A stretch of DNA of 64,000 bases. Source: Nitrospirota bacterium. Its GTDB lineage: Bacteria; Nitrospirota; JACRHJ01. Numbering within the stretch: the first letter of the stretch is position 1; each line of letters opens with the position of its first letter. Under the pieces are notes generated by a model. The model was given only the letters and a program-made list of their open reading frames with translations, was not told the origin of the DNA and made no database searches. Position numbers and translations under genes: made by a program. The stretch covers positions 3,204 through 67,203 of the forward strand of contig JBARKJ010000046.1 in the NCBI GenBank assembly GCA_049801375.1, written 5' to 3'. Positions 1 to 64,000 of this stretch are shown one piece after another.

Positions 1-817
1 CCGGCAACTGCTCGATATCCGCCTTTTTGCCGAGGCTTTTCTCTATAAGTTCTATCAGTCTTCTCAGTTCCGTGGTTTGTGATTCGCCAATATTAAATAT
101 TTCAAATTTCGAATTATAATCTATCGCCTTGAGCACGCCGTCGGCGATATCGTCCACATATGTGTAGTCCCTGCGGGAAGAGCCGTCTCCGAACATGGGG
201 ACGGGTTTCCCCTGGTCTATCAGACGGGTGAATTTGTGTATCGCCATCTCCGGCCTCTGCCGCGGCCCATAGACGGTGAAGAACCTAAGGCATGAAATAT
301 TAAGATTATAGAGATGATGGTATGTGTGGCATATAAGCTCGCAGGCTTTTTTTGTAGCCGCGTAAGGAGACACCGGGTTATCCACGTTGTCGGTTTCGGA
401 AAAAGGAACCTTTTTATTGTTTCCGTATACGGACGAAGACGAGGCAAAGATAAAGCCCGGCAGGTTATTTTCCTTTGCCGCCTCCAGGAGGTTCATAGTC
501 CCCCGGAAATTTACCTCCTCATACAGGAGCGGGTCTATAATCGATGGCCGTACTCCTGCCCGCGCCGCAAGATGGAATACCCGGTCAAATTTTTCCCTTT
601 TAAAGAGCGTCTTCAGCAGTTCCAGGTCCCGGATATCGCCCTCGACCAGTTTATACGACTGATTTTTGAGGGCCTTTTGAATGTTGTTCCTCTTTATGCG
701 GGGGTCGTAGAACTCGTCGAAACAGTCGATGACTACTACCTCGTCGCCGCGCGCAAGGAGCTTTTCCGAGACGGTAGACCCAATGAAGCCCGCGCCGCCC
801 GTAACAAGTATCTTCAT
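1..817 (-). CDS. NAD-dependent epimerase/dehydratase (extended SDR; GalE / UDP-glucuronate 4-epimerase-like). The N-terminal ~272 codons are present; the C-terminus lies beyond the window start.
   Basis: Minus-strand ATG at 815-817 overlaps (ATGA) the stop of the downstream kinase gene. Translation gives MKILVTGGAGFIGS... with a Rossmann GxxGxxG motif and a later PYAATK catalytic motif. Absent from the ORF track because it is truncated by the window edge. Confidence 0.8.
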   Translation of the reverse strand, partial: MKILVTGGAGFIGSTVSEKLLARGDEVVVIDCFDEFYDPRIKRNNIQKALKNQSYKLVEGDIRDLELLKTLFKREKFDRVFHLAARAGVRPSIIDPLLYEEVNFRGTMNLLEAAKENNLPGFIFASSSSVYGNNKKVPFSETDNVDNPVSPYAATKKACELICHTYHHLYNLNISCLRFFTVYGPRQRPEMAIHKFTRLIDQGKPVPMFGDGSSRRDYTYVDDIADGVLKAIDYNSKFEIFNIGESQTTELRRLIELIEKSLGKKADIEQLP

Positions 818-1800
818 ATCAGCGCCTGCTTTATCGTCTTTTTCAATTGTTCCATTTTCACTGTAGCCGTCCCCACTTCGCCGACTACTATACCCGCCGC
901 ATGGTTTGCTATCACTGCCGCCTCGTGCATGTCCGCCCCCGTGGAAAGGGCCAGCATCAACACCGCTATGACGGTATCCCCGGCGCCTGTAACGTCATAT
1001 ACTTCCTTGGCCACGGTCGGTATGTGCACCGCTTTTCCGCCGTGTTGGAAGAGGCTCATCCCATGCTCTCCGCGGGTGATCAGCACCGCCTCGCTCTTTA
1101 GCTTCTCGATGAGCTTTTTACCCGCGGCGGCAAGAGATATTTCATCGGTTATCTCAAACCCCGCCGCCTGCGAGGCCTCTAAATTATTCGGCGTCACCAC
1201 CGTCACGTTCTTATAGTAATCGAAATGTCCCACCTTAGGGTCTACCGCGACGGGTATCTTTCTCTCTTTGGCTATCTTCACGATACCCGCGACCAGCTTT
1301 TTCGTAACTACCCCCTTGGCATAATCGGATATGATGATCCCGGAGAAGGAATGATTGTTGGTTTTCACGTAGTCCAGGATTATATTTTCCGAGGCGCAGG
1401 CAATGTCGCCCTTGCTCTCGCGGTCAAACCGGACTACCTGCTGGCTGTGCGCTATTACCCGCGTTTTTACGGTAGTCGGACGGCAGTTATCCACGATTAC
1501 TCCATCGGTATCTATCTTTTTAAGCCGCAGCTCATGAATTACTTTCCGGCCCATCTCGTCGCTACCGACGGCGCCGCAGATTCTGGCATTGCCGCCAAGA
1601 GATACTATGTTGCTAAGAACGTTGGCCGCGCCGCCCAGCATGATGGATTCATGGTTTATTTCCACGACCGGGACAGGGGCTTCGGGCGAGATTCTGGAAA
1701 CTTTGCCCCATACGAACTGGTCGAGTATGATATCGCCGACGACGAGGATATCGGCCGATTTAAACCGCTCCAGGTGTCCAAGAAGGCTTTTTTTATCCAA
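814..1800 (-). CDS. hldA: D-glycero-beta-D-manno-heptose 7-phosphate kinase (RfaE domain I / HldA-type PfkB-family sugar kinase)
   Basis: 328 aa. N-terminal ADILVVGDIILDQFVWGKVSRISPEAPVPVV and C-terminal VTGAGDTVIA (PfkB GAGD motif) are typical of the heptose kinase domain of HldE. No adenylyltransferase domain is present. Confidence 0.75.
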   Translation of the reverse strand: MDKKSLLGHLERFKSADILVVGDIILDQFVWGKVSRISPEAPVPVVEINHESIMLGGAANVLSNIVSLGGNARICGAVGSDEMGRKVIHELRLKKIDTDGVIVDNCRPTTVKTRVIAHSQQVVRFDRESKGDIACASENIILDYVKTNNHSFSGIIISDYAKGVVTKKLVAGIVKIAKERKIPVAVDPKVGHFDYYKNVTVVTPNNLEASQAAGFEITDEISLAAAGKKLIEKLKSEAVLITRGEHGMSLFQHGGKAVHIPTVAKEVYDVTGAGDTVIAVLMLALSTGADMHEAAVIANHAAGIVVGEVGTATVKMEQLKKTIKQALI

Positions 1801-1841
1801 AACGTTCTCTCCCGCGGTTATTATGATAAAAAAATGTTATT

Positions 1842-2960
1842 TTATATTACTTTCTCGTAAACCTCAAGCGTCTTGTGGAGAGTTTTTTCCCAGGTGAAGT
1901 TTTCTGCCTTATCTCTGGCCCTTTTGCCCGTTTCATTCCGCGCCTTTTCGCATGAAAGGTACTGAAGCGTAGCCGCAAGCCCCGCTGCGTCCTCAGGGTC
2001 ATTCAGCACGAAGCCGTCTACACCGTCTTCCATAACCTCCGCCACGCCATTTTGAGAGGTGGTTATTACGGGCAGGCCGGATGCCATTGCCTCCAGGCAG
2101 GAGTTGGAAAACGGGTCGTACTTAGTCGGCAGGACATAAATATCCGACGCGCCGTAAATAGATTCAGGGTCCCGGACATGGCCTGTAAAAACCAGCCTGT
2201 CGGCTACTCCCAATTTTCTTGCCAGTTTGAGGAATGGCTTCGGGTCGTCTTTTCCCGCCACCAACAGTTTCAAATCGCTGATATTTCCCTCCATGTCCTT
2301 CGCGTACCACAGTGCCTTGATGGCCGTCTGAAGCCCTTTTCTTCTGAACCCTGCCCCCATGAAAAGCGCGACCGGCTCATCGTTAAAACCATATTTTTGC
2401 CGGGACTCATGCCTGTTCAGCTTGATGTTGACCGGATTAAATTTCATAAGGTCAACTCCGTTGTAGGCCACGAAAACCTTCTCCGGCGGGATAGGATAGT
2501 GTTTGAGAAGACCTTCCTTGGAGAACTCGGAGTTGGTTATGACCGCCTTGCAACCTCCCGGCCGGTAACGGTCCCTTTCCATATTCAGGATAACCCGGTG
2601 CAGCGGGTTCAGAAAAGTAAAGCGCTTTCCCATCCTTTCCAGGTACTCGGCATGGCACCCGCCGCCTACAGTTACCACCCCGTCGGTGAACGGCCTTATC
2701 TGGTTATGCACCAGGTCTATATCCCTCCTGCCGGACAGCATCCGGCTGAGGTTGTTTTTAAAGCTTGATACCTTCAAAAAAGAAGGCCCCGCCGCGATCT
2801 TGACGATATTTACTTCCGCCTTGAAATCCGGCTCCTCAGATGTAGCCGCAAATATAGAGACATCGTGCCCGGCATCAACGAGTCCTCTGGCCAGATTCCA
2901 CGTGCGCCTCTCGCTCCCGCCTTTTCTGTCGAAGCGGATGGATGCTATAGCGATTCGCAT
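1842..2960 (-). CDS. Glycosyltransferase family 4 (GT-B; WaaG-like LPS glycosyltransferase)
   Basis: 372 aa. N-terminal MRIAIASIRFDRKGGSER and C-terminal EAMASGLPVITT, typical of GT1/GT4 retaining transferases. Sits within a heptose/LPS gene neighbourhood. Confidence 0.8.
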   Translation of the reverse strand: MRIAIASIRFDRKGGSERRTWNLARGLVDAGHDVSIFAATSEEPDFKAEVNIVKIAAGPSFLKVSSFKNNLSRMLSGRRDIDLVHNQIRPFTDGVVTVGGGCHAEYLERMGKRFTFLNPLHRVILNMERDRYRPGGCKAVITNSEFSKEGLLKHYPIPPEKVFVAYNGVDLMKFNPVNIKLNRHESRQKYGFNDEPVALFMGAGFRRKGLQTAIKALWYAKDMEGNISDLKLLVAGKDDPKPFLKLARKLGVADRLVFTGHVRDPESIYGASDIYVLPTKYDPFSNSCLEAMASGLPVITTSQNGVAEVMEDGVDGFVLNDPEDAAGLAATLQYLSCEKARNETGKRARDKAENFTWEKTLHKTLEVYEKVI

Positions 2961-3133
2961 ACCCGCGCCTTCCGGTATATTTCCCTGATAAGCTTTTCCT
3001 TGATAAAATTGCCGGCAGTCAAGATGTCGTTCAATGGGCCGTCGGTGAGTTTAGTAAACGTACTGGACACGGATTTCCCGTTCCTCCAGCCAATGATTGC
3101 TTCGGTAGGCTGCAGGCGGAAAAATTCACTCAT
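2945..3133 (-). CDS. Hypothetical small protein (62 aa) filling the gap between the methyltransferase and GT4 genes
   Basis: The ORF start ATG forms an ATGA overlap with the stop of the upstream methyltransferase gene, and its 3' end overlaps the GT4 start by 16 nt. No recognisable domain. Confidence 0.25.
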   Translation of the reverse strand: MSEFFRLQPTEAIIGWRNGKSVSSTFTKLTDGPLNDILTAGNFIKEKLIREIYRKARVCESL

Positions 3134-3963
3134 GGTTGTTTAAATACAATTCGCTTGATTGATTTTTTTACAGGTTGGATTAATTTTTTTCTTACATATC
3201 TCTCACATTTTTTTAGCAGCCCAGGATTGTGTTCATTCCTTAGTTTTTCGACCTGATTTTCAAGCGACTGCTTTTGAACATTATTTTTGCCCAAGAATTG
3301 GAAAAATTCATTTATGGTTTCCGACTCTTCCTGGCTGGCATTGAATAATGCATTCAATTCCATAGGAAATTCTTTCCCGACACCAATAATTCCCAATCCG
3401 GACCCAAACTTGAACTCAAAATTAGGATAAACGTTCTTCAACTCAGCCCACAAACGCCAAACGCCGAAATCTCTTTCATGCACAGCCGAGTCGTGAAACA
3501 TTATTATTCCACGACTGCTTAATTTGGGAAGCCATGTCTCGAAATCGTTTTTAACTGCTTCATAGCTGTGGAAACCGTCAATATGGAGCAGATCTATAGA
3601 GCCATTTTTGAAATCGTTGACTGCTTCATCGAAAGTCTTCCTTAATAAATGGGAAAATCGCCCGTATAAAGGATCGTGATGCGAACGCAGATCCTGCAGC
3701 ACAGTATCTTCATAACGGCCGCAATGCTCGTCGCCGCACCATGTATCAACTCCATAACAGGTAGTATCCAGACGCAATACATCTACAGCCTGACAGAAAG
3801 CGCAATAAGATTCCCCCGTATTGACGCCCAGCTCGACGAGTATTCGTGGCTTTATCATCTGAATAAGCGCTAAGGCAAAGGGTATATGCTCAGACCATGC
3901 CTTTATCTTAAGCCTGCGCGGCTGCATGAGGCATAACGGATAATTCAAGGGATTAAACGGCAT
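3130..3963 (-). CDS. Class I SAM-dependent methyltransferase (Methyltransf_24 / CmcI-like) with a C-terminal coiled-coil and basic tail
   Basis: 277 aa. ILVELGVNTGESY (SAM-binding G-rich motif) and LLHIDGFHSYEAVKNDFETWLPKLSSRGIIMFHD match the CmcI/TylF-like sugar O-methyltransferase pattern. C-terminal tail ...ERYVRKKLIQPVKKSIKRIVFKQP. Confidence 0.75.
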   Translation of the reverse strand: MPFNPLNYPLCLMQPRRLKIKAWSEHIPFALALIQMIKPRILVELGVNTGESYCAFCQAVDVLRLDTTCYGVDTWCGDEHCGRYEDTVLQDLRSHHDPLYGRFSHLLRKTFDEAVNDFKNGSIDLLHIDGFHSYEAVKNDFETWLPKLSSRGIIMFHDSAVHERDFGVWRLWAELKNVYPNFEFKFGSGLGIIGVGKEFPMELNALFNASQEESETINEFFQFLGKNNVQKQSLENQVEKLRNEHNPGLLKKCERYVRKKLIQPVKKSIKRIVFKQP

Positions 3964-4138
3964 GTTATTTCTTGCCTCTTTCTTTATGTGGGGTGTTTTC
4001 AGAATTGGCCTATTTGTTACTACTTTTCGCCTTAATTGTCAAGCCTTTATAAGCTAAATTATTATTCTGATTGTGAAAAATCCTTTGATATATCTAACAA
4101 TTATGATATTATTGCCCGCAATGGGAGGTTTTTTAAAG
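3964..4138. promoter_or_regulatory. AT-rich divergent intergenic region; contains a GGAGG Shine-Dalgarno ~10 nt upstream of the acetyltransferase ATG at 4139
   Basis: The only sizeable non-coding gap in the glycan locus, lying between divergently transcribed genes. TTGTCA / TATAAG-like hexamers are present, but promoters cannot be assigned confidently. Confidence 0.3.
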
Positions 4139-4750
4139 ATGTCTCTTTTCAAGAGGAACAGACAGCAAAAAGAAGAGACTAATAAAAAAAATTCAATTTA
4201 TACAAAAGATATTTTTGAGGGCTCGGAATCTGTCATAGCCGGTGATTTTTCATACGGTAGCCCAAAAGTTATGGAGTGGAAGGACGGGCATACACGGCTG
4301 GTAATCGGTAAATTCTGCTCTATTTCATCTGATGTCGTTATAATTCTGGGAGGCAACCACCGGACCGACTGGGTGACCACCTATCCGTTTCCCGCACTTG
4401 CCCAGGATTGGCCGGGCGCTTCAGAAATAAAAGGTCATCCAGCTACCAAGGGAGACATAATAATCGGCAACGATGTCTGGATATGTTACGGGGCGACGAT
4501 ATTATCAGGCGTAGTCATCGGTGACGGAGCAGTGATCGGAGCAAGGTCGGTGGTTTCGGACGCTGTAGCGCCATACTCGATCGTTGCAGGTAATCCGGCA
4601 AGAGAAATAAGGAAGCGCTTTGATGACGCCACTATAAAAATGCTTTTGGAACTTAAATGGTGGGACTGGCCGCTGGACAGGATAAAAAAGAATATGCATA
4701 TTTTGTGCGGATGCGATTTTGAGCATCTTTTTAAAACAAATGAAGGCTAA
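4139..4750 (+). CDS. Xenobiotic acetyltransferase family (CatB / Vat-type hexapeptide-repeat acetyltransferase)
   Basis: The track ORF spans 4073-4750; the start was chosen at Met23 (ATG 4139) because a GGAGG RBS precedes it and the length matches CatB. LVIGKFCSISSDVVIILGGNHRTDW, IIGNDVWICYGATILSGVVIGDGAVIG and a C-terminal LLELKWWDWPLDRIKKNMHILC are near-diagnostic of the CatB/Vat XAT family. Confidence 0.8.
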   Translation: MSLFKRNRQQKEETNKKNSIYTKDIFEGSESVIAGDFSYGSPKVMEWKDGHTRLVIGKFCSISSDVVIILGGNHRTDWVTTYPFPALAQDWPGASEIKGHPATKGDIIIGNDVWICYGATILSGVVIGDGAVIGARSVVSDAVAPYSIVAGNPAREIRKRFDDATIKMLLELKWWDWPLDRIKKNMHILCGCDFEHLFKTNEG

Positions 4751-4762
4751 GAAGGAATCTGA

Positions 4763-5614
4763 ATGATAATAATTACGGGAATAGGAAGGTCTGGAACCAG
4801 CTTTACCGCAAAGGTGCTGAGCGATGCTGGAGCTAATTTAAAGGGCGACTGGTTCGACGAGAAGATAAGGGCGGGAATGGAATACAAAAAGGTGGCCGAA
4901 ATAAACAACCTGCTTATACAGGGGTCGGCCTCTTCGCTGGATATGGCAATCTCAAGATTAGGCCAGTCCGAAATAAAATCCGAACTCTCAGGATCCGTTA
5001 TAATCAAAGACCCCAGGTTCGTGCTGACGCTGGATTTATGGTTGGCGGCAGGAACAGATGTAGAGCATATCGTATATTGCGCAAGGGATTATAAGGAGAT
5101 ATTCGACAGCTCTTTGAAGACTGGCGTCGGCGGCGTTGGGGACGTCAGCAACGGCGTCTTTATCCCAACCTTTAACGGCGCGAAAGTGTATTTTACTTAC
5201 CTGGAGAGGATGTTCTTCAAGTTGGCCAAAGACCATGGTATCCCCATTACCACAGTCAACTTCCCTCTGAGCGCGGAGAACTTCTCCGAGTTTGAAAAAC
5301 TGGCCTTCCTTGCCGACAAAGAAAGGCTCAGGAATTCCTGGGAGAAGCTGAGGAGGCCGAGAGAGATAGGCAGCCATGCCGCCCGCGTCAACGTGCCCGA
5401 CGACGATCAGAGATTACGCGACGCTTTCGTGCAGCTCAGCCAAAAAGAACAAGAATTGGCGGAACTGAAGGCGAAGCTTGCCGAATCGGCCAAAGTCCGG
5501 GACAGTCTTCCCCGAAAACTCGAAAGGACTTTTAGAAAAAAACTGGTCCATCCGGTCCGGAAAAGGATTTACTCCTGTTTAAAAAATATGGTTATTCGAT
5601 TTAATGGAAGATAA
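4763..5614 (+). CDS. Sulfotransferase-family protein (PAPS-binding 5'-PSB-like GIGRSGTS and 3'-PB-like KDPR motifs) with a C-terminal coiled-coil and basic tail
   Basis: 283 aa. N-terminal MIIITGIGRSGTSF P-loop-like motif and IIKDPRFVLTLD resemble Sulfotransfer_3 proteins. C-terminal QKEQELAELKAKLAES...ERTFRKKLVHPVRKRIYSCLKN. Confidence 0.55.
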   Translation: MIIITGIGRSGTSFTAKVLSDAGANLKGDWFDEKIRAGMEYKKVAEINNLLIQGSASSLDMAISRLGQSEIKSELSGSVIIKDPRFVLTLDLWLAAGTDVEHIVYCARDYKEIFDSSLKTGVGGVGDVSNGVFIPTFNGAKVYFTYLERMFFKLAKDHGIPITTVNFPLSAENFSEFEKLAFLADKERLRNSWEKLRRPREIGSHAARVNVPDDDQRLRDAFVQLSQKEQELAELKAKLAESAKVRDSLPRKLERTFRKKLVHPVRKRIYSCLKNMVIRFNGR

Positions 5615-6800
5615 AAAAACCGTCAGCATTATAACGGTCAACCTTAACGGCAAAATGCTCCTGGCCGATCTGCTGCAGTCTGTCCGCGAACTGGAATACC
5701 CGCGCGAGCTCCTGGAGGTAATCGTCGTGGACAACGGCTCCGATGACGGCTCGGTTGACTACCTTGAGGAAAATTACCCGGAGGTCAAGATCATAAGGAA
5801 CGAGCGGAACATGGGTTTCGCCTATCCTTGCAACCAGGGCGCACAGGCCGCGTCCGGCAGTTACCTTGCTTTTGTAAACAACGATATGAAGCTGGACGGA
5901 CGTTGGGTGGACGAAATGCTCCGGCATATCGGCGGGGACGGAAAGACAGTCTGCGTCGGTTCAAAAATACTGAATGCAGACGGGACGAAGATAGACTTCA
6001 TCGGGGGCATAGTCAATTACATTGGCATGGGGTATCAGAAAAACTTCCGCAAAGACGCCTCCCTTTACAACGAAACTGTTCCGAATGAGCTACTTTTCGC
6101 ATGCGGAGGCGCGATGCTCATAGACAGGAAGGTTTTCCTGGAGGTCGGCGCTTTCGATGACGATTATTTCGCATTCTTTGAGGACGTGGACCTTGGCTGG
6201 AGGCTTTGGGTGCTTGGTTATAAAGTTGTCTTTGCTCCTGGCGCCGCGGCTTACCACAAGCACCACCAGACCGCGAAATTGATCTCAAAACAGATGTTGA
6301 TGACGTTGTACGAAAGAAACAGTCTCTATACCATCTACAAGAACTACGGCGTGGAAAACCTGACTAAAGCTTTTACCGTAGTCTACCTCATGTCCTCGGT
6401 TCGCCTCGCGGATTCCCTCAGGCTGAACATCTCCAAATATGTAATAAACGACCCCCTCTTTGTGAACCGTTCGGTTGGGAGAAAGAGAAGCGCAATAAAG
6501 AAGGCTTACTGGAAGCTGGCGGGTTTCTTCCTCGACACCCTCGCCAGTCTTTTGTTGGATTTCAGGTTACGCTCCCGCATGTGCGCCCCTGCACGGCGCG
6601 AGCATTTCTCACCGGCGGTGGCCGCCGCCCATTTCGGTTTCAATCTCGAACGGATGGCGGAGAAAAGAGATCTTATACAGAGAAACCGTAAAAGAAGCGA
6701 TGGCGAGATACTGGAGCTTTTCAAGGATTCGTTTGGACTGGATACCGTCGAGGCAAATTACAACCGGCTCGCCATGCTCGCCAAAAAATTTCTAGATTAA
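5604..6800 (+). CDS. Glycosyltransferase family 2 (rhamnosyl/galactofuranosyl-transferase-like, GT-A fold)
   Basis: 398 aa. VSIITVNLNGKMLLADLLQSV...VIVVDNGSDDGS (DxD-type GT-A N-terminus), NMGFAYPCNQGA, and FFEDVDLGWRL, typical of WbbL-like GT2 enzymes. Confidence 0.8.
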   Translation: MEDKKTVSIITVNLNGKMLLADLLQSVRELEYPRELLEVIVVDNGSDDGSVDYLEENYPEVKIIRNERNMGFAYPCNQGAQAASGSYLAFVNNDMKLDGRWVDEMLRHIGGDGKTVCVGSKILNADGTKIDFIGGIVNYIGMGYQKNFRKDASLYNETVPNELLFACGGAMLIDRKVFLEVGAFDDDYFAFFEDVDLGWRLWVLGYKVVFAPGAAAYHKHHQTAKLISKQMLMTLYERNSLYTIYKNYGVENLTKAFTVVYLMSSVRLADSLRLNISKYVINDPLFVNRSVGRKRSAIKKAYWKLAGFFLDTLASLLLDFRLRSRMCAPARREHFSPAVAAAHFGFNLERMAEKRDLIQRNRKRSDGEILELFKDSFGLDTVEANYNRLAMLAKKFLD

Positions 6801-6809
6801 GCATCCCGG

Positions 6810-7997
6810 ATGGAAAAAAAACCAAAAATACTTTGCGTCACTCCGGAAGTGGACGCCCCGTTCATCATCAATATCCTCCAGCCGCTTGAGATATTGAAAG
6901 CCCGGGGCGAAGCCGTGTTTACCGTGAAAAAAGAAAAAGACGCGCTGATACATGACGCGATGCGCCATGACATCATACTTTTTTTCAGGAACTCATCTCC
7001 CGCCAGATTGAAGTTGCTGCATTTCTCGAAGCTTGCCGGAAAACTGGTCATCTATTCCGTGGACGATAATTTTTTCGAGTTGGCATCTTCCGAAAAAGGG
7101 CCGATGGACGCTCTCCTGCTGGATGCCCATTCACGTTATATGCAGAAGTCCGACATCGTCCTTGTATACTCGGATCCTATGGTGGAACAGGCCTCCCGGC
7201 TTAACCTGAACGTTATAAAGATGCTTCCGGGAGGCATAGATTTTTCCAGATTCGGCGGCATCGGGAGACGGCGGGATAAAAAAGACAAGATCCGCATAAT
7301 CTACGCCACGTCGCGTTTCGGAAACGACATACTCTCAAAGCAGTTCCTGCCCGCCCTGAAAAAAATATTAACCGAGTACAAAGGACGGGTGGAGATGGAC
7401 CTGTGGGGGTTCAGGCCCGTTGAGCTCGAAGGTATTCCGGGAGTGGGCTATGCCCAAAAGATGGATTATCTCACATACATCAAGCGTCTTTATGCTGAGG
7501 ATTTCGATATAGGACTGGCCCCATTGCAGGATGACCTGTTCCACCGGTCAAAGACGAACACAAAACTCAGGGATTACGGCGCGTGCGGCATCGCGGGAAT
7601 TTATTCAAATGTGGACGTTTATTCGGATTGCGTTTCGGATGGCAAGACGGGCCTGCTAGTGGACAATACCGACGACGCATGGTATCAGGCTATGAAGAAA
7701 TTAATAGATGATGAAACACTCAGAGAATCCATAAAAAAGAACGCGCACCAGTACGTCAGGACTAATTATGATATGAAAGCGACGGCGGACATGTTCTACG
7801 ATATATTCAGCAAAGCGGCAGACGATTTTAACCGAGAGGCGAAAAAGCTACCGACGAATATCAGATTAATTTCCGGTTTCCTGGATATCTCAATGATATT
7901 TCGGGTGCGCCTTAAAACAAACCTCAAGGCACTAGAGCATTCTTTCCGGAAATACGTCCGCGATCCGCTGAGAGATTTATTCAGGAAGAGGCTGTAA
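6810..7997 (+). CDS. Glycosyltransferase (GT4-like C-terminal domain) with a basic C-terminal tail
   Basis: 395 aa. C-terminal half GKTGLLVDNTDDAWYQAMKKLIDDETLRESIKKNAHQYVRTNYD resembles GT1/GT4 nucleotide-sugar binding domains. Tail ...HSFRKYVRDPLRDLFRKRL. The 3' end overlaps the convergent GT4 gene by 17 nt. Confidence 0.65.
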   Translation: MEKKPKILCVTPEVDAPFIINILQPLEILKARGEAVFTVKKEKDALIHDAMRHDIILFFRNSSPARLKLLHFSKLAGKLVIYSVDDNFFELASSEKGPMDALLLDAHSRYMQKSDIVLVYSDPMVEQASRLNLNVIKMLPGGIDFSRFGGIGRRRDKKDKIRIIYATSRFGNDILSKQFLPALKKILTEYKGRVEMDLWGFRPVELEGIPGVGYAQKMDYLTYIKRLYAEDFDIGLAPLQDDLFHRSKTNTKLRDYGACGIAGIYSNVDVYSDCVSDGKTGLLVDNTDDAWYQAMKKLIDDETLRESIKKNAHQYVRTNYDMKATADMFYDIFSKAADDFNREAKKLPTNIRLISGFLDISMIFRVRLKTNLKALEHSFRKYVRDPLRDLFRKRL

Positions 7998-8982
7998 CGA
8001 TCTCCTCAATCAGGGAAATATATTCTTTAAGGTAGCCTTCGCGGGAGTACCTTTCCGCAACCGTCTTCCGTCCTTCGGCCCCCATCTTTTTTCTAAGCGA
8101 GGCATCGGCTATTAGCTCCGCAAGGCGCGCTTCCCACTCGTCAGGATTGCCGGCGAGGAACCCGTTTACGCCGTCTTTGATAATTTCGCAGTTTATCCCT
8201 ACCGGCGACGCAACAGCCGGCACGCCCACCGAGAAATACTGGAGTATTTTGAACCCGCACTTGCCCCTACTCCATATATCGTCCGTAAGGGGCATAAGCC
8301 CGATGTCCATCTCGCGCAGGAATTCCAACTCATTTTCTGTGCTCCATATTCTTTTATTTATCTTGATCCCTTCAATGTCGGGGAAATCGCTGCATACTAC
8401 TGAAAGGGAGACGTAAGAAAATTTCCGGGCGAGGTTTTGAAATACCGGGGCCAGAGCTTTAAGATAAAAGAGGTTCCCCTCCATGCCGATCCAGCCGATT
8501 TTGACTTCCTCAGCTTTCTTATCGCCCGGACTATATTTTGCCGTATCCACAGGGGTAGAAAGTATTACAGGCTCCTTTCCAGCCTTCCTCGCCTCTTCGG
8601 CTAGAAAAGAATTTCCCGCCACGACGGCATCTGCTGATGCAACTACCTTCCTGAACTTCCTGAGGCTTTTATCTCCTGGTCTGCTGCATCTTTTTTCAGC
8701 ATACATCACTGCATCGTCAAAATCATACAAGATGTTTCGGCAAATTCGCGATAGGATAGCTATTTCAAAAGGCTTCAGAAGCTTTCTGTGCAGGATGACA
8801 ATATCTGAACCCGCAATTTTCAGATATAGCCGAAGCCTCCCAATTGCCCCACTTGGCACCGGCAAATACAGGCATTTATGGCCTCTCGCGCACATCTCCT
8901 GGTAAAGAGGCAATATCCGGTGCCTGCTGCTCGGATCACTCTCTTTGTGCACAACGAAAGCTATCTTCTTCGGTTCAGGCAT
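7981..8982 (-). CDS. Glycosyltransferase family 4
   Basis: 333 aa. GLMPLTDDIWSRGKCGFKILQYFSVGVPAVASPVGINCEIIKDGVNGFLAGNPDEW is the GT4 E-x7-E region. Confidence 0.8.
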   Translation of the reverse strand: MPEPKKIAFVVHKESDPSSRHRILPLYQEMCARGHKCLYLPVPSGAIGRLRLYLKIAGSDIVILHRKLLKPFEIAILSRICRNILYDFDDAVMYAEKRCSRPGDKSLRKFRKVVASADAVVAGNSFLAEEARKAGKEPVILSTPVDTAKYSPGDKKAEEVKIGWIGMEGNLFYLKALAPVFQNLARKFSYVSLSVVCSDFPDIEGIKINKRIWSTENELEFLREMDIGLMPLTDDIWSRGKCGFKILQYFSVGVPAVASPVGINCEIIKDGVNGFLAGNPDEWEARLAELIADASLRKKMGAEGRKTVAERYSREGYLKEYISLIEEIVTASS

Positions 8983-10810
8983 GGCTCTCCCAGATGCCCA
9001 TTACCAGCAAGGCCCAAAGCCTGTTTGCATGGTTCCTTTCTCCAGAGAAATGTTCCCGCATCAACTTCTCTATATATATCTGATTAAAGAACTCGCCTAT
9101 AATGCCCGAATTTTTCAGAACCCGCTCAGTCTTCTCGCGAAGAGGCCCTTTAAGCCATTCTCCGACCGGAATGCTGAAGCCTTTTTTACGCCTATCAATC
9201 AGGCTGTCGGGTATCTTCCCCCTCATTGCCTCTTTGAGAATATATTTTGTAACCCCACTTTTAACTTTAAATGAAGAAGGGAGCGACGCCGAAAATTCCA
9301 GCAGCTCATGGTCCAGGAACGGCGAACGCACCTCCAGCGAATTAGCCATGCTGGCGATATCCATCTTTACCAGCAGGTCACCCGGAAGGTAATGGTTGAA
9401 ATCCAACGCCAGCATTTTGTCCAGGGGTGAGAGATTCTCGATACCATCGGATAATCCCGAGGAGATCTCTTCCCATCTCGTACCCGATACCGCGCTTCTC
9501 ATCCTTTTATTATAAAGAAGCTCTTTCATGTACGGCAGAAAAAAATCTGAATAGTATAAAGATTGAGCCTGCGGCTGGAATGATTTCAGAATTTTATGCT
9601 TTAGTTTGCCGGCAGGATTTTTGCAATTAAATACATGCGCCATATTATTCGAAAGCAGCGCCGGCATCATTGTCTGCAGGAGCCGCAGTTTGTATTTGTC
9701 ATACCCTGCAAAGTTCTCGTCTCCGCCGTCTCCATTTAAAGCCACGGTGACAAACTTTCGGGCCATTTTAGAAACATAAAATGACGGCACCGCAGATTTA
9801 TCCGCAAACGGTTCTCCATAGACCTTCGGCAAGAAGTCCAATGTTGAGCCGATTTCCGGGTCAACTACCAGCTCGTGTATCTCTGAACTGCAATGCATTG
9901 CCGCTTCTCTGGCGAAGGGCAGTTCGTTGTGTTTCTCTTCTTCGAAACCGATAGAAAAGCTTTTTATCTTTCCTGACGCGGCCCTTGACATAAAATATAA
10001 AATCGCACTTGAGTCCAGACCTCCGGAGAGGAGCGCGCCAAGAGGGACATCACTTATCATCCGCAGACGCACAGCTTCTTCTAGCCGCCTCAGGATCTCC
10101 TCTTTGGCTTCTCTTTCACTGATATTTATTTTTTTTGAATAATCGAGTTTCCAGTACCTTTCTATGGAAACAGCGCCGTCCTTCACTACCATGTAATGGG
10201 CTGGTGGAAGTTTCCTAATGCCTCTATAAATCGAATAGGGGTGCGGGATGAACTGCCAGGAAAGGTAAAGGTCGAGTGATTCCAGGTCCAGGGTCCGGTC
10301 TACATCAGGGTCCTTCAGGAGCGAATTGATTTCGGAAGAAAAGCTTATCCAGTTCTTCCCCTGGGCATATACCAGCGGTTTTTTCCCGACCCTGTCGCGT
10401 GCCATGAACAGCTTACGTTCTTTTTCATCCCAAATGGCGAAAGCAAACATGCCTCGGAGGTATCGGAGACAATCGATTCCATATTCTTCATAAAGGTGTA
10501 CCAGCACCTCCGTATCAGTACGGCTTTTGAAATCATGCCCTTTCATTAAAAGCGAGTCCCGAAGCTGTGCAAAGTTATAAATCTCTCCGTTCAAAACAAC
10601 CCAGATGTCGCCCCGTTCATTTGAAATAGGCTGTTTGCCGCCCCGGACATCTATGATGGACAGCCGGCGCATGCCTAGGCCCGTGCCGCCTTTCAGATAA
10701 AATCCCCGGTCGTCAGGTCCGCGGTGTGTCATTGCATCAGTCATCGCGCCGATTAAAGCTGAATCGACGGGGGTGGCGTCAAAATTTATCTTGCCGCATA
10801 TCCCGCACAT
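8975..10810 (-). CDS. asnB: Asparagine synthetase B-type glutamine amidotransferase (AsnB/WbpS-like; likely sugar-acid amidotransferase in the glycan pathway)
   Basis: 611 aa. N-terminal MCGICG (Ntn-type catalytic Cys2) and SGGLDSS PP-loop ATP pyrophosphatase motif. Confidence 0.85.
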   Translation of the reverse strand: MCGICGKINFDATPVDSALIGAMTDAMTHRGPDDRGFYLKGGTGLGMRRLSIIDVRGGKQPISNERGDIWVVLNGEIYNFAQLRDSLLMKGHDFKSRTDTEVLVHLYEEYGIDCLRYLRGMFAFAIWDEKERKLFMARDRVGKKPLVYAQGKNWISFSSEINSLLKDPDVDRTLDLESLDLYLSWQFIPHPYSIYRGIRKLPPAHYMVVKDGAVSIERYWKLDYSKKINISEREAKEEILRRLEEAVRLRMISDVPLGALLSGGLDSSAILYFMSRAASGKIKSFSIGFEEEKHNELPFAREAAMHCSSEIHELVVDPEIGSTLDFLPKVYGEPFADKSAVPSFYVSKMARKFVTVALNGDGGDENFAGYDKYKLRLLQTMMPALLSNNMAHVFNCKNPAGKLKHKILKSFQPQAQSLYYSDFFLPYMKELLYNKRMRSAVSGTRWEEISSGLSDGIENLSPLDKMLALDFNHYLPGDLLVKMDIASMANSLEVRSPFLDHELLEFSASLPSSFKVKSGVTKYILKEAMRGKIPDSLIDRRKKGFSIPVGEWLKGPLREKTERVLKNSGIIGEFFNQIYIEKLMREHFSGERNHANRLWALLVMGIWESHA

Positions 10811-11922
10811 CAGCGATTTCTCCCGCAGAGAGACATATATAAACCTTCGTACTGGTCCACTATCCTGTCCCAGTCGTAAATTTTTACTTCCTGCAACGCT
10901 GCCGCCCCCATTGCCTTCCGCAGATTATCATCCCGCATTAATCTCAGCATCGCTTTCGCCAGGGCTTCTACACTTTCTTTCGTTACAAGAATGCCGTTTA
11001 CGCCGTCTTTAACCACTTCAAGATTTCCGCCGACTGCGGCGGCTATCAAAGGCTTACCAGATGCCATAAATTCCAGATTAGAATTTGAAAAGGGTTCTCT
11101 CCTTGAAGATGACACGCCAAAGAGGCAGCCGGAAAGGGCATCCAGTTTATCCTTTCCGGAGATGATTCCCGTGAATATAATTTTTCCCTTTAGCCCCAAT
11201 TTCTCCGCCAGCTTGCGGAGGCTTTCCTCCTCAGGGCCCATCCCGGCAATATAGAGCTTTAAATCAGGTACTTCTTTGGAAACGTCACAAAAGGCCTTGA
11301 TCAAGATATCGAAGCCTTTTTTCCAGGTGAGGCTTCCAAGCGCAAGGGCATACGGCTGATCAAATCTGTTATTAAAATGAAAATTTTTATATTGCGCTGC
11401 ATCCACGCCGTTGGGAATAATCTTTATATTTTGCTCTGCTACTCCCAAGCCGGTTATAATTTCATTAAGTTCCCGGCTCTGCGCCACCACCGCGTCCGCC
11501 CTCGTAAGCGCGGTTATAAGCCTTCCTTCCAGTCTTTTATTCTTTCTTATTCCTTCCCCCGGTAGTATATCGGAGCCGTGCGGGCGGATTACCAGGGGGA
11601 CGTGGAACAGACTCTTAAAACTAGCGCCAACGAATCCTGTTGGATAACCGCCGTGGCAGTGGAGGAGGTCGATTGTTGTTTTCAGCCTCTCCCTGAACAG
11701 GTAAAAAAGCGTTTGGCGGACGCCGAATCTTTTTGAAGATGGCTTTTGGTATCTGACAAGCCGGTATTTGCAGTCGACGTGGTTATCCTTATGCCGTACC
11801 TCAGGCGCAAGAACAATGATATTATGGCCGCGATCAGAAAGCGATGTTGCCAGGTTATGAAGCATTAGTTCAGCACCGCCAATGGTGGGCAGGAAAGTGG
11901 GCGTAAAAAAAAGTATATTCAT
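10810..11922 (-). CDS. Glycosyltransferase family 4
   Basis: The track ORF extends to 12033. The start was set at Met38 (MNILFFTPTFLPTIGGAE...) because this ATG forms an ATGA overlap with the stop of the upstream GT9 gene and the 37-aa extension is Arg-rich junk. C-terminal ...EFMASGKPLIAAAVGGNLEVVKDGVNGIL GT4 motif. Confidence 0.8.
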   Translation of the reverse strand: MNILFFTPTFLPTIGGAELMLHNLATSLSDRGHNIIVLAPEVRHKDNHVDCKYRLVRYQKPSSKRFGVRQTLFYLFRERLKTTIDLLHCHGGYPTGFVGASFKSLFHVPLVIRPHGSDILPGEGIRKNKRLEGRLITALTRADAVVAQSRELNEIITGLGVAEQNIKIIPNGVDAAQYKNFHFNNRFDQPYALALGSLTWKKGFDILIKAFCDVSKEVPDLKLYIAGMGPEEESLRKLAEKLGLKGKIIFTGIISGKDKLDALSGCLFGVSSSRREPFSNSNLEFMASGKPLIAAAVGGNLEVVKDGVNGILVTKESVEALAKAMLRLMRDDNLRKAMGAAALQEVKIYDWDRIVDQYEGLYMSLCGRNR

Positions 11923-12974
11923 TGCGTGCCCAGCAGCTCTTCTATCGCAGAGATGACCTCTTGTACCGTTATGGCTTCCAGACAGTCGCTTTTTTTGCTT
12001 CCGCCACAGCCGGCCTTCTGGCAGGGCAGGCATGGAAACATATCTTTCTTCATCACCACGCGGGCCTTATCCGTAAACGGCGCCCAGACCCTGTAGTCCG
12101 ACGGCCCGAACAGGGCTACTACCGGTGTCCCGACCGCCGCCGCTATGTGCATCGGCGCGGAATCCACTCCGAAAGATAGTCTGCTCATCTTAATGAGCGA
12201 AGCGAGCTGCCCAAGGGTCAAAAGGCCGGAGAGATTTATTGGGCGTGCCGTGGCAAGGTTTGCAATGTCGATTACCTTTCCCGCCTCTTCCTTGTCCGGA
12301 GCGGAAGTCATTATCACCCTTAGACCATTTGCCTGAAGGTAATCTATAACCTCGGCGATCGATTTATCGTTCCAACACTTGAACGGCCATCGGGAGGTCG
12401 GATGCACCGTGGCTATCGGCTCGTTTTCCTTGACCCCTCGATCCGCGAGCAGCCCCCGGACATATTCGTCGTCTTTTTTTGATGTATAAAGCTCCAGCTT
12501 CTGCCCTGCCGGCGAGATTCCAAGCGGCCTGACCATCTCCAGGTCCATCAGCGCACGGTGCTTGTCCCATATCTGCGGGACGATGCTTGTAAAAATCCGG
12601 TTCTTGCCCAGGAAGCCTTTTTTTGTCGGGTCCGCTCCAATCTTTATCCTCGCCCCGGAAACCAGGCACATTATGGCACCCCTGTCGCCTTCGGTCATAT
12701 TAATCGCAATGTCAAATTTTTTGTCTCGGAGCGATTTCAGGAGAATTAAATCCTTCATCAACCCGCTCCCCTTCCTGAACGTGAGGATTTCATCGATGGA
12801 AGGGTTGGACGCGAGTATGTCCTCCATCCCGAAAGGTACCACGGCGGTTATCTCCGCCTCCGGCATGGCGTCTTTCAACGCGCGGAGCGCAGGGGTCATC
12901 ATCAGGACGTCTCCGATATGCCTGAGCTTTATGACCAGGATCCTCTTTACGTTTTCCAGTTTGGCCTTGTCCAT
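11919..12974 (-). CDS. Glycosyltransferase family 9 (LPS heptosyltransferase; WaaQ/WaaC-like third heptosyltransferase)
   Basis: 351 aa. N-terminal KRILVIKLRHIGDVLMMTPALRALK (GT9 signature). C-terminal Cys motif PCLPCQKAGCGGSKKSDC. Confidence 0.75.
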   Translation of the reverse strand: MDKAKLENVKRILVIKLRHIGDVLMMTPALRALKDAMPEAEITAVVPFGMEDILASNPSIDEILTFRKGSGLMKDLILLKSLRDKKFDIAINMTEGDRGAIMCLVSGARIKIGADPTKKGFLGKNRIFTSIVPQIWDKHRALMDLEMVRPLGISPAGQKLELYTSKKDDEYVRGLLADRGVKENEPIATVHPTSRWPFKCWNDKSIAEVIDYLQANGLRVIMTSAPDKEEAGKVIDIANLATARPINLSGLLTLGQLASLIKMSRLSFGVDSAPMHIAAAVGTPVVALFGPSDYRVWAPFTDKARVVMKKDMFPCLPCQKAGCGGSKKSDCLEAITVQEVISAIEELLGTQ

Positions 12975-12977
12975 CGG

Positions 12978-13733
12978 CTACTTCTTATCTTTCAGCTCCA
13001 TTTCAAGGAGCTTCGCATATTTTGAAAAGACGTAAAAAGAATACAGCCCCGCCAGCAGAAACCCGTATATCCCGTCCAGGAAGCCCCTCTTCAGGAAGAA
13101 CATCTTCATAAAGGTTCCTTGCGGCCTGAAAATCATGTCGGCAATACTTGCCTTCCGGCCGTCCTTCCTCAACTCCTCCGCCGCGAGGGTCGAGTATTTA
13201 TCCATCCTCCGGAGGTAATCAGAAACGCCGTCGTAGGTGAAATGGAGCATGGGGTTTTTTAAATACCCCGCCTCCCCGTTCAGCTTCACGGCTTCATGTA
13301 CGGACCGCTCTTTAAACCGTCCCCGCCTCCTGTCAAAAAGGCGGACGGAATAGTCCGGATACCAGCCGCCGTGTCCGATCTCCCTGCCCATGAAGTGGTT
13401 CCTGCGCGGGCAGAAATATCCTGGTTTATCCGGCACGGCGTCCATCAGCCTCTTAATCTCTTTGGCAAGGCCGGGAGTTATCCTCTCGTCAGAGTCCAGG
13501 ACGAACACCCAGTCGTTTCCAGCCAGATCGACCACCCGCTGTTTCTGGCCGGAGAAGCCGCGCCACTCTTCCTGAAAGATTTTATCCGTGAACTCCCTGC
13601 AAATTTCAAGTGTCCCATCCGTGCTGAAGGAATCCAGCACAACCACCTCGTCCGCGAAAGACGCGCTTTCAAGCGCCTCCCTGATATTTTTTTCTTCGTT
13701 CAACGTAATGACGACGACTGAAAGGGCTGTCAT
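12978..13733 (-). CDS. GT2-family LPS core glycosyltransferase (WaaE/KdtX-like)
   Basis: 251 aa. LSVVVITLNEEKNIREALES...VVVLDSFSTDGT and a C-terminal hydrophobic tail, typical of small inner-core GT2 enzymes. Confidence 0.75.
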   Translation of the reverse strand: MTALSVVVITLNEEKNIREALESASFADEVVVLDSFSTDGTLEICREFTDKIFQEEWRGFSGQKQRVVDLAGNDWVFVLDSDERITPGLAKEIKRLMDAVPDKPGYFCPRRNHFMGREIGHGGWYPDYSVRLFDRRRGRFKERSVHEAVKLNGEAGYLKNPMLHFTYDGVSDYLRRMDKYSTLAAEELRKDGRKASIADMIFRPQGTFMKMFFLKRGFLDGIYGFLLAGLYSFYVFSKYAKLLEMELKDKK

Positions 13734-13901
13734 TTATGGAAGCTTCTCCGCCTCGTCGATGAGCATCACGGGTATGTCGTCTTTTACCGGATACTTCAGC
13801 TTGCACGCGTCGCAGACAAGGCCATCGCCGTTTTCAGTCAGCCGGATATCTCCCTTGCACTTCGGGCAGGCCAGAATTTCAAGGAGTTCCTTGCTTATCA
13901 T
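13734..13901 (-). CDS. ycaR: Trm112-like small protein (YcaR / UPF0434 family, DUF343)
   Basis: 55 aa, not in the ORF track because it is below 60 aa. MISKELLEILACPKCKGDIRLTENGDGLVCDACKLKYPVKDDIPVMLIDEAEKLP matches the L-x-I-L-ACP-x-CKG ... C-x2-C ... YP ... GIP-x-ML consensus of YcaR/Trm112. Its stop abuts the start of the GT2 gene. Confidence 0.7.
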   Translation of the reverse strand: MISKELLEILACPKCKGDIRLTENGDGLVCDACKLKYPVKDDIPVMLIDEAEKLP

Positions 13902-14937
13902 CTTTTCCCTCCAGCATCTCCTCCGCCGTACGGAGGACGTCTTCGACAGTAATCTCCTTCATGCACCGCATATTATGTTTTGTGTCCGGGCAGTTCTTCT
14001 TTAAACACGGAGCACAGGGAGCGCTGGAGGTGATTACCCTGTGGCCGCTTCCATAAGGGCCTGTGCGTTCCGGAATTGTCGGGCCGAATATCGCCAGCAC
14101 GTCCGTACCAACTGCCGCCGCAACGTGCATTGGACCTGAGTCGTTGGTTATCATAAGCTTTGCTTTGCCGAGTAACGCGGCAAGACCTTTCAGAGAGGTC
14201 TTTCCGAAAGCAAGGTTCTCATGGCCCGTCCGGTCTTCAAATGCGGACATCACGCCTGCTTCATCCGCGCTCCCTACAAAGATGTATTTCAGCCCTATGC
14301 TTTCCTTAAGCGCCTGGGCTAGGCGGACGAAATTCTCCGCGGGCCACCGCTTGGTGATCCATCTCGCCGAGGGCGCGAGGGCTATGAATTCATCGCCTTC
14401 GTTTATACCCGCATCTTTTAAAACCCGACCCGCCTCGATTAAGTCTTCCCGGCTAGCGGGAATATTGAATTCGGGCGCCTCGGGCGCCGGAATGCCGAAA
14501 GCTTTTAGAGTAAGAAGGTAGCGGTCCACGGCGTGCATTTCCGGGTCCGGCACGGAGATTTTTTTATTATAGAAAAAATGAGCGCCCTCCCGCGCGCTCC
14601 CCAGGCCGATTTTTTTCCCGGCCCTGCACGCATAGATCATAATCCCGCTCCGGAGGAGTCCCTGGAGGTCAATCGCCGCGTCGTACTCCTCGGCCCTCAG
14701 CGCCTTTATAAACCTCGACAGCTCGCCGCACCCGCTCTTCGATCTGTCGAAGGCGATGACGTTCGTTATCGCGGGATGGCCGCTGAGTACCGGCTCATAC
14801 GCCTTAAAGACCACCCAGTCCACCCGCAGCCCGGGTACCGCCTTTTTCAGCGCCGCCGCGACCGGCAGGGCATGGATTATATCCCCCAGCGAACTCGGCT
14901 TTATTATCAGGACTTTCTTGAGTCGCCGATTATCCAA
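13879..14937 (-). CDS. Glycosyltransferase family 9 (LPS heptosyltransferase, WaaC-like heptosyltransferase I candidate)
   Basis: 352 aa. KKVLIIKPSSLGDIIHALPVAAAL...VDWVV, typical of WaaC. C-terminal APCAPCLKKNCPDTKHNMRC Cys motif. Confidence 0.7.
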   Translation of the reverse strand: MDNRRLKKVLIIKPSSLGDIIHALPVAAALKKAVPGLRVDWVVFKAYEPVLSGHPAITNVIAFDRSKSGCGELSRFIKALRAEEYDAAIDLQGLLRSGIMIYACRAGKKIGLGSAREGAHFFYNKKISVPDPEMHAVDRYLLTLKAFGIPAPEAPEFNIPASREDLIEAGRVLKDAGINEGDEFIALAPSARWITKRWPAENFVRLAQALKESIGLKYIFVGSADEAGVMSAFEDRTGHENLAFGKTSLKGLAALLGKAKLMITNDSGPMHVAAAVGTDVLAIFGPTIPERTGPYGSGHRVITSSAPCAPCLKKNCPDTKHNMRCMKEITVEDVLRTAEEMLEGKDDKQGTP

Positions 14938-15476
14938 TCAGCCGCCTCCGGGAGGTTCGCCGAGATCATGTCCGGCTCTATCCCCTTCTCTTTAAGCAGG
15001 GCCTTTTCTTCGCCGCCGAAGCCCGTCAGGACGAGCACAGTCTTCCCCCCGGCGTTAATGCCAAGCTCTATGTCCGTGGCCTTGTCCCCCACGAAGTACG
15101 AGCGCGATAGGTCTATGCCGAATCTCTCCGAGGCACTCACGGCCATCCCGGTCTTCGGCTTCCTGCATTCGCATTCGAGCTTCTCGCCGTGGCGAGGGTG
15201 GTGCGGACAAAAATAATATGCGTCGACTGAAGCCCCTTTTTGCTCCAGAAGGTTTGAGAGCTTCAGGTTGACCTTATGCAGCTCTTCCTCCGAGAAAAGC
15301 CCCCTCGCCACCCCGGACTGGTTGCTGACCACTACCAGCATAAACCCGGCATTTTTCAGCCGGAGGAGCGCCTTCGCCGCGCCTGGTATCAGCGCGACCT
15401 GCTCAGGGTTGGACAGGTATCCTATCTCCTCGTTTATCGTCCCGTCTCTGTCAAGGAAGACCGCGCGCTCACGCAT
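14907..15476 (-). CDS. gmhB: D-glycero-beta-D-manno-heptose 1,7-bisphosphate 7-phosphatase (HAD superfamily)
   Basis: 189 aa. AVFLDRDGTIN (HAD motif I, DxDGT), VVSNQSG (motif II), and the Zn-binding C-x-H-x(n)-C-x-C loop (YFCPHHP...CECRKP) characteristic of GmhB. Confidence 0.85.
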   Translation of the reverse strand: MRERAVFLDRDGTINEEIGYLSNPEQVALIPGAAKALLRLKNAGFMLVVVSNQSGVARGLFSEEELHKVNLKLSNLLEQKGASVDAYYFCPHHPRHGEKLECECRKPKTGMAVSASERFGIDLSRSYFVGDKATDIELGINAGGKTVLVLTGFGGEEKALLKEKGIEPDMISANLPEAADWIIGDSRKS

Positions 15477-16497
15477 ATTTCGAAAGCATCTCTTCCGCCG
15501 TTTTCAGGACCTTTGCCGGGGTCACGCGCTCAAGGCAATTATAGTGCTGATGCGGGCATGTCCTCTTAAAACAGGGGCTGCATGTTACCGGCTCCCGGAC
15601 GACCGCCGATTTTTTATTAAACGGCCCGGTCGCCGCCGGGTCCGTCGAACCGAATATCGCAAGCGTCGGGACATCCAGCGCCGATGCTATATGCATCGGT
15701 CCGGTATCGTTCGTAATGAATAGCGAGCAGGCTTTTATCAGCGCCATCAGGCCCCGGAGGTCCGTCTTTCCGGCAAGGTTCACCGCCCCCTCGCGCATCG
15801 ATGCCTGGACCGCATTCGCGGTATTCATTTCCCCGGGCCCGCCGAAGATAATTATTTTAGCGCCATGCTTCGCCAATTTGTCGGCGACCTGCCCGAACCG
15901 CTCCGGGTGCCATTTTTTAGCGACACCATACTGCGCTCCGGGGTTTATACCGACTATGGTATCTCCTTTTTTAATATCGGCTGAGTTTAAAAGCTCCCGC
16001 GCCGAATTTATTTCATCCTTCGACAGGTAAAGTTTCGGGTGGTGCCCGGCTGTTTTCAGTCCCAGTTTTTCGAGCAGGTCAAGGTAATAAAAAACCTGGT
16101 GCTTTTTCTTCGTCTCATACGATACCTTTACGCTCTTCGTAAGCAGGATTCCCCTGCCATCCGTCGAGTAACCCATCCGCTCAGGTATATTGGCCAGAAA
16201 CGCGATAAGCGCCGCCTCGAATGCATTTTGAAGGAGGATAGCGGTCTTGAATTTTTGCTTCCTGATCTCTATAACGGCGCTGGCCAAACCGCGGGGGCCG
16301 GAGTGCTTCCCCTTGCGGTCAAGCCGTATGACGTGGTCAACCGCCGGGTTTCCTAAAAGCAGTAAATCCAGCGGAGGGCGCACGATGGCCGTAATCTCGG
16401 CCTCTGGATAGTTCTTTCGTATACCCGCCAGGGCCGGGGTAGCCATTATGAGGTCGCCCACCCAGTTCGTCGCTCGGACAAGGACCTTCTCACGCAT
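15469..16497 (-). CDS. waaF: ADP-heptose:LPS heptosyltransferase II (GT9)
   Basis: 342 aa. NAFEAALIAFLANIPERMGY and INPGAQYGVAKKWHPERFGQVADKL align with E. coli WaaF NSFKSALVPFFAGIPHRTGW / [25 protein letters not shown]. C-terminal CSPCFKRTCPHQHYNC motif. Confidence 0.75.
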   Translation of the reverse strand: MREKVLVRATNWVGDLIMATPALAGIRKNYPEAEITAIVRPPLDLLLLGNPAVDHVIRLDRKGKHSGPRGLASAVIEIRKQKFKTAILLQNAFEAALIAFLANIPERMGYSTDGRGILLTKSVKVSYETKKKHQVFYYLDLLEKLGLKTAGHHPKLYLSKDEINSARELLNSADIKKGDTIVGINPGAQYGVAKKWHPERFGQVADKLAKHGAKIIIFGGPGEMNTANAVQASMREGAVNLAGKTDLRGLMALIKACSLFITNDTGPMHIASALDVPTLAIFGSTDPAATGPFNKKSAVVREPVTCSPCFKRTCPHQHYNCLERVTPAKVLKTAEEMLSKYA

Positions 16498-17443
16498 TGT
16501 CAGGATACTCCGTCGGCGTCTCTAAAGGCCTGGTTTTCCACCGCCTGTGCACCCAGAACCATTGGTCCGGATATTGCCTTATGAAATCTTCGATGGCCTT
16601 CGTATATGCCTGCGTATTCGCCGTTAAGTCCGCCTCTTTGTCGCCGGTTTCTATAAGAGGTATCTCGTCTCCTATATGTATCTCGTGCAACCCGCTGTTA
16701 ACCCGCCTTATAAAAGCGGGAATTACCGGGGCCTTGGTCCGCGCCGCTATTAACGCCAGGCCTTTGTTCGTGCAGGCCGGCCTGCCGAAAAAGTCCACGA
16801 AAACGCCTTCCTTGCGGGCCACGTTCTGGTCTAGGAGTATCCCCACGGTCCCGCCCTCGGAAACCGTTTTCAGTATCTCCTTCATTCCCCATTTTTTTCC
16901 GATCATGAAGTTCCCGTAACGGGTGCGGATTTTTGTGACAAGTTCTTCCATGTACGGGTTGTCCATGGGACGAGCGACCACGCCGAACGGCGGTTTCCGT
17001 ACCGACTGCGCAAGGGCCAGAAACTCCCAACTTCCGCAGTGACCGGTCAGAAGCAGCAACCCCTTGCCCTTTGAGAGCGCCCGGTCGTAGGCTTCGATGT
17101 TGACTATCCTGAAGTTTTTCTCGATGCCGTCTTTGAAAAACCTCTCCGACCTTATGAACTCGATTGCGGATTTGGTGAAATTCTGAAAAACCGACCTTGC
17201 AATTTGGTGGATCTCTTCTTCGCCTTTATCCTTAAAGCTGTTTCTTAAATTATCAAGCGTAATCGATTGGTGTCGTTTATCAATTTTAAATGCGACCGAA
17301 CCGATAACCCCGCCCATCCAGTACATCAGCGGGTACGGAACAAGGCTTATCATCCCGCCCACTGCTACAGTTAACCAGTACTCAGCAAGCCACGCTAACT
17401 TATTGTTTCCTTTATTTTTTTTCTTACCCATCCTGCCCTTCAA
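16490..17443 (-). CDS. lpxL: Lipid A biosynthesis late acyltransferase (LpxL/LpxM/HtrB family; Kdo2-lipid IVA acyltransferase)
   Basis: 317 aa. N-terminal TM segment; HCGSWE (HX4D/E acyltransferase motif variant); C-terminal YPDQWFWVHRRWK typical of LpxL/HtrB. Confidence 0.8.
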   Translation of the reverse strand: MKGRMGKKKNKGNNKLAWLAEYWLTVAVGGMISLVPYPLMYWMGGVIGSVAFKIDKRHQSITLDNLRNSFKDKGEEEIHQIARSVFQNFTKSAIEFIRSERFFKDGIEKNFRIVNIEAYDRALSKGKGLLLLTGHCGSWEFLALAQSVRKPPFGVVARPMDNPYMEELVTKIRTRYGNFMIGKKWGMKEILKTVSEGGTVGILLDQNVARKEGVFVDFFGRPACTNKGLALIAARTKAPVIPAFIRRVNSGLHEIHIGDEIPLIETGDKEADLTANTQAYTKAIEDFIRQYPDQWFWVHRRWKTRPLETPTEYPDNA

Positions 17444-18533
17444 GCGCCCGGTTCAACGAAATATCCAGTAATTCCGAGCCGTTATAAATTTCCATGCCGG
17501 CCTTCAATGCGTAAATTCCCGTCCCCGCCGGGACTAGCCCTTCGAGCTTCACGGCGTCTTTCTCTGTAGTTACAAGCACTTCCGCGCCGGATTCTGCCGC
17601 TTTTCCCTCTAAAAAAGCCACGTCTTCCAGAGAATAGGAATGATGGTCCGGGAACTCTTCCGACCCGGTGATTTTAGCATTAAGTTTATGTAAAATCAAT
17701 GAAAAAGACCCCGGATTGGCGATCCCGCAGAATGCGAAAATCCTTTTGCCGGCAAAGAGTTCGGCGGGTATTTCTTCGCGAGATTTTTCGCGTGAGTTTA
17801 TGTTATAAAAGCTTACTGGGAAATATCCTGCATTAGCCATTGAAGTATCTGATAAGGCGAATGATTTAACCTTTTGTTCCTCTTCTGGACGTATAGTCGT
17901 AGCCCCTGTAAATATGATGAAATTTGCCCTTTTTACCCCCCTTTTTGGCTCGCGGAGGTACCCCATCGGGATTGTATGCCCGTTCCCGAACGGATGCGCC
18001 GCATCCATCAGGAGTATGTTCAGGTCCCGGTGCAGCCGGACATGCTGGAAGCCGTCGTCGAGTACCATCGCCCGGGGATGGAATCGCTCCCAGGCCGCCT
18101 TCCCCGCCTCGTACCTGTCGCTCCCCATCACCACCGGCACGCCCGGCAGGCTCCTTGCGATGAGCACCGGCTCGTCCCCCGCCTCACCGGGCGGCAGGAT
18201 GTTCCCCAGGCCATCCGATACGACACGCACCCTGCCCTCGGACATGCCCTTATATCCGCGCGTCAGGACCGCCGTTTTGATTCCTTTTTCCTCCAGCATC
18301 CGCACGATGTTTATGACCATCGGCGTCTTGCCCGTCCCCCCGGCGGTTATGTTGCCGACGCTTATGACCTTGCACGCCAGGCGCTTCGGCTTGATTATCC
18401 CGCTTGAATACAGCCACGCCTTCAGCCCCGCCGCAAAACCGTAAATAAGGCTGGCGGGGTATAGAAGGTATAGCCACGGAGGCATCGGCGCTTCGCCTTT
18501 CAGGGATGCGAGGAGTTTAGGAGAGAGGTTCAT
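17424..18533 (-). CDS. lpxK: Tetraacyldisaccharide 4'-kinase
   Basis: The track ORF extends to 18623. The start was set at Met31 (MNLSPKLL...PWLYLLYPASLIYGF, matching the E. coli LpxK N-terminal membrane helix). Walker A VISVGNITAGGTGKTP. Confidence 0.85.
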   Translation of the reverse strand: MNLSPKLLASLKGEAPMPPWLYLLYPASLIYGFAAGLKAWLYSSGIIKPKRLACKVISVGNITAGGTGKTPMVINIVRMLEEKGIKTAVLTRGYKGMSEGRVRVVSDGLGNILPPGEAGDEPVLIARSLPGVPVVMGSDRYEAGKAAWERFHPRAMVLDDGFQHVRLHRDLNILLMDAAHPFGNGHTIPMGYLREPKRGVKRANFIIFTGATTIRPEEEQKVKSFALSDTSMANAGYFPVSFYNINSREKSREEIPAELFAGKRIFAFCGIANPGSFSLILHKLNAKITGSEEFPDHHSYSLEDVAFLEGKAAESGAEVLVTTEKDAVKLEGLVPAGTGIYALKAGMEIYNGSELLDISLNRALEGQDG

Positions 18534-18572
18534 AATTTTATGGACACCATGCTTTTCATAACTCCCCCTCAA

Positions 18573-18608
18573 TCCCCCTCTTATCTTAAGCGGGGGATGA
18601 ATGAAGGG
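18573..18608. repeat. Left terminal inverted repeat / hairpin of the DUF559 cassette (TCCCCCTCTTATCTTAAGCGGGGGATGAATGAAGGG)
   Basis: A near-perfect inverted copy of the sequence at 18991-19031; the core CCCCCTCTTA-TCT-TAAGCGGGGG is itself a 10-bp-stem hairpin. Confidence 0.7.
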
Positions 18609-18996
18609 ATGTATCGGATACAATCTTCACCGTCAACTTCGCCAGAACGGTCTTAACATCCTCCAAAACTTCATTGTTCCGGAATCGCATAACATTTATA
18701 CCATTGGCATTCAGATATTCTGTCCGCACCGTATCGTATTTCCGGTTATCAGATTCGTCATGCTGTCCGCCGTCCAATTCTACCGCAAGCTTCGCGGCGG
18801 GAGAATAAAAATCCAAGATATATGGCCCGACGCTGTATTGGCGGAAAAATTTCAGGTCTTGAAATTCCCTGTCCCGCACATGTGACCAGAAAATTTCCTC
18901 GGCCTCCGTCTGGTTATGCCGTAATTCCCTCCTACGCGGTTTAAGTATCGGATGATTTTTGATTTTTATATTATCCAATTTTCTTTTCACCTTCAT
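18586..18996 (-). CDS. DUF559 domain protein (Vsr/restriction-endonuclease-like fold; small selfish endonuclease-type gene)
   Basis: 136 aa. ...NQTEAEEIFWSHVRDREFQDLKFFRQYSVGPYILDFYSPAAKLAVELDGGQHDES...RTEYLNANGINVMRFRNNEVLEDVKTVL matches the DUF559 consensus (xPTxAExxLWxxLR...FRRQxPIGxYIxDFYC...LxIELDGxxH...VLRFxNxEV). The start and stop codons lie inside the flanking inverted repeats. Confidence 0.7.
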   Translation of the reverse strand: MKVKRKLDNIKIKNHPILKPRRRELRHNQTEAEEIFWSHVRDREFQDLKFFRQYSVGPYILDFYSPAAKLAVELDGGQHDESDNRKYDTVRTEYLNANGINVMRFRNNEVLEDVKTVLAKLTVKIVSDTSLHSSPA

Positions 18997-19031
18997 CCCC
19001 CTCTTAAGATAAGAGGGGGACCGAGGGGGCG
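18991..19031. repeat. Right terminal inverted repeat / hairpin of the DUF559 cassette (CTTCATCCCCCTCTTAAGATAAGAGGGGGACCGAGGGGGCG)
   Basis: Reverse complement matches 18573-18608 (28/30 plus one indel). Core CCCCCTCTTA-AGA-TAAGAGGGGG is a perfect 10-bp-stem hairpin. It overlaps the waaA stop codon (19004-19006) and the DUF559 start codon (18994-18996). Confidence 0.7.
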
Positions 19032-20317
19032 TTATGAAGCATCTCCTCCACCGCCTTAAAATCTTTTGCCAGCGCGCCTTTATTTTTTTCTATCGCTTCA
19101 AGTGCCGCCTTGCCGAGAGCCGAATATCTGGCTGGGTCGCACAGGAGTTTCGCCGCTTCGGTTGCGAGTTCTTCGCCGTCGCGGACTTCTATGCCCGCGC
19201 CGCAGTCCTTCAGTATCCGGCTGATGTCGCGGAAATTGTGCATCACCGGGCCGAATAAGACGGGCTTGCCGAAGGAAGCGGGTTCCAGGATATTGTGCCC
19301 GCCGACCTCGGCCCAGCTTCCGCCGACGAAGTTTATATCGCCCACGGCATATGTCCCGGCCAGTTCGCCCATCGTGTCGAGGAGCAGGACGGAGCCGGAA
19401 GAGGGGCCGGGGGTGAGGGTACTTTTCCTCCTGCACGCAAATCCCGCCCGCTTGACCGACTCTTCCGCCGCCGCGAAACGCTCCGGGTGTCTGGGGGCCA
19501 GGACCATCACCATGTCCGGAAAAGCCATAAGCAGTTTTTTATATGCCTTGAGCGCCTCGTCCTCTTCGCCCTGGTGAGTGCTCCCGGCGATGAATACCTT
19601 CGCGCCCTCCGGGATGCCAAGTGCCGCCCGTGTCACGGCGGGTTTGCCCGCGACTATCGCCTGGTCGAACTTGATATTGCCGGCTACGGATACCCTATCC
19701 GGCGGCGCGCCAAGTTGGATTATCCGCTCGGCGTCCATCTCGCTCTGCATCAGGAAGCGGCTGACCAGCGGGAGCACGCGCCGGAAGAAGAATCTGAACC
19801 TGCTGTACCCCTTGAGCGAGCGGGGCGAGATGCGGCCGTTGACGATTAGCGACGGGATATTTTCATCGTGCAAGGTCTTCAGGAGGTTCGGCCATATCTC
19901 CGTCTCCACCACCACGAAGAGGTCCGGGGACATATGCCCGATTACGCGGCGGACGACGACGGCGAAATCGAAGGGAAAGAAAAAAAATTTCGCCTTATCA
20001 CCAAGCTTCTCATGCGCGATTTTATTGCCGGTCTCGGTGACGGTGGAGAAATAAATCTCCGTATCCGGGTGGGCTTCCTTAAGCTGGATGACGAGCGGGG
20101 CCGCCGCTACCGTCTCGCCGACGGACACCGCGTGGAACCAGACGCGCTTTCTTTTTTTCTGGTTAAAAAAACCCGTCTTGAAAAAGCCGAACCGCTGGCC
20201 TATCCCCGCCCTCTTTTTCCCCTTCGCCATGAGCGAGATCAGCATATAGGGGAAATAAAAAAGCGCGAAGACATAGAGCAGAATTCCGTAGAGGAAAAAT
20301 ATCACTTGGGCCCCCAC
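19004..20317 (-). CDS. waaA: 3-deoxy-D-manno-octulosonic acid (Kdo) transferase
   Basis: 437 aa. WFHAVSVGETVAAAPLVIQLKEAHPDTEIYFSTVTETG aligns with E. coli WaaA LHSVSVGETLAAIPLVRALRHRYPDLPITVTTMTPTG. The track start is GTG at 20317; an alternative GTG lies at 20305. The last six codons are encoded by the right inverted-repeat hairpin. Confidence 0.9.
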   Translation of the reverse strand: MGAQVIFFLYGILLYVFALFYFPYMLISLMAKGKKRAGIGQRFGFFKTGFFNQKKRKRVWFHAVSVGETVAAAPLVIQLKEAHPDTEIYFSTVTETGNKIAHEKLGDKAKFFFFPFDFAVVVRRVIGHMSPDLFVVVETEIWPNLLKTLHDENIPSLIVNGRISPRSLKGYSRFRFFFRRVLPLVSRFLMQSEMDAERIIQLGAPPDRVSVAGNIKFDQAIVAGKPAVTRAALGIPEGAKVFIAGSTHQGEEDEALKAYKKLLMAFPDMVMVLAPRHPERFAAAEESVKRAGFACRRKSTLTPGPSSGSVLLLDTMGELAGTYAVGDINFVGGSWAEVGGHNILEPASFGKPVLFGPVMHNFRDISRILKDCGAGIEVRDGEELATEAAKLLCDPARYSALGKAALEAIEKNKGALAKDFKAVEEMLHNAPSVPLLS

Positions 20318-20945
20318 CAGTTATCCGCCCTGTCCGTCAATTCGCGCATCCGCCTCTCCAGCTCGGCCCGGAGGGCTTCCGCCGTCTCTTTATCGGCGTC
20401 TCTCGGGACGAATAGCGGCTCTCCGTAGATCGCAACGGCCTGTGTGAAGGGGTAAGGGATGATGAAGCTATCCCAGGATTTTAAAGTTTTTTTTTGCGTG
20501 CGGAATATGTAAGGGGATATATCGGGAGGCCGGTCGCCTTCGCCGCCTGGATTACTCCCGGCTGGACGACGTACCTGGGGCCCTTGGGGCCGTCGGGAGT
20601 GAACGCGATGCTGAAGCCTTCGCGGGCGAGCTTTATCAGTTCTTTAAGCGCCGATATACCGCCGCGGGTCGTCGAGCCGCGCGAGGAGGCGATGCCGAAA
20701 TACTTTACCAGCCTGGCTATAAGCTCCCCGTCCTTGTGCCTGCTGACCATCACGGAGGACGGGCGGGAGAGCTTCATGAACGGCATCAGGAGTATCCTGC
20801 CGTGCCAGAACGAGAATATAAGCTGCGTGTCTTTCGGAGGACGGTTTATCACCTTAAGGCGCAGCGTGAGCCGTAAGAGCTTCAATAAGACCGCACCCAG
20901 AAACGGGCCGGCAAGTATCAGTAGTTTGTCAGAGCGTTTCGACAT
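20302..20945 (-). pseudogene. DUF374 (waaA-associated lysophospholipid-acyltransferase-superfamily) gene interrupted by a -1 frameshift in an A9 homopolymer (20487-20495)
   Basis: The track ORF 20481-20945 (154 aa, ...FWHGRILLMP...ITPDGPKGPR-like motifs) stops right after KKK encoded by AAAAAAAAA. Adding one A gives ...RKKKTLKSWDSFIIPYPFTQAVAIYGEPLFVPRDADKETAEALRAELERRMRELTDRADNWWGPK* ending at 20302, which is the expected DUF374 C-terminus (SWDxFxIPxPF...). Confidence 0.6.
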
Positions 20946-22683
20946 TCTCAGTCTTAAGCTTCCCGAACTGCATATCGTAGAGCCGCTTATAGATGCGGCT
21001 TTTTTCCAGGAGTTCGGAATGCTTTCCTATGTCGGTTACTTTGCCGCCGCTTATTACGACTATTTTGTCCGCGTTTATTATCGTGGAGAGCCTGTGGGCT
21101 ATTACCAGGGTCGTCCTGTTCTTCATAAGGTTCTCAAGGGCCTGCTGGACTATCCTCTCCGACTCGGTATCAAGGCTCGATGTGGCCTCGTCCAGGATGA
21201 GTATCTGGCTGTTCTTTAAGATGGCGCGCGCTATCGAAATCCTCTGCTTCTCGCCTCCGGATAGCCGGAAGCCCTTCTCGCCGATTATGGTATTGTATTT
21301 CTTCGGGAGCTTGTCTATGAATATGTCCGCGTGGGCGGCGCGCGCCGCCGCGGCGACCATCTCCTCTGTAAACTCTTCCTTGCCGTAGGCGATATTGTTG
21401 CGGATGGTGTCGTTGAACAATATCGTATCCTGAGTCACTACCGCGATGTTCTGACGGAGCGTCTTCAACTGAAAGCCCCTTGTGTCCTGGCCGTCAATCA
21501 ATATCGCGCCTTCCTGAAGCTCGTAGAAGCGCGGGAGAAGGTTTGCCAATGTTGTTTTTCCGCCGCCTGACGCCCCGACTACCGCGACTACTTCGCCTTT
21601 TTTTATGGTAAGGTCCACGTCCTTCAGGACGTAGTCCTCTTTTTCGTTGTACTTGAAGCTCACGCCGCGGTACTGAATATTGTCTTTTATCCCCTCAGGG
21701 CCGGAAATGCCCCTGGACATCGCCTCCTTCTCGTTCGCGGTATCGAATACCTTAAAAATCCTCTCGGTAGCGGATATACCCGACTGCAGACTGTTATGCA
21801 GGCCGCCGAGCGTTTTTACCGGGCCGTACAACATAAAAAGCGCCGCCGTAAAGGAAAAGAATCCGCCGGGCGTCATTGCATGAGTGGTAACCTTGTGGCC
21901 GCCGTAGAATATTATAATCGCCATGGTAAGCCCGCCCAGCAAATCAAGGGTTGGGGAGAGCAGGCTATTTATTTTGGCGTTCTTTATCTGGAGTTTTGTA
22001 AATCTCTCGTGCTCCTCCATGAACTTCTCGTCTTCCCGGTCCTCCATCGTAAACGCCTTCACAATCCTGCTGCCGGTGAAGCTCTCCTGGAGGGTGCTCA
22101 TGATGCCGGCGATGGACTCCTGGGATTTACGGCTGAGTTTGCGCGTCTTCTTGCCGTATTTGGAAATTAAAACTCCCATAAGCGGCATTATTATAATGGC
22201 TATGGTCGCGAGCTTCCAGTCCCTCATGAAGAGCACGACGACCAGACCCACGATGGAGAACGACTGCTGGAGGGTGTCCTTCACTAAATTTCCGGCCAGA
22301 CTGCTTAAGGCCCCAACGTCGTTTATGACATGGGAAATCAATCTCCCGGTATTGGTGGCCTGATATTCCTTGAGCGGGAGATAGACCATGTGGGTGTATA
22401 GGTCGTTACGGATATCTTTTATTATATTGAACGACGCGTACTGCGTCAGGTAGGACTGGAAATACGTGAACACGTTTTTTATCAAGTAGACGGCAAACAC
22501 CGCGAACGACAACGGGGCAAGTTTTGTGGTATCGGCCTTGACGAAAATATCGTCCAGGATGGGTTTTATCAGCCACGCGGTCGCACCGCTCGTGCCGGAC
22601 ACCACCAGCGTGCAGATTATCGCCAGGAAGGTTATCCTTAAATATTTTTTTACATAGGGCCAAAGCCTTGCAAGCAGTTCCAT
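20929..22683 (-). CDS. msbA: Lipid A export ATP-binding/permease protein (ABC exporter, type I)
   Basis: 584 aa. Six N-terminal TM helices, Walker A GASGGGKTT, signature LSGGEKQRISIARAIL, Walker B ILILDEATSSLD. Sits between lpxB and waaA. Confidence 0.85.
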   Translation of the reverse strand: MELLARLWPYVKKYLRITFLAIICTLVVSGTSGATAWLIKPILDDIFVKADTTKLAPLSFAVFAVYLIKNVFTYFQSYLTQYASFNIIKDIRNDLYTHMVYLPLKEYQATNTGRLISHVINDVGALSSLAGNLVKDTLQQSFSIVGLVVVLFMRDWKLATIAIIIMPLMGVLISKYGKKTRKLSRKSQESIAGIMSTLQESFTGSRIVKAFTMEDREDEKFMEEHERFTKLQIKNAKINSLLSPTLDLLGGLTMAIIIFYGGHKVTTHAMTPGGFFSFTAALFMLYGPVKTLGGLHNSLQSGISATERIFKVFDTANEKEAMSRGISGPEGIKDNIQYRGVSFKYNEKEDYVLKDVDLTIKKGEVVAVVGASGGGKTTLANLLPRFYELQEGAILIDGQDTRGFQLKTLRQNIAVVTQDTILFNDTIRNNIAYGKEEFTEEMVAAAARAAHADIFIDKLPKKYNTIIGEKGFRLSGGEKQRISIARAILKNSQILILDEATSSLDTESERIVQQALENLMKNRTTLVIAHRLSTIINADKIVVISGGKVTDIGKHSELLEKSRIYKRLYDMQFGKLKTENVETL

Positions 22684-22694
22684 CTATACTCCAG

Positions 22695-23834
22695 TTATAT
22701 CCCGGCCTCTTTAAGCACTTCCAGGGCCGCCCTCTCCGAGGCTCCCGGACCACCCAGCTTCTCGCTGACGAAGCCCAGGTTCCGGACAATGTCGCAGTTA
22801 TATGCTTTATCATAAAACATCTTTAAAATCAAGGAACTTATCCTCTCGGGGCTCGCCTCGTCCTGTATCAGCTCCGGCACGGCCTCATGTCCCGCGATGA
22901 GGTTCGGCATCCCGATGAACGGCACGTCTATAAGCATTTTCCCCAGCCAGTAAGTAATCGGGGATAATTTATAGATTATCACCATCGGTTTTCCCTTGAG
23001 GGCGGTCTGGAGAGTTGCCGTCCCGGAAGCTACCACCGCGGCGTCCATAACCGTCATCACCCCAGGCGCATCGTCGTTTATAAGCCGCACGTCTTCATAA
23101 CCAGCCAGGTATCCCCTGAAATCATCAAGGGAAAGGGTCGGCGCAAGCGGTATTACCGCCTGGACATCCGGCATTTTAGCCTTTATCCGGGAAAACGCCT
23201 TCAACATCACCGGCAGGTGGAAGTTAAGCTCTTTTTTCCTGCTGCCGGGCAGGATTCCGAGTATGGGCTTCTGCGGGTCCAGCCCGAATTTATCCGCCAG
23301 CTCTTCTTTCGAGCGGGTCTGTGTCTCTTCATCCAGAAGCGGGTGCCCCACGAAAGAGCATTTCACGCCCGCCTCCCGGTAAACCGCCTCCTCGAAAGGA
23401 AATACCACGAGCATCCTATCCACGACCTTTGCGATGTTTTTTATTCGACCCTTGCGCCACGCCCATACCTGCGGGCTGACATAATAAACGACCTTCACCC
23501 CGGCGGCTTTGGCCTTCTTGGCCATCCGCAGGTTGAAGTCCGGGTAGTCTATCAGCACGACGGCGTCGGGCCGCTCCCGGATTATCGTCTCCTCCATGAG
23601 GTTGAACGCGGCCCTTATGTCCTTAAGGTGGGTCAGCACCTCCCATATCCCCACGACCGCAAGGCGCGAGATATCCTGGAGGGTCTTTACCCCAGCTTCC
23701 CGCATCATCTTCCCGCCCATGCCGGAGATGCTGAGGTCCGGCCTGAGGGCCATGAGCGCCTTTGCGAGGTTGCCGCCGTGCAGGTCGCCGGAGGCCTCCC
23801 CGGCGATTATCAGGATCTTTTTTTCGCGGGACAC
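22695..23834 (-). CDS. lpxB: Lipid-A-disaccharide synthase
   Basis: 379 aa. N-terminal KILIIAGEASGDLHGGNLAKAL aligns with E. coli LpxB [22 protein letters not shown]. Confidence 0.9.
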   Translation of the reverse strand: MSREKKILIIAGEASGDLHGGNLAKALMALRPDLSISGMGGKMMREAGVKTLQDISRLAVVGIWEVLTHLKDIRAAFNLMEETIIRERPDAVVLIDYPDFNLRMAKKAKAAGVKVVYYVSPQVWAWRKGRIKNIAKVVDRMLVVFPFEEAVYREAGVKCSFVGHPLLDEETQTRSKEELADKFGLDPQKPILGILPGSRKKELNFHLPVMLKAFSRIKAKMPDVQAVIPLAPTLSLDDFRGYLAGYEDVRLINDDAPGVMTVMDAAVVASGTATLQTALKGKPMVIIYKLSPITYWLGKMLIDVPFIGMPNLIAGHEAVPELIQDEASPERISSLILKMFYDKAYNCDIVRNLGFVSEKLGGPGASERAALEVLKEAGI

Positions 23835-24934
23835 GAAAGAGTTGCCCTTATATTCTCTGAGATCAAATCGACATCCACCGGGTTAAGCTCCGGGTAAATC
23901 GGCAGGGACAGAACGCGCCTTGAGAGGTTTTCCGAGACCGGGAAGTCGCCTTCTTTATATCCCAGGCCCCTGTAGGATTTTTGCAGATGGAGCGGGACGG
24001 GGTAGTAGATAGCTGAAGCAATATCCTTTTCCGCTAGCGTGCGGAGTATCTCGTCTCTGCGCTCGGCGAGTATCGTGTACTGGTGATATACGTGGTAATA
24101 TCCGTTTTTCTCGACCGGGAGGTCAATCCCGTCCAGCGTCGCAAGCAGTTCGTTGTACTGCGCGGCCCGCTCGCGGCGGAGGCCGTTGTATCGGTCTATC
24201 TTTGGGAGCTTCACGCGGAGTATCGCGGCCTGTATCTCGTCCAGGCGGCTGTTGTATCCCACGGTATCGTGATAATACCGCGTCCTGCTCCCGTGGTTAC
24301 GCAGTGCCCGAAGCTCTTCGGCTGTATCGTCGCTGTCCGTGGTGACCATCCCTCCGTCGCCGTAGCAGCCGAGGTTCTTGCTGGGAAAAAATGAAAAACA
24401 ACCCGCGTCCCCGAAAGAGCCAGTCCTGACGAATTTGTATCCGGCACCGAAGCTCTGCGCGCAGTCCTCTATCACTTTCAGCCCGTGGGCGTTCGCGATA
24501 TCGAGGATGCTACTCATCTCCGCCGGGTGGCCGAACAGGTGCACGGGTATGACCGCCTTCGTCCGGGAGGTAATTTTTTTCTTTATTTCTTCCGGGTCTA
24601 TGTTCCAGGTATCGGGCGAGACGTCCGCGAATACCGGTTTCGCCCCTATGTAGGATATAGCCTCCGCCGTGGCGATGAACGTGAACGGGGTCGTGATTAC
24701 CTCGTCCCCGGCCTTTATCCCCGAGGCGAGGAGCGCCAGGTGCAGTGCGTCCGTGCCGGAGGCACAGGCTACGGCGTGCTTCGTCCCGATATATTCCGCG
24801 ACCTCTTTTTCCAGCGCCTGCACGTTCGGCCCCAGGATGAACTGCGTCGCAAGCAGGACCTCCTGCAGCTTTGCGTCCAGTTCGTCCTTAAGGTCGATAT
24901 ACTGGGCCTTCAAATCAACCATCGGTATTTTCAT
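23810..24934 (-). CDS. gnnB: DegT/DnrJ/EryC1/StrS-family PLP-dependent sugar aminotransferase; by position a UDP-3-keto-GlcNAc aminotransferase GnnB candidate
   Basis: 374 aa. ...AVACASGTDALHLAL..., SFFPSKNLGCYGDGG (PLP-Lys region), typical of the DegT family. Located between lpxB and a Gfo/Idh/MocA oxidoreductase inside the lpx cluster, as described for gnnA/gnnB in Acidithiobacillus and Leptospira. Confidence 0.65.
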   Translation of the reverse strand: MKIPMVDLKAQYIDLKDELDAKLQEVLLATQFILGPNVQALEKEVAEYIGTKHAVACASGTDALHLALLASGIKAGDEVITTPFTFIATAEAISYIGAKPVFADVSPDTWNIDPEEIKKKITSRTKAVIPVHLFGHPAEMSSILDIANAHGLKVIEDCAQSFGAGYKFVRTGSFGDAGCFSFFPSKNLGCYGDGGMVTTDSDDTAEELRALRNHGSRTRYYHDTVGYNSRLDEIQAAILRVKLPKIDRYNGLRRERAAQYNELLATLDGIDLPVEKNGYYHVYHQYTILAERRDEILRTLAEKDIASAIYYPVPLHLQKSYRGLGYKEGDFPVSENLSRRVLSLPIYPELNPVDVDLISENIRATLSCPAKKRS

Positions 24935-24937
24935 AGT

Positions 24938-25885
24938 CTAGACCGTATGGCTCCTTATCTCTTCCTGTACGAGCATGGCGACTTTCAGCGCCTCCCTGCC
25001 CTCAACTCCCGAAACCAGCGGTTTTTTACGCGATGCCACGCATTCGAGGAACGCGTCCAACTCCGCCTTCAGGGGCTCCTCTTTTTTTACCTTCACCTTG
25101 CCGCCGACAATATCAGGCTTCCCTTCCGGGTCTTTCTTGTTGGGGATGCGGTGGTAGGCGTATATCTCCTGGTCCTGATAGTTGAGCGATATGTAAGTAT
25201 CCGGCTGAAAGAGCCGGATTTTGCGCTCCTTCTTCAGCGATATCCTGCTGGAGGTAACGTTGGCGACGCAGCCGGACTCGAACTCCATCCTGGCGTTCGC
25301 TATATCGACATTCTTCGATATGACGGGTATGCCGACGGCGTGGATGTTCTTAACGGGCGAGCCAACCAACGAGAGTATGATGTCTATGTCGTGTATCATG
25401 AGGTCGAGCACCACGTCCACGTCAGTCGACCTGTCCGGGAACGGGGAGAGCCTGTTGCACTCGATGAACTTCGGAGTCGTGGTAAGCTCCACCATCTTGG
25501 TCACGGCTGAATTGAACCGCTCTAAATGCCCGACCTGAAGGATGCAGTTTTTCTCCTGAGCGAGATTTACCAGCTCGTCCGCCTCCTCCACCGTTACGGT
25601 CATGGGCTTCTCCAGGAGCACGTCCACCCCGGCGGAAAGAAAATCTTTCGCAATCCTGTAATGGTGGACGGTCGGCGCGGAGATAGATACCGCCTGCACC
25701 TTCCCTATCAGCTCCTCGTGGGAAGTAAACGCAACGGTCTTCGCGGATTTCGCAATCTCTTTTGCCTGGTCCGCGTTCACGTCGCAAACCCCGACCAGTT
25801 CGGCTCCCGGGAGTTCCGAATATATCCTCGCGTGGTGCCTGCCAAGGTATCCCACGCCTACTACGCCTACTTTTATTTTTTGCAC
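24938..25885 (-). CDS. gnnA: Gfo/Idh/MocA-family NAD-dependent oxidoreductase; by position a UDP-GlcNAc 3-dehydrogenase GnnA candidate
   Basis: 315 aa. N-terminal KVGVVGVGYLGRHHARIYSELPGAELVGVCD Rossmann fold; EKP motif (LLEKPMTVTVEEADEL). Confidence 0.6.
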   Translation of the reverse strand: MQKIKVGVVGVGYLGRHHARIYSELPGAELVGVCDVNADQAKEIAKSAKTVAFTSHEELIGKVQAVSISAPTVHHYRIAKDFLSAGVDVLLEKPMTVTVEEADELVNLAQEKNCILQVGHLERFNSAVTKMVELTTTPKFIECNRLSPFPDRSTDVDVVLDLMIHDIDIILSLVGSPVKNIHAVGIPVISKNVDIANARMEFESGCVANVTSSRISLKKERKIRLFQPDTYISLNYQDQEIYAYHRIPNKKDPEGKPDIVGGKVKVKKEEPLKAELDAFLECVASRKKPLVSGVEGREALKVAMLVQEEIRSHTV

Positions 25886-26703
25886 TATATTCCCATTATG
25901 CAGATGCCGGACTTATCCGCCCCGGCTAAAAGTCTTTCCTTCTCGAGCATCAGCGTCTTACCGGCCTCGATTGCCAGTACCCGCGCCTTGCTGTCCCGCA
26001 TCGCCTCAAGCGTACGCATCCCGACCACCGGGACGTCGAAGCGCATGTCGTGGTCCTTCTTGCTCACCTTCACTATGACTATGCCGTCTTTGCCCAGTTC
26101 GCCAGCGCGCCTGATGCAGTTGTCCGTCCCTTCCACGGCCTCGACCGCGACTACGGATAAGTCTTTCACCGCTACGCTCTGGCCTATGTCGTGCTGGGCT
26201 ACCACCTTTGCCATCCGAAGACCGAACTCAACGTCTGCGGCCTGGGCCTTTGTCGGCCTGGATTTCGTCATCACCCCCGGCTCCGCCAGGAATGGCTTCA
26301 TGTAAAGAGTGGAATCAAGGAGTTCTATACCGTTTTTTTCCAGTTCGTCGGCGACGGCGCGCAGGATGGATTCACCCTTCTTGTCCGGAAGCGACGCCCA
26401 GAGTCTTGCGGCGGTCAGGTCGAGCTTTAAGAGGTCCGACGTGTACATCCTGCGCTTTATGACCTGACCGGCCATGACGGCTTTGGTGACGCCCTCTTTC
26501 TGAAAAGTTTTTATCAGCTTCCCGAGCTGCGTTATCGAGAGCCAGTGCACGCTGTCCGCTAACTCTTCGATGAGCGGGTCAGCTTCCTCCGAGAGCGCGC
26601 ACGCGACGACATAAAGCCCTTCGGCCTTCGCGTTGCCGGCCAAAATTAAGGGGAACTTCCCGTTCCCCGCGATTATGCCCAGCTTCTCCATATCCGCCGT
26701 CAC
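25885..26703 (-). CDS. lpxI: UDP-2,3-diacylglucosamine pyrophosphatase LpxI (DUF1009)
   Basis: 272 aa. MEKLGIIAGNGKFPLILAGNAKAEG... N-terminus and the lpxA-lpxI-lpxB gene order match LpxI organisms that lack LpxH. Confidence 0.75.
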   Translation of the reverse strand: MTADMEKLGIIAGNGKFPLILAGNAKAEGLYVVACALSEEADPLIEELADSVHWLSITQLGKLIKTFQKEGVTKAVMAGQVIKRRMYTSDLLKLDLTAARLWASLPDKKGESILRAVADELEKNGIELLDSTLYMKPFLAEPGVMTKSRPTKAQAADVEFGLRMAKVVAQHDIGQSVAVKDLSVVAVEAVEGTDNCIRRAGELGKDGIVIVKVSKKDHDMRFDVPVVGMRTLEAMRDSKARVLAIEAGKTLMLEKERLLAGADKSGICIMGI

Positions 26704-27476
26704 CTGCAGACGCCCCGTTCGGAAGAGGCGACGAAGTCGAGGAGCTTTTTCACTTCCGGGAAATTACCGTAACCGGCGGAGGCTTTCTCCACGGCGTCCT
26801 TTACAGTAAGGCCGCTCCGAAACAGTATCTGATACGCCTTCTTCAGCGCGGATATCGTCTCTTTTGAAAACCCTCTTCGCGAAAGGCCTATGGCGTTCAG
26901 GCCGTGCAGAGTAGCCCTGTTGCCGGTCGCGTTGACAAACGGCGGCACGTCCTGCGAGACGGCGGAGCATGCGCCTACCATGCTGTGCGCGCCGATCCTC
27001 ACGAACTGATGGAGCCCGGTAAGCCCGCCTATGATGGCGTGTTCCTCTATATGGACATGCCCGCCTATCTGCACGGAGTTCGCGATTATGACGTGGTTTC
27101 CGACATGGCAGTCGTGCGGGATGTGGGCGTAGACCATTATAAAGCAGTCGTCGCCTATTACCGTCGCGCCGCCGCCGCCTTCGGTGCCCCGGTTAATGGT
27201 GGTAAACTCGCGTATCCGGTTCCTGTTCCCGATGATGAGCTTTGACTTCTCGCCGCCGAACTTCAAGTCCTGCGGGATTTCTCCGATGGAGGCGGACTGG
27301 TATATCTCGTTGTCCTCGCCCATCTCGACGTATTGCCTTATTACGGCATGGGGGCCGATTTTTGACCTTGCGCCTATCGTCACGTTGTCCTCTATGACGG
27401 CATAGGGTCCTACGACAACGTCCTGGGCCAGGACCGCCCCGGGATGTACTAACGCGGTCGGATGTATATTTTGCAT
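26700..27476 (-). CDS. lpxA: Acyl-ACP:UDP-N-acetylglucosamine (or UDP-GlcNAc3N) acyltransferase
   Basis: 258 aa. Left-handed beta-helix hexapeptide repeats throughout (IHPTALVHPGAVLAQDVVVGPYAVIEDNVTIG...). Confidence 0.9.
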   Translation of the reverse strand: MQNIHPTALVHPGAVLAQDVVVGPYAVIEDNVTIGARSKIGPHAVIRQYVEMGEDNEIYQSASIGEIPQDLKFGGEKSKLIIGNRNRIREFTTINRGTEGGGGATVIGDDCFIMVYAHIPHDCHVGNHVIIANSVQIGGHVHIEEHAIIGGLTGLHQFVRIGAHSMVGACSAVSQDVPPFVNATGNRATLHGLNAIGLSRRGFSKETISALKKAYQILFRSGLTVKDAVEKASAGYGNFPEVKKLLDFVASSERGVCR

Positions 27477-27485
27477 GAAGAGAGC

Positions 27486-27914
27486 CTATTCTTTCGTGGT
27501 CATGGCCATGAACTCGGCCTCGCAGACTACCTTGCCGTCGACCTTAGCCTCGCCTTTGAACTTATAGACCTTGCCCCTGACCTGGAGCGGCTCCACTTCG
27601 AGCACGAGCTGGTCGCCGGGGACAACCGGCTTTCTGAACTTCACCTTGTCTATGCTCATGAAGTAGACCATATTGTCATCGGACTCCACGGTCTTGTGGA
27701 CCAGTATACCCGACGCCTGCGCCAACGCCTCGACAATCAGTACGCCCGGCATTATCGGCTTTCCGGGGAAATGCCCCTGGAAGAAATGCTCGTCGAAGGA
27801 GACGTTTTTTATGGCGACCAGCCTCTTGCCCGGCTCGATCTCAAGCACCCTGTCCACGAATAGGAAGGGGTAGCGATGAGGCAGTATTTTCTGAATCTCG
27901 ATGATGTCCAGCAT
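27486..27914 (-). CDS. fabZ: 3-hydroxyacyl-ACP dehydratase
   Basis: The track ORF extends to 28016. The start was set at Met35 ([23 protein letters not shown]..., the canonical FabZ N-terminus). [19 protein letters not shown] hot-dog active site. Confidence 0.9.
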
Positions 27915-27928
27915 TAGCCCTCCGTCCG

Positions 27929-28942
27929 CTAATTTTTTTCCAGCTTCTTCTCCAGGTCCAATATCCGCTTCCGATACTCCGGCAGCTTCCTGAGCGCGGC
28001 CTGCATCTTGAGCCATTCGGCGTGCGGAGCCGCCGGCGAGCCGCTATAGACCTGCCCCGCCTCCACGTCGTTCATCACGCCCGACTTCGCGCCGATCTGC
28101 GCGCCGTCCCCAATCTTTATATGGCCCACCAAGCCAGTCTGTCCCCCGATCACCACCCGGCGCCCCACTTCCGTGCTGCCGGATACGCCGACCTGGGCGA
28201 CTAATATCGAGTCCTCGCCGATTAAGACATTGTGTCCGACCTGGACGAGGTTGTCTATCTTGGTCCCACGCCCGATGATGGTATCCCCCAGCGCGCCCCG
28301 GTCGATTGTAGAGTTCGCGCCGACCTCCACGTCGTCCTCGATGACCACGCCGCCGATCTGTGGGATTTTGAAGCGCTTTCCTGCGTCCGTCGCGTAGCCG
28401 AAGCCGTCAGCGCCAATGACCACCCCGCCGTGTATTATCACGCGGTCGCCTATCCTCACTTTTTCGCGGATGACCACGTTGGGATAGATTATGCAGTCCG
28501 CGCCTACCGACGAGCCTTTTCCGACATAGACCCCCGGATAAAGGACGGTCCGGTCGCCGATTTTCGCGCCCGCCTCTACGAACACATTGGAATAAATTGC
28601 CGCGTCCAGTCCAATCGATGCTTCCGAGTTGACTTTTGCGCCGTCCATGATGCCCTTTGGAACTTCAGTCTTCGGGGTGAACAGCGTCAGCAGTTTGGCG
28701 AAGGCAAGATAAGGGTTTTTCGTGCGGAGGCAGGGCCTGCCTCCGACGTCCACTCCCGGCGCGGCTATGACGGCCGAGGCGCGGGTGTCGGATAATTCCT
28801 TCGCATGCTTCATGCTGGTAATAAAGGTAATCTCGCCAGGGCCTGCCGCTTTTAAGCTGGCTAAGCCCTTTATCCGGACCTGGGAATCACCTTCCGCCTG
28901 CGCCCCGACGGCGTCGGCTAATTCTTGAAGTGTCCTGTCCAT
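27929..28942 (-). CDS. lpxD: UDP-3-O-acylglucosamine N-acyltransferase
   Basis: 337 aa. N-terminal uridine-binding domain followed by hexapeptide repeats; lpxD-fabZ-lpxA order. Confidence 0.9.
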
Positions 28943-29499
28943 TATTTTTTAGGTTTGCTTTCGCCGGTTTCTTTGGTGTCGTCGTAAGCCTTGATTATCT
29001 TGTCCGTAATATCAACCGCCTCCGGGGCGTACAGCACTACGGAACGGTCGAGGATGAGGGTATAGCCCTCTTCCTTGCCGAACTTATTTATGACGGCGGT
29101 GACTTCGTCAAACATCTTGTTCGCCATCTCTTCTTTCTTCTTGGACAGTTCATCTTCGGAATCGGACCCGAACCTCTGGTAGTCCTTGTACGCCCTCTGG
29201 AGTTTGTCCTGCCTGCGGCTCCTCTCGTCCGCGGAGATTACGGCGGACTGCTTATCAAGCTCTTCCTGCATCTTCTGTATCTCTTCCTTCCGCTGCTCTA
29301 TCTGGGCCTGCTTTTCTTTGACCAGGTTCTCCAGCGTCTTCAGCGCCTGCTTGCCCGCTTTTGAATCCGACTGCACCTTGCGGAGGTTTATATATCCCAG
29401 TTTAATCTCCGCAGCGGACGACACACTGCAGAACATTGCCGCAAGGACAAGCGCCGCGGTTGTTGCCACTATTATCTTCCTCATCCTCTTGACCTCCAT
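28942..29499 (-). CDS. skp: Periplasmic chaperone Skp (OmpH family)
   Basis: 185 aa. Signal peptide [24 protein letters not shown] followed by a Lys/Glu/Gln-rich coiled-coil (OmpH). Sits between bamA and lpxD. Confidence 0.8.
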
Positions 29500-29502
29500 T
29501 TT

Positions 29503-31827
29503 TTAGAACATCGACCCCATGGAAAATTCAAATTTTCCAGATCTATCACCCAGCTGCTTGTTAAGGACGTAACCATACTCGAGCCTGATAAGCCCCATTG
29601 GAGAAGTCCACCTTAAACCGGCGCCGGCGGTATATTTCAGCTTGCTTAAATCGAAACCCTCGCCGTCGTCGAAAGCCCGTCCGGCGTCCACGAAGGTCAC
29701 GCCCCTGAGTTTTACGGCGGGGAACAGCGGGAAAGTGTATTCTCCGTTGAATACTAATTCTTTATTGCCGCCCTTCGGGTCTCCGAGCGGCGATATCGAA
29801 ACGGACTTGGGGACTATGGGTTCCAGTTTCACAATCGGAAAACGCGGGCCTGCGGTGCCCCAGTCAAGGCCCCGCACGGTGTCGATGCCGCCGACAAAGA
29901 ACCTCTCGTTTAACGGGATCGGACGCCCCTGCAATCCCGCGGCATATCCGGCCCTGCCGTGAATGGAAAACGCGGTGTCGAAGTAGAACGGGAAGTACCA
30001 GGTGCTGTCGCCTACCATCTTATAAAATGCGTTATCGCCGCCGAGAAAGGTCGCGGCGTACTCAGCGTATATCGAGTTGTTGCTTCCCCGCCTGGGGTCC
30101 AGGTAGTTGTCTCTGCTGTCCCGGTAGAAATTGACCCCGAATTTGCCGGTGGTCTTAAACTCCTGGCTCTGCTGGAAGAGGGGGCTGGTCGCTATTGAGT
30201 TATCCACGTCGAAATAGTTCTCGGAGGACCAGGAATAGGAACCGGTTATGCCCCAGTAATCCAGGAAACGACGGCCAAGACTCAGGCTCGCGCCGGCGGA
30301 TTTGTCCGAATAGCCGGTATAAGTCCTTTGATCTTTAAAGAGGTCTATGCGGAGCGATACGGGCCTGTTCAGAAGCCACGGCTCCAGGAAGCTTACGTCG
30401 AAGTCCTGCGTGCGCGCGCCGAACTCTCCCTTGAACTTAAGCATTTCGCCGAGTCCCAGGAAGTTGTTCTGCGTGATCTCGCCTATTCCCACCAGCCTGT
30501 CTATCGTGCTGTACCCGCCGCCGATGCTGAAGGAGCCGGTGGATTTCTCCTTAACCTTGACGTTTAAGTCCACCGTGTCCTTCTGTTCCTTCCTGTCGGG
30601 GACGATCTGCACGTCCTCGAAGAAGTCCAGGTTCTTGAGCCTTTCGTAGCTCCGTTTCAGACTGGTGGTATCGTATATCTCGCCCTCGTCGAACTTAAGC
30701 TCGCGCCGTATTATCTTGTCCCGCGTCTTTACGTTCCCGGAGATGTTTATCCTGTTCACGAATATCTGGTCGCCCTCGCTTACCTCCAGCGTAACGTCCA
30801 CCAGCCTCTTCTCGGCGTTCGGCTTAATGACCGGGGAGATCGAGGCGAACGCATAGCCCTTTGAGCCGTACATGTCGGTAAGGGCGACTACGTCGTCTTT
30901 CATCAGGTCCCGGTTCATGATCTCGCCCGGCTTGCTCTTGACCTTGGCCATCAGTTCCTTGCCGGTAAAGACTTTGTTGCCGGAGACGTCAATCGTACCG
31001 TAGCGGAACTGTTCGCCCTCATGGATGGGTATGGTGATGGAGAGGCTTTTCTTGTCCGCGGACAGGTCCACCTTGGGCTCGCCGACGTTTACCTGGATGT
31101 AGCCGTTGTTGTAATAAAGGCCCTTTATCCTGTCGATGTCCTGGGAGAGGTCCACCACCTTGTACGTCCCGGTCTTCATAATCCAGGACCAGAGCGTAAT
31201 GTATTTTTTGGTGGACATGACCTTCTTTATTTTTTTGGCGCTGATCTTTTCGTTCCCGATGAAGGTAACTTTACTTATGCGTACCTTATCGCCCTCTTTT
31301 ATCTGGTATATTACCCGCACGTCCCTCTTCGTCTCTTTTAGTACCGGGAGGACCTGCGCGTTGTAATATCCCTCGTCCTGGTAGAAAAGCCGGAGCTTCT
31401 CCGCGTTCTCTTCCACCAGCGACGGATTATATATTGAATAAGCCGTGAGGTTTACCTTCTCCCGGAGTTTCGTGCTCTCAAGTTTTTTGTTCCCCTCGAA
31501 ATTGAACGACGCGAGAATCGGCCGCTCGACGACGGTGAACGTCAGCCTGAGTCCCCCCTGATAACCCTCCGCGTCCACCTTTATATCGCTGAAATATCCC
31601 ATCCGGTAGATGTTCGCCACGTCCTGGCGGACCTTGGACGGGACAAAAAGGTCCCCGACCTTAAGAGACATCTTCGAGCGGATGGTATCGGTCTCGACCT
31701 TCTTGTTACCCACTATCTGGATATCGGTTACCTTGGCCGCTTCATCGGCGAAAACCGGGAGAGCGAGAGCTAATAGGTAAATGGAGAAGGTTAAGAACAG
31801 AAATTTTCTAATGCGGGGAAAACCCAA
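29503..31827 (-). CDS. bamA: Outer membrane protein assembly factor BamA
   Basis: The track ORF extends to 31923. A TTG start at 31827 is preferred, because it is preceded by AAGGAGG at 6-nt spacing and yields a classic signal peptide MGFPRIRKFLFLTFSIYLLALALPVFA. POTRA repeats and a C-terminal beta-barrel ending ...FEFSMGSMF. Confidence 0.85.
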   Translation of the reverse strand: MGFPRIRKFLFLTFSIYLLALALPVFADEAAKVTDIQIVGNKKVETDTIRSKMSLKVGDLFVPSKVRQDVANIYRMGYFSDIKVDAEGYQGGLRLTFTVVERPILASFNFEGNKKLESTKLREKVNLTAYSIYNPSLVEENAEKLRLFYQDEGYYNAQVLPVLKETKRDVRVIYQIKEGDKVRISKVTFIGNEKISAKKIKKVMSTKKYITLWSWIMKTGTYKVVDLSQDIDRIKGLYYNNGYIQVNVGEPKVDLSADKKSLSITIPIHEGEQFRYGTIDVSGNKVFTGKELMAKVKSKPGEIMNRDLMKDDVVALTDMYGSKGYAFASISPVIKPNAEKRLVDVTLEVSEGDQIFVNRINISGNVKTRDKIIRRELKFDEGEIYDTTSLKRSYERLKNLDFFEDVQIVPDRKEQKDTVDLNVKVKEKSTGSFSIGGGYSTIDRLVGIGEITQNNFLGLGEMLKFKGEFGARTQDFDVSFLEPWLLNRPVSLRIDLFKDQRTYTGYSDKSAGASLSLGRRFLDYWGITGSYSWSSENYFDVDNSIATSPLFQQSQEFKTTGKFGVNFYRDSRDNYLDPRRGSNNSIYAEYAATFLGGDNAFYKMVGDSTWYFPFYFDTAFSIHGRAGYAAGLQGRPIPLNERFFVGGIDTVRGLDWGTAGPRFPIVKLEPIVPKSVSISPLGDPKGGNKELVFNGEYTFPLFPAVKLRGVTFVDAGRAFDDGEGFDLSKLKYTAGAGLRWTSPMGLIRLEYGYVLNKQLGDRSGKFEFSMGSMF

Positions 31828-31865
31828 AAATCGCCTCCTTGATACTCGCCCTTTTAAAGTGCCAT

Positions 31866-31895
31866 AATATAGCACTACGGCCATGACGCTGTAAA
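31866..31895 (-). promoter_or_regulatory. Putative sigma70-type promoter for bamA (-35 TTTACA, 18-nt spacer, -10 TATATT)
   Basis: Read on the minus strand, this lies in the 79-nt gap between the hemW stop and the bamA SD/TTG start. Confidence 0.3.
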
Positions 31896-31906
31896 CAAAA
31901 AAATTC

Positions 31907-33031
31907 TTAGAAAAACTCCGCAATTACCCGGTTTGAGGCTAGGACTCCGCGCATCGTCAGGAAGGCTTTGCCCTCGCTTATGACCATATATCCAGCATCC
32001 GCCATTTTCATGGCTATTGAACCATATTCATCCAGAAAATCCTTCCCGAATCTTGTTTCGTATTCTTCCAGCGAAAACCCGTCGCTCTTCCTTAAACCAA
32101 GCATCAGGAATTCCCGTTCCCGCTCCCCGGGTGTCAGGACCTCAGAGGACTCCGCCGGGCTTTCTCCCTTTTCCAGCCTTTCGATATACCGGGCGATATC
32201 CGGAACATTCCAGGCGGCATGGCCTTCAGCCCGCGAATGCGCGCCCGCGCCGAAACCGATAAAATCGCACGCGGACCAGTAGTTCAGGTTATGCGCGCAC
32301 TCATGGCCGGGGCGGGCGAAATTGGAAATCTCGTAACGCGCGTATCCGGCTTCCGAAAGCCGGCTGACCGCCTGGAGATACATCTCCACCTGCACCGTCT
32401 CCGGCGGAAGGGTCAGAAGTCCGGCCTTCTGCATCGCGTGAAACTCCGTCCCCTCCTCTATGGACAGGTCGTACAGGGAGATGTGTTCGGGTGAAAGGCT
32501 GATGGCTTCGTCGAGCGAATTCTGCCACCGCTTCATGTCCTGCCCGGGAAGCGAGTAGATGAGGTCGATGCTGATGTTATCTATCCCGGACGCCCGCAGT
32601 TCGTCCACGGCCCGCTTTATCTCACCCGGGCCGTGTATCCTCCCCAGCGTCCGAAGCTCCTCCGGGTCGAACGATTGCGCGCCCAGGCTTACCCTGTTCA
32701 CCCCGAGGGCCTGAAGCGCGGAAAAATCAATGTGTCCCAGTGCACCGGGGTTCGCTTCGACGGTTAACTCCGTGCCTGCCTCCGGGTTGAAATATTCTCC
32801 GATGCCCTCCAGCAGGAGGCGCAGGCTTTCCATCGGCAGGACCGTGGGCGTGCCGCCGCCGACGTAAATGCTTAAAGGGTCTATTCCGATGCCCCGCATC
32901 CGCATCTCTTTCAAGATGGCCAGGACATATTTCTTCGCTATTTCTTTATCGAACGGGATGGAATTGAAGGAGCAGTAACGGCACTTGCGGACGCAGAAAG
33001 GGATGTGGAAATAAAGCCCGGCCTTCTTCAA
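31907..33031 (-). CDS. hemW: Radical SAM heme chaperone HemW (coproporphyrinogen III oxidase-like, HemN paralog)
   Basis: The track ORF extends to 33106. A TTG start at 33031 (L26, TTGA overlap with the upstream GNAT stop) gives MKKAGLYFHIPFCVRKCRYCSF, matching HemW LYIHIPWCVQKCPYCDF (CxxxCxxC). Confidence 0.8.
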   Translation of the reverse strand: MKKAGLYFHIPFCVRKCRYCSFNSIPFDKEIAKKYVLAILKEMRMRGIGIDPLSIYVGGGTPTVLPMESLRLLLEGIGEYFNPEAGTELTVEANPGALGHIDFSALQALGVNRVSLGAQSFDPEELRTLGRIHGPGEIKRAVDELRASGIDNISIDLIYSLPGQDMKRWQNSLDEAISLSPEHISLYDLSIEEGTEFHAMQKAGLLTLPPETVQVEMYLQAVSRLSEAGYARYEISNFARPGHECAHNLNYWSACDFIGFGAGAHSRAEGHAAWNVPDIARYIERLEKGESPAESSEVLTPGEREREFLMLGLRKSDGFSLEEYETRFGKDFLDEYGSIAMKMADAGYMVISEGKAFLTMRGVLASNRVIAEFF

Positions 33032-33486
33032 TCGAGCTTCAGGGTCATCGCTGTCTCGTTGCACTCGTCGGGATACTTGACGCACTTGTTCCGGCACTCG
33101 GTCCATACCTTCTGCGGGAGGTCGTTTTTGCTGGCCTTACGGAAACCGATTTTATCGAAGAATTCCTGGACGTACGTCAGGACGAAGACTTCCTTAACCC
33201 CCATCTCGGCGGCCTCTTCCATGCAGGCCCGGACCAGTTTTTTTCCTATGCCCTTCCCGATATGCTCCGGCGCGACCGCAACCGACCTCAGCTCGCCAAG
33301 GCCTTCCCAGCCGACATGGAGCGCGGCCACGCCTATGACTTTTCCGTTTTTTTCATAGACGCTGAAATCGCGGATGGAGTCGTACAGCTCGCCAAGCGCC
33401 CTGGGGAGCATCTCTCCCTTTTCGGCGTAGCGGTTGACCAAGTCCTTTATGACTTTTACGTCCTGGATTCGCGCTTTTCGTATCAT
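33028..33486 (-). CDS. GNAT-family N-acetyltransferase (short ArgA-like amino-acid N-acetyltransferase)
   Basis: 152 aa. ...VAVAPEHIGKGIGKKLVRACMEEAAEMGVKEVFVLT (acetyl-CoA binding Q/RxxGxG/A motif). Confidence 0.7.
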   Translation of the reverse strand: MIRKARIQDVKVIKDLVNRYAEKGEMLPRALGELYDSIRDFSVYEKNGKVIGVAALHVGWEGLGELRSVAVAPEHIGKGIGKKLVRACMEEAAEMGVKEVFVLTYVQEFFDKIGFRKASKNDLPQKVWTECRNKCVKYPDECNETAMTLKLD

Positions 33487-34022
33487 CAGCCGACCTGAGA
33501 AAAGCCCTTTTCGAGCGCGGATATGTTCGCGGTAAGGAGATGCCTGTTCCTGGGTGGGAGCGATTCTTCGAGGGCCTTCATTACATGGCCGATGGAGGCC
33601 GCGCCGGAGACCTTCAAGTATGCGCCGAGCAGGACCATGTTGACCACGCGCGGGTTTCCTATTTCCTCCGCTATCTCGTTCGCGGCTACATTAAGTACCT
33701 TTCTGCCCGGCCTCTTGACGACCGTCTTGACGAGAGAGGAATTCAGGATTATGAACCCGCCGCGCCCGACCTTATCGGAGAACTTGACGGCGGAGGCCTC
33801 GTTCATGGCGATGAGCGCGCCGGGGCTGTCCACCACCGGAGAGCCGATCTCTTCATCGGATATTATTACGGTGCAGTTGGCGGTGCCGCCGCGCATCTCC
33901 GCGCCGTATGAAGGGAACCATGTCACATGCTTCCCGCCCAGCATCCCCGCCCACGCCAGGAGCTTGCCTGCCAGCAGGACTCCCTGGCCGCCGAAGCCCG
34001 CAATTAATACGTCGCTTTTCAC
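33486..34022 (-). CDS. 2-oxoacid:ferredoxin oxidoreductase gamma subunit
   Basis: The long track ORF (351 aa) is spurious upstream. A GTG start at 34022 (GTGA overlap with the beta-subunit stop) gives MKSDVLIAGFGGQGVLLAGKLLAWAGMLGGKHVTWFPSYGAEMRGG..., a typical gamma-subunit N-terminus. Confidence 0.75.
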   Translation of the reverse strand: MKSDVLIAGFGGQGVLLAGKLLAWAGMLGGKHVTWFPSYGAEMRGGTANCTVIISDEEIGSPVVDSPGALIAMNEASAVKFSDKVGRGGFIILNSSLVKTVVKRPGRKVLNVAANEIAEEIGNPRVVNMVLLGAYLKVSGAASIGHVMKALEESLPPRNRHLLTANISALEKGFSQVG

Positions 34023-34765
34023 AGACGTTTCCCGCCGTCTTTGAATACCTTCACCGGGAAAACATCCTGCATCGGCCCGGCCACCCATTCCATCGCCTTC
34101 AGGGGGTCCATCCCCCAGTTCGTCGGGCACAGCGAGAGGACCTCGACGAAAGTAAAACCCTTGCCCGCAAGCTGGTACTCGAAGGCCTTCCTTATGGCGT
34201 TCTTCGTCTTGACGACGTTTTTCTTGCTGTCTATCGCGGTGCGCTCCACGTAATACGGCGCCTCCAGCGTCGCTATCATCTCCGCCGCCCGCAGGGGATA
34301 TCCGTCCTCTTCGGGTTTTCTGCCCCTTGGAGTCGTGGTAGTTTTCTGGTTTATCAATGTCGTGGGGGCCATCTGGCCGCCGGTCATCCCGTATGTCGCG
34401 TTGTTCACGAATATGACCGTGAAGTTCTCGCCCCTGTTGGCGGCGTGTATAATCTCCGCGGTCCCGATGGCGGCAAGGTCCCCGTCGCCCTGGTAGCTGA
34501 ATATCAGCCTGTCCGGGAGGACCCGTTTCATCCCGGTGCATGCCGCCGGGGGCCGTCCGTGGGCGACTTCGAGCATATCGAAATTAAAATAGTCGTAAGC
34601 GAACACGGCGCATCCGACGGGCGCGATGCCGATGGTCTTTCCGCGCATCCCCAAATCGTCTATCGCCTGGGCGATCATCCTGTGCAGAGTGCCGTGGCTG
34701 CAACCCGGACAGAATCGAAACGGCGCGGGCTTCAAGGACTTCGGCCTTACGGAAATCTGCTTCAA
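34019..34765 (-). CDS. 2-oxoacid:ferredoxin oxidoreductase beta subunit (TPP-binding)
   Basis: 248 aa. FCPGCSHG (N-terminal Cys motif of the OFOR beta subunit), and the GDGD...NN TPP-binding motif (SYQGDGDLAAIG...IFVNNATYGMTGGQ). Confidence 0.8.
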   Translation of the reverse strand: MKQISVRPKSLKPAPFRFCPGCSHGTLHRMIAQAIDDLGMRGKTIGIAPVGCAVFAYDYFNFDMLEVAHGRPPAACTGMKRVLPDRLIFSYQGDGDLAAIGTAEIIHAANRGENFTVIFVNNATYGMTGGQMAPTTLINQKTTTTPRGRKPEEDGYPLRAAEMIATLEAPYYVERTAIDSKKNVVKTKNAIRKAFEYQLAGKGFTFVEVLSLCPTNWGMDPLKAMEWVAGPMQDVFPVKVFKDGGKRL

Positions 34766-34849
34766 TAATACCTCAAGTAAATGGTGCTCATGACGGGGAA
34801 CGAGTTGGAACAGCCTCTAAAGTGTCCCGTGTTCTGCTATAATTTTATC

Positions 34850-34879
34850 TTGACAAACCGTCGGACGCTCTGTTAATTT
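34850..34879 (+). promoter_or_regulatory. Putative sigma70 promoter for tRNA-Phe (-35 TTGACA, ~18-nt spacer, extended -10 TGtTAATTT)
   Basis: The -10 ends ~11 nt upstream of tRNA +1. Confidence 0.35.
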
Positions 34880-34890
34880 ATTGACCTCGT

Positions 34891-34966
34891 GCCGAGGTAG
34901 CTCAGATGGTAGAGCAGAGGCCTGAAAAGCCTCGTGTCCGCAGTTCGATTCTGCGCCTCGGCACCA
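34891..34966 (+). tRNA. tRNA-Phe (anticodon GAA), with encoded 3' CCA
   Basis: GCCGAGGTAGCTCAGATGGTAGAGCAGAGGCCTGAAAAGCCTCGTGTCCGCAGTTCGATTCTGCGCCTCGGCACCA. The 7-bp acceptor stem GCCGAGG/CCTCGGC, D-loop AGCTCAGATGGTAGAGC, anticodon loop CTGAAAA and T-loop GTTCGATTC are all canonical. Confidence 0.9.
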
Positions 34967-34973
34967 TTTTTTC

Positions 34974-36359
34974 CTACCGCTTCACTTCCGTGTACTCCGA
35001 CGCTTCCTTTTCCGCCTTCATTTTCTCCCATGCCTTATCCGCGATCCTGCAGTATTCCTCGGAGTATTTATCCAGATCCGGCGCCAGGTCGGTCAGAATC
35101 TTCTCCGCGCCTTCATGCGTGGGCCGCGCCCCGGAGGCCAGGACCGATTCGCGGACGAACTCCGGCTTGTCTATCATCATGCACGGGGTCAGCATGTTCG
35201 GGTTCGTCTTCTGCCGCGCGCGGATCATCTTGAAGAACGACGACATCAGCGCGTCTTTTATCGTCGTATTCCTGATGTTGTCCACGGCGAAATGGCAGAA
35301 TACGCAGGGTTCGATATCTCCGTGCGCGTTCACGTGCAGGTATTTCCTGCCGCCGGCTAAGCACCCGCCCACGACGTGCCCGTCGTTCCAGAAATCAGCT
35401 AACAGTATCGGCTTTGTCCGCCGGACGCGCCAGACCGTCTCCCGGAGCGTGCTTCTCTGCTGGGGCGTGGGCATAAGGTCGATGTTCGGCTCCCTGCCTA
35501 TGGGTATGTACGAGAAGAACCAGCCCACCGAGCAGCCCTTTTCAATCATAAGGTCATAGTACTCCTCCGAGGTAATGGTCTCGAAGTTCTTGCGGGTCGA
35601 GGTGCAGGAGAAGCCGAACAGTACCCCGGCCTCTTTCAAAAGGTCCATGGCGTGCATGACCTTCTGGAAATGTCCCTTGCCGCGCCGCAGGTCGGTCTCC
35701 TCCTCGAACCCTTCAAGGCTTATGCAGGGCAGGACGTTGCCAAGCTCGGCAACCTTCTTCACAAGCGTCTCGTCTAAAAGTCCGCCGTGGGTGAAAACGA
35801 GGAACGCGACATCGTGGTGCTTTTCGAAAATTTCCAGCAGGTCCTTACGGAAGAACGGCTCTCCGCCGGAGACGACGCAGAAGTAAACGCCCATCTCCTT
35901 CATCTGGTTTATGACGCCGTCGACTTCATCGAACGACAGTTCTTCGGTCTTTTTATAGCTGCCGGCGTAGCAGCCGAAGCAGTTCAAGTTGCAGCGCATC
36001 GAGGGCGATATGACATACAGGCCGGGTGGATAGAAACCGCCCCCTTCGTCCTGAAACGCCTTCCGCTTGTTCGTGCCTACCAGCAACTGGCCGACTATGA
36101 ACGTCTTCACCAGCCTCTTGCGGACGTTCGGGTGGGTCTCCCGGATTATCTTCTTCGCCACCTGCAGACTCGGGTGGCCGTCCATGAACATCTTCCGGAT
36201 CTCCCTTATCGCCTTGACGTACTTCTCTTTTTTGGCGAATTTTTCAGCCAGGTAGGTAAACCGGATTACATTTTCGTCTGAACTGTTGCCCAGAATCCCC
36301 AGCAGGGCGTCCGCCGCCTGCGTTATTGTATAATTTCGAAACTGCTCAAAATAACTCAT
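34974..36359 (-). CDS. Radical SAM protein with a C-terminal SPASM/twitch-like Cys-rich domain (terminal gene of the PKS-lipid cluster)
   Basis: The start was set at Met7 of the track ORF (MSYFEQF...). CNLNCFGCY (CxxxCxxC) preceded by a ~100-aa N-terminal domain; SGGEPF glycine-rich SAM motif; GGCLAGGRKYLHVNAHGDIEPCVFCH auxiliary-cluster motif. Confidence 0.75.
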   Translation of the reverse strand: MSYFEQFRNYTITQAADALLGILGNSSDENVIRFTYLAEKFAKKEKYVKAIREIRKMFMDGHPSLQVAKKIIRETHPNVRKRLVKTFIVGQLLVGTNKRKAFQDEGGGFYPPGLYVISPSMRCNLNCFGCYAGSYKKTEELSFDEVDGVINQMKEMGVYFCVVSGGEPFFRKDLLEIFEKHHDVAFLVFTHGGLLDETLVKKVAELGNVLPCISLEGFEEETDLRRGKGHFQKVMHAMDLLKEAGVLFGFSCTSTRKNFETITSEEYYDLMIEKGCSVGWFFSYIPIGREPNIDLMPTPQQRSTLRETVWRVRRTKPILLADFWNDGHVVGGCLAGGRKYLHVNAHGDIEPCVFCHFAVDNIRNTTIKDALMSSFFKMIRARQKTNPNMLTPCMMIDKPEFVRESVLASGARPTHEGAEKILTDLAPDLDKYSEEYCRIADKAWEKMKAEKEASEYTEVKR

Positions 36360-36429
36360 TACCGCTTCACCTCCCACTACGATTGCAGAGTATGTAATTT
36401 TTACAAAACAGGGGGCACTAAGTCAAGGA

Positions 36430-37329
36430 TTAATCCCAAAAATAATAAAAATTGAACCATTGTTCAGGGTGGCTGCGCACGTATTTTTCAAATACGGCGG
36501 CGATTTTCCTGATGTTTACCCGCAGGTCATGGTCAACGTCCCCGGTAGCCGTCATCTCTATCGGCGGCTCCGCGACAGGATGGTATTTGCCGTCCTCTCC
36601 CATTATTGTAAACGCGGGTATAAGCGGCACACCGGTTTTCATGGCCAAAAGCGCCGGCCCCCTTGGGAACGCCGCCGGCTTCCCGAAGAAATCCACCCTG
36701 ATGCCGGACCTGCTTAAGTCCCGGTCCCCCTGAATCGCCACCAGTTCATTTCTTTTCAGGGCGTTATACGCGCTCAGGGCAAACCCGGCGGGGTTGTCGG
36801 TGGATATTATTTTTATCCCCCTGATATCCTTGTTCCTGTCTAAAAGGCGGTTCTGCTCCTCCGAGTCGTAGAGGTGCTGGACGACGTTTACCTTGAACCC
36901 GAGGTATTTAAGCAGTATCCCGCCCAGTTCCCAATGGCCTATGTGCGCGGTCAAGATTATCGCGCCCTTCCCGCCCTCGACCGCTTTTTTAATATTGTCC
37001 AGGCCTAAAAATTCCGGCACGCGCGAGGCTATCTCGGCGTCGCTCATCCGCTCGAAACGGAAGAGGTCCAGCAGAAATCTCCCGTGGCTGCGCCAGAGCT
37101 TCCGCACCGTCATGAACTTTTCACGCTGCGGGACGTCCGGGCCCAGGACGTGGTCCAGGTTCCTTACCTGCTCGGGGACGATATTTTCGGATTTATAATA
37201 GAATAGCCAGTCGGCGATCCTGTCCCCTATCAAGTTGGCGAGAGGGGTCGGGATATATCTCGCCCCCCAGGAGATCCACCAGTAGATGGAGTGCTTGTCC
37301 AGCCTGTAGGAATGAGTCCCTTTAACCAT
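36430..37329 (-). CDS. Lysophospholipid/lipid A-type acyltransferase (LpxL/HtrB-family paralog inside the PKS cluster)
   Basis: 299 aa. AHIGHWELGG (HX4E acyltransferase motif); C-terminal HPEQWFNFYYFWD resembles the LpxL C-terminus. A second LPLAT copy, distinct from the lpxL at 16490-17443. Confidence 0.7.
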   Translation of the reverse strand: MVKGTHSYRLDKHSIYWWISWGARYIPTPLANLIGDRIADWLFYYKSENIVPEQVRNLDHVLGPDVPQREKFMTVRKLWRSHGRFLLDLFRFERMSDAEIASRVPEFLGLDNIKKAVEGGKGAIILTAHIGHWELGGILLKYLGFKVNVVQHLYDSEEQNRLLDRNKDIRGIKIISTDNPAGFALSAYNALKRNELVAIQGDRDLSRSGIRVDFFGKPAAFPRGPALLAMKTGVPLIPAFTIMGEDGKYHPVAEPPIEMTATGDVDHDLRVNIRKIAAVFEKYVRSHPEQWFNFYYFWD

Positions 37330-38884
37330 CAGCCAGCCCCAGTTTCCTCAAGGCTTCCCTCATCGGCCCCTGAAAAGGCCGGGGCGTCTCGGAGAGAAAC
37401 GCGTCCTTTACGTCGGAAGCTTTCACCGTACCGGATCTTACCGCCCCTTGCACCTTCTTCCGGATAGCCTTGCGCGCAATGGGCCGAAGTAGAGCCGGGA
37501 CTTCCAGCAGGACTTTCTCGAACACCTCCAGGGCGAAATCGTCCCACAGAGCTTCCTTCGGTTGTGAATCGGGACGTCTTCTCGAACTTGAATCCGAATA
37601 CATTCCCTGTAGAATAGCGTTGGCGGGATAGCAGACCCAGTCCGGATGGGTCTTGAAATATTCCCCGGCTATGGAATAAAGGCCGTCTCCCAACCTGTCC
37701 GAGACGTAAAACTTAGGCTCCATAAGCGTATCTTCGGGCGAAATTAATTTCTCATACACGGCGAGGCGGGCAAGGGGCGTGCCCGGATATATCCGCACCC
37801 CGGCGACGGCGAACACTTTATCGGGCTGCAGTTCCTCAAGGGCGTCGAAGGTCTCTTTAAGCGAATCCCCGTCTTCGCCCGGCCCGCCCAGGAGGAGGAA
37901 CACGAGGCTCATCAGCCCTGCCTCCTTCGCGGCCCGGACGGCGTTCACGGCCTCATTCTTTCCGAATTTTTTACCGAGCCTTGGGAGCATCCTGTCGGAC
38001 AGGGAATCCGCGCCCACCTCCACGCTCTCGCATCCCGCCCGCTTCATCTTGTCGAGGAGTCTTGCGTCCAGTCCGACGGGGCTTGCAAGGCATCCCCAGG
38101 AAGCTCTTATCCCGCGCTTAATTATTTCATCGCATACGGCAGCGGCATGGCCGGGCGGATTATTGAATATATTGTCCACGAAATAAAAAGGGGCCGTCAG
38201 TCCGGCGTCTATCGCGCTGCTCATCTCGCGCGCCACTTCCTCGGGGGGCCTCAGGCGCATTTCTCTTCCTTCCAGCCCCGGATAGGTGCAATAGACGCAC
38301 GAGAAGGAACAGCCGCGTTTAGACTGGATACCTACCATGTCGTAATCCTTGGCCGGGAAGAGGTCCCACGCTGGCAGGACGAGCGGAGAAAGGCTTAGCG
38401 GACTTGGCGGGTTCTGGAAATAGGAGCCGCCTTCAAACCGGCAAAGGCCGGGGACCTTGGAAAAAGGCGTCTTGCCGGTAAGCGCGTCCGCGAGCATCGG
38501 CACGGCCATCTCTCCCTCTCCGGCTATCCCGTAATCCGCTCCCAGGTATTCAAGTGCGGCCTCCGGCATGATGGAATATCCCGGCCCCCCCAAAACGACA
38601 GGGGCTTCCGTCTCTCGTTTTATCTGCCCGATGACTTCCCTGTAATCCGGCAGGAGAAAACGGCTGGAAGACTCGATATTCCTTATCGAGACGCCGACGA
38701 AATCCGGAGAGAGAGAACTGATTGCCCGCGTCAGTTCAGTTTCCGGGTCTTCCGCGAAAAGGAGGTCGAGCGCATGCACGTCGTGCCCCGCAAGGCGGAG
38801 CGCTTGAGCGACGAGCGCAAGGCCGAGCGGGGCCGCGGTGAACGGCTCGGTCTCCCTGTTCACGGATACCAACAAAACTTTCAA
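37322..38884 (-). CDS. B12-binding-domain radical SAM enzyme (class B rSAM) with a C-terminal PCP-reductase-like tail
   Basis: 520 aa. N-terminal cobalamin-binding Rossmann fold (MKVLLVSVNRETEPFTAAPLGLALVAQALRLAGHDV...), CSFSCVYC (CxxxCxxC). C-terminal ...PIARKAIRKKVQGAVRSGTVKASDVKDAF resembles the PF08369-type tail. Confidence 0.75.
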   Translation of the reverse strand: MKVLLVSVNRETEPFTAAPLGLALVAQALRLAGHDVHALDLLFAEDPETELTRAISSLSPDFVGVSIRNIESSSRFLLPDYREVIGQIKRETEAPVVLGGPGYSIMPEAALEYLGADYGIAGEGEMAVPMLADALTGKTPFSKVPGLCRFEGGSYFQNPPSPLSLSPLVLPAWDLFPAKDYDMVGIQSKRGCSFSCVYCTYPGLEGREMRLRPPEEVAREMSSAIDAGLTAPFYFVDNIFNNPPGHAAAVCDEIIKRGIRASWGCLASPVGLDARLLDKMKRAGCESVEVGADSLSDRMLPRLGKKFGKNEAVNAVRAAKEAGLMSLVFLLLGGPGEDGDSLKETFDALEELQPDKVFAVAGVRIYPGTPLARLAVYEKLISPEDTLMEPKFYVSDRLGDGLYSIAGEYFKTHPDWVCYPANAILQGMYSDSSSRRRPDSQPKEALWDDFALEVFEKVLLEVPALLRPIARKAIRKKVQGAVRSGTVKASDVKDAFLSETPRPFQGPMREALRKLGLADG

Positions 38885-38907
38885 TCTAGCTAATCCTCCG
38901 TGCGGCC

Positions 38908-39492
38908 CTATCTGCTCAGTTTCTCTACGAACTCCGATATCTTGTCGCCCGTGGCCTTAACCCTGTTTTCCACAAGCGCCCATTTGTCGCCGCCCTGTAG
39001 TCCGGAGGTGCTTTCGTGCTGGAATGTCGCGAGCTCCTTGCCGGTCTTGGCGTCTATGAGTTTGCCTTTCACTGTGATTCCCGCCTGGCCGGCACCCATT
39101 CCCCAGAACATCCTGCTGAATGTGCTCCCCATGTTAACCTGCGAGAACTCGCCCTCGATTATCATGTCCGCCTTGTCGGCGTTCTTGCCGTCCGGATCAA
39201 TGATAAAGGCGGTGACCCTGTCCCCGTTAAGCTCGTTCTTCATAGTCCGGGCTAGCATCTCCTGCCAGTCCTTCAGGTAGTTTTTGAGCTCTCTCTTCTC
39301 TTCGTCGTCCACGTTGTTGTACTCTACGTTATCAGTGGAGAATAGCTTGATCCCGATGGTCCTGTACTTCGAGAGGCTCTCGTCTGTCATTACGTCCTCT
39401 TTGTCGAGGACTCCCGGAGCCGACATCCTGGCTAAGCCATTAATGGGTATCAAAAGTGCGACAACGGCCATTATTAAAAGCATTTTTTTCAT
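38908..39492 (-). CDS. Secreted/lipoprotein-like protein of unknown function
   Basis: The start was set at Met15 (MKKMLLIMAVVALLIPINGLA signal peptide). No catalytic motifs. Gly-rich MFWGMGAGQAGITVKGK segment. Confidence 0.45.
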   Translation of the reverse strand: MKKMLLIMAVVALLIPINGLARMSAPGVLDKEDVMTDESLSKYRTIGIKLFSTDNVEYNNVDDEEKRELKNYLKDWQEMLARTMKNELNGDRVTAFIIDPDGKNADKADMIIEGEFSQVNMGSTFSRMFWGMGAGQAGITVKGKLIDAKTGKELATFQHESTSGLQGGDKWALVENRVKATGDKISEFVEKLSR

Positions 39493-39564
39493 TGTATTCC
39501 TCCTGTTCACAATCGGGTTAATAAATAAAAACACGGGTAACCCCCCTTGCCTCCTTTCGAGAAT

Positions 39565-40926
39565 TTAACTTCCGAAATTCTTTATTATCAGTCTCGCGGC
39601 GGCCCTGCCGGACAGCACCGACGACGCGGCACAGCCGCCGACCGGAAGCACCGTGGAACCTACGCAGTATAATCCCTTGACAGGCGTATTCGTGCCCATC
39701 TTCTCGTAATGCACGCTCTCGGCGACAGGCGAGACGGAACTGGCAAAACCGAAGTTAACCGCATAGTCCATCGGAGTGTAGAGCCTGCCTTCGACCACGC
39801 TCTCCCGGAAGCCCGGAATCAACGAATCCATTTTAGCCATTACTTTCCCGGCCTCGGCCTCGATTGCCTCTCTTGCGATAGCGCCCTTGGGCACGAGGAA
39901 TTTTATGGTACCGGCAAGATGCTCCCCGCCCGTGTCATGCGCCGCGCCGGGGACGGAGATGACGTACATATTATCTTCCGGAAACGAGCCGTCTTTCAGG
40001 GTCTTGAACATCCCGCCGACACTTTTCGGAAACATCGCGTAGAGGTGCACGCCCGGAGTAATCTTCGCGCTCCTCTTAAATACCGTGAACACGCTCGCCA
40101 TGCAAAAACCCTCTTTGTAGTAGCCCAGCGTGTTCAGGAACCCCTGCGGGAAATTCTCCTTGCCCGCGAGAGAGTGAACCGTCTGCAGAATGCCCGTCCC
40201 GCTTATGACACTCTCCGCCTCTATCTCCCTGCCGTCAAGCAGGACGCCCCTCGCCTTGCCGTCGCTTATCAATATTTTTTTCGGCTGCGCGTTATAGACT
40301 ATGCCGCCGCCGTTCTCGCGGATGACGTCGGCCAGAAGTTCGGGCAGTCTCCCCGAACCGGCTCTGGGTATGAATGGCTTATCGTATCCGTACGTCCTGC
40401 CGAAGACAAGGTTAAACCAATGAGACGGCATATTTTCAGGTTCGTTCCCGGAGAAAAACGCGCCGACATTCAATATCTCCCGTAAATTGTCGTTATCGGT
40501 AATCCGGTTTATCACTTCTTTGTAATTGGAGATTTTCCTGTAGCGGTTAAATAATATCTGACCGCCCATACTGAGGCCGAAGCGGCCGATATCCTTTGCC
40601 CCCATCCCCATGCCGCTAAGGTCCTTAGGCGTATGCAGGCCCGGCGGGATGGTCATGGAGGAATCTGAGCAATTCGCCAGCACCTTGAACCATACCGGCT
40701 CCAGCTCTTTTTTCTTCCCCAGCTCCGAGAATACGCCGAGTAATTTTTTGCCGAAATAGTCCGCGCCGATGTCGAAGCGGTGCCCCATAAGCTCCACCGT
40801 CCGGCATCGCCCGCCCGGCTCGGACATCTTCTCCAGCACCAGCACTTTTTTCCCGGCGCGCGAAAGATACGCTCCGGCGGAAAGCCCGCCAAGACCGGCG
40901 CCGATTATTACCGCGTCATATGACAT
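39565..40926 (-). CDS. FAD-dependent oxidoreductase, phytoene desaturase (CrtI) family
   Basis: The start was set at Met23 (MSYDAVIIGAGLGGLSAGAYLSRAGKKVLVLEKMSEPGGRC, the dinucleotide-binding GxGxxG...E motif followed by GG). ~450 aa CrtI-like length. Confidence 0.7.
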   Translation of the reverse strand: MSYDAVIIGAGLGGLSAGAYLSRAGKKVLVLEKMSEPGGRCRTVELMGHRFDIGADYFGKKLLGVFSELGKKKELEPVWFKVLANCSDSSMTIPPGLHTPKDLSGMGMGAKDIGRFGLSMGGQILFNRYRKISNYKEVINRITDNDNLREILNVGAFFSGNEPENMPSHWFNLVFGRTYGYDKPFIPRAGSGRLPELLADVIRENGGGIVYNAQPKKILISDGKARGVLLDGREIEAESVISGTGILQTVHSLAGKENFPQGFLNTLGYYKEGFCMASVFTVFKRSAKITPGVHLYAMFPKSVGGMFKTLKDGSFPEDNMYVISVPGAAHDTGGEHLAGTIKFLVPKGAIAREAIEAEAGKVMAKMDSLIPGFRESVVEGRLYTPMDYAVNFGFASSVSPVAESVHYEKMGTNTPVKGLYCVGSTVLPVGGCAASSVLSGRAAARLIIKNFGS

Positions 40927-40928
40927 TG

Positions 40929-42131
40929 TCAGGCAAACCCCTTTATCGCCTGCACCGTTTTTTTCGCGGTGTAAACGCATGACTCTATGCACGGGAGCCG
41001 GTAGAAATCTCCGGCCAGATATGCGCCCGGAACCTCGGTCTCGATTCCTCGCGTCCTGCTCCCCGGCGGGATGAGCGTAATCGCCGGAGACCAGCCCACC
41101 TTAGGCAGTTCCTTATATTTCCCGAACACGGCCTCGATGTCCGCGTCCGTCCTGTACATGAACATCCCGGCGATGGTCCTGCCGTCAGGCAGGTGTTTCA
41201 TCTCTCCGCCGTGGATGCCGTGGCGGTTTTTATATTTGGAAAAAAGCAGGACGTCGTATTTGCCGTACCGGGGGGTGCGGGACTCGAATATCACTCCGCG
41301 CGTCTTGGTGGATTTCACGTCCACGGTTATTTCCGGCATCACCTTGCCAAGGCTCTCCTGGCCGGTGGCGAACACCACGCAATCCGCCGTCTCCTTCAAA
41401 GGCTCCCCCTTCGGCCCTTTAAGACTTATATCAAAAGTCCCTGATGCATTTTTCTTTACCCTCTCGACCTTATATCCCGTCTTTACAACGCCCGGCATCC
41501 TCCGCACAAGCTCGGCCGCCACCTCCGCCATCCCCTTGTGCGGTACGCGCACGGGCGAATCGCCGTACGCAAACAGGAACAGCCCATGGTCCGCGGCGAT
41601 GTGAGGCGGGTCTATATACCCGAAGCTGGAGAACGGCTGGACGATGTAGTCCAGCATTTTTTGCGAATAACCCATCTCGCGCACGCAGAACTCTTCGAGT
41701 GAAATCGAATGAAGCTCCCGAAGCTTCGGGTCCCAGTTCTCCATCCGGAAGTCCAGGCCCTTTATAAACTTCTTCAGCCGCCCCCACTGCATGTACTCGG
41801 AAAAAGTAAAAAAGCCGCTTCTGAACATGGACCAGGAATCAAGGCCGGTGATTTTATCGCCTATCTGGAGGGCAAATTTTTTAAGCCTGATCAGCTCGTG
41901 CGACACGCCCAGTTCCGCGATCAGTTCCGTGAAGTGCGGGTTCAGGCGTGGCGCGAACATCATCGCGCCTTTATTTATATATACCCCTTCATATTCCAGC
42001 GTCGCGAACCGTCCGCCCGCATCCGGCCTCTTCTCATAGACGACCGGCTGGCAGCCCTCCTTCCGCAGGTAATAGGCCGTCGAAAGCCCGGCGATACCGG
42101 CACCGAAAATCAAGACCTTTTTATTTAACAT
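40929..42131 (-). CDS. FAD-dependent oxidoreductase (amine-oxidase / protoporphyrinogen-oxidase / HpnE-like)
   Basis: 400 aa. KKVLIFGAGIAGLSTAYYLRKEGCQPVVYEKRPDAGGR N-terminal FAD fold; C-terminal ...GAYLAGDFY typical of the amine-oxidase fold. Confidence 0.65.
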   Translation of the reverse strand: MLNKKVLIFGAGIAGLSTAYYLRKEGCQPVVYEKRPDAGGRFATLEYEGVYINKGAMMFAPRLNPHFTELIAELGVSHELIRLKKFALQIGDKITGLDSWSMFRSGFFTFSEYMQWGRLKKFIKGLDFRMENWDPKLRELHSISLEEFCVREMGYSQKMLDYIVQPFSSFGYIDPPHIAADHGLFLFAYGDSPVRVPHKGMAEVAAELVRRMPGVVKTGYKVERVKKNASGTFDISLKGPKGEPLKETADCVVFATGQESLGKVMPEITVDVKSTKTRGVIFESRTPRYGKYDVLLFSKYKNRHGIHGGEMKHLPDGRTIAGMFMYRTDADIEAVFGKYKELPKVGWSPAITLIPPGSRTRGIETEVPGAYLAGDFYRLPCIESCVYTAKKTVQAIKGFA

Positions 42132-42243
42132 TCAAAACCTTTCGTTACTTTCTTTTGGGTAAAAAGCAGCTAAGGCGCTGTGCATTTGTCCATCTTCGGA
42201 GCCTTCGCCTCCGTAAGGTAGAAGTAACCAAATAAAACCGGAA

Positions 42244-43155
42244 TTATAAACCAAGTACAGTTGCCAAATTACCGTACAAAATCTTTTGTTTGGAAGGAAG
42301 CGTTAAGGCTAGTGCGTTAACCGCGTCTATCGACGCCTTTATCTCCCGGTTCGCCGGGAAATCGCTCCCCCACAGCACCCTGTCCTCGCCGAATACATCG
42401 GCCGCAAGTTCCAGCATCTTTACGTCCGCCGTGCCGGAAGTGTCCACGTAAACTTTCTTCAACGTCTCCCCCGGTTCCTCACCCATGTCCTTCACTATCC
42501 CCCGGCCAAGGAGCATCTTGTACGTCCTTCCGTATCTGCCGGCAAGAAACGGCATCACGCCAGCAAAGCTCGCGAACACAAGCTTCAGCCGGGGGAACTT
42601 TTTCAGCAGGCCAGAGTCGATAACCCTGGCGAGGCAGAGCGTGGTATCGAACGCATACTGGAACACCGGAGTTATCAGCGGGTGGCGCAGCTTCTCGAAC
42701 CCGAACGGAGTAAGCGTAGTGGGATGAAAAAAGACCGGCGCTCCCCACCCTTCGGCCTTCTCGAAAAAAGGCAGGAACCTATCATCGTCCGGATAATTAC
42801 CGCCGTTGTTCGTCGGCACTGTAAATCCGGCCGCGCCCTGCGCCAATGCCTCTTCCCCCAGAGTGACCATATCGTCAGCCCCTGCCAATGGCACTGACCC
42901 AAGCCATAAAATACGCCCAGTCGACCTCTTTGCTATGTCCTTCACCGCCCCGTTATATACGCGCGCCGCATCCGTTTCCGCAAGGGCGGCCTTGATGTGA
43001 AAATCGGTAGTCGGGTATGATACCAGCGCGCGAGAAACGCCGGCTTCGTCCATTGCACGAAGATGGTTATCAATTCCGCCCCAGGACTCGTTGTAGAACG
43101 AGGCGTGTTTGATTACCTCGTCCGGCAATAGATGGAAATGCGAATCGAATATCAT
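42244..43155 (-). CDS. Amidohydrolase_2 family (ACMSD / hydroxybenzoate (de)carboxylase / 2-pyrone hydrolase-type TIM-barrel metalloenzyme)
   Basis: The start was set at Met17 (MIFDSHFHLL, the metal-binding HxH of the amidohydrolase fold). ...VLWGSDFP (C-terminal Asp ligand). 1-nt shared ATG/TAA overlap with the flavoprotein gene. Confidence 0.65.
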   Translation of the reverse strand: MIFDSHFHLLPDEVIKHASFYNESWGGIDNHLRAMDEAGVSRALVSYPTTDFHIKAALAETDAARVYNGAVKDIAKRSTGRILWLGSVPLAGADDMVTLGEEALAQGAAGFTVPTNNGGNYPDDDRFLPFFEKAEGWGAPVFFHPTTLTPFGFEKLRHPLITPVFQYAFDTTLCLARVIDSGLLKKFPRLKLVFASFAGVMPFLAGRYGRTYKMLLGRGIVKDMGEEPGETLKKVYVDTSGTADVKMLELAADVFGEDRVLWGSDFPANREIKASIDAVNALALTLPSKQKILYGNLATVLGL

Positions 43156-43880
43156 TAATATCTCAGCACTTCTTTTATCGTTTGAAACAGCTCCGAATTC
43201 CACACGTCGTATACTTGTTCGCCCACCGCGCGCGCCATCATTGTTGCTGGTTTATTCTCCTCATAGGACGGCATCGGCTTATCCAGCAGGGTTTTAAAAC
43301 CGGGATGCTCCATCGCGAAACGCTTTCCAACCATGCAGAGGTTCCTCATCTCCGCATCCATCAGGGCGATTCCAGCGCACGCGACCGACGTCGCCGTCAT
43401 TGCTTTCAGGTAATGGAACAGGTAATAGAGCGCGCCCTCCATGCCGAGCGCCGCGCCAACCGCGAGGTTACCCACCGGGGCGCCCTTGAAAGGGTTTTTC
43501 GGGTATGCGGTGATAGTCGTCCCCCATATCTCCGAACGCTCCTGTTCGTGCAGGGGGCGGGTCCTGTGCAAAAGGTTCATGACTATTGCGGGCTGTTGAT
43601 AGGCATAGACCGGGGACGAAAAAATAAACGCGTCCGATTCGGACATTTTATCAAAAATGAGCTTTCCGTCGTCGCCCTTGTCTTCAAGTAGAGGGCAGGT
43701 AAGGCCGCAGAGGCAGCGGTTGCATGCGAGGCATGGCTTCACGTTGTAATTTATCAGGCGGATAACTTCAGACTCGGCGCCTTTTTCCTCGGCGGCCTCA
43801 AGCGCCTTGCGCAGAAAATAATCGCTGGCGGATTTCTGCTTCCCCCTCTTGTGCGTCCCACAGATACCAAGTATCTTCAT
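43155..43880 (-). CDS. Iron-sulfur flavoprotein (Isf) / NADPH-dependent FMN reductase family
   Basis: The start was set at Met72 of the track ORF (MKILGICGTHKRG, the flavodoxin-like FMN phosphate loop). Compact Cys cluster CLACNRCLCGLTC, typical of Isf [4Fe-4S] binding. Confidence 0.7.
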   Translation of the reverse strand: MKILGICGTHKRGKQKSASDYFLRKALEAAEEKGAESEVIRLINYNVKPCLACNRCLCGLTCPLLEDKGDDGKLIFDKMSESDAFIFSSPVYAYQQPAIVMNLLHRTRPLHEQERSEIWGTTITAYPKNPFKGAPVGNLAVGAALGMEGALYYLFHYLKAMTATSVACAGIALMDAEMRNLCMVGKRFAMEHPGFKTLLDKPMPSYEENKPATMMARAVGEQVYDVWNSELFQTIKEVLRY

Positions 43881-44305
43881 ATTCCCTCGATTATTTCTTT
43901 TATCCTCTGCATGTTCTTCTTCGAGTGCTCGTTTATACGGGCTTCCGCCGTTTTGTCGTCCACCGGCGCTTTTTCGTCCATAGAGAAGTCCTGCTCCCAG
44001 GTCATCTCCACCCCGCCGTCTTTCTCTACGTATGTCCAGAGGAGGTCCATGTATTTGAACGGGAACATCGGCTCCTCGCGTTTCGCGGAGCATTTATGCC
44101 CGGGCTTGTCCAGGATGCGACTGGAGCGCCAGGACTTCCCATCTTTGTTGGTCAACTGGAAGGTTATTTTGTTTCCTTCGCGCGAAAGGATCTTCGCGTC
44201 CGAATACTCGTCAAAAAGCTCGGGCCAGCGCTCGATGTCGTTCGTAATGTCGAACACGCTCCCATAAGGCGCGTTTATGAAGATTGAATTCTTGGTGTGT
44301 GCCAT
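43877..44305 (-). CDS. Type II polyketide aromatase/cyclase (SRPBCC, TcmN / WhiE-ORFVI ARO/CYC N-terminal-domain type), stand-alone
   Basis: 142 aa. NSIFINAPYGSVFDITNDIERWPELFDEYSDAKIL...PMFPFKYMDLLWTYVEKDGGVEMTWEQDFSMDEKAPVDD...NMQRIKEIIE follows the TcmN pattern [29 protein letters not shown]...FAYMNLHWTY...[21 protein letters not shown]...NMERIKKIIE (recalled from memory). Confidence 0.7.
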   Translation of the reverse strand: MAHTKNSIFINAPYGSVFDITNDIERWPELFDEYSDAKILSREGNKITFQLTNKDGKSWRSSRILDKPGHKCSAKREEPMFPFKYMDLLWTYVEKDGGVEMTWEQDFSMDEKAPVDDKTAEARINEHSKKNMQRIKEIIEGI

Positions 44306-44314
44306 TATTTTCCT

Positions 44315-45085
44315 TTAGTCCTCGAGTATAGCCACGGCGCGTGCCCATGCCGCGCCCGCGTTTTTTATCTTTACAGGGAAACAGGCGAACTTAAATCCGT
44401 GCGCCCTCGGGAGCGCGCCGAGGTTTGCGAGCCGCTCTATATGACAGTATTCTTTTTTTCTTCCCAGCATGTGTACCGGCCAGAGTTTTGAGCTGTCCGC
44501 GGTCGTTTGATAATCTGCTACCATATTCATAAAAGGCCTGTCCAGGCCCGGCGCGTCGGTCCCGATAGTCCTGATTCCAAGACCGAATAAATATTCCGCC
44601 GCACGGGCATCCAAACCCGCGAATTTAAGAAAATATTCCTTGGTGCCAAAGTACCTGTCCGCCCCGGTCCTGATGAGCGCGATATCGCCCGGTTTCGGCT
44701 TGTAATTTATTTCTTCTAAGCCCCGCCGCACATCATCCGGTTTTATTTCTCCGCCGGGCGGCAGACTTCTCATGTCAATTACAAAACCGTCCCCATAGCA
44801 CCATTCAAGGGGGACCTCGTCTATCTTCTTCGCCGGCCGTCCTTCCGATTCCGGCCCGAAATGCCACGGCGCGTCCACGTGCGTCCCGCAGTGAACCGAC
44901 GCCTGGACGGTCTCATGTGACAGGAACATCCCGCCGGGAAAAGTATCGCCGCCAATTTTCTTCTCTCCCGGAAATTTTTCCCCTACCCTCTCCGCGCCCT
45001 CCTCATGGCCAATCCGGGTCACCTGTACCGGAAAAGGTTCAGGCGCCAAGTCGTCTATAGGGGTGCTTAGGTCGATTATTTTCAA
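44315..45085 (-). CDS. Cyclase-family protein (PF04199; kynurenine-formamidase-like metal-dependent hydrolase / putative polyketide cyclase)
   Basis: 256 aa. ...SVHCGTHVDAPWHF (His-rich metal site, HxGTHxDxPxH) is diagnostic of the cyclase family. Confidence 0.75.
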   Translation of the reverse strand: MKIIDLSTPIDDLAPEPFPVQVTRIGHEEGAERVGEKFPGEKKIGGDTFPGGMFLSHETVQASVHCGTHVDAPWHFGPESEGRPAKKIDEVPLEWCYGDGFVIDMRSLPPGGEIKPDDVRRGLEEINYKPKPGDIALIRTGADRYFGTKEYFLKFAGLDARAAEYLFGLGIRTIGTDAPGLDRPFMNMVADYQTTADSSKLWPVHMLGRKKEYCHIERLANLGALPRAHGFKFACFPVKIKNAGAAWARAVAILED

Positions 45086-45318
45086 GACCTGGCCGCCACG
45101 GTTAGAAAATAGTCGATTATCTCGCGGACCGTAATCACGCCGTTTATCACGCCGTCGGGGATTTTGGCCGAGAATTCTTTTTCCAGCGCAACCATCAGTT
45201 CCACCATCTCAGTCGAGTCAATCCCGAGACCGCTTTTCAAAGTCGCGTCAGGGCGAAGTTCATTTTTGCCTATGCCTATTTCCGCGAAAACTTTTTCTAC
45301 CCTCTCTTCTACCGGCAT
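45082..45318 (-). CDS. Acyl carrier protein (PKS ACP)
   Basis: 78 aa. GIDSTEMVEL (phosphopantetheine attachment Ser in the DSxE/xxE motif). ATGA overlap with the cyclase gene. Confidence 0.8.
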   Translation of the reverse strand: MPVEERVEKVFAEIGIGKNELRPDATLKSGLGIDSTEMVELMVALEKEFSAKIPDGVINGVITVREIIDYFLTVAARS

Positions 45319-45328
45319 CCTTTACCTC

Positions 45329-46537
45329 TTACCTAGGCTTTCCGATTAAAAGGCAGGCGTTTACCCCGCCCCGCCCGATGGAATTTATAATGATATCCTG
45401 CTGATCGAACTTCTTTGTTCCGCCGCCGTTAAAGAAATCAAATTCCGGATCAAGCACTTTGAGGGTCGGCGTCTCACCTCTACCAAGCGCCATGCAGGCA
45501 AGTGCCGTGTCGAGCGCGCCGGACGCCCCTAATAAATTCCCAGTCTGCGGCTTCGGCGAATAAACCGGCAGTTCACTTGCCCTGTTTCCGAATATTTTTA
45601 AAAGGGCCCTTCCCTCGGATAAATCTGCTTCCTTCCCCGCATTCGCGGATGGGATAGCCATCCCGATTTCGGATGGAGAGATAGCGGCCTGCCGCATCGC
45701 GAATCCGATGGCGCGGGCCATGCCTTCGCCTGAGGGGTCCGGCATAGTCGGATGGACACCGTCGCTGGTAAACCCGAAACCTTTTACTTCCGCGTATATT
45801 CTGGCCCCCCTCGCGGCTGCCTTTTCCATATCTTCGATGACGAGTACGGCCGCCCCTTCGCCGATTATATATCCGTCCCGGCTCTTACTGAAGGGCCTGT
45901 AGCTCCCGGTCTGGCTGAGCTCCCCGGATGTATTGCAACACAGAAGCGCGTAAGGCGATACCGGGGCTTCGGTGCCGCCAGCTAACATCACGTCCGCCTT
46001 GTCCGTTTGAATGGCTCGCGCGGCGTAAGCGATAGCTAGATGCGAACTTGCTATGTCGGAAATTATGGTCTTGGAAAAACCTTTTATGCCGTAGAAGATG
46101 GATATCTGGCCCTGCGGCGCCGCCGGGAACCATGCGGTTGCCTGGTACGGGCTGACTTCCCGAAGGCCGTGCTTCCAGAGGTCCCGCAGTTCCTCCTCCG
46201 CAAAAGCCCAGCCGCCCAGGGCGTTGCCGAAGGCTATCCCGACACGGTCTTTGTCCTCGGCGTCAAGGTTAATCCCGCTGTCTTTAATCGCCCCGTCGGT
46301 GGCTGAGAGCGCCATGTGCGAGAACCTGTCCAGCTTCTTAAGTAGCCGCTTGGAAAATATCTCTTCTCCGCCAAGATTATTTACCAACCCCGCGTGACGG
46401 GACGGATAGCGCGAAGCGTCAAAGCGGCTGATCTCGCCCGTGAAGCCATCGCCCGAGGAGAGCCTGTCGAATAATTCTTCAGGCGAATTGCCAGCCGGGC
46501 TCACTACCCCGATGCCTGTTATGACCGCGCGTCTCAT
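45329..46537 (-). CDS. Ketosynthase beta / chain-length-factor-like KS homolog lacking the catalytic Cys and second His
   Basis: The start was set at Met38 (MRRAVITGIGVVSPAG, ATGA overlap with the KS-alpha stop). In the active-site region ...FSKTIISDIASSHLAIAYAARAIQTDKADVMLAGGTE the Cys of T-A-C-x-(T/S) is replaced (Ile or Asp). One His is retained (VHPTMPD) and the second His region is divergent (MAIPSANAGKE). Confidence 0.8.
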   Translation of the reverse strand: MRRAVITGIGVVSPAGNSPEELFDRLSSGDGFTGEISRFDASRYPSRHAGLVNNLGGEEIFSKRLLKKLDRFSHMALSATDGAIKDSGINLDAEDKDRVGIAFGNALGGWAFAEEELRDLWKHGLREVSPYQATAWFPAAPQGQISIFYGIKGFSKTIISDIASSHLAIAYAARAIQTDKADVMLAGGTEAPVSPYALLCCNTSGELSQTGSYRPFSKSRDGYIIGEGAAVLVIEDMEKAAARGARIYAEVKGFGFTSDGVHPTMPDPSGEGMARAIGFAMRQAAISPSEIGMAIPSANAGKEADLSEGRALLKIFGNRASELPVYSPKPQTGNLLGASGALDTALACMALGRGETPTLKVLDPEFDFFNGGGTKKFDQQDIIINSIGRGGVNACLLIGKPR

Positions 46538-47790
46538 GCCCGCCTCAAGACCATTGACGAATGGATCCCGGAGAACCCGCTGCTCGTTTTTATCACCACG
46601 TCCACCTTTTTCTCCCGCGCCCAGTTCGGCACATAATCTAAGTCGCATGCAGGGTCGGGCTCACGGTAATTCACCGTCGGCGGGATAATGCCCCGCTCCA
46701 TCACCATCGCCGAAAGCGCTAGCTCGATGGCGTTCGCCGCGGAAAGCGGATGTCCTATCATGGACTTGATGGAACTGACGGGCACCCGAAAGGCATGTTC
46801 CTTAAGCGCGGTCTTTATCGCGTTCGTCTCGAAGACATCGTTCTGTTCCGTGGAGCTTCCATGAGAGCTTATGTAATCAACGTCATCGGCGTTGACCCGC
46901 GCCTCGTCCATAGCCATTTTTATAGACCGGGCAAGGGCCTCGCCGTCCGGCGGTAAATCCGTCATGTGATACGCATTGGATGTGGAGCCGAAACCTGCTA
47001 TCTCCGCATATATCTTCGCACCGCGCTTCGCCGCGTGCCCGTATTCCTCCAGTACCAGTATCCCCGCGCCCTCGGCCAGGACAAACCCGTTCCTCGTCCT
47101 GTCGAAAGGACGAGACGCCGCCCCGGGGTCGTCATTATGCTTCGAGAGCGCCTTTATTACATCGAATGCGGCAAGGGCTATCGGCGTAATCGGGGCCTCG
47201 GACGCGCCGGTTATCATCATGTCGCATAAGCCGAGTTGGATATTTTCATACGCATAGGCCACCGAATCCGTCCCGGCCGTGCAGCCGGTGGATATGACGC
47301 ACGCACCGCCTTTTAAGCCATAGCGCGCGGCTATGAAGTTGGCGGGAGAATTGAATATGGACGCATCATACAGATACGGCGACGCGAGGCCCGGGTCAAT
47401 CGGCTCATGCCCGTTCCGGGTCACGCGCAGGAACTCCTCCTCCATCCATTTCGTCCCGCATATGGCGTTAGCCAGCGCCACTCCGCACCGCTCACGATCC
47501 AGGCCGCCGAATTCCAGCCCGGCGTCCTCCACTGCCAGCTTCGCCCCGGCCAGGGCGAACTGCAGATAGCGGTCCATCCCCGAGGCCTCTTCAGACGAGA
47601 TGCCGAAGACGGCGGGGTTGAACCCCTTCACTTCCGCCGCGACCTTCGAAAGGAACTCGGAGGTATCGAATGCGGTAATAAGCCCGGTCTGCGTCCGCGC
47701 GTTTATCATGGAATCCCAGAAGGCGTCTTTACCGATGCCTCCCGGCGCGATAACGCCCAGGCCTGTTATGACGACCCTGCGGAGATTCAA
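46534..47790 (-). CDS. Ketosynthase alpha (FabF/KAS II-like, catalytically competent)
   Basis: 418 aa. ISTGCTAGTDSVAYA (active-site Cys), AYHMTDLP (His1), YISSHGSST (His2), C-terminal NSFGFSGIHSSMVL-like end. Confidence 0.85.
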   Translation of the reverse strand: MNLRRVVITGLGVIAPGGIGKDAFWDSMINARTQTGLITAFDTSEFLSKVAAEVKGFNPAVFGISSEEASGMDRYLQFALAGAKLAVEDAGLEFGGLDRERCGVALANAICGTKWMEEEFLRVTRNGHEPIDPGLASPYLYDASIFNSPANFIAARYGLKGGACVISTGCTAGTDSVAYAYENIQLGLCDMMITGASEAPITPIALAAFDVIKALSKHNDDPGAASRPFDRTRNGFVLAEGAGILVLEEYGHAAKRGAKIYAEIAGFGSTSNAYHMTDLPPDGEALARSIKMAMDEARVNADDVDYISSHGSSTEQNDVFETNAIKTALKEHAFRVPVSSIKSMIGHPLSAANAIELALSAMVMERGIIPPTVNYREPDPACDLDYVPNWAREKKVDVVIKTSSGFSGIHSSMVLRRA

Positions 47791-48056
47791 CCCTCCACCC
47801 TCCTGACCTTGAACCGCACATACCCGCCGTCCGGGCAGGTTACGGTGTTGATGGAATTCGGGTCTTCCATGAAGGGGTACTTCGCACCGAAGTTCAGGGC
47901 GAAGAGCACCGGGAACAGCGTATGGTATGCCGCGCCGCAGAAACCTTCCGGCGTCCGAAGTCCCAGGACCTCCACCTCCTGGCCCCGCTCGTATTTATAA
48001 AAACACGGCCCGGAAACTTCCTCGACCGATATAACCATTTTTTTGGGATTTGCCAT
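47787..48056 (-). CDS. Small Cys-containing protein, paralog B (~89 aa; resembles TIGR04076-type proteins)
   Basis: The start was set at Met21 (MANPKKMVISVEEVSGPCFYKYERGQEVEV...PEGFCGAAYHTLFP...FGAKYPF...VTCPDGGYVRFKVRR). ATGA overlap with the KS-alpha gene. Confidence 0.5.
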   Translation of the reverse strand: MANPKKMVISVEEVSGPCFYKYERGQEVEVLGLRTPEGFCGAAYHTLFPVLFALNFGAKYPFMEDPNSINTVTCPDGGYVRFKVRRVEG

Positions 48057-48319
48057 TATAATTTCCTCACCTTGAACGTCAGTTTCCCACCGTCCGGGCA
48101 TGTCGTCCTGACGCAACCTTCCCCATCCTTGAAAGGGAATTCCGCGCCGAATGTCCAGGCATAAATAATCGGGAATAGCGAATGATACGCCCCGGCGCAG
48201 AAGCCGTCGGGCGGCGTCACGAAGTCCTTTACCTCAAAAGAATCACCCGCTTTATATCCCTTGAAACATTCTTTTTGAAGACTGTCCACCGTCAGCAGAA
48301 AACCCGGAAACTCCATCAT
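48056..48319 (-). CDS. Small Cys-containing protein, paralog A (87 aa; resembles TIGR04076-type proteins)
   Basis: ...KECFKGYKAGDSFEV...PDGFCAGAYHSLFP...FGAEFPF...TTCPDGGKLTFKVRK. The same architecture as paralog B (~45% identity by eye). TAATG stop/start overlap. Confidence 0.5.
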   Translation of the reverse strand: MMEFPGFLLTVDSLQKECFKGYKAGDSFEVKDFVTPPDGFCAGAYHSLFPIIYAWTFGAEFPFKDGEGCVRTTCPDGGKLTFKVRKL

Positions 48320-49314
48320 AAGCCTAACCTCGTTAGCATCTCTTCCGTTGATAGAAATTGATTTGTTTTTTCGATTTCCCTGACCAGCTCCGCCGCTTTT
48401 GAATTCAACTTTGCCTCCCGCCCCATCTCAAGCGCCACCCTCGCGACTTCGCCGTTTAAATAATCCACCTCCGACGAGCGGCCCCGCATGACGCTCTGCA
48501 GGACGGAGCCTGGAAGGGGGAGGTGGGAAAGGCCCCGCATGATATTGCCATATATCTGCGCCCCCACTTCCTCCGGGGCGTATAGCAGCGATTTCAACTT
48601 CTCCAGAGGCAGGTTCGGGAGGTCGGCCATCTCCATCCCTCCCGCTTCAAAAACCTCCCATGCTTCGCGCATCATCGACAGCCCCAATATGCATATCCTT
48701 TTATCCGAAAACGTCTCCTGCAGGTTCTTCCCCAGTACGCAGGCAAGCGCGTTATTCAGGTTCAGTACGAGCTTCGCGCGGTGCATGGCCTGGATGTTGC
48801 CGGCTACGCGCACTTCTAAAGACCCGGCCATGATACTCTTCGCCTTATCGACAATGCCGCCGCCGTCCGGGCCGAACGCCTTGCCTATAACCAGGCCGCC
48901 GGGAAAGTTATACGTTACATGCCCCGGCTCTTTATATGTCGCCCCGAACATAACGACCGAAGAAATGATTCGCTCGCTGCCAAGGATGCTTCCGGCTATC
49001 TCGTCGGCCATCAGGCCGTTCTGCATCGTCAGCGCCGGAAAATCACCCATGCCTGCAATCTGAGTACACGCCGTTTCCAGGTCCTGCGTCTTTACCGCGA
49101 GGAGGGCCAGGTCGGGAATGAACTCCAGCGACCTTGCGGCATATATGACAAAGTTATTCCTTGCCGAAATGCCGTCAAGCGACAGGCCTTCGCGGTTAAT
49201 CGCCCGGACCTGGCGCGGGTCGCGGCTGACAAGGGTAACAGCGTGTCCCTTCTCATGGAGCAGCGCCCCCGCAACACACCCGATAGCCCCCGCGCCGATT
49301 ACCGCTATTTTCAT
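48316..49314 (-). CDS. Ketopantoate-reductase-family NAD(P)H oxidoreductase (ApbA/PanE); candidate polyketide ketoreductase
   Basis: 332 aa. MKIAVIGAGAIGCVAGALL Rossmann N-terminus; C-terminal ApbA_C-like domain. Confidence 0.75.
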   Translation of the reverse strand: MKIAVIGAGAIGCVAGALLHEKGHAVTLVSRDPRQVRAINREGLSLDGISARNNFVIYAARSLEFIPDLALLAVKTQDLETACTQIAGMGDFPALTMQNGLMADEIAGSILGSERIISSVVMFGATYKEPGHVTYNFPGGLVIGKAFGPDGGGIVDKAKSIMAGSLEVRVAGNIQAMHRAKLVLNLNNALACVLGKNLQETFSDKRICILGLSMMREAWEVFEAGGMEMADLPNLPLEKLKSLLYAPEEVGAQIYGNIMRGLSHLPLPGSVLQSVMRGRSSEVDYLNGEVARVALEMGREAKLNSKAAELVREIEKTNQFLSTEEMLTRLGL

Positions 49315-49387
49315 AGTTTTCCTGAATCCGGATTTATAACATTAAGTCTTAAAAGTATTTTCAGATTCCGCCCAACCGGGATAACTG

Positions 49388-51253
49388 TTAATGAGGTTTT
49401 CCTGTTTTAACGTCCCAGCCGTGGCAGGCGTAATATTCGTCCAGCATCCCGTCGTACAAATCCCGGTCGAGCTTCATCGTTCGAGATTCGTCGTCCAGCC
49501 CGTCCTGCCATATGAGCGGCTCGAAATACCTCATGGGCGGGTAATCGTCTTTCCGCCCCACGCCCTCGTGGCAAATGAACCTGCGCTCCACATCCGTTAT
49601 AGCGTGTCCCGCCGCGAATACCTCTTCCGGCGCCATCTCCATTCCGCTGCCCTTCCTGATGAGGTCGCTGAATACATTGAAGCCGAATACGCCCGGCTCC
49701 GGCAAGGTGTGGAAGGCCAGGAGCTTGCACAGCCCCAGCGCGTCGAAGAGCGCTAGATAACTTTCCCACCACCAGACCACCCGGCCCTTGCCGCCATATT
49801 TCAGCGGGTCCGGCTCCACCGGCCCGCCATAAATTCCCGCCAGAAATTCCTTATCGAATTCGAACGCCTCCCAGGGACAGCGGCTTCGGAGGTGGTCTGC
49901 ACCGCGGGTTGCGGTGGAGACTCCAAGGGCGAACGCCTTGATGAACCGGAGGTCTACCGGGTCCGACTGCGGGAGGCCCTTCACCCAGATCATGCGTCCG
50001 GCCGAGTCCTTTCCGAATTGAGCCGACGCCGCCGATGCGCCGTTAGCAAGGACGTCTCCAAACCCTCTGCGGTATGCAATATCCTCCAGAAGCAGGGCGA
50101 CCGTCTCCGGGTCGTTCCAGTCCAGCTTCATCCCGCCGGTCTCGGCGTCTCCGATAAAACCTTCTTTATACAATTCTATTGCCCACGCTATTATGTTGCC
50201 GGCGGAGCTTGCGTCTATGCCGAGGCGGTTAAGCCTGTCGTTCAACATGAGTACCGCTTCGGAGGAATTTATCCCAAGCACCGGCCCCATATGTCCCATG
50301 ATGCCGTATTCCGGACCTTCGCCTGTCAGCCCGGCATGTTTTCCTTCAGTTATTTTATATGAATGCCTGCACGCCACCGCGCAGTGCCTGCATCCGCGTT
50401 TGCCCGAATAATATCGTGCTTCCAGCGTCTCCGGGCCAAGGTCCCCGGGCTCTTTCATTTTCGTCGAGAGGCCGTTATATGCCCGGCCCATCTCGATGTT
50501 CGTATTTATTACGTTATATAGATGCGCCGTCCCGAAACGCGCAAGGTCCTGCGTAAGGAATTCCGTCCGAAGCTTCGAATTTATTTCGTGGGTAAGGGCA
50601 GCAAAACCGTCCGGGTCGTGCGGCTGGACCTTCCCGCCGTCGAGCGCCACAACCGCCTTCAAATTTTTTGCCCCCATCAGGCAGCCCATCCCGGTGCGGC
50701 CCGCGGCATTCTTTCTGCCGTGCATAACGCATGCGAAGCGGACGAGGTTCTCACCGGCCGGGCCTATGCACGCGATATGGGCCTTCACGCCATGCTCCTC
50801 TTTTATGACCTTTTGCGCTTCGACTGTGTCCATGCCCCAGACGTGCGAGGCTTCTTTTATTTCCGCAGCCGTCCCGTCGCCAATTTTTTTTATAAGAAGA
50901 TAAACGGGTCTATCCGACTTACCTGTGATGACCAGATGCCTGACGCCCGTGGAGGCTAAAGCGCACCCGAAATCCCCTCCGATATTCGCGTCTCCTAAAA
51001 GACCGCTCTCCGGGCTCTTGCCGGTGATGGTCAGTCTGGCGGATGACGGCCCCGGCATCCCGGTTAGCAGGCCCGCGCCGAATATCAACGGGTTCTCCGG
51101 GCTTAGAGGGTCCAGGCCTTTCTTTGTATTTTCAAAGAGCAGCGCGCTGTTTATCCCCCGCCCGCCGATGTAATTGCGAAGGAGGCTTTCCGGAAGGTCC
51201 TTTACTTCGGAGGCCCCGCCGCTTAGATCTATATATAAGATTTTATGGTTCAT
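49388..51253 (-). CDS. Aldehyde:ferredoxin oxidoreductase (tungsten/molybdopterin AOR family)
   Basis: 621 aa. N-terminal KILYIDLSGGASEVKDLPESLLRNYIGGRGINS (AOR_N); internal CRHC-type [4Fe-4S] Cys ligands (GCRHCAVACRH). Confidence 0.85.
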   Translation of the reverse strand: MNHKILYIDLSGGASEVKDLPESLLRNYIGGRGINSALLFENTKKGLDPLSPENPLIFGAGLLTGMPGPSSARLTITGKSPESGLLGDANIGGDFGCALASTGVRHLVITGKSDRPVYLLIKKIGDGTAAEIKEASHVWGMDTVEAQKVIKEEHGVKAHIACIGPAGENLVRFACVMHGRKNAAGRTGMGCLMGAKNLKAVVALDGGKVQPHDPDGFAALTHEINSKLRTEFLTQDLARFGTAHLYNVINTNIEMGRAYNGLSTKMKEPGDLGPETLEARYYSGKRGCRHCAVACRHSYKITEGKHAGLTGEGPEYGIMGHMGPVLGINSSEAVLMLNDRLNRLGIDASSAGNIIAWAIELYKEGFIGDAETGGMKLDWNDPETVALLLEDIAYRRGFGDVLANGASAASAQFGKDSAGRMIWVKGLPQSDPVDLRFIKAFALGVSTATRGADHLRSRCPWEAFEFDKEFLAGIYGGPVEPDPLKYGGKGRVVWWWESYLALFDALGLCKLLAFHTLPEPGVFGFNVFSDLIRKGSGMEMAPEEVFAAGHAITDVERRFICHEGVGRKDDYPPMRYFEPLIWQDGLDDESRTMKLDRDLYDGMLDEYYACHGWDVKTGKPH

Positions 51254-51365
51254 GTTTTATACTTGTCACACCCGTGAAAACGGGTATCCGGGTGCCCCGG
51301 CGGGAATGACGGTCAGTCCCTTCTTAACCCCCTTTCTTAACATTAAGAAGGGGGGAAGAGGAGAG
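51254..51365 (-). other. Structured 5' leader of the AOR gene (two to three GC-rich hairpins)
   Basis: Minus-strand hairpins CTTCCCCCCTTCTTAA-TG-TTAAGAAAGGGGG and ACCCGTTTTCACGGGT lie immediately upstream of the AOR ATG. Not followed by a U-tract. Confidence 0.3.
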
Positions 51366-51611
51366 TTATGCCGGCATATCGAATCCCGCGCTCCTGGCCG
51401 TGTCCCGCATACTATTCTGAAACGGCGCCGGGGTCTCTGCAATCAACGCAGCTACTATATGGTCCTCTTCGACCTGCGCCGCGCCGCGTTCCTGCGCGTA
51501 TTCTTCCGCCTTCTTCCCCGCCAGTCTCTCCGCCATCTTCCGCTGAAAAAATGGGATCATAGATATCATTTTTTCAAATTTCGTCCGCGCCCCAGTCTCC
51601 CAGTCCATCAA
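51366..51611 (-). CDS. Small PCP-reductase-family-like protein (PF08369-like, 81 aa)
   Basis: MMDWETGARTKFEKMISMIPFFQRKMAERLAGKKAEEYAQERGAAQVEEDHIVAAL resembles the stand-alone PCP_red domain (W...A...L..IP.FxR). Confidence 0.45.
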   Translation of the reverse strand: MMDWETGARTKFEKMISMIPFFQRKMAERLAGKKAEEYAQERGAAQVEEDHIVAALIAETPAPFQNSMRDTARSAGFDMPA

Positions 51612-52129
51612 TGTCTCCTTATTAATGATTTGAAGAAACGTCTCCTGTCCTGCTCTTCAGGAGAAAGCCGATCCTCCTCTTGCTTCGAGACTTCAACACC
51701 CTCAAGGCTCGCCTTCAGAGAACGCAGAATCAGTTTTATATTATCGTCATGCATCCGCCGGTAAATGCGCGCCCACAAGATGCGGTTAAGATTCCCGACT
51801 ATTTCGTAGTCCATCAGGAAATGGACCTCGTTGAACCCCCGGTTGGGAATTATATATACCTTGTCCGTGCCCTTGAACATCCCGTTGATGAATTTCCTTG
51901 AGACCTCGCGTCCGGGCGTGATTGAAGTCACCTCGACGTCCCATTCCGGCGCGAACGGCCTGTGCACTTTCTGATGGAATATCGTGCCGACCTTTATCTC
52001 TCCCTTTTCTTCGCGGCTGTACTTCATGGGCGATTCATCAGGCCACCAGGAACTCTCGCCCCAGAGGATAACTTGTTCGAATATCTTTTCATGCGGCGCC
52101 TGTATCTCCACGAAGTGGTGGTTCAGCAA
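51608..52129 (-). CDS. SRPBCC-superfamily protein (Polyketide_cyc2-like) with a charged C-terminal tail
   Basis: 173 aa. HHFVEIQAPHEKIFEQVILWGESSWWP ... TRVT-like strand pattern. Weak family-level call. Confidence 0.4.
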   Translation of the reverse strand: MLNHHFVEIQAPHEKIFEQVILWGESSWWPDESPMKYSREEKGEIKVGTIFHQKVHRPFAPEWDVEVTSITPGREVSRKFINGMFKGTDKVYIIPNRGFNEVHFLMDYEIVGNLNRILWARIYRRMHDDNIKLILRSLKASLEGVEVSKQEEDRLSPEEQDRRRFFKSLIRRH

Positions 52130-53529
52130 TTCTTAAGCTCCGCGATCTTGTCCTCTACCAGCTTCTTGAACGGGGCGGGGGTAACCCTCTGCCATGCGGC
52201 GTAAATATCGTCCAGGCTCACTTTCCCGCCGTTTACATTTACCTCCGCGGACACTTTTTTCCCGGCGGTCGAACGGAAAATCGCGGGTACGAAATCAATG
52301 AGTTTTTTATGAGCCGTCTGCGCTTCGGAGTCCCATTCGCCCGCCGTCGGCTCCGGCTCTTCCCGGTAAATCTCGCCGGAAACGAGCGACTCCAAAAGCG
52401 CCTCGTACCTCCCTGCAACCTCCCCCGTCAGCGCCTTGTCCACCGTAAGCGCCCTCTTGGCGATCAGGGCGCAGTACCCGCACTCTTCGCAGTCACTCGT
52501 CGCGCAGTCCTTGGTCTTGAAGAAGCTTAAGAAGTTTGACGGGACCTTCGAGTTATCCAGGACCAGGCCTTCCGTCACCGGGTAATCCGTGATATCCGCG
52601 AACTCCATCAATTTAGACGTATTTATATATTCATCCCTCAGGAGATACTTTACATTCGCGGGCAGGAACGCCTTCTTGCGGGGAAGGTTCAGAAGCTCCA
52701 CGAGGTTCCCGTCAAACCGCCTGTCGGTATATGCCTTCAGGTACGACAGCAGCGTCTCGGTGGTCTTGTAACGGTCTATGATCTTAAGGCAATCAATGCC
52801 TATCATCTCGTAATCTTCCACGTCCTCGGGGCGTATCCAGCGTATCTTTATCAACTCCGCCGGGTTTTTTATCTTGTCCTTCGTGCAGGAGAAATAGCAG
52901 TGGTCAACAAGGAAGCCTTCGGAGGAATGATTACCCTGGGAGCCGTGTGTCATGACGTTCGCGTGGTAGAAAGAGCGCGGACATCCGTACAGGCAGCCGG
53001 GGTTGGCGATAAGGATAAGCTTGCACTTTACCGCTTTCCGGATGGCCTCCAGGGTTTTAAAATCACGGTTTATCTCCTCGGACAGCACGATAGCGTCCGC
53101 GCCCATCTCCTCCCAGTACTGGGCCTTCCGTACGCTCTCCACCCGCGCCCAGGAAGATACTACGGCTTTCAGGGCCGGATAATGTTTTTTGATTATCTGG
53201 AAGAGGTAGGGTATTGTGACCGTCACCCAGTCCGCGGAGGTCGCCTGCACCCATTCGACATGACGGAGTATCTTTTCGAACTCGTCTTTTCTGTACTCCC
53301 TGTTATCGAGACAGGAGGCATTCAGCAGGAAGTTGAAAGAATGCCCTGCTTCGCGTGCGGCTGCGATATATTTTTCGGCGTCGGCTTCCGTCACTTCCGG
53401 GGCGACGAAAGACGCCCTGCCCCCCGCGATAAGGCTTCCGGGGATGCCGCCGAACAGCTCCACCTTCGGGGAGCCTTCCAGCCCTTCAAGGAGCGCGGGA
53501 TCCCAATTACATGCCAGTTCGAATTTCAT
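52123..53529 (-). CDS. Cys-rich protein of unknown function (468 aa), putative Fe-S or metal enzyme
   Basis: Motifs GCLYGC, HCYFSC and DCATSDCEECGYC; GADAIVLSEE TIM-barrel-like stretch. No confident family assignment from sequence alone. Confidence 0.35.
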   Translation of the reverse strand: MKFELACNWDPALLEGLEGSPKVELFGGIPGSLIAGGRASFVAPEVTEADAEKYIAAAREAGHSFNFLLNASCLDNREYRKDEFEKILRHVEWVQATSADWVTVTIPYLFQIIKKHYPALKAVVSSWARVESVRKAQYWEEMGADAIVLSEEINRDFKTLEAIRKAVKCKLILIANPGCLYGCPRSFYHANVMTHGSQGNHSSEGFLVDHCYFSCTKDKIKNPAELIKIRWIRPEDVEDYEMIGIDCLKIIDRYKTTETLLSYLKAYTDRRFDGNLVELLNLPRKKAFLPANVKYLLRDEYINTSKLMEFADITDYPVTEGLVLDNSKVPSNFLSFFKTKDCATSDCEECGYCALIAKRALTVDKALTGEVAGRYEALLESLVSGEIYREEPEPTAGEWDSEAQTAHKKLIDFVPAIFRSTAGKKVSAEVNVNGGKVSLDDIYAAWQRVTPAPFKKLVEDKIAELKNC

Positions 53530-54086
53530 GCGGCCCCTTCCCTTCCAGCCTCAAGTCTGCCGATTATCCCTTCCAGAAACTTTATCTCCGCCTCCGAGTG
53601 CGCGAGGTAATGCGCGGGTATGAAAAGCATATGCTCCGGCGCGCCCTTCGATGCCAGTTCGTCTTTAAACCGCTCCGCTTCGGCGTGATACTCCTTAAGC
53701 CGCACCCGGAGTTCCCGGAGTTGAACAAGGAACTGCCCCGCATCCGATTCCCGGAGAAAATAGAAGGATATATCAAGCGCCAGGTGCGGACGCTCGAAGT
53801 TCGTTATGTTCTCCTGAAGGAGGCTGTCGAAGGTGCGGACGCCCTCGTCCGTGATATGGTAAATCTGCTTTTCGGGGTGCGCGGTGTCCTTGAGGACGCT
53901 CTTGGTCACAAGGCCGCGTTTTTCCAGGATTTTGAGGTTATGGTAGAGCGAGCCGGAGGTGATGGGCGCGACATGGACGAGTTCCTCGTCCACAAGCTGC
54001 TTTATCTCGTAGCCGTACATCGGCTTCCTCTTCAGAAGTCCAAGAAGAAGCACCTCTTTCGACATCGTGGTATTAAAGCCTGCCAC
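53526..54086 (-). CDS. PadR-family transcriptional regulator (head of the co-directional cluster)
   Basis: LLLGLLKRKPMYGYEIKQLVDEELVHVAPITSGSLYHNLKILEKRGLV is the PadR winged-HTH. An alternative start is Met8 at 54065. ATGA overlap with the next gene. Confidence 0.8.
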   Translation of the reverse strand: MAGFNTTMSKEVLLLGLLKRKPMYGYEIKQLVDEELVHVAPITSGSLYHNLKILEKRGLVTKSVLKDTAHPEKQIYHITDEGVRTFDSLLQENITNFERPHLALDISFYFLRESDAGQFLVQLRELRVRLKEYHAEAERFKDELASKGAPEHMLFIPAHYLAHSEAEIKFLEGIIGRLEAGREGAA

Positions 54087-54123
54087 GCCATCCCCCTTTT
54101 CGCGCTATTACGGCTTAAAATAG

Positions 54124-54133
54124 TTTACGTAAA
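54124..54133. promoter_or_regulatory. Perfect 10-bp palindrome TTTACGTAAA between the -10 element and the PadR start; candidate PadR operator
   Basis: Self-complementary. Positioned ~12 nt downstream of the predicted -10, where a repressor would occlude RNA polymerase. Confidence 0.35.
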
Positions 54134-54144
54134 ATAGCTTGCGT

Positions 54145-54174
54145 ATAATAGCAGGAGAAAACCTGGAATGTCAA
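54145..54174 (-). promoter_or_regulatory. Putative sigma70 promoter of the PadR-headed operon (-35 TTGACA at 54174-54169, 18-nt spacer, -10 TATTAT at 54150-54145)
   Basis: Consensus-like hexamers read on the minus strand, in the 104-nt gap between the S2P stop and the PadR start. Confidence 0.4.
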
Positions 54175-54190
54175 GAGAAAGAGAGAAAAA

Positions 54191-55042
54191 TCAAGGCGTG
54201 ATGACGATAGGCACGGGCGTGAACGTGACTATGAAAATCAGGAGGGAAAAAATTCCAACAGCTCTCCTTTTCCAGTCCAGCGGCTCATAAGGGTTCTCGA
54301 CCGGCGGATGCTTCGTGCCCAGGAACAGGAGCAGGACGCCCCAGATAAACCAGCCGGGAAATCCAAGACCCATTACAATGAGGGCGCCGACGAAGATGTT
54401 GGATATGATCCTGTGCCGCTTGGTGAAGAAGGCGTAGGAGACATGGCCGCCGTCCAACTGGCCGACGGGCATCAGGTTTATAGACGTTACAAAAAGCCCC
54501 ACCCATCCCGCCACCGCTACCGGGTTCAGGTCCACCGCATGGTTGTGAATATCGCCCTTGAGGAATATGCTCATCAGAAATCTATAGATCAAAGAGCCGC
54601 CAAGGACCGTCTGGCCAGAAGCCGGAGGATGCGCCGGGACAATATGGGACATGGAAAGTCCAATAGAGCAGACGATTACCGACAGGATGAAACCGACGAT
54701 GGGGCCGGATGCCCCAATGTCTATGAGAGCGGACTTGTCCCGTATACGCGATTTCATCTTTATTACTGCGCCAAGCGTCCCGAAGAGGTTCGGGAATGGG
54801 ATGAAATACGGGAGCGTCGCAATGACTTTGTGCCGGCGAGAGTTCACGTAGTGCGCCATCTCGTGCCCGCCGAGTATAAGCATCAGCGGCATGGCGAACG
54901 GGACTCCTACCGCCAGCCCGTGGAGCAGGTGTTTCGGGAATTCGCTTAAGAGGTTGTATTCAGAGATGAAATACGAGCCTGCGATCAGCGTCGAGAAGAC
55001 CGTCATGACAAAAAGGAGCAGGTGTATTTTAATATCGCGCAT
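54191..55042 (-). CDS. Site-2 protease family zinc metalloprotease (peptidase M50)
   Basis: 283 aa. Multiple TM helices; HEMAHY (HExxH) and a later LDGG motif. Confidence 0.8.
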   Translation of the reverse strand: MRDIKIHLLLFVMTVFSTLIAGSYFISEYNLLSEFPKHLLHGLAVGVPFAMPLMLILGGHEMAHYVNSRRHKVIATLPYFIPFPNLFGTLGAVIKMKSRIRDKSALIDIGASGPIVGFILSVIVCSIGLSMSHIVPAHPPASGQTVLGGSLIYRFLMSIFLKGDIHNHAVDLNPVAVAGWVGLFVTSINLMPVGQLDGGHVSYAFFTKRHRIISNIFVGALIVMGLGFPGWFIWGVLLLFLGTKHPPVENPYEPLDWKRRAVGIFSLLIFIVTFTPVPIVITP

Positions 55043-55060
55043 AAAATGTTATACTATCCC

Positions 55061-55516
55061 ATGCCTCTTCACATCGTACTATATCAGCCCGAAATCGCAG
55101 GAAATACCGGGAACATCGCCAGGCTATCCGCCGCCGCGGACTGCTATCTCCACTTGGTCGGGCCGCTTGGGTTCTCTCTCTCGGACCGCTACTTAAAACG
55201 CGCCGGGCTGGACTACTGGCCGCACGTGAAGCTCACCGTGCACGACTCGCTTGACGACGTTTACCAGGGGCTTCCCGACTCCCGCTTCTTCTATTTAAGC
55301 ACCAAGGTAACGATGCCTTATACGCAAGCGAAATATAAAGACGGCGATGCTTTGGTTTTCGGCCCGGAGACCAGGGGTCTGCCGGAAGAACTGCTAAAAA
55401 CACATGCCGAGTCCTCACTGACCATCCCTATGTTCGGGGAAGTCAGGAGCCTGAACCTCTCCACGTGCGTGGGGATAGTGGTCTATGAGGCGCTCAGGCA
55501 GGTAAAGAAATTCTAA
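55061..55516 (+). CDS. trmL: tRNA (cytidine/uridine-34 2'-O)-methyltransferase (SpoU/TrmH family)
   Basis: The track ORF starts at 55022 (GTG). Met14 (MPLHIVLYQPEIAGNTGNIARLSAA) matches the TrmL N-terminus [22 protein letters not shown]. SPOUT knot motifs follow. Confidence 0.8.
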   Translation: MPLHIVLYQPEIAGNTGNIARLSAAADCYLHLVGPLGFSLSDRYLKRAGLDYWPHVKLTVHDSLDDVYQGLPDSRFFYLSTKVTMPYTQAKYKDGDALVFGPETRGLPEELLKTHAESSLTIPMFGEVRSLNLSTCVGIVVYEALRQVKKF

Positions 55517-56051
55517 ACCGGCGCGATTCTTCACTACGCTCAGGATGACAAGCCGGGAGCACCCCTTCCAGTTGAAGAAGCCTTTTCTTAAGCTCTATCC
55601 CGCCGCCGAACCCGCCTATGCCGCCCGAGGACTCGATAATCCGATGACAGGGTACGATTACGGGGATTTTATTGCCATTCAGCGCATTTCCGACGGCTCT
55701 CGCGGCGTTCGGGTTCCCGGCCTGAGCTGCGAGCCACTTATACGAGCGGACGTTCCCGTAGGGGATTTTCAGGAGTTCCCGCCAGACGGTCTTTTGAAAA
55801 TCCGTCCCGCGCAGGTCCAGTTTCTGGGTGAAGGATACCGGCTCGCCCGCAAAATATGATTTCAACTCACGCGAGAGCGTCTGGAACAGCCTCCCGTCTT
55901 CGACAGGCTTCATGCCGAAATACGCCTCCATCTCCTCAATGAACTCGCCGAAGGACGGCGGATTCAAGTCCAGTTTACAAAGACCGTCCTTGGTGGCCGC
56001 CGCGAAAGCGGGGCCGGTGGGAAGGTCTATCGAGACGTAATACAGGTTCAT
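55494..56051 (-). CDS. ogt: Methylated-DNA-protein-cysteine methyltransferase
   Basis: 185 aa. PCHRII active site (PCHR[VI]), preceded by the N-terminal domain. Confidence 0.8.
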   Translation of the reverse strand: MNLYYVSIDLPTGPAFAAATKDGLCKLDLNPPSFGEFIEEMEAYFGMKPVEDGRLFQTLSRELKSYFAGEPVSFTQKLDLRGTDFQKTVWRELLKIPYGNVRSYKWLAAQAGNPNAARAVGNALNGNKIPVIVPCHRIIESSGGIGGFGGGIELKKRLLQLEGVLPACHPERSEESRRFRISLPA

Positions 56052-56680
56052 GCGGCCCTCTTGAATACGTGCGTCTTCCCCTTATACAGTTTTTTGAATT
56101 TCTCCGCATCGTCCTCGGTGCCTACAATCGACGCATAATGCATCGGCACCGCGACCTCCGGATTTATGTCCTCCGCGGCCTTTGCGGCCTCCTCCGCCGT
56201 CATTACATATGTCCCGGATACCGGCAGAAGCGCGATGTCGCACCGGAAGTTTTTCATCTCCGGGATGCGGTCGGTATCGCCCGCCAGATATATCCTCTTC
56301 CCTTCCACGGTGAATATATACCCGACCCAACTTTGGAACTTGGGATGGAACTGTTTGTTGGTGTTGTACGAAGGCACGGCCTCTATATCCACGCCCATCT
56401 CCGTCAGCCTATCGCCCGGTTTGACAGTCCGGACGTTTCCCGTAAGTTTTCCTTCGCAGTCCCCCGGCGCGACGATTATCGTGCCGTCCTTCGCTATCTT
56501 CTTGACGTCGTCCGGCGAGCAGTGGTCGTAGTGTTCATGCGTAATGAGGATAAGGTCCGCCTTCGGCAGTCCCTCCTTGAGTTGGAACGGGTCCGTATAT
56601 ATAACCTTGCCGCCCGACTCTATCTTGAAAGTGTCGTGGCCCAGCCATTTCATCCGGTCAAGCATCTTAACCTCCAGCAA
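56048..56680 (-). CDS. MBL-fold metallo-hydrolase
   Basis: 210 aa. LILITHEHYDHCSPDD (HxHxDH motif). Confidence 0.75.
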   Translation of the reverse strand: MLEVKMLDRMKWLGHDTFKIESGGKVIYTDPFQLKEGLPKADLILITHEHYDHCSPDDVKKIAKDGTIIVAPGDCEGKLTGNVRTVKPGDRLTEMGVDIEAVPSYNTNKQFHPKFQSWVGYIFTVEGKRIYLAGDTDRIPEMKNFRCDIALLPVSGTYVMTAEEAAKAAEDINPEVAVPMHYASIVGTEDDAEKFKKLYKGKTHVFKRAA

Positions 56681-56801
56681 CGCCTTCTATGCCCTCTTCT
56701 TAAGGTTAATAGAGTGATTAGCGTTATGAAATCATTATATCCCGGCGCAATAAATTACGCCCTAAATTAAAATGTACCACCCTGTAATTGCCGTGTCAAA
56801 A

Positions 56802-57041
56802 TCACCTTCCGCCGCCGCGTTTATGGCACGTAAAACACATTTCCTTAGGCGGGTGGTCATGCTTTAACGGGCTGACCTTACCCGGCGCGTGACAGTCCAG
56901 GCAGGCGCGCTGGTCGGTAATTTTTACATGCGCCGCGTCCTGCGGTATCGCCGGAGCCTTTCTGCCTATTGTGCTTAAGTAAACCAGAAAAAGGACTATA
57001 GCTATTACGACGGCGGGAAAAAATATGTCCCTCGGCTTCAT
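56802..57041 (-). CDS. Small membrane-anchored di-heme c-type cytochrome (~79 aa)
   Basis: The start was set at Met27 (MKPRDIFFPAVVIAIVLFLVYL TM anchor). Two CxxCH motifs (CLDCH, CFTCH). Confidence 0.45.
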   Translation of the reverse strand: MKPRDIFFPAVVIAIVLFLVYLSTIGRKAPAIPQDAAHVKITDQRACLDCHAPGKVSPLKHDHPPKEMCFTCHKRGGGR

Positions 57042-57054
57042 AAGACTCCCTTCA

Positions 57055-57837
57055 TTACTTGATAAGCCTTCTCCGTATGAATTTAATCGCGGTCCAGGAG
57101 CAGATGAAAGTGAAGACAATCATCCAGAGGATGTCCCAGACCAGACCAATGTACAGATGCCCGGTTGAAAGCGCGCGCGATACGTTCACCGCGTGTATCA
57201 GCGGGGTAAACCATGCGATTTTCAGGACCCACGGCGGCAAGGTCGAGAGCGGGAAGAATATGCCGGAGAAGAAGAACATCGGCGATATTACGAGGCTGAA
57301 GTAATACGCGTAATAATCATATGACGGGACGAACGCGGTAACGATAAGCGCCATAGATGCGAACATCAGGCTCATGAGGATATAGAGCACGGGCGATAGG
57401 ATAAGCCAGGGAGAGCTCATCAGGCCGAAGGCCATAAGTACCGGGAGCATCACGGCCGCGGAGATAAAACCCTTCGTCGCGCCCCAGAGTATGTCGCCCG
57501 CCGCGACTTCGTCGATGTTTACCGGGGTCACTATGATGGCGTCATAGGATTTTTGCGTGCTCATCCTCGTGAAGGAGCCGAAGGTACATTCGAAAGACGC
57601 CGCGTTCATCGCCGCCGCAATTACAAGACCAGGCGCTATGAACTGTATATACGGGACGCCCTCGACGTTCCTGATGAACTTGCCCAGCCCCAGGCCAAAA
57701 GCGACCAGGAATAAAATCGGTTCCGCGAGGTTGCCGACCATGCTGGCCTTGTAGAACTTGAGCCAGGCGTCCTTATTCCTTTGCCAGACCTTGAACGCGC
57801 GGCGTCCGACCTGAGGGGGCGATAAAAAATCAATCAT
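57055..57837 (-). CDS. ABC-2 family transporter permease
   Basis: 260 aa, six TM helices, NodJ/ABC-2-like. Confidence 0.75.
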   Translation of the reverse strand: MIDFLSPPQVGRRAFKVWQRNKDAWLKFYKASMVGNLAEPILFLVAFGLGLGKFIRNVEGVPYIQFIAPGLVIAAAMNAASFECTFGSFTRMSTQKSYDAIIVTPVNIDEVAAGDILWGATKGFISAAVMLPVLMAFGLMSSPWLILSPVLYILMSLMFASMALIVTAFVPSYDYYAYYFSLVISPMFFFSGIFFPLSTLPPWVLKIAWFTPLIHAVNVSRALSTGHLYIGLVWDILWMIVFTFICSWTAIKFIRRRLIK

Positions 57838-58754
57838 TCCCGGAGCTCCCTCCCGGTAAGCTTTAGAAAAACGTCCTCAAGCGTTGCCTGCCTGTGCACG
57901 AACCCGCCTTTAACAAACTTTGTAAGCCTGGCAAGGACCTCATCACTTTTCGCGCTTTTGATAAAGAGGGTGTCTCCCGATATTTCATATTCGTAATCCG
58001 CGCCTGACAGGGCTTTCAACACCTCTTCCGCGCCACTACTCGGTATTGGCAACTCGACCACGCTTCCCTTCGCGTATGTATCTATCAGCTCCGCGGGCGT
58101 TCCGAGCGCGAGGATTTTCCCCTGGTCCATCACCACAATCCTGTCGCACAGATGCGCCGCCTCTTCCATATAGTGAGTCGTCAGGACCATCGTCCGCCCC
58201 TCGCGCTTCAATGCCCGTAGCTTCTGCCATATCAAGTGCCTCGCCTGCGGGTCAAGCCCGGTTGTCGGCTCATCCAGCATTATAAGGTCCGATTCGTTTA
58301 TCAAAGCGCGCGCGACCATCAGCCGTCTTTTCATCCCGCCGGAGAGCTTAGTTATTTTCTCGTCCTTTTTATCCGAAAGCGACATCATCTCAAGCAGGGA
58401 CTCCGCTCGCCTCTGGGCCTCCGCCTTCGGGATGTCGAAGTACCTCGCATAGACCCGAAGGTTCTCTATGACCGAGAGGTCGGGGTCCAGGTTATTCTCC
58501 TGCGGGACAACCCCAAGCCGGGCCTTTATCTTCCTCTCGTTCCCCCGGACGTCCATTCCGAAAATCCTGAGCGTGCCGCCGGTGATGGTCACGTAGCCCT
58601 GGACCATGTTCATGGTGGTAGTCTTGCCCGCGCCGTTCGGCCCCAGGAAACCGAAACACTCGGCCCGCTCCACGGTGAAGTCTATGTGCTTTACGGCGGG
58701 GTATCCGGAGTATTCCTTGTACAGTCCCCGCGCTTCTATTATGTTTTCAGGCAT
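57834..58754 (-). CDS. ABC transporter ATP-binding protein (NodI/DrrA-like)
   Basis: Walker A GPNGAGKTT, signature LSGGMKRRL, Walker B IMLDEPTTGLD. Confidence 0.85.
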   Translation of the reverse strand: MPENIIEARGLYKEYSGYPAVKHIDFTVERAECFGFLGPNGAGKTTTMNMVQGYVTITGGTLRIFGMDVRGNERKIKARLGVVPQENNLDPDLSVIENLRVYARYFDIPKAEAQRRAESLLEMMSLSDKKDEKITKLSGGMKRRLMVARALINESDLIMLDEPTTGLDPQARHLIWQKLRALKREGRTMVLTTHYMEEAAHLCDRIVVMDQGKILALGTPAELIDTYAKGSVVELPIPSSGAEEVLKALSGADYEYEISGDTLFIKSAKSDEVLARLTKFVKGGFVHRQATLEDVFLKLTGRELRE

Positions 58755-58761
58755 AAATTTG

Positions 58762-60021
58762 CTAAAATCCCCTCAGCCTCACAGCCTTCGAAACTTTCTC
58801 AATAGCTATGGCATATGCCGCCGTCCGCATAGTGACTTTATTCTGCTCGGATACTTTTTTTACCAGCTCATATGCGTCCAGCATCATCTTCGAGAGCTTC
58901 CTGTTCACCCGTTCTTCTTCCCAGAATGCGGACTGGAGGTCCTGCGCCCACTCGAAATAGGATACCAGCACTCCGCCCGCGTTAGCAAGGATGTCCGGCA
59001 CCACATACACGCCTTTCCCATCGAGGATATTATCGGCCTCGGGAGAGGTAGGTATGTTCGCGGCCTCAATAAGCATGGAGCATTTAAGCCTGTCCGCGTT
59101 GTGCTCCATTATCACGCACTCCAGCGCCGCGGGTATCAGCGCTTCGCAGGGAAGTTCCAGAAGCTCTTCATTCGTGATATAGTCCGCGCCGACGTAACCC
59201 TTAAGAGAGCCGGTCTCCTCTTTGTGCATCGTGACGCGGGAGATGTTAAGACCCCCTTCGTTGTAAAGGCCTCCCCTGCTGTCCGATATCGCGATGACCT
59301 TGCATCCTTCGTCCGCAAGTAATTTTGCGGATGTTCCGCCGACGTTGCCCATCCCCTGCACGACAACTCTCGCGCCCTGGATTTCGATTTTTTTGTCCTT
59401 GAACGCCCGCTTCGTCAGGTACATCACGCCCCTGCCCGTGGCCTCCATGCGTCCTTCCGAGCCGCCAAGCTCCACCGGCTTGCCCGTCACCGCCGCCGGA
59501 GAATAACCGTGCCTTTTTGAATATTCGTCCATTATCCAGGCCATCACCTGGGGGTTGGTGTTCACGTCGGGCGCGGGGATATCGACGTTCGGGCCGATGC
59601 TGTCGCTTATCCTGGTGACGAAGAACCGTGTAAGCCTCTCCAACTCTCCCGGGGACAACACCTTGGGGTTGCACGTCACGCCTCCCTTCGCGCCGCCGAA
59701 CGGGATACCTATAAGCGCGGTCTTCCAAGTCATCGCCGCCGCCAGCGCCCTTATCTCCCCGAGGTTCACCTGCGGGTGATATCTTATGCCGCCCTTCATC
59801 GGGCCGCGCGTCTGGTTGTGCTGGACCCGGTATCCCACGAATATCTCCACCCGCCCGTCGTCCATCTTCAGCGGTATCTGGACCTTTATCTCGCGGAACG
59901 GGACTTTAAGAAAGGTCCTCATCTCGTTGTCCAGGTTTATCTTCTGTGCCGCGATATCGACGTTGTGGTTCAGGATCCTCTCGGTCTCGGACCGTTCCCA
60001 CGCCTCTTCGACAATCCCCAT
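58762..60021 (-). CDS. gdhA: Glutamate dehydrogenase (Glu/Leu/Phe/Val dehydrogenase family)
   Basis: 419 aa. GGAKGGVTCNP (catalytic Lys region), GMGNVGG dinucleotide fold. Confidence 0.9.
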   Translation of the reverse strand: MGIVEEAWERSETERILNHNVDIAAQKINLDNEMRTFLKVPFREIKVQIPLKMDDGRVEIFVGYRVQHNQTRGPMKGGIRYHPQVNLGEIRALAAAMTWKTALIGIPFGGAKGGVTCNPKVLSPGELERLTRFFVTRISDSIGPNVDIPAPDVNTNPQVMAWIMDEYSKRHGYSPAAVTGKPVELGGSEGRMEATGRGVMYLTKRAFKDKKIEIQGARVVVQGMGNVGGTSAKLLADEGCKVIAISDSRGGLYNEGGLNISRVTMHKEETGSLKGYVGADYITNEELLELPCEALIPAALECVIMEHNADRLKCSMLIEAANIPTSPEADNILDGKGVYVVPDILANAGGVLVSYFEWAQDLQSAFWEEERVNRKLSKMMLDAYELVKKVSEQNKVTMRTAAYAIAIEKVSKAVRLRGF

Positions 60022-60039
60022 GTCTCCTCCGGCTGACTT

Positions 60040-61428
60040 TTAAGGAAAAATTTTTCCGGGATTCAGTATCCCTTGAGGGTCGAAAACCGATTTTATTTTT
60101 TTCAGCAGGTTCAGTTCGCCATCGCTCAGCTCCATTCCGATATACGGAAGCTTTGTAAGCCCGATTCCGTGCTCCCCGGAAATCGTCCCGCCAAGAGCGA
60201 GCACCAGCCTGAATACTTCCTCTATCGCTTCTTCCGCTTTCCGTAGCCTCTCCGGGTCCGACTTATCTGTCATCACGTTCACATGGATGTTCCCGTCCCC
60301 CGCATGGCCGAAACATATTATCTTCTGGCCGGACCTGGATGCTATCTCCCTGAAGCCTTCCAGGGCTTCCGGGACTTTGGCTATCGGCACCACGGTGTCT
60401 TCATTTATCTTGTGCGGGGCAATCGAAAAGAGCGCCTGAGACGTGCTCCGGCGCAGTTTCCATAACTCCACCGCGAAAGCTTTATCCTGTGTAATTTTTA
60501 TTTCCAGCGCCTTGTCTTTCATAAGCCCGCGGATGCCGTCCATCTGCCGGGCCGCCTCCTCGCGGTTTCCGTCCGTCTCGACCAGCAGAAATGCGCCCGC
60601 GCCTTCTGGCAACGCATAACCGATTTTTTTCGCCCCGGCGTTAAGCGCCTCGCCGTCCAGGAATTCCAGGCAACGAGGCGTATAGGGAGACGCCATGATA
60701 GCCGCGACGGCCTCGCCCGCAAGCCTGGTACCGGCAAAGAATGCGGTCATCGTGATTACTCTCTCCGGCAGCGGGATAAGCCTGAGCGTTATCTCCGTCA
60801 CTACCGCGAGCGTCCCTTCCGAGCCGACCAGCAGGCGCGCGAGGTCGTAACCCACGACCCCCTTGGCCGTCTTTACCCCTGCGCGTATGACTTCGCCGGA
60901 CGGCAGGACGGCCCGAAGCCCGGTAACGTAATCGCGCGTGACGCCGTATTTCACCGCCCGCATCCCACCCGCGTTCTCGGCTACGTTCCCGCCGATTGTG
61001 CAGAACGCGAGGCTGCCTGGATCAGGCGGATAAAAAAGCCCTTTCTCCTCTACAGCCCTCTGGAGGTCCCCCGTCACCACGCCGGGCTGAACGGTCGCGA
61101 TTCGGTTCCCCACGTCGATTGCAAGTATGCGGCTCATCCTCTCGAACGAGAGGATTATCCCCCCCCTGCTTGCCACCGCGCCGCCGGACAGGCCGCTCCC
61201 CGCCCCGCGAGGAATTACAGGGATACCATGCTCGCTTGAGAGGATCAGGATTTTGGAAACCTCTTCCTCGGTCCCCGGCCTGACAACCGCCTGCGGCGTC
61301 CCCTTCAGGCGTGTCGCGTCATAGGCGTAAGCCAACAGCCCCGCCTCGTCCGAGACGACGTTCTCCGGGCCGGCAATGGCCTTCAATCTATCTATTATAT
61401 CCTTTGATATTATTTCAGCAGCTGCCAT
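60040..61428 (-). CDS. FAD-linked oxidase (GlcD / D-lactate dehydrogenase-like)
   Basis: 462 aa. FAD_binding_4 domain (RGAGSGLSGGAV), C-terminal FAD-oxidase_C. Confidence 0.8.
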   Translation of the reverse strand: MAAAEIISKDIIDRLKAIAGPENVVSDEAGLLAYAYDATRLKGTPQAVVRPGTEEEVSKILILSSEHGIPVIPRGAGSGLSGGAVASRGGIILSFERMSRILAIDVGNRIATVQPGVVTGDLQRAVEEKGLFYPPDPGSLAFCTIGGNVAENAGGMRAVKYGVTRDYVTGLRAVLPSGEVIRAGVKTAKGVVGYDLARLLVGSEGTLAVVTEITLRLIPLPERVITMTAFFAGTRLAGEAVAAIMASPYTPRCLEFLDGEALNAGAKKIGYALPEGAGAFLLVETDGNREEAARQMDGIRGLMKDKALEIKITQDKAFAVELWKLRRSTSQALFSIAPHKINEDTVVPIAKVPEALEGFREIASRSGQKIICFGHAGDGNIHVNVMTDKSDPERLRKAEEAIEEVFRLVLALGGTISGEHGIGLTKLPYIGMELSDGELNLLKKIKSVFDPQGILNPGKIFP

Positions 61429-61460
61429 TTAATAAAGATAACACAGAGGCCCTTGTTTTT

Positions 61461-61489
61461 AAATAAAAAATCCGCCGATGAACGGCGGA
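61461..61489 (-). terminator. Rho-independent terminator downstream of smc (stem ATCCGCCG / CGGCGGAT, loop TTCAT, then TTTTTTATTT on the minus strand)
   Basis: The hairpin plus T-run reads correctly on the minus strand, 35 nt after the smc stop. Confidence 0.5.
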
Positions 61490-61523
61490 TAAAATAATTT
61501 AGGATTTTTAGTTCAATAAAATT

Positions 61524-64000
61524 TTACACTCCTGCCAGTTCCGCCGCTTCAGTTAAGCGGACAGACACAAGCCGCGAGACGCCCGGCTCGTCCATCGTGA
61601 CGCCGTAAAGCGCGTCCGCAAGCTCCATCGTGGGGCGGCTGTGCGTAATGACGATGAACTGGGTCTTGTCCGCGAACTCTTTCAGCAGGTTCCCGAAACG
61701 CTGTACGTTGCCTTCGTCGAGCGGCGCGTCCACCTCGTCCAGGACGCAGAAGGGCGAGGGCTTCACGAGGAAACATGCGAACGTCAGCGCGGCGGCTATA
61801 AGCGCCTTCTCACCACCGGAGAACAGGAGCAGGCTCTGGAGCTTCTTTCCAGGCGGCTGTGCGACAATCTCAAGGCCCGAATCCAGCACGTCGTTTCCCT
61901 CCTCAGGCGGCACGAGTACGAGCTCAGCGCGTCCTCCGCCGAATAGTGAGAGGAATACCGTTTTAAAAGTCTCGTTGATGGCGTTGAACGCCTCCGTGAA
62001 AAGCTCTTCGGAAGTTTTATTTATCTTGCCGATGGCCTCCCGAAGCCGCGAGACCGACGACTCCAGGTCCTGCTTCTGTGAACTCAGGAAGTCGAAGCGC
62101 TCCATCAGTTCGTTATATTCCTCTATCGCGCCGACATTAACCGGCCCGAGTTTTTCAAGCTTTATCTTAAGCTCCGCCGCATCCATCTCCGCCTGCTCGC
62201 GCTCTATCTGAAGATTCTTGAACTGTTCCTCTATTTCAGGTATCTGGATATGGTAGTTGTGTTCCACGGTCTCAAGCAGGTGCTCGGCTTTAAGCCTAAG
62301 TTCCGCGCGCTTAAGCTCAATCTCGCCCAGCGCGTCCCGCGCCGCTTCGGCTTCCCGGCGAGTCGATTTCAACGACTCTTCCAAACCTTCTATGGCGTCG
62401 TATGCGATCTGATACGCGTCCTGGAGCGCGGGCGCCTGCTCCTTCATCGCCATCGCCTCACTCAAAAACGAATTGATACTGCCTTCCGCTTCCGCGCGGC
62501 CTTTAGACAGCTCATCCTTCTTCTCTGATATCTCGCGTCCTTCTTCCTCAAGGCGTGTCCGTCTTCGTTCCAGCTCTTCTTTTTTGAGGTCCGCCCGTTT
62601 CAAATCACGCGCCCACGACTCGTGCTTCTGAATAAGCGCCGAGAGGTCCATCTTCTTCGCCGTCAGCGCCTCCCGGTCTCTCTCAAGTTGTGATTTAGCG
62701 GCCTTGAGATTTTCCTGCACGGCAAAAAGCAAGGATTCCGCTTTATTTTTCCCCTCGCCCAGTTCTTCGAGGGCCGCGCGTGTCTTTACTAGGGATTCTC
62801 TTATTTCATCTTCTTCCTGGGAGCGCTGGGACGCTTCAATGTCCAGCACTTCCAGCTTCTTAGTTATCCGTTCCATTTCGGCGGCCAGAGATGCCGCGTC
62901 CTTTTCAAGCCCTACCAAGGTAACGCGCTTTTCATTTATAATCTCATGAAGCCCCTTCAGCTTACCTTCCAGTTCTTCCATCAGGGCCTTCGACTCGGAA
63001 AGCCTGTCCTGGGCCGCCTGGTTGCTCCGGGAAAGACTCTTCACTTCTTCGGTCAGCTCGCGTATCTCGCGCTTCTTGGAAAGTATCCCGCCCGAGCCGC
63101 CCGCCCCGCCGGTAACCGCGCCCGAAGGTTCCACCACTTCTCCGTCCAGAGTAACCAGCGTCCAGTCCGCACCCTGCTCCCAGATTGAGAACGCGGCGTC
63201 CAGGTCCCGGACGACCAGCACTTGCCCCAGGAGGCTCTTTAGAATATCTTCGTATCCGTCATTCACGTTCGAGAGCGAAAGCGCCGCGCCAACTATCCCC
63301 TCTCCCGCCGGAGCTTCCGAACAGGAAAAAACCTTCGGCAACGCGGGTAGAAAGCTTCCCCTGCCCGCGCCGCGCGCTTTTAGGAATTCAATCGCGGCTT
63401 TCGCGTCGTCGTGGCCGCCGACGATTATATTCTGGAGCCTCTCGCCCAGTACCGCCTCGATCGCGCGTTCATGCTCCGGGCTTGCGGAAAGAATGTCCGC
63501 GACCAGCCCCCTTATGCCGGGAAGCGCGCCGCGCTTGTTCTCGGATACCAGGGCTTTCACGCCCGCGGCAAACCCTTCCAGCCCCTCTTCCAGCTCTTTC
63601 AGGGATTTCAGCCGGTTCGACTTCTGGGAGAGCCGTTCCCTGCCAATGGCCAACTCGTCCGAAAGCCCTTTTAACGAGGTGCGCGTCTCATCCACTTTAG
63701 CGGACAGACTGCCCCGTTCGGCTTCGAGTTCGTTATTTGAAGACCGGGCCGCCTCCAACTCCATCCTCTTCTTCTCTACCGCAAGCTTCGCGGCAGACAA
63801 GATTTCCTCCGTCTCCCGCCTCTCTTCTGACGCCCTAGCAGACCGGGTTTCCAGCGCGGCCCTTCGCTCTTCCAGTCTCGCGAGGACGTTCTGGTTGCTC
63901 GAAAGGCCCGCCTGCATATCGAAAAGCCGGACCCGCCCATGCTCTATCTCCTGCTCGAGCGCGTGCGCATCGTCGGTTTTTTCCTGGTACTCGGACTCAA
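61524..64000 (-). CDS. smc: Chromosome partition protein Smc, C-terminal ~825 codons (the N-terminus lies beyond the window end)
   Basis: Long coiled-coil, hinge, and C-terminal ABC signature LSGGEKALIAAALTFACFL with the Walker B/D-loop CVLDEVDAPLD. Confidence 0.9.
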   Translation of the reverse strand, partial: ESEYQEKTDDAHALEQEIEHGRVRLFDMQAGLSSNQNVLARLEERRAALETRSARASEERRETEEILSAAKLAVEKKRMELEAARSSNNELEAERGSLSAKVDETRTSLKGLSDELAIGRERLSQKSNRLKSLKELEEGLEGFAAGVKALVSENKRGALPGIRGLVADILSASPEHERAIEAVLGERLQNIIVGGHDDAKAAIEFLKARGAGRGSFLPALPKVFSCSEAPAGEGIVGAALSLSNVNDGYEDILKSLLGQVLVVRDLDAAFSIWEQGADWTLVTLDGEVVEPSGAVTGGAGGSGGILSKKREIRELTEEVKSLSRSNQAAQDRLSESKALMEELEGKLKGLHEIINEKRVTLVGLEKDAASLAAEMERITKKLEVLDIEASQRSQEEDEIRESLVKTRAALEELGEGKNKAESLLFAVQENLKAAKSQLERDREALTAKKMDLSALIQKHESWARDLKRADLKKEELERRRTRLEEEGREISEKKDELSKGRAEAEGSINSFLSEAMAMKEQAPALQDAYQIAYDAIEGLEESLKSTRREAEAARDALGEIELKRAELRLKAEHLLETVEHNYHIQIPEIEEQFKNLQIEREQAEMDAAELKIKLEKLGPVNVGAIEEYNELMERFDFLSSQKQDLESSVSRLREAIGKINKTSEELFTEAFNAINETFKTVFLSLFGGGRAELVLVPPEEGNDVLDSGLEIVAQPPGKKLQSLLLFSGGEKALIAAALTFACFLVKPSPFCVLDEVDAPLDEGNVQRFGNLLKEFADKTQFIVITHSRPTMELADALYGVTMDEPGVSRLVSVRLTEAAELAGV

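Follow-up and report, generated by a model that had tools for sequence, protein, structure and literature searches.

Within a 64-kb stretch of DNA from an uncultured Nitrospirota bacterium (the window), three genes located between positions 3130 and 7997 encode enzymes of different kinds, a methyltransferase (MT), a sulfotransferase-like enzyme (ST) and a glycosyltransferase (GT), which all terminate in the same tail of ~20-25 residues, L-K-K-L-E-[R/x]-x-F-R-K-K-Φ-x-x-P-Φ-K. The resemblance is genuine and far above chance, and the tail is a portable module that recurs on other enzyme families in related loci. It is predicted to form a cationic amphipathic α-helix. We consider it about an even bet (probability roughly 0.5) that this helix is a membrane-interface anchor, perhaps a docking element too, which brings the tailoring enzymes of the cassette to the lipid-linked core oligosaccharide. 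The three open reading frames (ORFs) and the C-terminal sequences quoted in a first-pass annotation of this DNA were reproduced exactly.

The locus is a lipid A/core supercluster containing genes for heptosyltransferases, WaaA, LpxK and MsbA, and the tailed genes sit in a variable cassette of low GC content (0.47-0.49 versus 0.51-0.59 in the surroundings). The left border of the cassette is a conserved GT4 gene (1842..2960, minus strand; Pfam), orthologues of which flank the cassette in loci L001, L003, L030 and L064. The right border is a conserved glycosyltransferase gene (7981..8982, minus strand; Pfam) that is convergent with the tailed GT gene and overlaps it by 17 bp, an arrangement recurring in L001, L030 and L033. 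The cassette also includes a GT2 glycosyltransferase gene (5604..6800, plus strand; Pfam Glycos_transf_2, E = 1.1e-23), whose product gave no match to the tail HMM, and its neighbor is a tail-less hexapeptide-repeat acetyltransferase gene (4073..4750, plus strand; Pfam Hexapep) with NCBIfam matches of the CatB/Vat/WbbJ type, every one under its cut-off. The true start of the latter is probably later than 4073, because the gene was called as 203 aa in another assembly (L096). The majority of the remaining glycosyltransferases at the locus likewise have no tail according to the tail HMM. The sole flippase candidate within the supercluster is an MsbA-type ABC exporter (20929..22683, minus strand; Pfam ABC_membrane and ABC_tran). 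No Wzm/Wzt, WaaL or Wzx/Wzy genes were found within reach of the tailed genes, and a Wzt with a binding module, a WaaL and a polymerase-like multi-glycosyltransferase protein are absent from the window, its left flank and the syntenic loci alike. A single ABC-2 pair is present, 50 kb from the tailed genes, and it has no Wzt_C domain.

MT (277 aa; 3130..3963, minus strand) contains a Methyltransf_24 domain at residues 43-158 (Pfam PF13578, E = 1.3e-24), and an exact-sequence look-up returned the NCBI name class I SAM-dependent methyltransferase of a Nitrospirota bacterium. Some of its 5378 homologues are labelled "O-antigen biosynthesis protein" by their source. The MT tail, LLKKCERYVRKKLIQPVKKSIKRIVFKQP, covers residues 249-277 (3133..3219, minus strand) and scored 43 bits with the tail HMM. 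ST (283 aa; 4763..5614, plus strand) had been called a sulfotransferase in the first-pass annotation, yet it has no Pfam or NCBIfam match. The family alignment revealed invariant residues in a P-loop, G8-R-S-G-T-S13 (GRSGTS), and in R108-x7-S116, and hhalign gave a probability of 95.8% to a protein that itself matches Pfam Sulfotransfer_3. Among fold matches the sulfotransferase Teg12 ranks first, but this match is weak (E = 1.4e-2) and adenylate kinases, which are P-loop kinases, score similarly. Taken from these comparisons, ST is probably a sulfotransferase. Its tail, LPRKLERTFRKKLVHPVRKRIYSCLKNM, covers residues 249-276 (5507..5590, plus strand; 48 bits). GT (395 aa; 6810..7997, plus strand) is a GT4-like GT-B glycosyltransferase (Pfam Glycos_transf_1 and Glyco_trans_1_4). 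A Foldseek search revealed similarity with BshA, PglA and PimA (E about 1e-12), and the AlphaFold2 model has a pLDDT of 85.5. The GT tail, NLKALEHSFRKYVRDPLRDLFRKRL, covers residues 371-395 (7920..7994, plus strand; 40 bits).

A relaxed pattern written from the three window tails themselves, [RK][RK][KYR][LVI]..P[VLI][RK][KRD], matched the whole 64 kb, translated in six frames, only three times, 6-16 residues ahead of the MT, ST and GT stop codons, compared with ~0.02 matches expected by chance (a rough estimate from typical residue frequencies). For a non-circular test, an HMM was built from the tails of seven ST-like orthologues, taken from other genomes only, and was searched against 835 ORF segments obtained by translating the window in six frames. 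The ST, MT and GT tails were found with E-values of 3e-11, 9e-8 and 8e-5, respectively, and the next best segment had an E-value of ~0.7. The tail is conserved in all eight members of the ST family, with R255, R258 and P264 invariant, in ~15 GT orthologues (P0130-P0145; 50-81% identity) and in P0011 and P0014, the relatives closest to MT. It is kept among orthologues with identity as low as 41%. In a set of 20 tails, the Arg is present in every one and never replaced by Lys, and the Glu and the Pro are present in 18 each.

One might suspect that the resemblance reflects chance, a Lys-rich compositional bias, or a functionally meaningless copy made recently by duplication or gene conversion, as the motif is short and the AT-richer cassette favors Lys codons. 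However, the pattern matches, the E-values from the independent profile and the conservation among orthologues described above effectively refute this explanation, which we regard as extremely improbable. Five of the eight identical residues in the ST and MT tail cores are encoded by different codons, so the copies are old, and selection acts on the protein rather than on the DNA. Basic C-termini are also not common in the window: the net charges of the tailed proteins over the last 30 residues are +10 (MT), +9 and +7, ranking 1, 2 and 4 among 59 ORFs (mean 1.3, sd 2.7), and the remaining C-termini are not basic.

AlphaFold2 places the tail within a helix in both ST (a single continuous helix, residues 213-281, pLDDT 47-70) and GT (residues 349-394), with moderate confidence in the tail region (pLDDT 47-79). 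Averaged by column over the 20 tails, hydrophobicity shows the periodicity of an α-helix, with its maximum at 90-100° per residue (0.49 and 0.41, versus at most 0.32 at other angles). On a helix, L11, L14, F18, Φ22, P25 and Φ26 all fall within ±62° of one face and the Lys residues are opposite; the Glu is at the edge of the hydrophobic face, and four positions (i, i+4) separate the conserved Glu from the conserved Arg. Over the best 18 residues, the hydrophobic moment is 0.49-0.56 and the net charge +3 to +8. This moment is high but not exceptional, as a value this high arises in 4-16% of shuffling trials and the window has several unrelated C-termini that equal it. Among the top 120 homologues each of MT and GT, the median net charge of the last 25 residues is +5, and it looks as if a basic C-terminus is required in both families regardless of sequence class. 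Distant GT relatives, for example, have a Trp/Arg-rich tail in the equivalent position.

The first-pass annotation had also placed a coiled coil before the tail in MT and ST. By a crude heptad score of our own, such a region is short, covering ~43 residues in ST. The helical spacer of ST (residues 213-250; 5399..5512, plus strand) is heptad-like and, as indels in the alignment show, differs widely in length among orthologues. The MT spacer (residues 222-246; 3226..3300, minus strand) is short and only marginally heptad-like (~25 residues), barely exceeding the 99th percentile of windows from globular regions. No coiled coil is evident in GT; its AlphaFold2 secondary structure and pLDDT profile reveal instead a low-confidence hinge (residues 343-348) between the GT-B catalytic fold and the long C-terminal helix (residues 349-394; 7854..7991, plus strand). 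The spacers are ~25-45 residues long in the window enzymes, and they are absent in the proteins P0003 and P0253.

The tail was found on at least seven catalytic families: Methyltransf_24, Methyltransf_11, Methyltransf_23, two sulfotransferase families, GT4-like and GT2. In related loci it is C-terminal, N-terminal or located between two fused domains, and all carriers with a taxonomic name belong to Nitrospirota.

We favor a role of the tail at the membrane interface. The cassette would encode soluble catalytic domains, a methyltransferase, a sulfotransferase-like enzyme and a glycosyltransferase, each tethered to the tail helix via a flexible or helical spacer. The helix would lie in the cytoplasmic leaflet of the inner membrane with its narrow hydrophobic face inserted, and its Lys and Arg residues may interact with the head groups of anionic lipids, or with acceptor phosphates and Kdo carboxylates. 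The tailoring enzymes would thereby be concentrated where the lipid-linked core oligosaccharide is assembled, ahead of MsbA-type flipping, and the spacer length would set the reach of the active site from the membrane. Membrane binding is predicted here from simple physicochemical measures. The genomic setting fits such an anchor, as the tailed genes are found in the MsbA-containing lipid A/core supercluster or, in some loci, with an MsbA/PglK-like exporter gene immediately upstream. It speaks against the anchor that most other glycosyltransferases of the locus have no tail. It is also unusual for generic membrane helices to preserve particular polar residues, and the invariant Arg and the nearly invariant Glu and Pro therefore suggest a contact more specific than generic membrane binding.

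Alternatively, the tail could be a short linear motif for specific docking, either on a single shared partner, for which the MsbA/PglK-type exporter and one of the conserved glycosyltransferases at the cassette borders are candidates, or on the other tails in a bundle. The cassette enzymes would in this way be joined in a multi-enzyme complex for core tailoring. Their closeness to the membrane would follow from docking and not be the function, although the docking and anchor readings are compatible. We hold this explanation to be possible but somewhat unlikely. It is in agreement with the sequence-specific conservation across unrelated catalytic families, with the sharing of one tail class by several enzymes of a locus (three each in the window, L001 and L030, and at least four in L032), with the restriction of another tail class, SWKITAPLR, to MT alone in its MT-family loci, and with the MsbA-like genes that immediately precede the ST-like gene in both L005 and L064. 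Moreover, the membrane-proximal region of WbdD recruits the polymerase WbdA (PMC11231755). However, the carrier in L031 is outside any glycan locus and adjoins an SMC gene, and the Glu and Arg might simply form an intrahelical salt bridge.

The first-pass annotation suggested that MT and ST might be WbdD-like terminators of an ABC-transporter-dependent O-polysaccharide, in which the coiled coil would be a molecular ruler, the tail would dock them on polymerase and membrane, and methyl and sulfate would be alternative non-reducing-end caps. In WbdD of E. coli O9a and K. pneumoniae O3 and O5, and in related coiled-coil chain terminators, one or more N-terminal tailoring domains and a helical or coiled-coil spacer are indeed followed by an amphipathic helix at the C-terminus that associates with the membrane (PMC11231755, PMC3447403), and the order of catalytic domain, helical spacer and basic amphipathic end helix seen here matches it. 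The variable spacer length in ST orthologues is consistent with it, as is the MT relative P0110 (57% identity), which adjoins Wzm and a Wzt carrying Wzt_C, the classical terminator setting. L064 encodes a methyltransferase fused to an ST-like P-loop domain with one tail, recalling the bifunctional WbdD, but this fusion points to cooperation of the two activities and not to competing caps. The lipid A/core setting with MsbA and without Wzm/Wzt does not agree with the model, and the spacers are far shorter than the "extended" ruler of WbdD (PMC11231755). The presence of the tail on glycosyltransferases, a second methyltransferase family and other sulfotransferases, and at N-terminal or internal positions, means that it is no polymerase-docking device peculiar to terminators. 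Searches with MT and ST against PDB sequences, WbdD included, gave no match. The locus data lend no support to chain termination or to methyl and sulfate as competing caps, and we consider the terminator model improbable.

The anchor that we favor has precedents in the amphipathic helix of WbdD and in PglH of Campylobacter jejuni. PglH is a GT4-type enzyme of the same GT-B fold class as the window GT and acts on a lipid-linked oligosaccharide; its cationic amphipathic "ruler helix" serves both for membrane attachment and, via spaced Lys/Arg residues, for binding the pyrophosphate of the lipid-linked substrate (PMC5792488). The likeness drawn here is one of helix character and fold class; the ruler helix is α2 inside the N-terminal domain rather than a detachable terminal module, and it is not common to different enzyme families.

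Terminal amphipathic helices that target proteins to membranes include the membrane-targeting sequences of MinD and FtsA, the C-terminal anchor of PBP5 and the N-terminal helix of TagB. Like the tail, these are short, basic, attached by a flexible linker and portable in principle. They are conserved by physicochemical pattern and not by sequence, whereas the Arg, Glu and Pro of the tail are nearly invariant across unrelated enzyme families. In the eukaryotic Alg13-Alg14 enzyme, a C-terminal helix recruits the soluble glycosyltransferase subunit to its membrane partner. That system involves one enzyme with one dedicated partner and has no sequence relationship to the tail, but in both cases a C-terminal helix would bring a soluble sugar-transfer domain to the site of lipid-linked oligosaccharide assembly.

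The methyltransferase (MT; 3130-3963, minus strand), the sulfotransferase-like P-loop enzyme (ST; 4763-5614, plus strand) and the GT4-like glycosyltransferase (GT; 6810-7997, plus strand) had been reported in the first-pass annotation to end with the same short basic motif, and the three C-termini quoted there match the sequence exactly. A relaxed regular expression found three matches in the six-frame translation of all 64 kb, located 6-16 residues before the MT, ST and GT stops. Because this expression was derived from the three tails themselves and was thus circular, we built an independent profile from the tails of seven ST orthologues of other genomes and searched it against the 835 six-frame ORF segments of the window. 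The ST, MT and GT tails were recovered with E-values of 3e-11, 9e-8 and 8e-5, respectively, and all other segments had E-values of 0.7 or worse. The element is longer than originally described, with the consensus L-K-K-L-E-R-x-F-R-K-K-Φ-x-x-P-Φ-K; across 20 aligned tails, the Arg is invariant, and the Glu and the Pro are each present in 18. The annotation had itself named ordinary basic C-termini in this proteome as a possible refutation. This is ruled out by a window-wide ranking, in which the net charges of the last 30 residues of the three proteins (+10, +9 and +7) take ranks 1, 2 and 4 of 59 ORFs (mean 1.3, sd 2.7). The 3' ends are also not products of recent gene conversion or duplication: the tail DNA sequences of ST, MT and GT are not close, and of the eight residues that the ST and MT cores share, five are encoded by different codons. 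The similarity is therefore preserved at the protein level and does not stem from a recent copy. Conservation among orthologues was found as well: every one of the eight ST-family members (41-58% identity) has the tail, as do about fifteen GT orthologues (50-81% identity). Among 5378 MT homologues, it occurs only in the closest relatives (P0011 and P0014) and partially in P0010. The shared tail is a real, statistically solid and lineage-restricted protein module.

MT is a class I SAM-dependent methyltransferase of the Pfam family Methyltransf_24 (87.5 bits against a cut-off of 26.3, residues 43-158). GT is a GT4-like enzyme of the GT-B fold, with a Pfam Glycos_transf_1 match of 31.4 bits against a cut-off of 26.4; its AlphaFold2 model (pLDDT 85.5) resembles BshA, PglA and PimA in a Foldseek search (E 3e-13 to 1e-11, TM about 0.6). 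No Pfam or NCBIfam match was obtained for ST. Its P-loop, T-G-x-G-R-S-G-T-S at residues 5-13, is invariant in 8/8 family members except at x (residue 7), as are R108 and S116, whose R-x7-S spacing equals that of RDPRDVVVS in P0250, a protein with a Pfam-verified Sulfotransfer_1 domain. We take the N-terminal P-loop to be the 5'-phosphosulfate-binding loop and R-x7-S to be the sulfotransferase 3'-phosphate motif. An hhalign comparison of the ST family profile with an actinobacterial protein passing Pfam Sulfotransfer_3 gave a probability of 95.8% and an E-value of 6.7e-9 over the N-terminal 108 columns only. The best Foldseek match of ST is the sulfotransferase Teg12, a weak one (E 1.4e-2) with adenylate kinases scoring similarly. 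We call ST sulfotransferase-like and regard it as a probable member of the PAPS-dependent P-loop superfamily.

AlphaFold2 predicts the tails of ST and GT to be helical. In ST, the tail lies inside a continuous helix (residues 213-281) predicted with moderate confidence in a model whose overall pLDDT is only 70, and in GT it lies inside a helix (residues 349-394) that a low-confidence hinge sets apart from the well-predicted GT-B fold. Hydrophobicity averaged by column over 20 tails shows its strongest periodicity at 90-100° per residue. On the helical wheel, one face gathers the Pro and the conserved hydrophobic positions, all within ±62°, the Lys residues lie opposite, and the conserved Glu (+42°) and the invariant Arg (+82°) are spaced i, i+4. 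The hydrophobic moments are 0.49-0.56 and the net charges +3 to +8. With the HeliQuest discriminant, D = 0.944 μH + 0.33 z, hand arithmetic on these values gives D of about 1.5-3.1, which exceeds the value usually read as lipid binding. In sequence and model, the tails therefore have the character of C-terminal amphipathic helices, and their association with the membrane is a prediction. The features of an in-plane amphipathic anchor also appear to be present, namely a segregated hydrophobic face, flanking basic residues and a predicted position outside the folded domain. The coiled coil proposed to precede the tail is the weaker part of the observation: a crude home-made score detected a heptad-like stretch of ~43 residues in ST, but only a marginal one of ~25 in MT, and the same score found no heptad-like segment in the carriers P0003 and P0253. 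The helical spacer before the tail ranges from none to about 110 residues among orthologues; within the ST family, where the tail is kept throughout, this linker varies from about 20 to about 110 residues.

Searched against 1.84 billion representative proteins, the tail profile returned only nine matches at E <= 1e-3. Two of them, P0249 and P0252, match through repeated LFYIPWMKRIET units, look like translated DNA repeat arrays and were discarded as spurious. A degenerate DNA pattern gave 62 matches in metagenome contigs, almost all by chance; L064 emerged as the one clear new carrier locus, and L082 as a single doubtful case. Neither scan supports the idea that the tail is widely distributed. 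In tail-HMM scans of related loci, true matches scored 16-57 bits over a background below 7. A genome scan for the ST family found one close relative only, in a Nitrospirae bin; the others were distant Sulfotransfer_3 proteins from Chloroflexota and Actinomycetota, whose loci gave no tail-HMM match. All taxonomically named carriers are Nitrospirota.

The tail is a portable module. Besides MT, ST and GT in the window, the carriers in locus L001 are an ST-like protein, a double sulfotransferase and a 510-aa GT. The closest relative, L030, carries it on a double sulfotransferase, a GT and a stand-alone Sulfotransfer_1 protein, and L032 on an ST-like protein, the Methyltransf_11 enzyme P0253, a GT1 enzyme and a GT2/GT92-like enzyme, the last recognized by eye. 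Further carriers are the Sulfotransfer_3-like P0251 and a GT in L033, an ST-like protein and a GT2 in L005, and an MT24 enzyme in L031 that lies outside any glycan locus. In L064, a 531-aa fusion of an ST-like domain with Methyltransf_23 (4887-6482, plus strand) bears a single terminal tail, and its ST-like domain is 45% identical to ST over 217 residues. The tail module was thus observed on at least seven catalytic families. An ST-like gene is immediately followed by a class I methyltransferase gene in L005 and L032; this adjacency and the L064 fusion suggest that the two activities are functionally coupled. The position of the motif also varies: it lies between the domains of the ~587-aa double sulfotransferases (L001:10823-12592 and L030:5592-7355) and at the N-terminus of the Sulfotransfer_1 protein (L030:7379-8227).

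Other tails occur in the MT family. Homologues P0009-P0128 have catalytic domains 50-60% identical, followed after the coiled coil by several unrelated tail classes; among these 120 proteins, ~33 end with S-W-[KR]-I-T-A-P-L-R, ~17 with YE.V...MRAYRILKDEG and ~10 with LPPGTRRR. It therefore appears that members of this family often exchange tails. The core of the first class, K-I-x-x-P-L-R, is loosely similar to K-K-I-x-x-P-V-K of the present tail. One MT relative with that tail, P0110, adjoins Wzm and a Wzt with Wzt_C, the classical setting of a terminator. No second gene with a SWKITAPLR tail was found in the P0110 locus or in L007, and a general rule that each glycan locus places its own tail class on several enzymes was not supported, as the MT-family enzyme alone has this tail in L007 and L008.

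The window comes from an uncultured Nitrospirota bacterium, and the MT, ST and GT proteins are identical to NCBI proteins encoded on an 88.5-kb MAG contig. The three genes lie close to the left border of an extensive lipid A/core supercluster. An RfaE-type kinase (814-1800, minus) and a GT4 (1842-2960, minus) precede MT. A hexapeptide acetyltransferase (4073-4750, plus) separates MT from ST, and a GT2 (5604-6800, plus) lies between ST and GT. A further GT (7981-8982, minus) and an AsnB-like amidotransferase (8975-10810, minus) come next, followed beyond 10810 by a GT4, three heptosyltransferases, a GT2, a GmhB-like HAD protein, LpxL, LpxK, WaaA, DUF374 and MsbA, and then by LpxB, a DegT aminotransferase with a GFO oxidoreductase, LpxI, LpxA, FabZ, LpxD, Skp and BamA. 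To the left of the window, the contig carries an HldD-like epimerase and KdsB. The loci L001, L003/L009, L030, L032 and L064 are syntenic with the window around the same core-biosynthesis genes, and the genes between two conserved GTs vary by genome, with the tail carriers falling in this variable cassette. The outer-core cassette at ~2-12 kb has a GC content of 0.47-0.49, compared with 0.51-0.59 elsewhere in the window. Such differences in gene content between syntenic loci would be expected of a hypervariable glycan cassette that is exchanged horizontally. From the gene content, we predict that the LPS core of these organisms is methylated and acetylated, and probably sulfated.

Pfam annotation took in 39 of the larger window ORFs, spanning 814-47790 together with the ABC-2 pair at 57055-58754, as well as the left flank of the window. 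No Wzm/Wzt, WaaL or Wzx/Wzy was found in this annotated part or in L001, L003/L009, L030, L032 and L064. The ABC-2 pair, the only one among these window ORFs, was set aside as a Wzm/Wzt candidate, being 50 kb away and without Wzt_C; it is ~9 kb beyond a group of lipid-biosynthesis-like genes. An exporter of the MsbA/PglK type is encoded directly upstream of the ST-like gene in L005 and L064; in the window, the MsbA gene follows 13 kb downstream, still within the supercluster.

Several other features of the window were recorded. The last codons of GT overlap the 3' end of the convergent conserved GT by 17 bp (7981-7997), and in L001 and L033 this gene pair is likewise convergent and immediately adjacent. 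A small ORF (13734-13958, minus) lies between the GT2 and a heptosyltransferase. At the equivalent position, L001, L003, L030 and L032 carry a gene of 55 aa with a Trm112p match, so this ORF may encode the same conserved small core-locus protein. The amidotransferase at 8975-10810, of the asparagine-synthase type and located within the core-GT block, has as its closest NCBIfam the XrtA/PEP-CTERM-system amidotransferase (587 bits, below the cut-off of 817), and may amidate a uronic acid or a Kdo-type core residue. At 23810-26703, the DegT-type aminotransferase and the GFO/IDH/MocA oxidoreductase adjoin LpxB, with LpxI also present. This pair is like GnnA/GnnB and would point to a 2,3-diamino-2,3-dideoxyglucose-based lipid A, and LpxI implies the LpxI route in place of LpxH. 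The region 31907-47790 encodes three radical-SAM proteins (one HemN-like with HemN_C, one with a SPASM domain and one with a B12-binding domain), a second lipid A-type acyltransferase, two amine-oxidase/desaturase-like flavoproteins, an amidohydrolase, an FMN reductase, a cyclase and two tandem ketoacyl synthases. Together with the ABC-2 pair further on, it may represent an uncharacterised lipid or polyene biosynthesis cluster.

The most likely reading is that the module places these enzymes at their substrate. Soluble tailoring domains acquired in the variable cassette would be tethered through a hinge or a short helical spacer to the cationic amphipathic helix, which would lie in the cytoplasmic leaflet. 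The enzymes would thereby be held where the lipid A-linked oligosaccharide, or in L005 perhaps a polyprenol-linked one, is extended before being flipped by the MsbA-type exporter, and the spacer would limit the reach of the active site. The data show the module, its conservation, its predicted helicity and amphipathicity, its portability and its genomic setting, whereas membrane binding, the nature of the acceptor and a possible function as a ruler are inferred. A basic interfacial C-terminus seems to be a general requirement, because the last 25 residues in both the MT and GT families carry a median net charge of +5 irrespective of tail class, and distant GT relatives have a Trp/Arg-rich tail at the equivalent position. 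This argues that the present motif is one solution to a general need.

The near-invariance of Arg, Glu and Pro exceeds what a generic membrane helix needs, as does the recurrence of the tail on several enzymes within a locus. For these reasons, a specific contact of the tail with a common protein partner, with other tails or with anionic groups of the acceptor stays a serious alternative, compatible with membrane placement; the ruler helix of PglH is a precedent for contact with the acceptor's anionic groups (PMC5792488). Carried further, the tail could be an address code, a lineage-specific docking helix whose receptor would be the MsbA/PglK-type exporter, a conserved core GT or the anionic inner core/lipid A of the acceptor, with tail and spacer together selecting the sugar to be modified. 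We consider this speculative, at roughly one chance in five. Interchangeable, horizontally swapped methyl-, sulfo- and glycosyltransferases would then plug into a modular, "plug-and-play" line for LPS core diversification, and a specific docking code of this kind for a modular core-tailoring complex would make the finding considerably more interesting. If placement by the tail holds, the module would serve as a simple marker by which the tailoring enzymes of this system can be recognised in Nitrospirota metagenome sequences. It would also exemplify how soluble enzymes, once acquired, become adapted in nature to a lipid-linked substrate, and would supply a compact tag that could be tested for directing enzymes to the inner membrane of bacteria.

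The first-pass annotation had raised the possibility that MT and ST are WbdD-like chain terminators adding competing or alternative methyl and sulfate caps. Terminators of the WbdD type combine a catalytic domain, a coiled-coil ruler and an amphipathic helix near the membrane, with a site that recruits the polymerase (PMC11231755, PMC3447403), and the order of parts in MT and ST matches this in outline. However, neither shows a sequence relationship to WbdD: a phmmer search of all PDB chains, including the WbdD structures, returned nothing at E <= 0.01 for MT and only noise (E >= 0.25) for ST. Furthermore, their locus is a lipid A/core locus with MsbA and no Wzm/Wzt among the annotated ORFs, their heptad-like spacers are short by the crude score, and the present tail is not confined to terminator-type enzymes. 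The WbdD-like model is therefore only partly supported: the architectural analogy stands, but chain termination and competing caps are unsupported.

Terminal amphipathic helices and WbdD-style spacers are known means of placing glycan enzymes at the membrane, and they are usually idiosyncratic to one protein. Here, a single module with a conserved sequence recurs on at least seven catalytic families, in the hypervariable part of an LPS core locus of a poorly studied phylum. The tail is thus a known principle, the terminal amphipathic helix, in a new form.

Follow-up and report, generated by a model that had tools for sequence, protein, structure and literature searches.

A PadR-headed operon of an uncultured Nitrospirota bacterium encoding a predicted aromatic type II polyketide synthase and oxygen-independent tailoring enzymes

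The window analysed here, a 64,000-nucleotide stretch of DNA from an uncultured Nitrospirota bacterium, contains a 19-kb operon that extends from a promoter-like site at 54174 to the end of its SPASM radical SAM gene at position 34974 (Table 1). ORF listing and translation revealed an unbroken, PadR-headed run of 21 genes on the minus strand, as described in the initial annotation except for its count of 22. Overlaps of 1–8 nt (ATGA/TAATG type) occur at 12 of the 20 gene junctions, in agreement with the proposed translational coupling of most genes, and four junctions have short gaps of 2–23 nt. A terminator scan detected no minus-strand terminator-like sites inside the operon gaps, and scans across the cluster body scored no better than shuffled sequence. 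The whole cluster is syntenic among Nitrospirota MAGs; because its gene order recurs in independent contigs at protein identities of 51–97%, the arrangement is not due to chance. The 19-kb gene cluster was confirmed as real. Downstream, 208 nt separate the stop codon of the SPASM gene from an OFOR-beta gene, and a tRNA-Phe(GAA) gene is located in this interval; the 3′ end of the tRNA gene has no second copy elsewhere in the window. Protein families were assigned by Pfam/NCBIfam profile searches of the cluster proteins, which reproduced all earlier family assignments.

Table 1. Features of the operon and its boundaries, listed in the direction of transcription.
Feature	Position	Strand	Evidence
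Promoter-like site, TTGACA-18 nt-TATTAT with TG extension	54145..54174	-	upstream of PadR
Candidate PadR operator	54112..54143	-	directly 3′ of -10 element
PadR-family transcriptional regulator, first gene	53526..54086	-	PF03551 E 2.5e-17
Divergent U32-family Fe-S protein, 468 aa	52123..53529	-	Peptidase_U32 PF01136 E 8e-12
Second SRPBCC (polyketide cyclase/dehydrase-like), 173 aa	51608..52129	-	via homologs
Stand-alone PCP_red/DUF2621-like protein, 80-81 aa	51366..51611	-	weak PCP_red and DUF2621 matches
Tungsten/molybdopterin aldehyde:ferredoxin oxidoreductase (AOR)	49388..51253	-	AFOR_N E 1.6e-70, AFOR_C E 3.2e-87
ApbA/PanE-type NAD(P)H ketoreductase	48316..49314	-	ApbA E 1e-29, ApbA_C E 5e-15
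TIGR04076-family small protein a, 87 aa	48056..48319	-	TIGR04076 44 bits (cutoff 33)
TIGR04076-family small protein b, 89 aa	47787..48056	-	TIGR04076 51.5 bits
KS-alpha, 418 aa	46534..47790	-	PF00109/PF02801; Cys-His-His triad intact
KS-beta/chain-length-factor-like, 402 aa	45329..46537	-	PF00109/PF02801; catalytically dead
Acyl carrier protein (ACP), 78 aa	45082..45318	-	PP-binding E 2.7e-9; IDS serine motif
PF04199 cyclase (OxyN/DpsY-type, Zn-dependent)	44315..45085	-	PF04199 E 4.8e-31
Mono-domain TcmN/WhiE-type ARO/CYC (SRPBCC), 142 aa	43877..44305	-	Polyketide_cyc, Polyketide_cyc2
FMN_red-family flavoprotein, iron-sulfur-flavoprotein-like	43155..43880	-	PF03358 E 6.6e-19
Amidohydro_2, non-oxidative aromatic decarboxylase branch	42244..43155	-	PF04909 E 6.8e-24
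CrtI/amine-oxidase-family flavoenzyme a, 400 aa	40929..42131	-	Amino_oxidase E 2.7e-23
CrtI/amine-oxidase-family flavoenzyme b, 453 aa	39565..40926	-	Amino_oxidase E 2.6e-19
DUF4410 protein	38908..39492	-	PF14366 E 3.3e-21; signal-peptide-like N-terminus
B12-binding radical SAM, TIGR04072-like	37322..38884	-	B12-binding and Radical_SAM domains
LpxL/PIM-acyltransferase-like (Lip_A_acyltrans)	36430..37329	-	PF03279 E 3e-41
SPASM radical SAM, last gene	34974..36377 (alternative start 36359)	-	Radical_SAM E 8.7e-20, SPASM E 5.9e-7
tRNA-Phe(GAA), downstream boundary	34891..34966	+	Rfam tRNA 68.8 bits, ARAGORN call

The promoter-like site matches at 11 of 12 positions, with 0.3 such sites expected in shuffles; its edge coincides with the upper coordinate of the initial annotation, 54174. 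On the coding strand, the candidate operator has the form CTATTTTA-N6-CTATTTTA and encloses a perfect palindrome, TTTACGTAAA (54121–54136); it contains 14-nt direct repeats (54116–54143), and its role as the PadR operator is inferred. Both the TTGACA…TATTAT pair and the operator motif are retained in the related loci L001, L004 and L005. The PadR gene shares a 4-nt overlap with the U32 gene, and a PadR homolog heads 31 of the 86 related loci covered by our gene presence table.

KS-alpha matched best, among PDB structures, the actinorhodin (act) KS (1TQY_A, 401 bits) and AntD (6SMO_B, 389 bits), with FabFs reaching at most 349 bits, and its motifs STGCTAG, SHGSST and IGHPLS are kept in all homologs. 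KS-beta, whose gene overlaps that of KS-alpha by 4 nt, has lost all catalytic residues (Cys to Ile, first His to Ala, second His to Asn), and in its homologs the Cys position is occupied by Ile, Val, Thr or Arg, never by Gln. In canonical chain length factors (CLFs), this Gln serves decarboxylative priming. As KS-beta differs from these in lacking the priming Gln and is nearer to FabF (242 bits) than to the act CLF (182 bits), chain initiation and chain length are unknown. The ACP sequence includes GLGIDSTEMVEL; ACP models scored 51–55 bits, under their cutoffs. The PF04199 cyclase has an intact HCGTHVDAPWH motif and homologs in 74 of the 86 loci, and the ARO/CYC matched TcmN (2REZ, E 1.6e-33) and WhiE (3TVQ/3TL1, E 1e-30 to 1e-33). 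For the 173-aa SRPBCC protein, which was missing from the initial annotation, the window copy gave no Pfam match; six of 12 homologs matched Polyketide_cyc2 (best E 3.2e-6), and homologs occur in 17 of the 86 loci. The KS-CLF-ACP-cyclase order of the operon agrees with the ancestral KS-CLF-ACP-TcmN-OxyN architecture, including an ‘OxyN’ cyclase, seen in the den, ant and pcy loci (PMC7693217).

A FabF duplication with fatty acid synthase partners is contradicted by the ranking of the KS-alpha matches, by the loss of Cys and both His in KS-beta, by the adjoining TcmN/WhiE cyclase, and by the absence of FabG, FabZ, FabI, FabD and FabH from the cluster in Pfam/NCBIfam searches. Aryl-polyene loci are marked by a KR/DH pair, MMPL/LolA export and a glycosyltransferase, all of which are absent here. 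Such a FabF duplication and a known, characterised cluster type had been named beforehand as the findings that would refute the annotation; neither was found, and our literature search brought up neither an account of the cluster or its product nor a characterised homolog. Because KS-alpha is act-KS-like, KS-beta is dead, the cyclase is of TcmN/WhiE type and reductive fatty acid synthase enzymes are missing, the cluster core is, as judged by sequence similarity, an aromatic type II PKS rather than an aryl-polyene locus, and the annotated set of KS-alpha, Cys-less KS-beta, ACP, TcmN-type ARO/CYC and PF04199 cyclase was borne out. Against the pathway reading given below stands the lack, within the cluster, of genes for a PPTase, a malonyl transferase, a thioesterase and an exporter.

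One catalogue lists a CLF clade, with Nitrospirae and Omnitrophica included, as ‘unexplored, primarily non-actinobacterial’ (PMC10132072). We found the PKS core in at least 469 species-level genomes of uncultured anaerobes, among Omnitrophota, Nitrospirota, Thermodesulfobacteriota and Dehalococcoidia, so that the supposed rarity of type II PKSs in anaerobes does not hold for this family. Each of the 80 PKS-core loci returned was a MAG.

The U32 family comprises O2-independent hydroxylases, and its members UbiU/UbiV hydroxylate a ring without O2. The protein initially annotated as large and Cys-rich belongs to this family; it matched PDB 5D88 (E 6e-11) and weakly TrhP (23 bits), and its C-terminus (aa 398–460) is a PCP_red/DUF2621-like domain. 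Its conserved Cys residues form two groups of four (179/183/211/215 and 342/347/350/353), and its Cys spacing, CX3CX27CX3C, is unlike the family motif CX6CX15CX3/4C (PMC6747719). We regard it as a candidate O2-independent hydroxylase, an activity inferred from sequence alone. U32 (9 loci) and a BchE-like radical SAM (60 loci) are mutually exclusive, occurring together in none; the latter takes the place where Nitrospirota have U32, and in loci with called genes each lies just upstream of the small81 gene. In locus L092, three close U32 relatives are located next to an aromatic prenyltransferase, UbiE-like methyltransferases and radical SAM enzymes. P450 or flavin monooxygenase families were not detected above threshold in the cluster (Pfam/NCBIfam); the O2-independent enzymology proposed earlier was supported, and the U32 assignment strengthens it.

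The best PDB match of the AOR was P. furiosus 1AOR (281 bits), with BamB (4Z3W, 154 bits) matching over the N-terminal domain only, which suggests a general aldehyde type. The ApbA reductase exceeded the TIGR00745 cutoff (147.9 versus 141 bits) and has homologs in 71 of the 86 loci. The FMN_red flavoprotein (14/86 loci) carries the compact Cys cluster CLACNRCLCGLTC and gave a single PDB match (7D38, E 2e-8), while the Amidohydro_2 protein (58/86 loci) was closest to LigW 5-carboxyvanillate decarboxylase, ACMSD, IDCase and gamma-resorcylate decarboxylase.

The tail of CrtI-like, B12 radical SAM, LpxL-like and SPASM genes was found in Nitrospirota only, and the DUF4410 gene is likewise limited to Nitrospirota loci in the presence table. 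CrtI-like flavoenzyme a gave only sub-threshold matches to protoporphyrinogen oxidase, HpnE and CrtD; flavoenzyme b scored 96 bits with crtI_fam (cutoff 238) and is 25% identical to the amine-oxidase gene product of the lipid-type cluster L087. The B12 radical SAM, 42% identical to its L087 counterpart, reached 339.6 bits with TIGR04072 (‘lipid biosynthesis/ladderane’ type; cutoff 360). For the LpxL-like protein the top model was PIM acyltransferase (141 bits, cutoff 209); since a housekeeping LpxL is encoded elsewhere in the window (16490–17443; 25% identity, HxxxxE motif in both), the LpxL-like gene of the cluster represents an additional paralog. The SPASM protein gave only sub-threshold NirJ/AhbD-type matches, and its gene follows LpxL in six Nitrospirota loci of the presence table and additionally in L089 and L090. 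The DUF4410 protein, with the N-terminus MKKMLLIMAVVALLIPINGLA, is a probable envelope protein or lipoprotein by sequence. The architecture had been called undescribed, which stands as far as the literature is concerned and is to be qualified in that the tail partly resembles a ‘lipid biosynthesis/ladderane-type’ cassette. The PKS core and this tail could be separate units, as five long gaps (70–112 nt) could house internal promoters; alternatively, they could be conserved together by shared ancestry rather than shared function, given that the tail is restricted to one phylum.

We favour, at a probability of roughly 0.7, the reading that this PadR-controlled operon of an anaerobe builds an aromatic polyketide which is tailored without O2, for which product, transcript and biochemical data are lacking. 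The polyketide is probably phenolic with two to three rings, its identity being unknown, and catalytic steps beyond the family assignments are inference. An unreduced poly-beta-keto chain would be assembled on the ACP from malonyl units, folded and then aromatised, with first-ring closure probably at C9–C14 by analogy to TcmN/WhiE. The LigW/ACMSD-type amidohydrolase would remove a ring carboxylate, and the U32 protein may, in the manner of UbiU/UbiV, catalyse an O2-independent ring hydroxylation. Redox steps at ketone, quinone and acid/aldehyde groups could fall to the ApbA reductase together with the Fe-S flavoprotein and the AOR. The tail proteins, including the DUF4410 protein, are inferred to contribute further alkylation or remodelling and would link an acyl-ACP species with an acceptor in the form of a lipid or an envelope component; transfer of the product to such an acceptor is an untested inference.

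Two parts of the cluster are inferred candidates for new accessory components. The two small paralogs of the initial annotation both belong to TIGR04076: the gene of protein a has overlaps of 4 nt with ApbA and of 1 nt with the gene that follows, and that of protein b is directly coupled to KS-alpha. Protein b, with three conserved Cys and an AF2 model of pLDDT 84, occurs in 66 of the 86 loci at 53–98% identity and is better conserved than KS-beta; the pair, with its coupling to KS-alpha, may by inference be a PKS accessory subunit. The approximately 70-aa PCP_red/DUF2621-like domain is present in three copies and may, by inference, hand over or dock substrate. Its stand-alone 81-aa version, with homologs in 63 of the 86 loci, resembles C-terminal stretches of both the B12 radical SAM (aa 447–516, E 1e-8) and the U32 protein (E 4e-7).

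By ORF listing and translation, the cluster proved to be an unbroken minus-strand gene chain from PadR to the SPASM radical SAM gene, as the initial annotation had proposed, with 21 genes instead of the 22 claimed once starts were refined against homologs. Twelve of its 20 gene junctions are overlaps of 1-8 nt of the ATGA/TAATG type, and gaps of 2-23 nt and of 70-112 nt were found at four and five junctions, respectively. Scans with Pfam and NCBIfam recovered the families named in that annotation, comprising PadR, two ketosynthases (KS), ACP, PF04199 cyclase, Polyketide_cyc, FMN_red, Amidohydro_2, two Amino_oxidase/CrtI-like proteins, ApbA, B12-binding radical SAM, Lip_A_acyltrans, SPASM radical SAM and AOR. 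No P450 or flavin monooxygenase scored above threshold in the same scans of the cluster, in agreement with the O2-independent enzymology proposed for it. Family assignments, active-site states, gene coupling and co-conservation were observed directly. We interpret the cluster as an anaerobically tailored aromatic type II polyketide pathway with a probability of about 70%, any single tailoring step being far less sure.

Coordinates of the features discussed in the text; L-numbers denote homologous or related loci from other genomes.
Feature	Locus	Coordinates	Strand	Remark
Cluster, PadR to SPASM radical SAM gene	window	54086-34974	(-)	
PKS half, PadR to Amidohydro_2	window	42244-54086	(-)	
Tail, CrtI-a to SPASM radical SAM	window	34974-42131	(-)	
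Promoter-like TTGACA-18-TATTAT	window	54174-54145	(-)	11/12 matches
tRNA-Phe(GAA)	window	34891-34966	(+)	lower cluster boundary, 8 nt past the stop codon of the last cluster gene
U32-family protein	window	52123-53529	(-)	
81-aa protein	window	51366-51611	(-)	
Outer-membrane and lipid A/LPS-core locus	window	13879-31923	(-)	near-complete
Housekeeping LpxL	window	16490-17443		
FabZ of the lipid A locus	window	about 27486-28016		
DUF559/REase_MTES_1575 endonuclease-like gene	window	18586-18996	(-)	between WaaA and LpxK
2-Oxoacid:ferredoxin oxidoreductase (OFOR) beta (TPP_enzyme_C) and gamma (POR) genes	window	33486-34765	(-)	
M50 protease/Ogt/MBL	window	54191-56680		upstream flank
Metallo-beta-lactamase-fold (MBL) gene and Ogt (O6-methylguanine methyltransferase) gene	window	55494-56680	(-)	separate genes
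MBL-Ogt gene	L001	1011-2171		called as one 386-aa fusion
PNP/IF-2B/aldolase gene set	L002	1925-6637		
ACP/ExbB/ExbD/CbiC/aminotransferase	L004	1-3319		upstream flank
Y1_Tnp (IS200-like) transposase and two small ORFs	L005	14598-15119		between TcmN-type cyclase and FMN_red
CrtI-a pieces	L090	6725-7929		173 + 242 aa
U32-DUF2621 paralog triplet and neighbours	L092	1-11449		

A "large Cys-rich protein" and two small paralogs, which the initial annotation had left unnamed, could be assigned to the U32 family and to TIGR04076 (44.3 and 51.5 bits, cutoff 33), respectively. In other phyla TIGR04076 is present as one fused tandem-repeat protein; its identity outside Nitrospirota amounts to 53-74%, and it is more conserved than KS-beta. 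The 81-aa protein is PCP_red/DUF2621-like, and the same domain of about 70 aa recurs, fused C-terminally, in U32 (E 4e-7) and in the B12 radical SAM (E 1e-8). TIGR04076 and this thrice-used domain are candidate new accessory components of a PKS.

Nitrospirota MAG contigs of Danish metagenomes matched the proteins of the window at 89-98% identity (ACP 80%) and in full synteny. An alignment scan with KS-beta, using one genome per species, revealed relatives in at least 469 genomes. The best 80 loci of these all originated from MAGs, the majority from Omnitrophota and others from Nitrospirota, Thermodesulfobacteriota (including ORM2a), Dehalococcoidia, Syntrophaceae and "Planctomycetales" bins. 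The PKS core is thus widespread, contrary to the earlier assumption that type II PKSs are especially rare in anaerobes, and its product is probably a common, unseen metabolite of anoxic sediments and groundwater. KS-CLF pairs of Nitrospirae and Omnitrophica were already catalogued in an "unexplored non-actinobacterial clade" (PMC10132072) and antiSMASH-style "ladderane" calls were reported in such phyla (PMC9902471).

A presence table of 86 loci contained KS-beta throughout (86/86), followed by KS-alpha (80), ACP (78), the PF04199 cyclase (74), ApbA and the TcmN-type cyclase (71 each), TIGR04076 (66), the 81-aa protein (63), Amidohydro_2 (58) and PadR (31). The closest uncharacterised systems are clusters of the Omnitrophota type, found in Omnitrophota, Thermodesulfobacteriota and Dehalococcoidia (L002, L006 and L018-L086). 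They share with the window a core of PCP_red-like protein, ApbA, TIGR04076, KS-alpha (53-64% identical), KS-beta, ACP, PF04199 and TcmN-type cyclases and Amidohydro_2, often with PadR at the head. They lack U32, CrtI-b, DUF4410, the TIGR04072-like radical SAM, the LpxL-like acyltransferase and SPASM, and only few contain FMN_red or CrtI-a; the latter is absent from Omnitrophota-type loci and has homologs of 44-48% identity in few Thermodesulfobacteriota/Syntrophobacter loci. The architecture outside Nitrospirota comprises a BchE-like B12 radical SAM (TIGR02026, 176-216 bits), an SDR ketoreductase and an MFS transporter, often with additional PNP, IF-2B and class II aldolase genes; Nitrospirota have instead U32, a second SRPBCC protein, FMN_red, two CrtI-like proteins, DUF4410, the TIGR04072-like radical SAM, an LpxL paralog and SPASM.

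Genes for PNP_UDP_1, two IF-2B-family proteins, class II aldolase and aldehyde dehydrogenase were found in the Omnitrophota-type locus L002 and in 26-35 others. This set resembles the 5'-deoxyadenosine/DHAP-shunt salvage of radical SAM by-products; alternatively, it might supply starter units.

The six tail genes encode CrtI-a, CrtI-b, a 194-aa DUF4410 protein with a signal-peptide-like N-terminus, the B12 radical SAM, the LpxL-like acyltransferase and the SPASM radical SAM. The B12 radical SAM reached 339.6 bits with TIGR04072 ("lipid biosynthesis B12-binding/radical SAM"), just under the cutoff of 360 (next model 168), and among its closest relatives outside clusters like that of the window (40-44% identity) some carry this same name as NCBI annotation. 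One relative, 42% identical, is encoded in the related locus L087 together with four KS genes, ACP, FabA, KR, SPASM radical SAM, amine oxidase, MMPL, GT2 and an acyltransferase, which is a ladderane-like or aryl-polyene-like cassette (PMC2649909; bioRxiv 10.64898/2026.05.19.726425); part of a cassette of this type is taken up in the tail. The claim that the architecture has not been described holds insofar as no description of the cluster architecture, its accessory genes or its product was found in the literature, but the tail partly resembles known lipid-type cassettes. The acyltransferase is a second Lip_A_acyltrans paralog with 25% identity to the housekeeping LpxL. Just downstream on the same strand, the window and two relatives carry a BamA-Skp-LpxD-FabZ-LpxA lipid A locus, which in the window runs on through LpxI, LpxB, an MsbA-like ABC protein, WaaA, LpxK and LpxL.

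Further genes of this lipid A locus encode DUF374, two GT9 heptosyltransferases, a HAD phosphatase and the endonuclease-like protein listed in the table. A GFO/IDH/MocA oxidoreductase and a DegT aminotransferase, which are GnnA/GnnB-like, suggest lipid A of the GlcN3N type.

The strongest rival to a single pathway is that two separate units are neighbours, namely the PKS core and an independent "ladderane-type/lipid biosynthesis" cassette which would act on the ordinary acyl chains of the membrane or of lipid A and hence lie beside the lipid A/LPS locus. Such a division is favoured by the TIGR04072 score, by the resemblance to L087, which shares also SPASM, amine oxidase and acyltransferase, by the absence of CrtI-b, DUF4410, LpxL-like and SPASM genes from loci outside Nitrospirota, by the position of the lipid A/LPS locus next downstream on the same strand, and by a gap of 112 nt between Amidohydro_2 and CrtI-a. 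This gap, however, contains no terminator-like site, and the tail itself encodes neither KS nor ACP nor ligase, whereas the L087 cassette has four KS and an ACP. Moreover, the PCP_red-like domain on the tail B12 radical SAM, on U32 and on the 81-aa protein ties both halves, and no Nitrospirota locus of sufficient length shows core and tail apart, even where KS-beta identity falls to 61% (L015). We consider two independent units unlikely. Given the attachment of the tail, the shared PCP_red-like domain, the likeness to lipid-type cassettes and the lipid A neighbourhood, a link of the product to a lipid or the envelope is plausible, albeit unproven. If the LpxL paralog transfers the product to an envelope lipid, this would be a new kind of outer-membrane modification.

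Concerning the class of the product, KS-alpha scored best with the actinorhodin KS (401 bits) and Photorhabdus AntD (389 bits), while all FabFs remained at or below 349 bits and the highly-reducing Iga11 KS (6KXD) reached only 211 bits; the actinorhodin match also exceeded those with the putative anammox pair 9S5H (297 and 189 bits). Its Cys-His-His triad is intact, with STGCTAG, SHGSST and IGHPLS aligning with Cys169, His309 and His346 of the actinorhodin enzyme. The adjacent KS-beta gene overlaps that of KS-alpha by 4 nt, and in its product none of the three catalytic residues remains, Cys being replaced by Ile and the two His by Ala and Asn. The canonical CLF residue at the Cys-equivalent position is Gln, associated with decarboxylative priming. 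KS-beta is non-canonical; this Gln is not there (Ile in the window, I/V/T/R in homologs), and the protein scores nearer to FabF than to the actinorhodin CLF. The ACP matched PF00550 and carries the phosphopantetheine-attachment Ser within GIDSTE; an exact-sequence look-up of this ACP found no record. A 142-aa cyclase matched TcmN (E 1.6e-33) and WhiE ARO/CYC, in a range of E 1e-30 to 1e-33, which are mono-domain aromatases of unreduced chains. The PF04199 cyclase (E 4.8e-31) retains its HxGTHxDxPxH motif, and a 173-aa protein represents a second SRPBCC, for which Polyketide_cyc2 was matched by 6 of 12 homologs. Pfam and NCBIfam detected no FabG/adh_short, FabA/FabZ, FabI/enoyl reductase, FabD or FabH in the cluster, the sole FabZ of the window belonging to the lipid A locus. 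By gene content, the PKS core is a bona fide aromatic type II PKS; that its product is aromatic is inferred from sequence.

Two results that would have refuted the initial annotation, a mere FabF duplication and a known aryl-polyene or pigment cluster type, found no support. The former is contradicted by the KS-alpha scores, the dead KS-beta, the TcmN-type cyclase and the missing FAS enzymes. Aryl polyene and flexirubin clusters resemble the window in their type II KS/CLF-like pair, ACP and LpxL/LPLAT-type acyltransferase, which in those systems attaches the product to an envelope lipid. Aryl polyene loci are marked by paired KR and DH genes, an aryl starter module, a glycosyltransferase and export genes of the MMPL/LolA type. 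None of these families, sought as KR/DH pairs, second ACP, ammonia-lyase/thioesterase starter module, glycosyltransferase and MMPL/LolA-type export, was found in the cluster by Pfam and NCBIfam, and with TcmN-type and OxyN-type cyclases present an aryl-polyene locus was rejected. Anammox Cluster I and TIGR04072 cassettes likewise pair a KS with a dead KS and add an ACP of their own, named amxACP in Cluster I, together with a homolog of phytoene dehydrogenase and a B12 radical SAM (bioRxiv 10.64898/2026.05.19.726425; PMC2649909). In contrast to the cluster described here, which is without a FabZ-type dehydratase, Cluster I contains amxFabZ; the window differs further in its aromatic cyclases and decarboxylase, and the organism is no anammox planctomycete.

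The broader explanation that the product of the KS pair is not aromatic but a specialised fatty acid or polyene (aryl-polyene, ladderane-like or highly-reducing), with the SRPBCC proteins as dehydratases or lipid carriers, gains some support from the FabF-like KS-beta without CLF Gln, from the occurrence of dehydratases and lipid-transfer proteins among SRPBCC folds, and from the TIGR04072-like radical SAM, CrtI-like and LpxL-type proteins, which recall aryl-polyene and ladderane-type clusters (PMC2649909; bioRxiv 10.64898/2026.05.19.726425). It is very unlikely in view of the grouping of KS-alpha with aromatic enzymes, above FabF and well above the Iga11 KS, the specific TcmN/WhiE match of the 142-aa protein, the presence of the PF04199 cyclase and an aromatic-acid decarboxylase homolog among the core genes, and the lack of FabZ/FabA, SDR ketoreductase and enoyl reductase in the cluster.

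The closest characterised systems are the clusters for dendrubin (den), the anthraquinone AQ-256 (ant, Photorhabdus), pyxidicycline (pcy) and clostrubin (clr), whose products are polyphenols of the anthraquinone type; the producers of den and clr are strict anaerobes. Beyond these four systems, the cluster of the window contains U32, AOR, an Fe-S flavoprotein, two enzymes of the radical SAM type, CrtI-like proteins, an LpxL-like acyltransferase, the TIGR04076 pair and the PCP_red-like domain. Unlike this group, it has no KR, lyase, CoA ligase or PPTase, and its CLF is without the active-site Gln; in ant, we take AntA to be the KR, AntI the lyase and AntG the CoA ligase. In all four, as in the window, the genes for KS-alpha, CLF and ACP precede those for TcmN-type and OxyN-type (PF04199) cyclases (PMC7693217), although in the window the OxyN-type precedes the mono-domain TcmN-type cyclase and the second SRPBCC gene lies apart. 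KS-CLF-ACP followed by OxyN-type and TcmN-type cyclases was described as the "ancestral" non-actinomycete plan, as for dendrubin, AQ-256 and pyxidicycline (PMC7693217). The den cluster has neither methyltransferase nor oxygenase genes (PMC7693217), whereas the PKS of the window has about 14 coupled tailoring genes. The type II PKS core is recognisable; what is new is the set of tailoring genes, along with TIGR04076 as a partner, the PCP_red-like domain and the apparent U32/BchE swap.

Among the tailoring enzymes of the PKS half, the Amidohydro_2 protein was closest to the non-oxidative aromatic decarboxylases LigW, ACMSD, IDCase and gamma-resorcylate decarboxylase. The AOR is full length (AFOR_N 237 bits, AFOR_C 294 bits) and closest to the general aldehyde:ferredoxin oxidoreductase 1AOR (281 bits, aligned over residues 6-614); assignment as a BamB-type ring reductase was rejected on account of its poorer match. 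That the locus is instead catabolic, degrading aromatic or phenolic acids anaerobically by means of AOR, a LigW-type decarboxylase, a U32 hydroxylase, flavoproteins and a PadR regulator, with thiolase-like KS genes, is hardly tenable. In its favour, phenolic acids are often the signals of PadR regulators, anaerobic aromatic catabolism is generally known to involve AOR, Fe-S flavoproteins and LigW-like decarboxylases, and one homologous core lies in ORM2a, a MAG of a benzene-degrading culture. Against it, KS-alpha and dead KS-beta with a dedicated ACP and TcmN/OxyN-type cyclases have no catabolic precedent, the cluster contains no CoA ligase/transferase, beta-oxidation enzymes or ring reductase, and BamB is the worse match for the AOR.

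The U32 protein is divergent, matching PF01136 with 45.4 bits (cutoff 22.4, E 8e-12) and PDB 5D88 with E 5.7e-11, while the hydroxylase TrhP was matched only weakly (23 bits). It contains an invariant four-Cys group at 179/183/211/215 (CX3CX27CX3C) and a second one at 342/347/350/353 (CX4CX2CX2C). Among 1.84 billion, an exhaustive search yielded only 1622 cluster representatives as relatives, which indicates a small family distinct from UbiU, UbiV, TrhP and RlhA. The latter are U32-family prephenate-dependent hydroxylases that act without O2 (PMC6747719, PMC10990095); with them the window protein shares the U32 domain and has conserved Cys groups that may suit a 4Fe-4S cluster, and with UbiU/UbiV in anaerobic ubiquinone synthesis a context calling for anaerobic hydroxylation of an aromatic ring (PMC6747719, PMC10990095). 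It differs from all of these in its distance, the extra CX4CX2CX2C group, the fused PCP_red-like domain and the Cys spacing, the reference motif of U32 hydroxylases being CX6CX15CX3/4C (PMC6747719). Its neighbourhood contains neither a gene for a partner subunit nor one for an SCP2 protein (UbiT). The protein is a candidate O2-independent hydroxylase; prephenate-dependent activity is merely inferred from its family.

In the 86-locus table, U32 (9 loci) and the BchE-like radical SAM (60 loci) never occurred in one locus, and wherever genes had been called one or the other lay directly upstream of the 81-aa gene. As BchE is an O2-independent oxygen-inserting cyclase, this exclusivity looks like a functional swap between two anaerobic solutions for oxygenation, and it provides a natural experiment bearing on enzyme function. 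A related locus, L092, encodes a tandem triplet of U32-DUF2621 paralogs, one 42% identical to the U32 of the window and two with weak DUF2621 matches, next to a fusion of PTase_Orf2 (ABBA prenyltransferase) with radical SAM-SPASM, a further SPASM radical SAM, UbiE-like methyltransferases and a HemN-like radical SAM. It has the appearance of a distinct cluster in which a prenylated aromatic compound is tailored without O2, and this context supports the hydroxylase function of U32 by association.

The tailoring of aromatic polyketides is understood almost wholly through O2-dependent oxygenases. With an aromatic PKS and O2-independent chemistry only, the locus offers a concrete system for how anaerobes hydroxylate and alkylate polyketides. 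In the proposed pathway, KS-alpha, KS-beta and ACP, possibly with TIGR04076, would build an unreduced poly-beta-keto chain, which the TcmN-type and OxyN-type cyclases and the second SRPBCC may fold and aromatise. The LigW-like enzyme would decarboxylate the polyketide, U32 would hydroxylate it without O2, and ApbA, Fe-S flavoprotein and AOR could adjust its redox state. The tail enzymes are predicted to alkylate or remodel it, and the LpxL paralog might transfer an acyl-ACP species to a lipid acceptor.

One can speculate, with little confidence, that this pathway would yield, without O2, a redox-active polyketide (hydro)quinone anchored to the membrane or to lipid A, an anaerobic counterpart of quinone biosynthesis. 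By analogy with ubiquinone synthesis, ring formation would fall to the PKS, LigW-like decarboxylation would correspond to the UbiD-like step and hydroxylation by the new U32 subfamily to the UbiU/V-like step, with C-alkylation by the B12 radical SAM and lipid attachment by the LpxL paralog. If this were true, U32 and BchE-like radical SAM would be interchangeable anaerobic oxygenases for polyketides, and TIGR04076 would be an obligatory, so far overlooked subunit in an anaerobic type II PKS lineage of ancient origin.

The promoter-like site upstream of PadR begins where the initial annotation had set the upper limit of the cluster and is followed next by a CTATTTTA-N6-CTATTTTA repeat around the palindrome TTTACGTAAA; both are kept upstream of PadR in three homologous loci. 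By inference, PadR would repress the operon until a phenolic ligand accumulates. Promoter and terminator scans across the cluster body gave results no better than shuffles, and a search of the intergenic gaps for B12, SAM and Moco/Tuco riboswitches or other RNA elements with Rfam returned only tRNA. A genomic island at the tRNA-Phe gene was not supported, as the tRNA 3' end has no second copy in the window and thus gives no sign of an att site, no integrase was found among the scanned genes, G+C is uniform and the downstream flank is kept in relatives. The flank upstream of PadR varies between relatives, as exemplified by L004 in the table, and together with the conserved downstream flank this points to rearrangement on the PadR side.

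The OFOR beta and gamma genes were set aside as cluster members because they lie beyond the tRNA and a gap of 208 nt. They also adjoin the cluster in the homologous loci L089 and L090, with the alpha subunit missing wherever seen, and are followed by GNAT and HemN/HemW-like genes. In L090, a Nitrospirota relative, the split CrtI-a could reflect a frameshift, a pseudogene or an assembly error. The transposase insertion was observed in L005, whose KS-alpha is 79% identical to that of the window, and the MBL-Ogt fusion in L001, a 96%-identical relative.
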